This document shows, in pieces, positions 1 to 19,661 of a stretch of DNA of 19,661 nucleotides. This stretch comes from a virus (taxonomy: Duplodnaviria; Heunggongvirae; Uroviricota; Caudoviricetes). The position numbers were made by a program, and so were the translations under genes. The notes beneath the pieces are model-generated. The model saw nothing but the letters and a program-made list of their open reading frames with translations. It ran no database searches and was not told the origin of the DNA. The DNA lies in IMG/VR virus record IMGVR_UViG_3300014631_000001, positions 1 through 19,661 of that record, one strand, 5' to 3'. How positions within the stretch are numbered: position 1 is the first letter of the stretch; every line of letters starts with the position of its first letter.

Positions 1-282
1 GCTCACTATGCCGTCTCACCGAGAGAACTACTTCAGCTGCCGTTGGCCATGTTTTGGATGTTGAGTCGAAACATTGATCGTCTCCGGGCTGAAGAGGATG
101 TCCGTAGTTTCCAGGTGGCAAGAGTCGCCCAGGCAGATGCTGATAGCGGCAAGGCGTTCATGGAGGGTTTGCAACACCGTATTGGAAGACCAGTCGTTAC
201 CGATAAAGTCTACGATCCAAGTTATGCGAAAGCAGACCCCGACGCCAAAGAGCAACTGATGAAAATTTTTGGCGCAGGATGA
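1..282 (+). CDS. Tail assembly chaperone, C-terminal (lambda GT/T-like) portion; 5'-truncated by the window edge
   Basis: The frame of ORF 43..282 is open from base 1 (AHYAVSPRELLQLPLAMFWMLSRNIDRLRAEED...). It sits immediately before the tape measure gene, the canonical position of the chaperone T domain. Confidence 0.6.
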   Translation, partial: AHYAVSPRELLQLPLAMFWMLSRNIDRLRAEEDVRSFQVARVAQADADSGKAFMEGLQHRIGRPVVTDKVYDPSYAKADPDAKEQLMKIFGAG

Positions 283-289
283 CAAGGGA

Positions 290-3200
290 ATGTCTGACAA
301 CGTAGAGTTTATTCTGTCGCTGGACGATAAAAAGTTCACCGCGGCAATCGACCGGGCGGGAAAACTGCTGGTCAGTTTTGGCGAGAAGGCCACAAAGCCA
401 GCCCAAAAAATCGCAACACTTGAGCGCTCTCTTGGTTCCGTCGCCGGGATTTTGGGGACGCTCGACAAAAAGCTGGAATCCGTCGCCAATGGTCTTCAAG
501 ACCTGGGCGCCGGTTTCGAGCTTGTCTCTAAAGCAATGCGCGACACCAGACAAGAGTTGGTGACGTTCAATGCCAACCTCAAAACCTACACCACACGCAT
601 TGATGCAGCCGACAAAGCCACGAAGGGGTTTCATCATTCGCTGCAGGCTGTTCAATCTGAGCTGAGTGATTTCTCCGATTGGGCTAATCACGCTGGTCGT
701 GCGGCCTCATCATTTAGCCACGAGGTCAAAGAAGCCAACACCGCCACCTCTGGCATGAACACGCGATTGTCCAACTCCAGCAAGAAAATGGAGAATTGGG
801 CTGCATCATCTACTAAAGCCGCTACCCAGATGAAAAAGGTTGTGGCGGAAATGGATGCGCTAATCAACCGCCAAAGAGAATTGGGCAATCTAAGAGCTGA
901 TGTACGTGGCCCTGGCCGCGGCGGTTCTGGTGATTCAGGCGGTGGATCTGGTCGTGGCGGTCGCCATTCCAGCGGTGGGCTGATGGACGGCATGAAAGGC
1001 AACATCTTCATGCTGGGTGAAATTGGTGATGCTGCATACACCGTCAAGGAGATGCTTTTCGGTTGGCAGGAGCCGATTGTAGAAGCGGCTGCCCAGATGC
1101 AGAAGATGCGCATCTTGCTTGAAGGTATGAATAAAGAAGCTGCCAACCCTAAATTGGCTGCTACCAATGACATGAACTACATCGTGAACATGGCTAAAAC
1201 AGCCCCGTTTGCTATGGAAGCGTTGACTGACGCGTTCGTTAAGTTCAAGTCAGCTGGCATCGATCCTGCCAATGGCTCGCTGAAGTCTCTCGTTGACTCT
1301 GTGGCGCGATTTGGTGGCGATAGTGAGTTGTTGAAGCGCGCAGCTGTAGCAATCCAGCAGATGTCCGGTAAGGGCGTTATTTCGATGGAAGAGCTGCGTC
1401 AGCAATTAGGTGAAGCGGTTCCTACCGCGATGCAGGCAATGGCAGATTCTGCAGGTGTCACCATGGGTCAACTGACCAAGGCGATTTCTACCGGTACGGT
1501 GTCGGCCAAACAGGGGCTGGAGCTGCTATTTCAGGGGCTTGATGCACAAAGCCGTGGCTCAGCTGAGAATCTGATGCAAGCTTACACTGGCGCGCTGGCT
1601 CAATTACAGACCTCGTTCACTCTATTTGCCGATCGCATAGGTAAAGCAGGATACCTCAACTCAATCACCAATGCCTTCAAAGAGCTGTCCACCTACATGA
1701 ACAGCACCGATGGCAAAGTGTTTGCGCAAGACCTTGGCGAAGGGCTTTCCAAAGCTGTGGATGGCCTGATGGATATGGCGAAGTGGGCGGAGCGGAACAA
1801 AGAGCTTCTGTTAACACTTGGCCAGGTCGCGCTTGGTATGGTGGGGTTCAAGGTTCTCAAAGGAACTATTTCAGGTGTAGCCACAGCTGGCGCCGAGATG
1901 GGCGGTGGTCTGAAAAAGGCATTTGAGGTTGTTAATGGAGCCGGTGCTAAAACCATTGGTGCAATTGGCAAAGTCATTACCTCAATCAGAACGTTCGGCA
2001 CTACTGCGACTCTGATCATTGGCGTAGGTGAAGCAATCAAGATGGTTCGCGCCGCTTGGCTCGCTTTTTCAGCTGTAGTTGTCGCAAATCCAGTTGGCGC
2101 AGCTATTACAGCTATCGCTATCGCGGTAGGTGGCCTGATTGCCGTCATGTCTTCTCTGAGAGATAAAACAGCGGAGACTGTTGCCGAGATTCGTAAAATC
2201 CCGGAAGCAATGACTGCGGCGCAGCGTTCTCAAATGACTGCCCGCGCAAGTGAACTGGATCGCAAAAACGCGCTGGATCAGCAGACGCTGGATATGGTAT
2301 CGAGCGGCAAAATGTCTGGTGTCGGCGTTGACACCAAACTTATTCAAGACCGTTTAGCCAGAAACAAAGCCGAATCAACAATGCTGAAAGAAACCATCGG
2401 CATGGGGGATAAAGCTCAATACGAGAACCTGGCGCGGGACATCGTCACCAAACGCCTTGAAGACGTAGACAATGGCATCAAAGCAGGTATGGCGAAGTAC
2501 AGTACCACCAGCCTGAAAGATGCGCGCAACAAGCGCACCGTTCTCTCTCAAGATCAGAAGATGTCGCCGTCTGAGAAGAGTGCGCAGCTGGAAGCGATTA
2601 ACAAAGCCGACCGAGATGCCCATCTGAAGCCATTCTTAGAAGGAGCAGACAAGACTCAGAAAATCGTTGATAACCTTGGGCAAGAAGTCGTTCGCATCAG
2701 CAAATCGCTGGAAAACCCAGCCCTAAATGAAAGCGACCGTTCCCGACTTCAAGGGCAGCTGAATGGGCAATCTCAGGCATTCAGCACTGCGCAAGATTCT
2801 CTGAAAGGGCTTCAAGAGCAGATTAAGAACATCCGCGAGCAATCCGGCAAGGGCTTGCAGATGCTAGATGGCTCTTATTACACCGGTGTTGGAGGTACCA
2901 AAAAGCAAGATGACCGTCTGAACTCGCTGTTTGTTAATTCCCAGCTCGGTACTGGTAAGCAAACTAGAATGAACCCAGACGGCACAATCATGCGTGACAT
3001 TGCCGGTGATGCTGTGATGGGCGATGCCCAGCTAAAGGCCAACACGAAGTTGCGATCTATCTACGGCGAAACCATCAAGATGGAGCAACTTACCGCAGAC
3101 CAGCGCGAGAAGATTTCTTCCATCCTGACCGCGGCAAAGCTGAAAGATGAGCAAAAAGCCCAGCGTGCAGCTGAGCGAGCGGGTAAATCCGCTGAATCAG

Positions 3201-4870
3201 CGGCTAAGCGTGAGGAGAGTGCGCGTCAAAAGGCAATTAAAGCCAATGAGACGTGGATCGGAAAAGCGGAGCAGATGGCCGGCCAGCTGGGGCTGTCATC
3301 GAAAGCGAGCGTTGAGTTCGACCAGAACATTCAGGAAGTCACTAAGCACCTGACTGAGATGGCTAACGCAGTGCCAAGCGATACGCTTTCCAAGGGGATG
3401 ATCGACAACGCCCAAACCATGCTTGCGTTCATCAACCAGAACAAAAACGCCTACTCCAAGCGACTCAATCAAGACGCTGCCGAGCAAAGCATTACCAAGT
3501 TCGCGCCGATGGTCAACAAGGTGGTTAATTCCGGCTACACCCCGGATTATCAGTCTGCGGCGGCCGAGTGGAATAAGAAGTTTAACGAAAGCCTGGCTTA
3601 CCTGCAAAGTCAGTCGAAGAACGCTCAAGACCAGGGCATGAAAGGGGTGTACGACCGTGCAATCTCACAAATGCTGGCTGGCCGAAATAAAGCGTTTATT
3701 GCAGAGGTTGGCACATCTCAGCAGAAGTTGGCGCAGGAGTACAGCGATGTAGCCTCGCAAATGGAATCTGTGTGGACGAGCTGCTTCGAAAATCTGACTG
3801 ATAAGCTGACCGAGTTCGTTAAAACCGGCAAGTTCAGCATCGCTGATTTTGGTGATTACATCTTTGACGAAATGTTGAAGGTTAGCACCAAAGCACTGGT
3901 TGTTGAGCCGCTTATGCAGTCGCTGGGCATGGGTACAAACTCAGGAGCCAGTTGGGGCGATAAGCTGTCGGGTGCCAAAGATGCGGTTATGGGGAGCTTC
4001 ACCAAAACCCAGCAATCAGGCTCGCCAGTAGAGGCAATGTCTTCACCAGCCAGCACCGGTAACGACTCTGGCAGCATGTTTGATGGGCTAAAGAACTCCT
4101 TCAAGTCACTGACCACATCCGTATCAGATCTGGCGTCATCAGGTTTGAAAAGCCTGAAAGATGGCTTTAACGAATTGACGGGCAGCACCAAAAACTCGAC
4201 TTCAGCGGTAACGCAGAATGCAGTCTCTACCCAAGAGGCGACTTCTGCAACGCGTGGGTTCACTTTGTCAGCAAGCACGGCTGTAACTGCGATCGGCGCG
4301 ACGATTTCAGCGTTGGGCGCTGCGACAGGCAATAAGTGGATGGGGTATGTAGGGGCGGCCGCGAGCATTATGGGGTTGGCATCATCTGCGTATGGCGCGA
4401 TGTCCTCTGCCGGTTGGACAGGAAACTCGGCCAGCACGGTGCAGGATGGAACCAAGGGTCTTCAGGTCAAGCCAAACGCCAGTCAGTTCCAGGTAACTGC
4501 ACACGCTAAGGGTGGGGTGTTCGGTCCAGACGGTGTGGTTCCTCTCAAAAAGTATGCCAAAGGCGGTATCGCTTCATCCCCGCAACTTGCCTTGTTTGGC
4601 GAGGGCAGTCACAAAGAGGCGTATGTGCCACTACCAGACGGCCGTTCGATCCCGGTGACGTTTACTGGCGGTGGCGAGGGTGCAGGCGGCGACAGTGTGG
4701 CGATTTCTATCACTGTTCAGAATTACGGTGACGGTAGCAGCAAGTCATCTGAGAACTCGGACAACGGCTCTCAGTGGAACGATATGGCTCGCAAAGTTAA
4801 GGCGGTCGTGCTTGACACACTGACCGACGAGAGCAGACCGGGCGGCATGTTAAGCAGCACAAGCAAATAA
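290..4870 (+). CDS. Tail tape measure protein
   Basis: Very long Ala/Gly/Ser/Lys-rich helical ORF. It has a tape-measure N-terminal motif (AIQQMSGKGVISMEELRQQLGEAVP) and a lambda H-like C-terminus (HAKGGVF...AKGGI...FGEGSHKEAYVPL). The ATG at 290 is preferred over 269 because it follows the upstream stop (280-282) and purine-rich SD-like sequence. Confidence 0.93.
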   Translation: MSDNVEFILSLDDKKFTAAIDRAGKLLVSFGEKATKPAQKIATLERSLGSVAGILGTLDKKLESVANGLQDLGAGFELVSKAMRDTRQELVTFNANLKTYTTRIDAADKATKGFHHSLQAVQSELSDFSDWANHAGRAASSFSHEVKEANTATSGMNTRLSNSSKKMENWAASSTKAATQMKKVVAEMDALINRQRELGNLRADVRGPGRGGSGDSGGGSGRGGRHSSGGLMDGMKGNIFMLGEIGDAAYTVKEMLFGWQEPIVEAAAQMQKMRILLEGMNKEAANPKLAATNDMNYIVNMAKTAPFAMEALTDAFVKFKSAGIDPANGSLKSLVDSVARFGGDSELLKRAAVAIQQMSGKGVISMEELRQQLGEAVPTAMQAMADSAGVTMGQLTKAISTGTVSAKQGLELLFQGLDAQSRGSAENLMQAYTGALAQLQTSFTLFADRIGKAGYLNSITNAFKELSTYMNSTDGKVFAQDLGEGLSKAVDGLMDMAKWAERNKELLLTLGQVALGMVGFKVLKGTISGVATAGAEMGGGLKKAFEVVNGAGAKTIGAIGKVITSIRTFGTTATLIIGVGEAIKMVRAAWLAFSAVVVANPVGAAITAIAIAVGGLIAVMSSLRDKTAETVAEIRKIPEAMTAAQRSQMTARASELDRKNALDQQTLDMVSSGKMSGVGVDTKLIQDRLARNKAESTMLKETIGMGDKAQYENLARDIVTKRLEDVDNGIKAGMAKYSTTSLKDARNKRTVLSQDQKMSPSEKSAQLEAINKADRDAHLKPFLEGADKTQKIVDNLGQEVVRISKSLENPALNESDRSRLQGQLNGQSQAFSTAQDSLKGLQEQIKNIREQSGKGLQMLDGSYYTGVGGTKKQDDRLNSLFVNSQLGTGKQTRMNPDGTIMRDIAGDAVMGDAQLKANTKLRSIYGETIKMEQLTADQREKISSILTAAKLKDEQKAQRAAERAGKSAESAAKREESARQKAIKANETWIGKAEQMAGQLGLSSKASVEFDQNIQEVTKHLTEMANAVPSDTLSKGMIDNAQTMLAFINQNKNAYSKRLNQDAAEQSITKFAPMVNKVVNSGYTPDYQSAAAEWNKKFNESLAYLQSQSKNAQDQGMKGVYDRAISQMLAGRNKAFIAEVGTSQQKLAQEYSDVASQMESVWTSCFENLTDKLTEFVKTGKFSIADFGDYIFDEMLKVSTKALVVEPLMQSLGMGTNSGASWGDKLSGAKDAVMGSFTKTQQSGSPVEAMSSPASTGNDSGSMFDGLKNSFKSLTTSVSDLASSGLKSLKDGFNELTGSTKNSTSAVTQNAVSTQEATSATRGFTLSASTAVTAIGATISALGAATGNKWMGYVGAAASIMGLASSAYGAMSSAGWTGNSASTVQDGTKGLQVKPNASQFQVTAHAKGGVFGPDGVVPLKKYAKGGIASSPQLALFGEGSHKEAYVPLPDGRSIPVTFTGGGEGAGGDSVAISITVQNYGDGSSKSSENSDNGSQWNDMARKVKAVVLDTLTDESRPGGMLSSTSK

Positions 4871-4880
4871 GGAGTGGGTA

Positions 4881-5213
4881 ATGTCAAGGACGACATTTAC
4901 CTGGTTCCCGTTGTTTGATTCCGAGAAGGAGGTGAAGCCGGAAGTAACCCGGCTCGCCTTCAACGAAGGGTATGAGCAACGTGTAACCAGTGGTTTGAAC
5001 TGGCGCAAATTCAGCTGGGATCTGCAATTCCAGGGGACACGAGCTGAAATGCAGGAGATCGACGACTTCCTGTATGCGCGCGGAGGGGTGGAGTCATTTA
5101 ACTGGACTTCACCAAACGGGCAGAGGGTTGTAGTGGTGAGCGATAGCCATAAGGTCAAAAACTCACGAGGGTACGCGACCTTGACCACAACTTTCCGCCA
5201 GGTATTTGAGTAA
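4881..5213 (+). CDS. gpM: Minor tail protein, lambda gpM-like (distal tail)
   Basis: 110 aa with FNEGYEQRVTSGLN and IDDFLYARGGVESFNWTSP motifs; AAGGAG SD; lies directly after the tape measure gene. Confidence 0.88.
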   Translation: MSRTTFTWFPLFDSEKEVKPEVTRLAFNEGYEQRVTSGLNWRKFSWDLQFQGTRAEMQEIDDFLYARGGVESFNWTSPNGQRVVVVSDSHKVKNSRGYATLTTTFRQVFE

Positions 5214-5261
5214 CAAAAGCCCCAAAGGATGGGGGCTAATCTTCAAGGATGAAGACAGAAA

Positions 5262-5960
5262 ATGGAATCTATTGCATCGAGTATTCAGTCACTCCAACCG
5301 AGTGCGCTGATTGAAGTGTTTGAGCTGGATATGTCGGTAACTACCAGCGGTGGAAAGCTGTATTTTCATGCAGGCACCAATGAACTTTCTGAACCAATTA
5401 TTTGGCAGGGGGTAACCTATAAACCATGGCCAATTGCGGCATCTGGTTTCGATAAAAGTGGCCAGGGCAAGTTACCGCGACCAAAACTGCAGGTGAGTAA
5501 CCTCGATGGCATTATTTCGGCTGAAGTGCAGTCGAATGAGGATTTGATCGGCTGTAAGCTGATTCGTCGAGTCACGCTCGCTCGTTTTTTAGATGCTGCC
5601 AACTTTACTGAGGGCAACTCTACAGCTGACCCGAACCAGCATTTTGCCGATGAGATGTGGTACATCGACCAGAAGACTTTTGAGGATCGCGAGATTGTTG
5701 AGTTTGAGCTTGCCTCAGCCTTCGATCTAATGGGGGTTATGCTACCCAACCGCCAGATCGTCAAAAACTCATGCCAGTGGCGGTATCGAAGCGCTGAGTG
5801 CGGTTATACCGGTCCCTACTTTGACAAAAATGATGCGCCAACCAAACTGGCCAGCGCCGACTATTGCACTAAGCGATTGTCATCGTGCCGTGCTCGGATT
5901 AATTACTTTGCCAATGGCATCATTGCATTTGGCGGGTTCCCCGGAGCAAACCGCGCATGA
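5262..5960 (+). CDS. gpL: Minor tail tip protein, lambda gpL-like
   Basis: IEVFELD start, YFHAGTN, RRVTLARFLDAANF, and a C-terminal four-Cys cluster (CQWRYRSAECGY...CTKRLSSC) ending FGGFPG. Confidence 0.92.
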   Translation: MESIASSIQSLQPSALIEVFELDMSVTTSGGKLYFHAGTNELSEPIIWQGVTYKPWPIAASGFDKSGQGKLPRPKLQVSNLDGIISAEVQSNEDLIGCKLIRRVTLARFLDAANFTEGNSTADPNQHFADEMWYIDQKTFEDREIVEFELASAFDLMGVMLPNRQIVKNSCQWRYRSAECGYTGPYFDKNDAPTKLASADYCTKRLSSCRARINYFANGIIAFGGFPGANRA

Positions 5961-6733
5961 TGAAGAATGAAATGATGAATGCAAAGTTGCTTGGCGCTAT
6001 GCGCCTTGCCGCTTTGCAGGAATATCCAAATGAGGCTTGCGGCCTGCTTGTTAATACAAGAGCGAACAAGTATGAGTTAATTGTTTGCCGAAACGTCGCT
6101 GATGATCCTGAAAACTATTTTGTCATGCACGCCGAAGACCAAATTGCAGCTGAGAGAGCTGGCGAGGTGGTTGGTGTTTGGCATTCGCATACTGACGAGG
6201 ATAATCAGGCGTCTGAGGCAGATATGTCTGGTTGTGAAGCATCAGAGTTACCGTGGTTTATTATAAACATCAGCAAAAACTACAATCCTGAAATTGATGC
6301 AGAGTATCGTTTTAGTGATGTAAATGTGATCAAGCCTTCTGGATTTGAAATGCCTTATGAGGGAAGACCGTACGCATTTGGGGTATTTGATTGCTGGCTG
6401 CTGTGCCGAGATTATTTAAAGCGTGAGAAAAATGTGGCTATTGGCGTCTGCCCTGAGTTGCATATCCCATCGTGGTGGGAAAGGGGGATTGATATTTTAA
6501 ACGACAACTTCCAGTCGCAGGATCTTATAAGATTGCCACCGGGAACCCCACGTCAAAATGGCGACATTTTCTTCATGCAGTTAGCATCGCAAGTTCCTGA
6601 TCACTGTGCAGTTTACATTGGCGATGGTATGATATTGCATCATCAAATGGATAGATTGAGCTGCAAAGCAATTTATGGCGGGATGTACGAAAAGCACACT
6701 ACGCACCATTTGAGACACAAGGATTTAATGTGA
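5957..6733 (+). CDS. gpK: Tail tip assembly protein, lambda gpK-like (JAB/MPN plus NlpC/P60 domains)
   Basis: EYPNEACGLL...HSH...SEAD JAMM motif, then FGVFDCWLLCRDY and HCAVY...ILHH NlpC/P60 catalytic residues; ATGA overlap with L. Confidence 0.92.
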   Translation: MMKNEMMNAKLLGAMRLAALQEYPNEACGLLVNTRANKYELIVCRNVADDPENYFVMHAEDQIAAERAGEVVGVWHSHTDEDNQASEADMSGCEASELPWFIINISKNYNPEIDAEYRFSDVNVIKPSGFEMPYEGRPYAFGVFDCWLLCRDYLKREKNVAIGVCPELHIPSWWERGIDILNDNFQSQDLIRLPPGTPRQNGDIFFMQLASQVPDHCAVYIGDGMILHHQMDRLSCKAIYGGMYEKHTTHHLRHKDLM

Positions 6734-6742
6734 GGGAAGACA

Positions 6743-7372
6743 ATGAGTGAAATGGCTATGGATAAGCCTGAACTTGTCACTGTCGAATTAGGTGGAGTTT
6801 TAGGTAAGAATTTTGGCAAGGTCCATCATGTTGCTGCAAATACTGTCCGGCGCGCAGTAAGTATTATTGACTGTAATCGCCCTGGTCTCGTAACCTGGAT
6901 GAAGATGAACGCTAAGAAATATCAGAAGTATCATATTTATGTCGAGCGTCATGATGGAGCAGTCTACGATATGAGTGAAGCCGAGTTCCAAATGGAAAAT
7001 AACGGAAGCATGAAATCGATCAGAATCACACCGATTTATCGTGGCTCTGGCTCAAAGGTTGTCGGTGCAGTTCAGGTTGTTGTTGGTGTTACTTTGATGG
7101 TAGTGGCAGTGTTTGCTTCGTCAGTAACCGGTGGTGCTTCATTGGCAATGTTTTCTGCTGGTTTTGCTATGGCCTTCGGTGGTGTCGCAGCGCTCTTGTC
7201 CAAGCAGCCATCAAATAAAATGACGACCGTTGATAATAAAGACTCGTACTACTTTGATGGGCCGCAAAATACAGTATCTCAAGGCAACCCCGTACAGCTC
7301 ATTTACGGTAAAGAGATTTTAGTCGGCTCCCAGATTGTCAGCGTCAAGATGTCAGTTGAGCAGATGCTTTAG
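6743..7372 (+). CDS. gpI: Tail assembly protein, lambda gpI-like
   Basis: VELGGVLGKNFGK N-terminus, hydrophobic Gly/Ala middle segment, SYYFDGPQNTVSQGNPVQLIYG...VGSQIVS C-terminus. Confidence 0.9.
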   Translation: MSEMAMDKPELVTVELGGVLGKNFGKVHHVAANTVRRAVSIIDCNRPGLVTWMKMNAKKYQKYHIYVERHDGAVYDMSEAEFQMENNGSMKSIRITPIYRGSGSKVVGAVQVVVGVTLMVVAVFASSVTGGASLAMFSAGFAMAFGGVAALLSKQPSNKMTTVDNKDSYYFDGPQNTVSQGNPVQLIYGKEILVGSQIVSVKMSVEQML

Positions 7373-7525
7373 TACATAACCACTACGCCAGGCTTAGACG
7401 TTTGCGGTGGTGGCTAAGGCAAATTAAGTAAAACAGTTGGGCATTGACAGGAGGTTGATGCCCAACCAAGCGCCGGCAGGATGCCAGCGATCACACATAA
7501 ATTGCACCAAAAAGGGAGATTTTCG

Positions 7526-10500
7526 GTGGCAACTGTTAAAGAAAGACGCCTGCTCGCCGGTTCTGGCGGTGGCAGCAAGGGCGGCGGTTCCGCGCACACG
7601 CCTGTAGAAGACAAAGATAATGTTCAGTCGCGATCACTCGCCTCAATCCTTGACCTTCTTGGTGAGGGAAAGATTGGTGGATTGATCAATGGCGGACAGT
7701 CAATTTTCCTCGACAATGTCCCAATTCTAAACCCGGACGGCACCAGTAACTTCAATGGGGTTAACTGGTGGTTTCGTGATGGAACCCAGAATCAGGCAGT
7801 GATCGAGGGCTTTGATGCGGTTGAAACACCGCATGATGTTGGCGTCCAAATCAAGCTGTCTACCCCTCGTACCATTCAGATCGACAACGATGATTCTGAC
7901 CAGGTGCGTGTCATTATGATGTTCCCGAAACTGACCAAAACGGATCAGAAGTCGGGCGACACCCACGGTACGACCGTTCAATTCCAGTTTGAGATCGCAT
8001 ACGGCACTACCTCGTTTAAGCCAATTAAACCGCAAGGTTATGCGTCACATGTCGTTACACTGAGCAAAAAGTCCAGCGGCAAACACTATCGTGAATATCT
8101 TTTTGATCTGCCCAAGCCAGGCTCAAACTATCGCATTCGCGTAAGCCGCGTGACCGCTGATAGCACCACTGACTATATCCAGGATCAGACTTGGCTCAGT
8201 CAGTACGGTGAAATCGTCAGTACAAAACTTAACTACCCGAACAGTGCGCTTGTTGGTCTTAAAATCGACTCGCAGCAATTTGGTAGTTCTGTGCCGGCGC
8301 GTTCCTACCTAGTCTCGGGTATGGAAATCCGCGTTCCGTCCAACTATGACCCGGTGCTTGGTACGTATTCGGGAGATTGGGATGGAACCTTCCGTTTAAT
8401 GGTATCTGACAATCCTGCCTGGATTTTGTACGACCTGCTCACCAGTAAGCGCTATGGCTTGGGGGAGTACGTCACTGAATCAATGATCAACATCGGCCAG
8501 CTTTACCAGATTGGGCGCTATTGCGATGAGCTGATCAATGATGGATTCGGGGGCAAGGAGAAGCGCTTCGCAATTAACACCGTAATTAACTCACGCGGTG
8601 AGGCGTACAAGGTTCTTCAGGACATCGTATCGACTTTCCGGGGGATGATTTTCTGGGCTGGTGGCATGGTTAACATCATGCAGGATAGCCCAAGTAGCCC
8701 GGTCATGCAGTTCAGTGCCGCGAACATCATTGGCAAAGTATCCTACAAAGGCTCTTCTCGCAAAGACCGCGCCACTGTAGCTCTCATCACTTACAACGAC
8801 AAAGATGACCTGTACAAGCAGAACATCGAGTACGTTGAAGATGAAGAGGGTATTAAGCGTTTTGGTGTACGTAAAACTGAATCAGTAGCTTTCGGTTGTA
8901 CCAGCCGTGGCCAGGCACACCGTGTTGGGCTTTGGACGCTTTACAGCAACCGCATGGAAACAGATCTGATCACCTTCACCTCTGGTATGGACGCATCGTT
9001 ACTCATGCCTGGCGAACTGGTGAAACTGCAAGATAAGTTCCGATCAGGGAAACGAAATTCCGGGCGCCTGGTGAACTACACCAAAAACAGCATCACACTC
9101 GACGCCTCTGTAAAACTGACTAAAGCCGGGAACACCGTCTCTTTCCTGAGTGCTAAAGGGAAGATGATTGATCGCGACCTTATTGAAGGCGCTGGCGAAT
9201 ACACTGTTGTCACCTTCAAGAAGGCATTAACTGAAGAAGAATACCCAGCGATTATGGGGATCTGGTCAGTCATTGAGCCTAATCTGGAGCCAATGCTGCT
9301 GCGTGTGCTGGCCGTTAACCAGAATGAGGAGAAGGGCGCCTTTGACATCGTGGGTGTGCAGCACAACCCTACGAAGTTTAACGCTATCGATGAAGGGGCG
9401 ATTCTCGTACCGTCGAAGACAACAATTCTAGACCCGACTTTCTCAACTCCAGAAAATCTGCAGGTGACGGAAGGGACATTCGTTTCCTCCCCGGGCAACC
9501 TTTCGGTAAAACTGATGGTGAGTTGGGAGGGCAAGTCGCCTTCGTATGTGCTGCGTTACCGTCGTTCCGATGTTGTTGAAGATTGGGTGACAACAGAGGT
9601 TAAGACTGAGCAGTACGATATTTTAAACGCTGCTGAGAATGGCATGTATGACATCGAACTGTACTCGATTTCAGCCACAGGCAGACGTTCTAGCGTCATT
9701 TCCATGGTGTACACCACTCTTGGAACGATGATGCCACCAGATGCGCCCACGCTTCTCACTGCGATCGGGGATTATCGCGTCAACGTTCTGGCATGGCAGC
9801 TGCCGGGCACAATTGACATCGACAAAATCAACATTTATGCCTCTCGCACCAATGATCTCACCACCGCGTCTCTGATTGCAGCGGTTACATCGACAACATT
9901 CACCCATAGCGGGCTGGGTGACGATGAAACGTGGTTCTATTGGGTGCGTGCTGTCAACAAGCGCGGCATGGTAAGTCAGCCAAACTCTTCTCTGGGAACC
10001 GAAGCCACAACGAAAGATGTGCTCTCTTTTTTAAAAAACAAAATCACTACTTCCGAATTAGGGAAGGAGCTTCTTGCTGATATTGATGGGAAAGCAACAG
10101 CTATCGATGTGGCAGCGCTTGAAGTGAAGGTGGATAAAGGGGTTGATAGCCTTTCTCAATCAGTCAGTGAGATGAAAGGATCGCTTACGGGTATGGAGCA
10201 AGCCCAGACAGACCTTCAGACCAGCGTGGGAGAGACACAACAAAAGGTAGAGGGCGCCCTGGCGGAGATGGATGAAGCCGCCGCCAAAGTCTTAAATCTG
10301 CAAGAGACGGTGAATGAGCAAAGCGAAGCAGTGGCAACCACTGTTGAGGCGGCTCAGGCTGCTCTGGACAACAGCAAGACGCTTATTGCTGAAGAGCAAA
10401 AAGCTCGTGTGGAAGCAGACTCTGCCCTGGGGCAAAAAATCGACACTATGGAATCTGTGGTCGATAGCGGTAAAGCCAGTATCAACGAGATGCAGAAAAC

Positions 10501-11872
10501 TGTCTCTGACGTAGAGAACTCTGCTTCTCAGTGGACCTCTAGCCTTGAAGCTAACGCGATAGCTAATATTGATCTAGCGCTTCGCCAGGAAGAAAACAGA
10601 CATCAGCAGTCTGCCACTAATGCCCAAATCAATTCTGATCAGCAAGCTATTGCGAATGACGTTTCGGCTGTTTCGAAGCGAGTCGAAGAGATGAAGGCTG
10701 AGATTGGCGAAGATATTGCGACCAAGCTGACTGAGGAAAGAGAGACTCGCGCGAGCGCAGATGAAGCGGTGTCCCGCCGAATTATTCAACTTCAGGCCGA
10801 CATTAATGATGACATTAAAGCTTCATTAACTACTGAGCAACTGGCTCGGGCTGACGGTGATAGTGCGCTATCAAGGCAAATCACCTCTTTGGAAGCACAG
10901 GTAAATAACGACATTAGGGCTGCCCTAGATACGGAAGCAAAAACCAGAGCAGACAGTGATGGCGCGCTGTCCTCACAAATTACTGCTTTGAGTGCCCAAG
11001 TAAACGATCAGGTTAAAGCACAGCTGTCTACAGAGATGCAGGCGCGTGCAGACGCTGATTCGGCGCTGGGTAGCCGAATCGACTCTCTTAAGGCCCAAAC
11101 CTCTTCTGACATCAGCGCTGCGGTAGCTTCAGAAACTCAGGCTCGAGCCAGTGCCGACTCCGCGCTTGGTAGCCGCATCGATAACTTGAAGGCCCAAACA
11201 GCCACCGACATCAATGCGGCCATAGCTACAGAAACAATAGCCAGAGCAAATGCTGATTCAGCGATGGCAGGTAATATTTCTGGGTTACAGGCTCAAGCAA
11301 ACAATTTAGCTGCTTCGATTAATAGTGAGGCCACGGCCAGAGCAAATGCTGATGCGGCTCTCAGCCAGAGAGTTGATACGGTTAACGCTAAGACCGATTC
11401 GGTTTCGGCTACCGTGCAGCAAACTACACAGGCTGTGGCTGATGTTAATTATAAAGTGTCTGCTTCATGGACATTGAAAATGGAAACATCGGCTTATAAC
11501 GGAGTGAAGTATGCCGCGGGCATTGCTTTAGGTATTGATGGCTCCGGTGTGTCGCAATTTTTAATTCGTGCGGATCGATTTGGGCTGGTTAACTCTGTTG
11601 ATGGCAATGTGACAACGCCTTTCGTAATTGAAAATAGCGTTGCTTATATGAACGGTGCCTATATTAAGAACGGCACTATCGATAACGCCAAGATCGGAGA
11701 TCTACAGTCCACCAACTATGTTACAGCTAATGCTGGCTGGCGTATCTCAAAAAACGGAACCTTTGAGATGAATGGCAACAGTGGTGGTGCAGGGCGGATG
11801 GTTATAAATAATAACCGTATAGAGGTGTATGACGAGAACAACGTCTTAAGGGTGAGGATGGGGCTGATGTAA
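7526..11872 (+). CDS. gpJ: Central tail fibre / tail tip protein, lambda gpJ-like
   Basis: GSGGGSKGGG N-terminus, LNYPNSALVGLKIDSQQF, SDNPAWILYDLLTSKRYGLG, FN3-like repeats, long coiled coil, and a C-terminal YAAGIALGID...FLIRADRF...IKNGTIDNAKIG region. The GTG at 7526 has a GGGAG SD 7 nt upstream and is preferred to the ATG at 7481. Confidence 0.92.
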   Translation: MATVKERRLLAGSGGGSKGGGSAHTPVEDKDNVQSRSLASILDLLGEGKIGGLINGGQSIFLDNVPILNPDGTSNFNGVNWWFRDGTQNQAVIEGFDAVETPHDVGVQIKLSTPRTIQIDNDDSDQVRVIMMFPKLTKTDQKSGDTHGTTVQFQFEIAYGTTSFKPIKPQGYASHVVTLSKKSSGKHYREYLFDLPKPGSNYRIRVSRVTADSTTDYIQDQTWLSQYGEIVSTKLNYPNSALVGLKIDSQQFGSSVPARSYLVSGMEIRVPSNYDPVLGTYSGDWDGTFRLMVSDNPAWILYDLLTSKRYGLGEYVTESMINIGQLYQIGRYCDELINDGFGGKEKRFAINTVINSRGEAYKVLQDIVSTFRGMIFWAGGMVNIMQDSPSSPVMQFSAANIIGKVSYKGSSRKDRATVALITYNDKDDLYKQNIEYVEDEEGIKRFGVRKTESVAFGCTSRGQAHRVGLWTLYSNRMETDLITFTSGMDASLLMPGELVKLQDKFRSGKRNSGRLVNYTKNSITLDASVKLTKAGNTVSFLSAKGKMIDRDLIEGAGEYTVVTFKKALTEEEYPAIMGIWSVIEPNLEPMLLRVLAVNQNEEKGAFDIVGVQHNPTKFNAIDEGAILVPSKTTILDPTFSTPENLQVTEGTFVSSPGNLSVKLMVSWEGKSPSYVLRYRRSDVVEDWVTTEVKTEQYDILNAAENGMYDIELYSISATGRRSSVISMVYTTLGTMMPPDAPTLLTAIGDYRVNVLAWQLPGTIDIDKINIYASRTNDLTTASLIAAVTSTTFTHSGLGDDETWFYWVRAVNKRGMVSQPNSSLGTEATTKDVLSFLKNKITTSELGKELLADIDGKATAIDVAALEVKVDKGVDSLSQSVSEMKGSLTGMEQAQTDLQTSVGETQQKVEGALAEMDEAAAKVLNLQETVNEQSEAVATTVEAAQAALDNSKTLIAEEQKARVEADSALGQKIDTMESVVDSGKASINEMQKTVSDVENSASQWTSSLEANAIANIDLALRQEENRHQQSATNAQINSDQQAIANDVSAVSKRVEEMKAEIGEDIATKLTEERETRASADEAVSRRIIQLQADINDDIKASLTTEQLARADGDSALSRQITSLEAQVNNDIRAALDTEAKTRADSDGALSSQITALSAQVNDQVKAQLSTEMQARADADSALGSRIDSLKAQTSSDISAAVASETQARASADSALGSRIDNLKAQTATDINAAIATETIARANADSAMAGNISGLQAQANNLAASINSEATARANADAALSQRVDTVNAKTDSVSATVQQTTQAVADVNYKVSASWTLKMETSAYNGVKYAAGIALGIDGSGVSQFLIRADRFGLVNSVDGNVTTPFVIENSVAYMNGAYIKNGTIDNAKIGDLQSTNYVTANAGWRISKNGTFEMNGNSGGAGRMVINNNRIEVYDENNVLRVRMGLM
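10736..11400 (+). repeat. About seven tandem 99-bp (33-aa) coiled-coil repeats within J
   Basis: Units start at 10736, 10835, 10934, 11033, 11132, 11231 and 11327 (last interval 96 bp). Consensus ExxARAxADSALxxxIxxLxAQxxxDIxAAxxx. The exact 18-mer GCCAGAGCAAATGCTGAT occurs at 11240 and 11336. Confidence 0.88.
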
Positions 11873-11883
11873 CGAAAATTAGT

Positions 11884-11954
11884 CCCTCTTTGCAATTAAA
11901 GGGGGGCATAGTTAAAAACCCCTTTTAAATCGTACAGTTCGTATTGATGAGGGG
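11884..11954. other. Stem-loop cluster between J and the tail fibre gene
   Basis: CCCTCTTT (11884-91) pairs with AAAGGGGG (11898-905). AAAGGGG can alternatively pair with CCCCTTT (11919-25). CCCCT (11919-23) can also pair with AGGGG (11950-54). Confidence 0.55.
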
Positions 11955-11961
11955 CAAAAAA

Positions 11962-12000
11962 TAGGTAATCATCTACCTACTTGAAAGTTTGTCTTTCATT
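11962..12000 (+). promoter_or_regulatory. Palindromic site TAGGTA-N6-TACCTA plus TTTGTCTTTCATT motif upstream of the tail fibre gene
   Basis: Perfect 6-6-6 inverted repeat at 11962-11979 and a 13-mer at 11988-12000; both recur upstream of the lysis cassette. Confidence 0.6.
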
Positions 12001-12041
12001 GTTTGCTGAAGCAAGGATAGCTGAAGCGTTAAGGAGAAAAT

Positions 12042-15000
12042 ATGTGGTACAGGGAAGGTACTCTCACCTTGGTCAAAGATTCCCGCGCCGTCACTGGCGA
12101 AGGGACTAATTGGTCGAAAACGGAAAATGGCGTATTGCCGGGAATGATCTTGCTGGGGCCGGACGGCTCAGTACATGAGATCAAATCTGTCCAATCAAAC
12201 ACAGCGCTGACTCTGGTAGAAGCCTATACCGGCGAAACAGCTGTTGATGCGCCTTGTCGTATAATCACGACCTATGAAGGCGATATTAGCCAGTTCAGTG
12301 CGCGATTTTCAGCGATGCTACAACGCATGACCACCGATTCCGGGGTAATTCGAGCGTGGTTAACTTCTGGAAAAACAGCTAATTTAATCACTGAAACCGG
12401 CGAACAGATTACTATTAAATCGCTTTTGCAGATCGTAGACGAACATGACAAAAGCATGTCATGGTTTGAGAGTAATCAAGCCGCAATTGATGCCGCTGGA
12501 GACAAGGCTAAGGCCGCTTCTCAGAGTGCTGCGGAGGCCGCGGTCTACCAAAGCGCCACCAAAACCTCCGAAGCCAATGCCTTAGCCTCTGCAAATAAGG
12601 CGGAAGCCTCTGCAGGCGCAGCTGCCGTCTCGGAGGTAAATGCCGGCACATCTGCCTCAAATGCAAAAGCTTCGGAGGCAAGCTCTGAAGCGTCGGAGGC
12701 AAGTGCTGCTAGATCAGCAAAAGCTGCGTCCCTTTCTGAAGCTAATGCACTTAACTCGATGAATGCTGCGGCAAATTCTGCAGCCAATGCAGAAAATTCA
12801 GAAGCAAACGCACATTCATCTGAGGTTGTTGCTGTTAAGGCCAAAGAGGACGCTGTAAGCTCTGCTTCTGCCGCAAGTAGATCGGCGTCCGAGGCCGAAG
12901 TTTCAGAAGCCAATGCGCAGATGTCAGAGCAGAGTGCTAAAGCAGCGACTGAGTCAGCTGCAGCCTCTCAATTAGCCGCAGCAGGCTCTGAAGCACAGGC
13001 AATAGCTTCAGAGCGTAACGCTTCTGCTTCTGCAGCTGCGGCCAAAAGCTCTAAAACCAATGCAGGAAGATCTGAGGCTGCAGCGGAACAGGCTGCCAAT
13101 AATGCCCTTACTTCTGAAAAAGCTGCATCCCGAGCAGAAACCGCAGCCGCAACCTCCGAGGTTAACTCAAAATCCTCCGAGTCGAACGCTGTAACGGCGG
13201 CGGTAAATGCAGCCGCTTCTGAAGCATCAGCAGTTCATGCCAAAGTTGACGCGGAAAATGCAGCATCGGTGGCGACTGCCAAAGCAGAATCTGCTTCAGC
13301 CTCAGAGGTTAGTGCTGCTGACTCTGCTTCACGCGCTGAGGCCGCCGCTTCTAAATCCTTAAATGGTGGGCAGCCTTACTCCGAAATACTGACATCAATC
13401 TCTGCGCTAGGTGATAGCACCGCCAGTGATCAGTTCATGTACCTTTCTGACAATAACCAGATGTCTCTTGCCCCAATTGCGGTATTTATGCGTGATCTGC
13501 TGTCTAAAGCAAATGCAGACGCTCTCTTGGACGAGATCCAGGGCACAGACAAGACCTTTTTGTTTGCTGACTCAGCTAAAGCAGTTGCGTTACCTGGAGA
13601 TCTTGTGGCCCCAGGCAGTGCTGTCTTTAACAAAGGGGTTACTGCGGGATATACAGGTGGCCGGATGTTCGCCCAGCAGTACGGCACTGATGCTGCTTTT
13701 TATCAAGACATCACCACTACCGGGACAAGCGAATTTCACCCACTTGTGAAGCAGAGAGTCACCGTAGGCGATAAATCATGGTCTGGTTCGTTCGGATGGT
13801 TGATCAACTCTATGGAGTGGCATCTGCTATTGATTGACAAGACCGCGCAGGAGCAGCGAAATTTTGTCTTCAGAACGACTGGCGAATTTACAGCTCCTGG
13901 TCGAATTCTGCCTGGTGATTATGCCAACTTCGATGTTCGCTATCTTGGATTAAATGCCAATGCTGTCAGCGCGACCAAACTGCTTTCGGCACGAAAAATT
14001 GCTGGGAAGGCATTTGATGGCACATCCGATGTTGTGTTGACCGCAGATGATGTTGGTGCCGTAACTTCGGGTCTTACAGCAACCGTTATTGATGATACTG
14101 GCGTACCATGGAATGGGAAAACCGGTGTTTATAACGGTCAACGTTCAGGTGATTCTGTTTGTATCGCGCATTTCAATACCAATACCGGAAGTTGCCCATC
14201 ACTTCAGCTCAAGGCCCACTATAAGAATGGCGGTCTCTTCTACCGTTCATCTCGTGACCAGTTCGGTTTTGAGCAAGGATTCGAACAGATTTACACCACC
14301 AGCTTTAAACCCTCACCAGCAGATATAGGGGCATTGCCAAATAATGGTGGCGTTATGGCTGGGCAAATGGGTGTTGTGTCGTATGACGATGAAGCGCTTT
14401 ACTTGCAGCGCAGATCGGCTAACCAGGCGCTTTATCTGCGAGGGAGAGCAGAGAATGGTGCTGCGCGCTGGTATGTCGGAAACGGAAGTTCTGGCGCTGA
14501 TGATGTAACATTAGGTAACTATATTCATAATACGACACTAACCCTTAATGAAAGTGGAGTGTTTTCAAACCGTGGATATACGGCTAATGGATATTTTACC
14601 GCCCAAGGTTCTGGTACGACAACCCTGATAATGGGCACTGGCGGTGGGGACGCGTTTCTAAAAAACTCCACTTCAGGCATGTATCTTCAGCTTAAAAACA
14701 ACGGCCTCCTGTCCTACAGCGACCAACCGATTTACCATTCCGGCAACAAGCCAACGCCTGCAGAGCTTGGGGCTTACCCAACTTCGGGTGGCGAATTATA
14801 TGGGGAGGTTATAACAACTAGTCTGAACGGCTACCGCATTAAAGCTGGAAACTATGGAATGTTTATCCGAAATGACGGAGCAAACACCTATTTCCTTTTA
14901 ACCAATGCTGGGGATCAAAATGGTGGCTGGAATAACCTCCGACCCTTCTATTTCGAAAATAGTAGTGGAGTAGCGTATCTCGGGCAGGGTGTTAACGTAA

Positions 15001-15671
15001 GCGGTTTTGCGAACTTTAATGGTTTAGCGACTCTTAATCAGGGCTTAAATGTTTATGGCAGCGCCAACTTTAATGGTGCTATGAATATTGCCGGGAGCAT
15101 AACTATACCCACTAATCCAGGCGCATGGATCAATATGCGAACTGGCTCCGCTCTACAGGGTACCGTTCCGTTGGCAACAGGCAATGCGGCTCCTATAGTT
15201 CGTCAGGAACACCCTGACAGGGATTTCGTATTGGGAGGCTTGGGTAACTCGCAATTCGGCATTTATGGTTTCGAGAGATCCCGAACAGAAAATGGCTACG
15301 ACTACTGCGCATATCTTGACAATGGCGGCAATTGGACAGCTTCTGGGTATGGTAGCTTTAACGATGTTTACATCCGTTCTGACCGTCGTAATAAGCGCAA
15401 CATTAAAAAGATTGATGGCGCGCTGGATAAGCTAGAAAAAATCGACGGCGTCCTGTATGAGCTGCAGGGTATCAATGGCTACTCCCAATCCGCTGGTCTA
15501 GTGGCTCAACAATTTCAGGACGTGCAGCCGGAGCTGGTTACATCCGATATCGATCACATTAGTAATGAAGAGCGTCTGCGTCTGAATTATAACGGCGTTA
15601 TCGGGATGCTGGTTGAAGCGGTTAAAGAGCTGCGCGCTGAAGTTCGAGAAATTAAAGAGGCAATCGCATGA
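12042..15671 (+). CDS. Side (long) tail fibre with C-terminal intramolecular chaperone (Peptidase S74-like)
   Basis: MWYREGT N-terminus, Ala/Ser-rich stf-like coiled coil (about 12480-13350), fibre modules (ARKIAGKAFDGTSDV, PWNGKTGVY, KPxPAxxGA knots, WNNLRPF), and FNDVYIRSDRRNKRNI...LNYNGVIGMLVEAVKEL chaperone; AAGGAG SD. Confidence 0.9.
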   Translation: MWYREGTLTLVKDSRAVTGEGTNWSKTENGVLPGMILLGPDGSVHEIKSVQSNTALTLVEAYTGETAVDAPCRIITTYEGDISQFSARFSAMLQRMTTDSGVIRAWLTSGKTANLITETGEQITIKSLLQIVDEHDKSMSWFESNQAAIDAAGDKAKAASQSAAEAAVYQSATKTSEANALASANKAEASAGAAAVSEVNAGTSASNAKASEASSEASEASAARSAKAASLSEANALNSMNAAANSAANAENSEANAHSSEVVAVKAKEDAVSSASAASRSASEAEVSEANAQMSEQSAKAATESAAASQLAAAGSEAQAIASERNASASAAAAKSSKTNAGRSEAAAEQAANNALTSEKAASRAETAAATSEVNSKSSESNAVTAAVNAAASEASAVHAKVDAENAASVATAKAESASASEVSAADSASRAEAAASKSLNGGQPYSEILTSISALGDSTASDQFMYLSDNNQMSLAPIAVFMRDLLSKANADALLDEIQGTDKTFLFADSAKAVALPGDLVAPGSAVFNKGVTAGYTGGRMFAQQYGTDAAFYQDITTTGTSEFHPLVKQRVTVGDKSWSGSFGWLINSMEWHLLLIDKTAQEQRNFVFRTTGEFTAPGRILPGDYANFDVRYLGLNANAVSATKLLSARKIAGKAFDGTSDVVLTADDVGAVTSGLTATVIDDTGVPWNGKTGVYNGQRSGDSVCIAHFNTNTGSCPSLQLKAHYKNGGLFYRSSRDQFGFEQGFEQIYTTSFKPSPADIGALPNNGGVMAGQMGVVSYDDEALYLQRRSANQALYLRGRAENGAARWYVGNGSSGADDVTLGNYIHNTTLTLNESGVFSNRGYTANGYFTAQGSGTTTLIMGTGGGDAFLKNSTSGMYLQLKNNGLLSYSDQPIYHSGNKPTPAELGAYPTSGGELYGEVITTSLNGYRIKAGNYGMFIRNDGANTYFLLTNAGDQNGGWNNLRPFYFENSSGVAYLGQGVNVSGFANFNGLATLNQGLNVYGSANFNGAMNIAGSITIPTNPGAWINMRTGSALQGTVPLATGNAAPIVRQEHPDRDFVLGGLGNSQFGIYGFERSRTENGYDYCAYLDNGGNWTASGYGSFNDVYIRSDRRNKRNIKKIDGALDKLEKIDGVLYELQGINGYSQSAGLVAQQFQDVQPELVTSDIDHISNEERLRLNYNGVIGMLVEAVKELRAEVREIKEAIA

Positions 15672-16144
15672 CAGTCGCTGCTGGTTGGGTAGGTTCAAGC
15701 ACAGTTGGCGAAACTGGACAGCGTTGGATGTCGGCGGCCGGGCCGGCACTTCAACTAGGCGTACCATTTTGGATGAGTACGCTCCCTGGTAGGAGCACTT
15801 CAATCTCATTCAGTGTTACAGGTGCCTATGGTGCAGATGCCACTGGTTTATATTATGGCTACAACTCAGTATTAGGTATTGGGTATGTTTCAGGTAACTA
15901 TTACGGAAGACAGATTGTTGGTTTTTTTACCAAAGTTCCTACTGTTAATGATCAGCAGACAGTTACTTGCTTGATGCTCGCAGGCGCAATGTCTGGATCG
16001 GTAAGTTTGATAGTGTTTGGCAGTCGGTACCAGTTTGATTTCAATCCGACATATGGAGGGTACATTAATGCTGACGTTAATCTTGCAACAAATATGGCAA
16101 CTACTTTTAATCAAGGGACGCCAACATTGACTATAACCACTTAA
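15668..16144 (+). CDS. Tail fibre tip adhesin with T-even gp38-like N-terminal attachment domain
   Basis: The N-terminus GWVGSSTVGETGQRWMSAA...PFWMS..GRS matches the three-Trp gp38 attachment motif; ATGA overlap with the fibre gene. Confidence 0.75.
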   Translation: MTVAAGWVGSSTVGETGQRWMSAAGPALQLGVPFWMSTLPGRSTSISFSVTGAYGADATGLYYGYNSVLGIGYVSGNYYGRQIVGFFTKVPTVNDQQTVTCLMLAGAMSGSVSLIVFGSRYQFDFNPTYGGYINADVNLATNMATTFNQGTPTLTITT

Positions 16145-16155
16145 TAATCCTTTCT

Positions 16156-16176
16156 AAGCGCCTACGGGCGCTTTTT
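16156..16176 (+). terminator. Rho-independent terminator after the tail fibre/adhesin genes
   Basis: AAGCGCC-TACG-GGCGCTT stem (UNCG loop) followed by a T run. Confidence 0.8.
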
Positions 16177-16177
16177 A

Positions 16178-16221
16178 GTAGGTAGCTAGCTACTTACATT
16201 TGTCTTGCATTTTGTTAAGAT
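16178..16221 (+). promoter_or_regulatory. Putative lysis-cassette promoter: palindrome GTAGGTAGCTAGCTACTTAC upstream of an extended -10
   Basis: Near-perfect inverted repeat at 16178-16197, TTTGTCTTGCATT at 16199-16211, and TGtTAAGAT at 16213-16221. Confidence 0.6.
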
Positions 16222-16259
16222 CCCTGAATACCGAAATTTGACTTTTCACGGAGGAAAAA

Positions 16260-16586
16260 ATGTCAAATGAGATGGGAGGCGTGACGCCAGATCAGGTCGA
16301 GCGAATTGCCCAAATTGTCGCCAGAGAGGTCATGGGGAGTCTGCGAAAGGATCTCCGTGATGATATTGGTGCAGAAGTAAAGGCCCAACTAGGAGCCTAT
16401 TTTGGGGACATGACAGCCGCTCAGCACAGCATCCAGCATTCGAATCTGGAAAAGCTACTGACCCGGTTGGACAGCATCTCAAGTGGCTTCTTTGGTGGCG
16501 TCATTTCCAAAATCACATCCATCTTGACCGCTGCTTTGCTTCTAGGACTGGCGGCATATGGCGTTAAAAATGGTTTCGGCAACTAA
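16260..16586 (+). CDS. Putative holin/lysis regulator (single C-terminal transmembrane helix)
   Basis: 108 aa with one hydrophobic segment (GGVISKITSILTAALLLGLAAYGV); GGAGG SD; first gene before the endolysin. Confidence 0.55.
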   Translation: MSNEMGGVTPDQVERIAQIVAREVMGSLRKDLRDDIGAEVKAQLGAYFGDMTAAQHSIQHSNLEKLLTRLDSISSGFFGGVISKITSILTAALLLGLAAYGVKNGFGN

Positions 16587-16600
16587 GAGGAAGGCTAAGG

Positions 16601-17293
16601 ATGGCTAATCCAAGAGGCATTAGAAACAACAACCCCGGCAATCTTGACCGCGGTTCACCGTGGCAAGGGCTGATAGACAACCCGGCAGAACCTCGCTTCT
16701 GCACCTTTAAAGACGCAACCTGGGGCATTCGTGCGCTGGCGGTTACGCTCATCACCTACCATGACAAACGTAAAGCGCGTGACGGCTCACCGATCGACAC
16801 TGTCCGTGAGGTCATTGAGCGCTGGGCACCGCCGCATGAGAACGACACTGAGGCATATGTTAACGCAGTGGCAAAAGCGGTGGGTGTCACTCCAGAAATG
16901 GTGGTGGATCTGCATGACTACGCGACGTTACGCCCCCTGGTGGAAGCGATCATTCGCCATGAGAACGGCAAAGGCCCATTAAAGACGGCAAACAGCTGGT
17001 ACTCAGTGGAAGCCATCGACGAGGGTCTGCGTCGTGCCGGTGTGGTGCGAGTGGTTAAAGCTGTAAAAGCAGTTCCAGTCACTAAGGAGTCTGCTGGCGC
17101 AACGATTACTGCCGGTATTGGTGTCGCGCAGCTGGTGGACGTAGCGCCGCAGATCACTCATGCAATGGATAAGGCTCAGGACAATATTTCTAGTGGCGAT
17201 ACCATCCGCATCGTGTTCGGTGTTGCCACGGTAGCAATTGCACTTTTCATTGCCTGGTCTCAGGTTCGCAAACACCAGAAGGGGATCGCGTAA
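16601..17293 (+). CDS. Putative endolysin (RGIRNNNPGN lysozyme-like family) with C-terminal hydrophobic segments
   Basis: RGIRNNNPGNL...F.....GIRA....L..Y...T....I.RWAP..ENDT.AY...V pattern; position between the holin-like and spanin genes. Confidence 0.8.
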   Translation: MANPRGIRNNNPGNLDRGSPWQGLIDNPAEPRFCTFKDATWGIRALAVTLITYHDKRKARDGSPIDTVREVIERWAPPHENDTEAYVNAVAKAVGVTPEMVVDLHDYATLRPLVEAIIRHENGKGPLKTANSWYSVEAIDEGLRRAGVVRVVKAVKAVPVTKESAGATITAGIGVAQLVDVAPQITHAMDKAQDNISSGDTIRIVFGVATVAIALFIAWSQVRKHQKGIA

Positions 17294-17544
17294 TGCTTCT
17301 TGGCCTTTACATTAAGGCCAAGCAGTACCTGTTGACGGCTGCGGCCGTCATCATGGTGCTTGCTGGTGCCTATTACCTCGGTGGCCGGGCTGTTCGCCGG
17401 TCAATGGAAATTAAAGCAGAGCGTGAAGACAACAAACGCCTGCAACACACACTGGATGTGAAGAATGACGTTATCAATGCAGTCCGACGCTCGGATGATG
17501 CTACCGTTGATGCTCAGCTTGCTGCTGATTGGATGCGTGATTAA
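17293..17544 (+). CDS. i-spanin (Rz-like)
   Basis: N-terminal TM helix (YLLTAAAVIMVLAGAYYLG) followed by a charged helical periplasmic part; TAATG coupling to the endolysin. Confidence 0.75.
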   Translation: MLLGLYIKAKQYLLTAAAVIMVLAGAYYLGGRAVRRSMEIKAEREDNKRLQHTLDVKNDVINAVRRSDDATVDAQLAADWMRD

Positions 17545-17695
17545 GCCACCAGCCCAAGGGGTGTTATTCTGCGATGCAGCCAACCCCATTTACGTTAGCC
17601 ACAGTGATCAGCTAACTCAGGAAACGAAACGTGAGATCCTTTCCCACAATGAACAGGGTGCCACGTTGTGCCATTGGGAGAAAAAGCCCCGCTAG
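17495..17695 (+). CDS. o-spanin lipoprotein (Rz1-like), overlapping the i-spanin 3' end
   Basis: From the ATG at 17495: MMLPLMLSLLLIG-C signal peptide with lipobox, then CDAANPIY..SDQLTQETKREILSHNE...LC. Confidence 0.78.
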   Translation: MMLPLMLSLLLIGCVIKPPAQGVLFCDAANPIYVSHSDQLTQETKREILSHNEQGATLCHWEKKPR

Positions 17696-17710
17696 CGTTA
17701 TGCTTTTGAA

Positions 17711-17761
17711 GGCGTCTCTCTGGGTATGGAGACGCCCGTTTCCCTTACGGGCTGTAAGGGA
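17711..17761. terminator. Twin GC-rich hairpins after the spanins (possible terminator or processing site)
   Basis: GGCGTCTC/GAGACGCC (17711-17736) and TCCCTTAC/GTAAGGGA (17741-17761), both perfect 8-bp stems; no clear U-tract. Confidence 0.45.
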
Positions 17762-17789
17762 CTATTCAATGTTTGGTTGAGTTTTGTGG

Positions 17790-17818
17790 TTGCAAAATAG
17801 TTCGCTATTGCGTAGATT
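17790..17818 (+). promoter_or_regulatory. Putative sigma70 promoter of the two-gene cassette, with a palindrome in the spacer
   Basis: TTGCAA (17790-95)-N17-TAGATT (17813-18); AATAG-TTCG-CTATT inverted repeat at 17796-17809. Confidence 0.55.
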
Positions 17819-17940
17819 TGTTAGACAGTTGACGAATGCGTCAACCCAATTTCAATATCTACGAAGCATTCTCGTAGCTTCTAAATCCCCAGATTGGGGG
17901 TCGCCGAACACGCTGCATAGCACTCGGCTAAGGTGGAAAC

Positions 17941-18336
17941 ATGCACGACGTACTGAACGAAAAACGTTCTATTCAGACAATTCGTGATCATACCAGTATT
18001 ATTGCCACGCACGCCTTTCAGCAACATTTGCTTCAGGTGCGTACACTGGACAATGAAGGCATGGTTGCGCCTGAAGACTTTCACTTCATCGTCACCTTCA
18101 AGGATGACGTGGACAATGCTGATGCTACGGTTAAGCCGTTGGCAGAAGCCGTCCTGCTCGGTGATCGCGTCCGTTTCATTGTTAAGCCTGCTAAACAGTA
18201 CCCTGAGATGGCCAAATCAATGGCTGATCTCGTTGAGGTTATTGAACATTCTATTCGTCGTTTCTTTGATACTAATGGTAGAATCATGAGCACTAGAAAA
18301 GCTAATGGTTCTGCTGAGAAATGGCTCCTACACTAA
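17941..18336 (+). CDS. Hypothetical protein (131 aa), first gene of a two-gene cassette
   Basis: AAGGTGG SD, soluble protein-like composition, and a stop that overlaps the next gene by 16 nt; no family recognised. Confidence 0.75.
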   Translation: MHDVLNEKRSIQTIRDHTSIIATHAFQQHLLQVRTLDNEGMVAPEDFHFIVTFKDDVDNADATVKPLAEAVLLGDRVRFIVKPAKQYPEMAKSMADLVEVIEHSIRRFFDTNGRIMSTRKANGSAEKWLLH

Positions 18337-19064
18337 TAGAATCCTACAAAAAAGATTTGAGCGAGTGGCCTCACAAAGGGGACACTCGCTTTGTTCGTTT
18401 CGGCTTCATCCTTGCCTCTAGGTCACTTTTCAAAATTTCAGAGCACGAAATCATCGAACCAGATGATGATGTAGTTCGCTACGTTCTCATTGAGCGTGTA
18501 GGTGCGAACATTCCCGATGTCGAACTGGGCAACATGATTTTGGACTACGAAGATGACGGGCTGAATGAGCAGAACATTATTCAGGAACTTCTCCGGTCCG
18601 GCGTCGTTGATGAGACTAAGAACGTCACGGCTGGGCGGGTTGGGCTTCGTAACTATAGCTTCGTTGACGATGGCCAAGACATAGATTGTTTTCAAGTCGC
18701 TGGGGCTTTTATCCAGCCCACAAATCATCGTAAAGGCATCATGAGCAGGACTTATATTTTCATGCTGAATTGGTATGAACATTTGGTTTGTGACGATATG
18801 CAGACGATACCTGGTGCGCGCATTTGGGCTGGCCCGATGATTCGAGCTGGTGAAGTACGAATCTACAATGAGAATGGCGGTTCATTTGAAGATGTGCTCG
18901 GTGAGAAAGGCACCGGTAAGCATACCGGCTTCCTACCCTGGAACAAAGGTCGCTTGTTTGATACCTCACCTTGGAACCCTAATCAGCTCCAAACTACAGT
19001 GCAAAAATTTATCGTGCTGATTATATCCCGAGGAACCTGCGTCAGAATTGGCTTTATCCCCTAA
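18321..19064 (+). CDS. GNAT-like (acyltransferase fold) protein, 247 aa
   Basis: VAGAFIQPTNHRKGIMSRTY resembles GNAT motif A (beta4-alpha3 acetyl-CoA loop) and LVCDDMQTIPGARIW resembles motif B. The ORF itself is well supported; the fold call is pattern-based. Confidence 0.6.
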   Translation: MAPTLIESYKKDLSEWPHKGDTRFVRFGFILASRSLFKISEHEIIEPDDDVVRYVLIERVGANIPDVELGNMILDYEDDGLNEQNIIQELLRSGVVDETKNVTAGRVGLRNYSFVDDGQDIDCFQVAGAFIQPTNHRKGIMSRTYIFMLNWYEHLVCDDMQTIPGARIWAGPMIRAGEVRIYNENGGSFEDVLGEKGTGKHTGFLPWNKGRLFDTSPWNPNQLQTTVQKFIVLIISRGTCVRIGFIP

Positions 19065-19080
19065 GCCTTGAACATTTCCT

Positions 19081-19103
19081 AACCCGCTTCGGCGGGTTTT
19101 TTT
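19081..19103 (+). terminator. Rho-independent terminator closing the two-gene cassette
   Basis: AACCCGC-TTCG-GCGGGTT stem-loop followed by a T run. Confidence 0.88.
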
Positions 19104-19139
19104 ATTCCTAAAATTCAGCTCATTGCTTACAAACTGGTC

Positions 19140-19198
19140 TTTACACCGTGGCCGTCCCGCATTAGTCTAATAGGCACATAAGAAAACAACTTGTTTTC
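19140..19198 (+). promoter_or_regulatory. Putative parA promoter and operator
   Basis: TTTACA (19140-45)-N17-TAGTCT (19163-68); perfect inverted repeat GAAAACAA-C-TTGTTTTC at 19182-19198. Confidence 0.6.
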
Positions 19199-19233
19199 AC
19201 GTGATTATTATTTCGCACAACAAGGAAATAACA

Positions 19234-19661
19234 ATGGCTAAGATCATTGTGATTGGCGGCACCAAAGGTGGCCCCGGAAAATCTACGGTTGCGCAGCAGG
19301 TAGCCGGTGCGCTGGTTCTTAAAAAGCAGAAGAAATGTCACCTGACCGACATCGATGGGCAGATGACGACCGCAGGCTGGGCTGAAGAACGTCGCGAAAA
19401 CGAAGACTTGGCACTTATTCCATTTGAGTTCGTGGATCATGACGTGGTTAAGCACATCAACGCGGTCAGCCAGCGCCACGACTTCGTGGTTATTGATGCA
19501 GGTGGCTTCGACTCCGAAATACAGCGTCAGGCTATGCAGATGGCCGACATCATCCTTCTTCCGTTCCGCCCGAAGCGCCGTGACATTAAATCACTGCGTA
19601 ATCTCGATCCGGTTTTGGATAACGTGCGTAATACCAACCACAAGGTTCGAATCATTGGGGT
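19234..19661 (+). CDS. parA: ParA-family partition ATPase (short type without N-terminal HTH); 3'-truncated by the window edge
   Basis: Read directly from the sequence (absent from the ORF track because it has no stop in the window): MAKIIVIGGTKGGPGKSTVAQQ (deviant Walker A), LTDIDGQ (A'), DFVVIDAGG (Walker B), ADIILLPFRP; AAGGA SD. Confidence 0.93.
   Translation, partial: MAKIIVIGGTKGGPGKSTVAQQVAGALVLKKQKKCHLTDIDGQMTTAGWAEERRENEDLALIPFEFVDHDVVKHINAVSQRHDFVVIDAGGFDSEIQRQAMQMADIILLPFRPKRRDIKSLRNLDPVLDNVRNTNHKVRIIG

Follow-up and report, generated by a model that had tools for sequence, protein, structure and literature searches.

Hairpins that present GGA in an A(N)GGAX loop recur at the starts of the late genes of the phage-plasmid studied here, and comparison of leader sequences indicates that they are a real and conserved trait of these genes. 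The window, i.e., the whole analysed stretch of 19,661 nt, represents that end of a complete, 110,229-bp SSU5-like phage-plasmid which holds the tail and lysis genes. Phage-plasmids of this type occur commonly in Escherichia, Klebsiella, Salmonella, Enterobacter, and Cronobacter, and can carry resistance genes. The late mRNAs appear to carry a conserved set of candidate CsrA-type sites, and we tentatively regard the binding of host CsrA to two sites per leader as their best explanation. The host Csr system may in this way gate particle production and lysis.

Hairpins with GGA loops are concentrated at late genes

A sequence-only reading of this DNA had described such stems at four gene starts, namely, those of the tape-measure protein (TMP), L, J, and holin genes, and all the hairpins that it quoted are present at their positions in the window. 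The trait proved to be wider, extending to TerS, portal, capsid, tail tube, G, M, and the endolysin start. The shuffle comparison proposed with that reading revealed enrichment of the class as such: of 25 late-gene starts, 12 have an A(N)GGAX loop on a stem of 4 bp or longer, vs. 1.6±1.3 in flank shuffles. The same class is found at 8 of 118 non-late genes (late vs. other, Fisher p = 3e-6). Late genes located outside the window follow this pattern (7 of 13 with an A(N)GGAX hairpin; p = 7e-5), as does a second complete genome, which is ~72% identical and has these hairpins at 10 of 26 late and 3 of 112 other genes (p = 2e-6). In the case of phage lambda, in which the gene order is as here, they were found at 0 of 27.

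Other measures of the class gave concordant results. GGA-loop hairpins of -4 kcal/mol or lower are present in 7 of 25 late leaders, compared with 1.0±0.9 in GGA-preserving shuffles, and at 3 of 118 non-late genes, compared with 3.3 expected. Of A(N)GGAX loops closed by C, the coding strand has 13 (2.9±1.6 in shuffles) and the opposite strand has 1. The trinucleotide found most often in the loops is GGA, which occurs in 23 of 60 stem clusters vs. ~3 expected.

While the GGA-loop hairpin class of late leaders is far above chance, single weak stems are not significant. Any SD has a GGA of its own; 20% of the GGAs in leaders and 21% of those in coding regions sit in a hairpin of -1 kcal/mol or lower, and the SD-positioned GGAs are, if anything, rarer in hairpins than the coding ones. 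The presence of any GGA in any weak stem, being at chance level, was dropped as a signal. The word CAAGGAT, supposed to recur just upstream of the SDs of I and the tail fibre gene, does occur at 6718 and 12012, but it is not enriched (13 observed vs. 9.2±2.9 expected) and was rejected as a recurrent word. Its copy at 6718 is not an I-leader site: it lies in the K coding region, as a relic SD.

These null results, together with the structure of the holin leader, which as a whole is not unusual (z = -0.5), are what would be expected if the hairpins had no function and resulted from SD content, AU-rich flanks, and shared ancestry. Such an origin is already disfavoured, and we consider it very improbable, given the flank shuffles, the difference of late genes from the others, the replication both beyond the window and in the second genome, the lambda control, and the compensatory changes of stems.

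Individual leaders and their counterparts in relatives

In relatives, the stems vary and the GGA is kept in the leaders of TerS, capsid, tail tube, G, tape measure, M, L, fibre, and holin genes. As the upstream hairpins of L did not come into register between clades in the MAFFT alignment, the stems were compared by loop-anchored scripts and not by alignment-based covariation. The TerS site is kept in 21 of 22 unique leaders, on many different stems, in a type of count that here and below overstates independence, since many family sequences share ancestry. The stem of the capsid (MCP) leader changes from tcaa/ttga to tcat/atga, and the tail-tube SD stems have the forms GGAAAA/TTTTCC, GCAAA/TTTGC, and GGTAAA/TTTACC. 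The loop GGA of G is kept in 20 of 25 unique leaders, with some G loops lacking it (CAGGCAG, CATGATG), and the SSU5-clade hairpins upstream of the tail-tube gene and M are mostly without GGA.

An A(N)GGAX site lies on the SD or start of TMP, M, L, J, holin, and endolysin genes in the window and of portal, capsid, a head-tail gene, and tail tube upstream of it. The leaders of TerS, G, L, and fibre have two sites, with an additional, stronger C-AGGA(U/A/C)-G hairpin 17-26 nt upstream, and those of TMP, M, and holin have the SD site only. All individual hairpins of the window described below are on the + strand.

The TMP start hairpin, GACA-AGGGAA-TGTC (281..294; -1.6 kcal/mol), spans the T ORF stop (280-282), the SD, and the ATG at 290. 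Its form in relatives, (T)GACA-AGG(G)AA-TGTC(A), is kept down to ~70% L identity, but because of this overlap with stop, SD, and start, the conservation is not assignable to the hairpin. The M start hairpin, AATGTC-AAGGAC-GACATT (4880..4897), with ATG 4881 in its 5' arm, has an ANGGAX hexaloop with a C-G closing pair. Close relatives have TGTC-ACGGAC-GACA, and in the SSU5 clade CTCAC-AAGGAT-GTGAG is present on the SD of M instead.

The L leader contains two hairpins. The upstream one, hp1 (AGCCCC...GGGGCT with the loop AAGGA; 5218..5237), has an energy of -6.6 kcal/mol as the core 5220-5234 and of -10.8 kcal/mol as 5218-5237. Its loop GGA is kept by 22 of the 25 unique leaders of the family, on 9 of the 11 distinct apical stems, and is missing in two relatives at ~82% identity. 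The SD hairpin, hp2 (TCTTC-AAGGAT-GAAGA; 5240..5255; -4.1 kcal/mol), has its GGA 20 nt after that of hp1 and 12 nt before ATG 5262. The sequence TTCAAGGA(T/A)GAA of hp2 is invariant to ~70% L identity and is represented by TTTA-AGGGAT-TAAA at 62%; its core is the UCAAGGAUGA word of E. coli CsrB.

The upstream site of the fibre gene, AGC-AAGGATA-GCT (12010..12022), has a weak stem of 3 bp and precedes the SD (AAGGAG, 12031-12036; ATG at 12042) by 18 nt. In relatives, the same position is occupied by strong hairpins (GACGGGC, GTGTGGGC, GATGGGC, GGTGGGC, and TCAGC stems), and the loop GGA is kept in 21 of 30 unique leaders, i.e., is missing from ~30%.

The lysis cassette comprises a PHROG 5093 gene of unassigned function, named holin here by position only, followed by the genes of endolysin and an Rz-like spanin. 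The hairpin on the SD of the first of them, TTTTC-ACGGAG-GAAAA (16243..16258; -0.7 kcal/mol), has a counterpart, TTC-ATGGAG-GAA, kept in 80 relatives inside a near-invariant holin 5' UTR. The stems of TMP and holin are too weak to serve as evidence individually. The endolysin start hairpin is GGCT-AAGGAT-GGCT (16593..16606), with ATG 16601 in the loop and stem. No such GGA-loop stem was found on checking the parA and cassette leaders, in agreement with the sequence-only reading.

The 153-nt leader between I and J is structured (z = -3.6). Its hairpin J1 (7436..7466; -18.6 kcal/mol) has a 13-bp stem and a C-AGGAG-G pentaloop; J2, CGCCGGC-AGGAT-GCCAGCG (7471..7489; -8.2 kcal/mol), holds ATG 7481 in frame with J; and J3, CACCAAAA-AGGGAG-ATTTTCGGTG (7505..7528; -4.9 kcal/mol), has the SD in its loop and GTG 7526 in its stem. 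The J starts annotated in the pCP102 and JZ38 plasmids agree with this GTG. When the leader is folded as a whole, its MFE structure contains, of the three hairpins originally proposed, only J1 as drawn; J2 and J3 compete with a long-range helix pairing the GTG start region, with which the 3' arm of the unformed J2 pairs. The J1 apex, TGACAGGA(N)GTTG, is that of SSU5-clade M-L hp1. The J hairpins were ruled out as a family-wide feature: the 153-nt leader is a clade-specific insert, present only in the clade of at least 97% identity, and SSU5-clade relatives have a ~17 nt gap between I and J.

Host CsrA as the candidate reader of the loops

The high-affinity form of a CsrA/RsmE site is an ANGGAX hexaloop on a stem, and the AGGAX pentaloop is also a site (PMC4005645). 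The late hairpins follow this structural rule at the 12 late starts counted above. The C-G closing pair is present in 55 of 59 upstream sites, in which the base after GGA is U in 34, A in 16, C in 7, and G in 2. Similarly, the E. coli CsrB sequence contains c-AGGA(U/A/C)-g pentaloops on 4-6 bp stems, with the words CAGGATG six times, CAGGAAG twice, CAGGACG once, and CAGGAGG not at all. The distance from the upstream site to the SD GGA is 17-26 nt in L, fibre, and G (median 21) and ~23 nt in TerS, as counted on one leader. The CsrA dimer can bridge sites 10-63 nt apart, best near 18, and the observed spacing falls within this range.

The sequence-only reading had allowed for a phage-encoded CsrA-like protein. 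A six-frame search for CsrA homologues (PF02599) at E <= 1 identified none in this genome and five complete relatives, which excludes such a protein from the six complete replicons at Pfam sensitivity, and host CsrA is therefore proposed as the reader. Also, there was no Rfam match at E <= 1 anywhere in the window, including CsrB/RsmZ-type sponge RNA. A dimer of host CsrA would dock on the upstream loop, bridge to the SD site, and keep the 30S subunit from binding, as happens at glgC, hcnA, and cel, the lysis gene of ColE7. In the plasmid-prophage state, the finite CsrA pool would silence leaky late transcripts and set a threshold, which could be overcome by the flood of late mRNA after induction or by altered CsrB/CsrC levels.

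Several observations speak against the reading by CsrA. The upstream GGA is not universal (fibre, L hp1, some G loops), and some of the SD hairpins have weak stems (-0.7 to -1.6 kcal/mol). Simple repression is awkward for the capsid and tail-tube genes, which must be strongly expressed. In the J leader, CsrA binding at J2 could free the GTG start, i.e., activate translation, so that regulation may be of either sign. An extension of the proposal, which we consider unlikely, is that the late mRNAs, besides being gated by host CsrA, titrate this protein. With more than 12 CsrB-like sites on each late transcript, leaky late messages would be fully silenced in the plasmid-prophage state, and the flood of late mRNA after induction would sequester the CsrA pool in the manner of CsrB. 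Virion and lysis synthesis would then be switched on in a threshold manner, and the Csr-controlled carbon metabolism of the host would be shifted too.

The main rival explanation, which is possible although rather doubtful in our opinion, is a purely cis-acting leader architecture with no dedicated protein reader. A stable GC hairpin could insulate the initiation region, end or stabilise the upstream mRNA segment, or attenuate transcription, and a weak one could hold the SD in its loop, with GGA-rich loops, if active, acting as SD-like standby sites for 30S. The two-hairpin layout indeed occurs also with non-GGA loops in the SSU5 clade, at M (TTCG, GACC, GCAA) and tail tube (ATGAA), highly expressed capsid and tail-tube genes bear SD-loop hairpins too, and GGA is part of any SD. 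T-rich tracts resembling attenuators are found after the V-G hairpin and after several of the M-L hairpins in the SSU5 clade; on the + strand, neither L hp1 nor J1 has a T tract, L hp1 being terminator-like on the minus strand only. As to transcription starts, only two + strand sigma-70 consensus matches were found in the tail operon (6178 and 15171), both within coding regions and neither adjoining a hairpin. However, stability or insulation leaves unexplained the retention of GGA on replaced stems (TerS, L, fibre, G), the nearly constant C-G closing pair, and the avoidance of G after GGA, though AGGAG pairs best with the anti-SD. Neither does it explain why lambda, with the same gene order, has no such hairpins. 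Should the hairpins act in cis only, they would still form a well-defined, conserved leader architecture without a counterpart in lambda.

The loops could also be read by another RNA-binding protein, either an uncharacterised late translational regulator of phage-plasmids or another host factor. The trait is family-specific, being absent from lambda and from relatives at 60% L identity or lower, most replicon genes have no assigned function, and the apex shared by J1 and SSU5-clade M-L hp1 exceeds the minimal CsrA motif in length. Yet no candidate protein was identified, and the motif, the closing pair, the variable position, and the spacing are those of CsrA and CsrB sites, which makes a second reader an unnecessary assumption and, in our view, an improbable one.

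Comparison with known Csr-controlled systems

The known targets of CsrA are chromosomal metabolism, motility, and virulence genes and one plasmid lysis gene, cel of ColE7. Our full-text literature searches yielded no report in which CsrA is connected with SSU5-type phage-plasmids or with the late operon of a phage. If host CsrA reads the late leaders, the Csr state of the host, i.e., carbon source and growth phase, and also the SOS-linked drop in CsrB/CsrC, as reported for ColE7, would influence particle production and lysis. Leaky lysis genes of a multicopy prophage would in this way be held in check after transcription.

In ColE7, CsrA represses the lysis gene via a terminator loop and the SD (PMC2896534). 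As here, the element is extrachromosomal and the gene lies inside a polycistronic operon. One CsrA site of cel is in an intergenic, terminator-type stem-loop and the second on the lysis-gene SD, a layout that resembles the V-G, M-L, fibre, TerS, and lysis-cassette leaders of the phage-plasmid, although the holin leader has the SD site only, unlike the two-site arrangement of cel. ColE7 also differs in that a single gene is concerned, with control shown by gel shift and csrA mutants, while the candidate sites described here are spread over about a dozen virion and lysis leaders of a phage-plasmid.

The glgC leader of E. coli and the hcnA leader of Pseudomonas share with the phage leaders the A(N)GGAX hexaloop or pentaloop and the combination of a high-affinity upstream hairpin with a site at the ribosome-binding site. 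They differ in belonging to chromosomal metabolic or secondary-metabolite genes, and many of the phage sites are AGGAX pentaloops, which are of intermediate affinity for RsmE. The similarity to E. coli CsrB concerns the site itself: the repeated element of this RNA, c-AGGA(U/A/C)-g on 4-6 bp of stem, is also that of V-G, J1, J2, and SSU5-clade M-L hp1, and the CsrB sequences 'acttcAGGATgaagt' and 'TCAAGGATGA' are almost identical to the L SD hairpin. While the CsrB sites are packed in one non-coding RNA, those of the phage-plasmid are spread over its mRNA leaders.

GGA-loop hairpins at late-gene starts

The virus record is a complete 110,229-bp genome with terminal repeats, of which the window is the first 19,661 bases, and the replicon belongs to the SSU5-type phage-plasmid group. 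Its nearest named relatives are ~109-kb non-mobilizable plasmids of Enterobacter sp. CP102 (89% identity) and Cronobacter sp. JZ38 (94%), and the remoter ones are plasmids of ~105-115 kb from Citrobacter, Klebsiella, Salmonella, and Escherichia. Gene starts on the + strand of the window agree with plasmid annotations: the T ORF (58-282) is followed by the genes of tape-measure protein (TMP, 290), M (4881), L (5262), K (5957), I (6743), J (GTG at 7526, with an in-frame ATG at 7481, 45 nt ahead of the annotated GTG), fibre (12042), and fibre adhesin (15668), by the lysis cassette (gene 1, of unknown PHROG and called holin by position only, 16260; gene 2, endolysin, 16601; gene 3, Rz-like spanin, 17293), and by a two-gene cassette and parA, all on the + strand. 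The head genes are encoded on the same circle (genome 100,577-110,053). Base 1 already lies in the open frame of T (window 1-282), which is preceded across the record ends by the chaperone gene G (genome 109,736-110,053), the usual arrangement for a G/GT frameshift, which is putative here.

The sequence-only reading proposed that hairpins with A(N)GGA(N) loops in the leaders of late genes (virion and lysis genes) mediate control by CsrA/RsmA of the host or of the phage. All the sequences it quoted are present in the window. Their local stem energies (kcal/mol) are -18.6, -8.2, and -4.9 for the I-J leader hairpins J1 (7436-7466), J2 (7471-7489), and J3 (7505-7528), -6.6 to -10.8 for the L upstream hairpin (5218-5237), -4.1 for the L Shine-Dalgarno (SD) hairpin (5240-5255), -1.6 for TMP, and -0.7 for holin. 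The whole M-L spacer and the I-J leader fold better than shuffles (z = -2.9 and -3.6, respectively), and the holin leader folds no better (z = -0.5); the weak stems of TMP and holin have weight as part of the hairpin class only.

This class is real at late genes despite the failure of two statistics: CAAGGAT, taken for a recurrent word, is not enriched (13 observed vs. 9.2±2.9), and a loop GGA on any weak stem is as frequent inside genes (21%) as in leaders (20%). When every GGA and the start codon were fixed and the remaining leader bases shuffled, GGA-loop hairpins of -4 kcal/mol or lower exceeded chance in late leaders (7/25 vs. 1.0±0.9 expected) and equalled it in other genes (3/118 vs. 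3.3). With the structural definition from RsmE work (ANGGAX hexaloop, or AGGAX/ARGGA pentaloop, on a stem of at least 4 bp), sites were found at 12 of 25 late starts, vs. 1.6±1.3 when only the 5' flank was shuffled, and at 8 of 118 other genes (late vs. other, p = 3e-6). Late genes outside the window, not seen in the sequence-only reading, have a site in 7 of 13 cases (p = 7e-5). The coding strand has 13 loops with a C-G closing pair, nine of them intergenic, vs. 2.9±1.6 in shuffles and one on the opposite strand. The whole pipeline was rerun on another complete genome from the group (~72% identical in L) and gave 10/26 late genes vs. 3/112 others (p = 2e-6), the latter equal to the shuffle expectation; phage lambda, whose tail genes follow the same order, scored 0/27. 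With the two failed statistics set beside these counts, it is very improbable that the hairpins have no function.

Conservation across relatives

Orthologous starts were placed by tblastn in 240 related loci from IMG/VR. The two-hairpin L spacer is retained down to ~62% L identity. Its upstream stem is wholly different in each clade (AGCCCC/GGGGCT, GGCGCTGAC/GTTGGCGCC, or GGTGTCCTCA/TGAGGACACC), the loop GGA being kept in 22 of 25 unique leaders and the base after it varying freely, while the SD hairpin TTC-AAGGA(T/A)-GAA is invariant. The weak AGC-AAGGATA-GCT of the window fibre leader matches strong hairpins in relatives, built on at least five different stems, with GGA kept in the upstream loop of 21/30 unique leaders; the TerS site is kept in 21/22, on many differing stems. 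The TMP and M leaders behave like those of L and fibre, as do those of TerS, capsid, tail tube, portal, and G. The capsid stem pair tcaa/ttga becomes tcat/atga in relatives, the tail-tube SD has three covarying stems, the portal loop holds AUG-GAA with a 5' arm that tracks codons 3-4, and G has ACGGAT on its SD and a C-AGGAX-G loop on the hairpin that follows the tail-tube gene. The hairpin observation is confirmed and extended to TerS, capsid, portal, tail tube, G, and M. At I-J, the 153-nt leader with J1-J3 (7373-7540) is an insertion found only in the clade of the window, a recent clade-specific addition. When this leader is folded whole, J1 alone forms as drawn and J2 gives up its 3' arm to the GTG start region; the predicted alternative between J2 and a start-sequestering helix looks like a switch. 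In three distant relatives (L071, L079, L080), the I-J gaps are 350-450 nt, GC-rich, and coding-like, and could represent an additional small gene or a longer N-terminus of J.

K, I, terL, and the other genes that overlap the one before them have no sites, and relatives with 60% L identity or less have almost none, M, L, and J abutting or overlapping upstream genes there. In the SSU5 clade, GGA is mostly missing from the hairpins that precede M and the tail-tube gene. It is also missing from the upstream loops of ~30% of unique fibre leaders and from a minority of G loops. The M and tail-tube cases would suit leader structure acting in cis on its own, as an insulating or stabilising hairpin with SD display; we consider this possible but doubtful. 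GGA is the commonest trinucleotide in late-leader hairpin loops (23/60 stem clusters vs. ~3 expected).

Other intergenic and leader structures

The 5' UTR of lysis gene 1 (16215-16275) is nearly invariant in 80 relatives, exceeding the gene in conservation. Its SD hairpin and the ATG sit inside an outer helix TTTGAC/GTCAAA, whose pairing is retained as wobble where codon 2 changes from TCA to TCG. Fourteen perfect palindromes TA(A/G)GTA-N-TAC(C/T)TA, 13 of them intergenic, are located 18-149 nt upstream of operon starts throughout the replicon, two in the window (11962-11979, 16179-16196) and 12 elsewhere in the genome (e.g., 40334, 51016, 62634, 73036, 75323, 87024, 95707, 105921). Downstream of the copy that precedes the lysis cassette, relatives carry the extended -10-like TGTGATATAAAT. 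These palindromes probably serve a phage regulator as operator or promoter element and are distinct from the GGA hairpins. In the segment at genome 75,323-75,471 (L166:1324-1472), a structured ~100-nt leader with two CsrB-type hairpins, cgtcAGGACgacg and tgctccATGGACggagcg, follows a palindrome and an AT-rich -10-like stretch and lies ahead of a 103-aa gene of unknown function.

The minus strand of the L upstream hairpin (5218-5237) runs on into TTTTGTTAC and has a terminator-like score; in that orientation, the hairpin could block antisense transcripts from entering the tail operon. One relative has tandem (GGTGAT)n in its place (M-L spacer, L049:9945-9997) and retains the SD hairpin. Strong hairpins also occur immediately behind J (11882-11907), with a CAAT loop and no T tract, and behind the fibre adhesin gene (16156-16173), where GCGCCTACGGGCGC followed by TTTTT forms a typical intrinsic terminator.

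Likeness to CsrA sites

At the sequence level, the conserved, late-gene-specific A(N)GGAX-loop hairpins are shown to match CsrA sites in sequence rules and spacing. Of the 59 non-SD sites upstream in the L, fibre, and G leaders, 55 are closed by C-G, the base after GGA is U in 34, A in 16, C in 7, and G in 2, and the distance to the SD GGA is 17-26 nt. Simple anti-SD pairing is disfavoured by the avoidance of G after GGA. These rules suit CsrA, and a different RNA-binding protein as reader is quite unlikely. Rfam has no family matching the window, and our literature search found no report linking SSU5-type phage-plasmids to CsrA. The proposed control is partly supported: the match to CsrA sites stands, and the phage-encoded regulator is excluded at Pfam sensitivity, there being no CsrA homologue on the replicon or on five complete relatives.

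Host CsrA is a well-founded, testable hypothesis. Our tentative reading, somewhat short of an even chance, is that it would bind the late-leader hairpins and, on SD or start sites, repress translation, which may protect late and lysis expression from leakiness by a threshold or couple it to the Csr state. The more daring reading that late mRNAs additionally serve as a CsrA sponge is unlikely.

For CsrA/RsmE sites, the high-affinity form is an ANGGAX hexaloop directly on a stem, and from a high-affinity site upstream the dimer can be brought to a weaker one on the SD (PMC4005645). In the case of the lysis gene of plasmid ColE7, CsrA represses via an intergenic terminator hairpin loop and the SD, and CsrB/CsrC levels were reported to drop after SOS induction (PMC2896534). 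The E. coli K-12 CsrB sequence, itself inspected as a positive control, contains 22 GGAs, with c-AGGA(U/A/C)-g on a stem of 4-6 bp as the dominant unit; its unit acttcAGGATgaagt and word TCAAGGATGA are almost equal to the phage L SD hairpin.

Follow-up and report, generated by a model that had tools for sequence, protein, structure and literature searches.

A two-gene cassette with a predicted GNAT-fold protein in an SSU5-like phage-plasmid as a candidate toxin-antitoxin or abortive-infection variant

Phage-plasmids of the SSU5 type are frequently carried by clinical Klebsiella, E. coli, Enterobacter and Salmonella. The stretch of DNA analyzed here (the window, 19,661 nucleotides of IMG/VR record IMGVR_UViG_3300014631_000001) belongs to such an element of 110 kb and raises the question why a compact unit of two genes, encoding proteins of 131 aa (gene 1) and 247 aa (gene 2), is located between the lysis genes Rz/Rz1 and parA. 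A literature search for the SSU5 locus tags, the PHROG identifiers and GNAT proteins in P2 hotspots or phage-plasmids yielded no paper on these genes. Here, we propose that the cassette may represent a new variant of toxin-antitoxin (TA) or abortive-infection systems, composed of a GNAT-fold effector and an inhibitor that is not a ribbon-helix-helix (RHH) protein. As judged from sequence comparison and structural models, we consider the case for and against this reading to be about evenly balanced.

The neighbors of the cassette are arranged as in SSU5, with holin, endolysin, Rz and Rz1 on the upstream side and parA downstream, which agrees with the first-pass annotation of this DNA, where the unit was described as wedged between the lysis genes and parA. 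The operon anatomy was computed directly. Both genes are on the plus strand and, as described before, their open reading frames overlap, here by 16 nt. Gene 1 (17941–18336) belongs to phrog_2594, a PHROGs family of unknown function, and is proposed to bind and inhibit the product of gene 2. Gene 2 (18321–19064, phrog_3307) encodes a divergent GNAT-fold protein and is proposed to be an acyltransferase effector. The strong intrinsic terminator noticed earlier behind the cassette was recovered by a terminator scan (19081–19105, plus strand), consisting of a hairpin at 19081–19098 and a T-run. The same scan placed a terminator-like hairpin after Rz1 (17711–17736, plus strand), which closes the lysis operon. 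A fusion of both genes by programmed frameshifting was considered and rejected, since inspection by eye revealed no slippery heptamer in the overlap and distant members of the family show an intergenic gap of 15–30 nt in place of the overlap.

The cassette also has its own promoter, as had been claimed. On the plus strand, a −35 box TTGCAA (17790–17795) and a −10 box TAGATT (17813–17818) with a 17-nt spacer were read from the sequence. This promoter (17790–17818) fits the element TTGAnn-N17-TA(G/A/T)(A/G)TT, which is kept with the cassette in every context, P2-like, lambdoid and chromosomal. In the window, the −35 box comes from a 13-nt insertion relative to the other alleles. A generic consensus promoter scan did not call the promoter, because just 8 of 12 positions match.

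Gene 1 is preceded by a leader of ~115 nt with four hairpins (H1–H4), all on the plus strand. H1 (GTTGACG/CGTCAAC, 17828–17845) displays at least six different stem sequences among 16 distinct leaders and could be either a 5' RNA stem or an operator-like inverted repeat. The 3' arm of H2 (17859–17877) lies within the stretch CTCGTAGCCTCTAAA, which is near-invariant across the alleles and reads CTCGTAGCTTCTAAA in the window, and the 5' arm shifts its register among alleles with the pairing maintained. H3 (ATCCCCA/TGGGGGT, 17885–17901) has at least six stem variants with compensatory changes at four of five consensus pairs, and in H4 (17903–17928) the outer stem GCCG/CGGC is invariant and the inner stem variable. 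The Shine-Dalgarno sequence of gene 1, AAGGTGG (17930–17936, plus strand), is found inside the invariant stretch CGGCTAAGGTGGA and pairs in the consensus fold with an upstream CCUCU, a pairing without covariation. The folding stability of the whole leader against shuffled sequences is unremarkable (z −1.4), so that the apparent case for a leader structure rests on the changed stems and not on energy. In Rfam the leader matches no family, the sole row being a chance Trp-leader match on the terminator. We regard the conserved leader as a candidate for a new cis-regulatory RNA.

What type of protein is encoded by gene 2? Sequence searches of Pfam (even at E 1), PADLOC and the PDB gave no match. 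Its structural model (pLDDT 92.8, pTM 0.90) was compared with the whole PDB, and all of the 50 best chains listed were GNATs (Z 8.1–6.1), with 113–150 residues aligned at an rmsd of 3.0–5.9 and the alignments covering residues ~22–245. Foldseek searches of PDB and BFVD, a structure search of the ESM Atlas and a language-model search likewise returned mainly GNAT-type proteins. Furthermore, a distant HMM match of gene 2 overlaps a Pfam Acetyltransf_1 region. With Pfam GNAT models themselves, only 3 of 57 gene 2 family members gave a match, at a sub-threshold E of 0.007. The GNAT fold predicted for gene 2 by the model and these structural searches bears out the first-pass annotation, in which the second protein had been called GNAT-like. 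The segments proposed there as motif A (18696–18755, residues 126–145) and motif B (18783–18827, residues 155–169) fall on beta4, its loop and helix alpha3, and on beta5-alpha4, respectively. Of the acidic N-terminal extension of ~100 aa, the acidic character holds (residues 1–100 have a pI of 4.5); it is not an extension, since the fold starts at about residue 22.

Within the GNATs, gene 2 has no special closeness to known toxins. In the whole-PDB search AtaT (Z 7.4) and TacT3 (Z 6.7) are no more similar to it than other GNATs. The closest matches are the acetyl-CoA-binding regulatory domain of ICL2 from M. tuberculosis and Rv1916 (Z 8.1 and 8.0), and since the ICL2 domain is a non-catalytic sensor of acetyl-CoA, this counts against an effector function. 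Conserved throughout the family are P3, K11, R106, Q125, G128, Y145, D158, Q161, G165, W169, Y182 and W207; the motif set comprises an M-A/S-P N-terminus, Q-x-x-G, D-x-x-Q-T/S and W169. Conserved residues are located on beta4, alpha3, beta5 and alpha4, where other GNATs have their catalytic cleft. The pyrophosphate loop Q/R-x-x-G-x-G/A is partly kept in the window (H136-R-K-G139-I-M) and reads R-Q-R-G-L-C or Q-Q-Q-G-L-S in close alleles; a weak profile alignment puts it on the QGQGFG of a classical GNAT toxin. In distant members this loop is not conserved, and therefore the use of acyl-CoA by gene 2 stays putative.

For gene 1, Pfam and PDB sequence searches gave nothing usable. The RSIQTIRD motif at its N-terminus is invariant, and its model displays a beta-sheet and one long helix. 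The model is closest to the N-terminal half of GNATs, with HAT1 at Z 7.9 (100 residues, rmsd 3.9), a value in the range reached by models without a true match; GNATs make up ~30 of the 50 best rows of this search. A derivation of gene 1 from the N-terminal part of gene 2 by duplication is unsupported by profile-profile comparison (E 0.58). A relation to Tad1, suggested by the best Foldseek PDB rows for the Thoeris anti-defence sponge CmTad1, was rejected as well (E 0.09, TM 0.3, rmsd 11), and Tad1 is not among the 50 rows listed for gene 1 in the whole-PDB structural search. Counting against a TA system, gene 1 has no recognizable DNA-binding domain, such as serves the autoregulation that is usual for type II antitoxins.

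Co-folding of both proteins, suggested in the first-pass annotation, resulted in a confident predicted complex with an ipSAE of 0.86, compared to 0.01 for the best control. Among solved complexes 58 of 80 attain this mark, and among mismatched pairs 2 of 110. At least 93% of the contacts are common to three runs, and the pLDDT of the partner is at least 81. The predicted interface comprises residues 133–139, 142–143, 146 and 167–176 of gene 2 and includes the invariant RSIQTIRD motif of gene 1. The part of gene 2 covered by gene 1 in this prediction corresponds to the cofactor-binding region of other GNATs, so that gene 1 would be seated on the cofactor site of gene 2. No solved complex resembles this predicted arrangement. 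The contact residues of gene 2 vary more than the rest of the protein, which may be explained by surface exposure alone.

The pairing of the two genes is not restricted to the window. A homolog of gene 1 was located directly upstream of gene 2 in 28 of 28 loci first collected, and members of the gene 1 family also precede gene 2 relatives of only ~20–27% identity in an integrase island, a filamentous prophage and Acinetobacter plasmids. On a metagenome contig with a distant gene 2 relative, the upstream match to gene 1 is weak (hhalign probability 75%). The sole exception is locus L036, where a 108-aa open reading frame not recognizably of the gene 1 family lies upstream of the gene 2 relative. 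The first-pass annotation had made co-occurrence elsewhere decisive for its proposal, and the gene 1 family was indeed found upstream of gene 2 at all loci other than L036. Among the full-length loci examined, no gene 2 locus lacked an upstream small open reading frame. The association is asymmetric. P1-like phage-plasmids of the D6/RCS47 type carry gene 1 by itself, with gene 2 absent within 3.5 kb, and in PhiR12 lambdoid phages gene 1 is intact and gene 2 frameshifted. Some chromosomes encode distant relatives of gene 2 that stand alone, with no gene 1, and this speaks against toxicity as a necessary property of the fold.

Members of the cassette family were found in a P2-like phage, in lambdoid and filamentous prophages and on chromosomes. 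In lambdoid phages it adjoins int or comes after the lysis genes, one distant copy adjoins a SIR2-like gene, and a relative is carried on ~110-kb plasmids of Acinetobacter baumannii. In PLSDB, 776 records match the region, and about a third of these carry a cassette of this family. A partition-related role, which the position beside parA might suggest, was rejected on account of this spread to unrelated phages and chromosomes and since the cassette is missing from many SSU5-like plasmids with an intact parA.

Comparison with sister elements revealed that the cassette is mobile. Between the window and L005/L029, endolysin, Rz and ParA are 98–99% identical at protein level, in contrast to 57% for gene 1 and 49% for gene 2. 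The near-identity to the sister elements stops at ~17677 and the swapped block starts at ~17678, which puts the hairpin after Rz1 just within its upstream edge; downstream, high identity returns at 19081 in L026 and L028 and at ~18927, in the 3' end of gene 2, in L029. Judged by these sequence comparisons, the cassette is exchanged as one block, with flanks that are nearly identical. Sister SSU5-like plasmids harbor a classical DUF1778 and GNAT pair in this slot between Rz1 and parA, or the slot is empty. A further allele (L008) is located between gpA and gpQ of a P2-like phage, which is the hotspot of the old and tin defence genes (Rousset et al., 2022; PMC9122126). The cassette resembles the anti-phage cargo of this hotspot (old, tin and the systems of PMC9122126) by its location and as a self-contained unit exchanged among mobile elements, and differs from it by having no significant match in PADLOC-DB. 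The neighborhood survey thus supports the earlier suggestion that the location suits a conflict module, since accessory and defence slots were found; such a location is equally compatible with anti-defence or other cargo. A defence-database search, also suggested at first reading, was carried out with PADLOC-DB 2.0 and gave no match for gene 2 or the distant members and, for gene 1, a weak partial match to PDC-S39 over 31 residues (E 0.003).

In organization, the cassette is similar to the GNAT/DUF1778 TA systems TacAT, AtaRT, KacAT and ItaRT. Here too, a small gene comes first and is coupled to a larger GNAT-fold gene, the partner is predicted to lie on the acyl-CoA side of the enzyme, and the unit is carried on mobile elements, with a classical pair occupying the identical slot. 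In contrast to these systems, the partner has 131 aa, an unrelated fold and no RHH/DUF1778 domain (no Pfam match), and it has no profile similarity to the DUF1778 protein of the classical pair at L030. Gene 2 has 247 aa, compared to 160–180 aa for the toxins, and no significant profile similarity to the toxin at L030 (hhalign E 0.12); its motif set is its own and Pfam GNAT models miss it. Furthermore, the conserved four-hairpin leader sets the cassette apart. The remark at first reading that neither the size nor the upstream protein fits AtaT, TacT or KacT is therefore confirmed.

Several other explanations have to be weighed against a TA or abortive-infection variant. AcrVA5 is a GNAT anti-CRISPR that acetylates Cas12a. 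In the same sense, both genes could encode a non-toxic modifying enzyme of two subunits, with gene 1 as an obligate targeting or activating GNAT subunit, which would acylate a protein of host or phage or a small molecule to the benefit of the element, possibly in anti-defence, superinfection exclusion or the detoxification of antibiotics or microcins. The GNAT fold of gene 2, the tight predicted heterocomplex, the accessory slots and the stand-alone gene 2 relatives would all fit, as would the similarity of the gene 1 model to an N-terminal GNAT half, known from enzymes with a degenerate second GNAT domain, were its Z value not within the range of models without a true match. We regard this explanation as rather unlikely, since the predicted interface over the beta4-alpha3 loop and alpha4, the acyl-CoA site, suits inhibition better, the orphan gene 1 of D6/RCS47 is difficult to reconcile with the role of a mere subunit, and the other cargo found in the slot is a genuine TA pair.

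The structural matches to the ICL2 domain and Rv1916 suggest a different role, in which gene 2 would be a non-catalytic sensor of acyl-CoA or another metabolite that regulates the element together with gene 1 and the leader, for instance by coupling the metabolic state of the host to maintenance or induction, without any effector role. This is in line with the degenerate pyrophosphate-loop motif across the family and with the multi-hairpin leader, which suggests elaborate regulation. However, the Z values of both matches are tied with those of many catalytic GNATs, and the invariant polar residues Q125, D158, Q161 and Y145 are placed on strands and helices bordering what is the catalytic cleft of other GNATs. 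Moreover, a portable cargo of unrelated phages and chromosomes that is missing from many SSU5-like plasmids cannot be the core regulator of its carrier, and we consider a sensor improbable. Even less probable is a module like com-mom of phage Mu, where a small upstream overlapping gene controls the translation of a GNAT-fold DNA-modifying enzyme; here, gene 2 would modify DNA (or RNA) to evade restriction. A small gene overlapping a GNAT-fold gene of ~240 aa in a temperate phage, a structured RNA in the control region and the presence of Mom among the structural matches (8bv8, Z 6.3, 133 residues, rmsd 4.9) are shared features. On the contrary, Mom ranks 37th and not above generic GNATs, the structured RNA precedes gene 1 and not gene 2, and gene 1, according to the predicted complex, binds the enzyme itself and not RNA alone; since it contains no cysteine, it has no zinc finger of the Com type.

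For a TA or abortive-infection variant, the following mechanism can be envisaged. The promoter of the cassette would drive the structured leader and two translationally coupled genes. Gene 1 would be made first and attach to gene 2, an acyltransferase with a very divergent GNAT fold, at the beta4-alpha3 loop and helices alpha3 and alpha4. As this surface holds acyl-CoA in GNATs, gene 2 would be kept inactive. Once gene 1 is depleted or displaced, which may follow loss of the phage-plasmid or the attack of another phage, gene 2 would be free to acylate an essential target, and growth would stop; by analogy with TacT, AtaT and KacT this target may be aminoacyl-tRNA. Fold, pairing, block mobility, slot identity and the predicted complex were, like the operon anatomy, computed directly. 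The seat of gene 1 on the cofactor site, enzymatic activity and toxicity of gene 2, its inhibition by gene 1, the target and the benefit, whether addiction, defence or both, are what we infer.

A bolder version appears doubtful to us. Here, the cassette would be a new abortive-infection/addiction system with an unrecognized clade of GNAT-fold toxins and a new antitoxin fold that possibly derives from half a GNAT. The leader would serve to set or sense the ratio of antitoxin to toxin, and the orphan gene 1 of D6/RCS47 would provide counter-defence "antitoxin decoys" against resident SSU5-like elements. If such decoys exist, two phage-plasmid families would be engaged in an arms race.

Should gene 2 prove to be a toxin, the cassette would represent a second way to control GNAT toxins, structurally distinct because the partner is not an RHH protein. 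The known defence or addiction families would also gain one that is invisible to Pfam and PADLOC, and the orphan gene 1 of P1-like phage-plasmids would be a case of conflict between phage-plasmid families.

The cassette between Rz1 and parA has the anatomy of a self-contained transcription unit. As the first-pass annotation had claimed, it is composed of two overlapping ORFs, gene 1 (17941-18336, 131 aa) and gene 2 (18321-19064, 247 aa), which share 16 nt. The strong terminator described there is present as an intrinsic terminator with a T-run 3' of gene 2 (19081-19098), and a terminator-like hairpin at 17711-17736 ends the lysis genes. For the proposed promoter the outcome is mixed: a generic promoter scan found none 5' of gene 1, but a -35 box TTGCAA (17790-17795) and a -10 box TAGATT (17813-17818), separated by a 17-nt spacer, align with the promoter element of other alleles, TTGAnn-N17-TA(G/A/T)(A/G)TT. 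In each of its contexts, the cassette is accompanied by this element, for instance in a P2-like phage, a lambdoid prophage and a Pantoea chromosome. Compared with most alleles, the window carries an extra 13 nt (17783-17795), an insertion that displaces the ancestral -35 TTGAGT and provides TTGCAA at the correct 17-nt spacing.

From the -10 box to the start codon of gene 1 runs a leader of ~115 nt. Here, folding yields the same four hairpins in 16 of 16 distinct leader versions, in the window H1 (17828-17845), H2 (17859-17877), H3 (17885-17901) and H4 (17903-17928). The stems H1, H3 and inner H4 vary in sequence among alleles with the pairing preserved, and in H3 RNAalifold reveals compensatory changes for four out of five pairs. 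The stretches CTCGTAGCCTCTAAA, with one T for C in the window, and CGGCTAAGGTGGA, which includes the Shine-Dalgarno sequence, are invariant or nearly so and pair with each other in the consensus fold, without covariation. No Rfam family matches the leader, and the stability of the whole leader against shuffled sequences is unremarkable (z -1.4). We regard it as a real conserved RNA architecture. One lambdoid copy (L007:5540-5620) carries a partial leader duplication of ~70 nt between H4 and the Shine-Dalgarno sequence.

The window covers the initial 19.7 kb of a virus record that is 110,229 bp long and has direct terminal repeats. It is collinear with Salmonella phage SSU5 in the tail, tail-fibre, holin, endolysin, Rz/Rz1 and parA genes (endolysin 78% and ParA 66% identical) as well as with hundreds of ~110-kb non-mobilisable plasmids of Klebsiella, Escherichia, Enterobacter and Salmonella (776 PLSDB records). 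Judged by this collinearity, the carrier is an SSU5-like phage-plasmid. Its tail-fibre protein (1209 aa, 12042-15671) contains a ~250-residue Ala/Ser/Glu-rich low-complexity stretch near the N-terminal third, and the endolysin homologue (16601-17293), annotated as 'membrane protein' in many plasmid records, has a hydrophobic segment at its end. One paper reports better phage burst and plasmid uptake after an SSU5-like plasmid of Klebsiella had been cured, and credits a restriction system with the effect (PMC8969562).

Between the window and the sister elements L005 and L029, endolysin, Rz and ParA share 98-99% protein identity, gene 1 57% and gene 2 49%. On the nucleotide level, identity is 97% up to ~17677 and then drops; it is high again at 19081 in the sisters L026 and L028, and in L029 it returns inside the 3' end of gene 2 at ~18927. 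The same cassette and promoter are found 3' of the lysis genes in a lambdoid element, beside int in PhiR12, among metabolic genes of a Pantoea chromosome, there joined to a fragment of Rz1, and between gpA and ogr/gpQ in a P2-like phage, a position known as the old/tin hotspot, where antiviral cargo resides (PMC9122126). Sister SSU5-like plasmids differ in what they carry between Rz1 and parA instead: a classical DUF1778 + GNAT toxin-antitoxin pair encoded on the opposite strand (~17 of 60 evenly sampled records), different small cargo, or nothing.

Gene 2 belongs to a small family: a search of 1.84 billion proteins yielded 46 representatives at E <= 0.001. It falls into phrog_3307 of PHROGs, function unknown, and Pfam, PADLOC and PDB sequence searches were blank. 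Its AlphaFold2 model, built from a 57-sequence alignment, reaches a pLDDT of 92.8 and a pTM of 0.90. Foldseek against the PDB gave no strong match, the weak ones being nearly all GNAT. In a structural search of 48,161 chains that does not depend on Foldseek, each of the 50 best matches was a GNAT-fold protein (Z 8.1-6.1, 113-150 aligned residues). They cover model residues ~22-245 and include ICL2/Rv1916 regulatory domains, NatD, AAC(2'), AtaT (Z 7.4), TacT3 (Z 6.7) and Mom (Z 6.3). Atlas structure, language-model and BFVD searches point to the same superfamily, and a distant profile match falls on a Pfam Acetyltransf_1 region. Since these searches converge, the whole modeled protein is a divergent GNAT fold, in agreement with the initial GNAT-like assignment. 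The acidic extension of about 100 aa proposed at the N-terminus is indeed acidic (residues 1-100, pI 4.5) but forms part of this fold. Conserved family-wide are P3, K11, R106, Q125-x-x-G128 on beta4, Y145 on alpha3, D158-x-x-Q161-T/S after beta5, G165, W169 on alpha4, Y182 and W207. The canonical pyrophosphate loop is present in a weakened form only (H-R-K-G-I-M), which is not conserved among distant members. Because the fold is kept and this loop is weakened, catalysis appears plausible on the model, albeit unproven. The M-A/S-P N-terminus (18321-18335), in which P3 is invariant in the 57 sequences, is kept even in loci without gene overlap. A database protein of 310 aa (P0079), in which a Rep3_N replication-initiator domain is joined to a gene 2-family fragment (residues 176-281), probably reflects a chimera or a gene-calling error.

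Gene 1 is a member of phrog_2594 (PHROGs), with no other match in Pfam and PDB sequence searches. Its model, in which a long helix comes after an antiparallel sheet, has a pLDDT of 70 alone and 81-83 in the complex. The best structural matches are N-terminal halves of GNATs (~30 of 50 GNAT); the match to HAT1 has a Z of 7.9 over 100 residues at an rmsd of 3.9, a Z that also arises by chance, and no profile similarity to gene 2 was detected. A lead to Tad1, based on weak Foldseek similarity, was not retained. Conservation is highest in the N-terminal RSIQTIRD-T motif.

Co-folding of both proteins gave an ipSAE of 0.86 versus 0.01 for the best control; in the tool calibration, 58 of 80 solved complexes and 2 of 110 mismatched pairs came up to this ipSAE mark. 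Three runs had at least 93% of contacts in common and a partner pLDDT of at least 81. No similar complex is present among solved structures, and therefore the score is unlikely to reflect memorisation of a known structure; the complex is a prediction nonetheless. In the predicted interface, RSIQTIRD and the sheet edge of gene 1 lie on gene 2 residues 133-139, 142-146 and 167-176, i.e., the beta4-alpha3 loop, alpha3 and alpha4, with further contacts at 66-74 and the C-terminal loops. In GNATs, the first three of these segments form the acyl-CoA site, a site that is also obstructed by the antitoxins of AtaT, KacT and TacT.

Both genes co-occur elsewhere: gene 1 directly precedes gene 2, overlapping it in the same way, in 28 of the 28 loci first collected, and the pairing is kept for gene 2 relatives of only ~20-27% identity. 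Distant pairs, with a short gap between the genes, are found in an integrase island, a filamentous prophage (Zot, Rep_trans, an adjacent SIR2-like gene), metagenome contigs, where the partner is weakly recognisable as gene 1 (hhalign probability 75%), and Acinetobacter plasmids. The exception is locus L036, whose 108-aa upstream ORF could not be assigned to the gene 1 family. The SIR2-like protein (305 aa, L050:5038-5955, also in L051 and L052) lies directly 3' of the distant pair and matches PADLOC SIR2 models (E 8e-7). Stand-alone proteins of ~200-216 aa, distantly related to the gene 2 core (E 1e-9 to 1e-6), occur on Enterobacterales chromosomes (L034, L039, L040, L047, L048), with no obvious upstream partner in the ORF lists; two of eight scanned gave sub-threshold Acetyltransf_1 matches.

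Conversely, P1-like phage-plasmids of the D6/RCS47 type carry gene 1 alone, with RSIQTIRD kept, next to hot, humD and phd-doc. In the E. coli IncY plasmid pY-Ec2 (L056:3501-3851, HMM E 2e-28), the one plasmid whose flanks were inspected, gene 2 is absent within 3.5 kb; phages D6 and RCS47 are tblastn matches. Count differences suggest ~90 such plasmids. This orphan could represent either a remnant or a counter-measure. In PhiR12 lambdoid phages, gene 1 is intact and gene 2 frameshifted.

Anatomy, the asymmetric pairing, the clamp that co-folding predicts over the cofactor site, block-wise swapping and the neighboring cargo are best explained by a toxin-antitoxin or abortive-infection module whose effector has a GNAT fold, a reading to which we give roughly even chances. 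That both proteins would instead build a non-toxic, two-subunit modifying enzyme is rather unlikely. A metabolite-sensing regulator is less probable still, and a Mom-like nucleic-acid modifier, despite the structural match to Mom, would be quite a surprise.

Literature searches found no publications on gene 1 or gene 2. The poor fit to the known GNAT toxin pattern, noticed at the outset, holds: in contrast to TacAT, AtaRT and KacAT, the partner is neither RHH nor DUF1778, and gene 2 has no detectable homology to their toxins. On sequence grounds, the cassette is therefore not a member of this family. Nevertheless, it may work like TacAT, AtaRT and KacAT.
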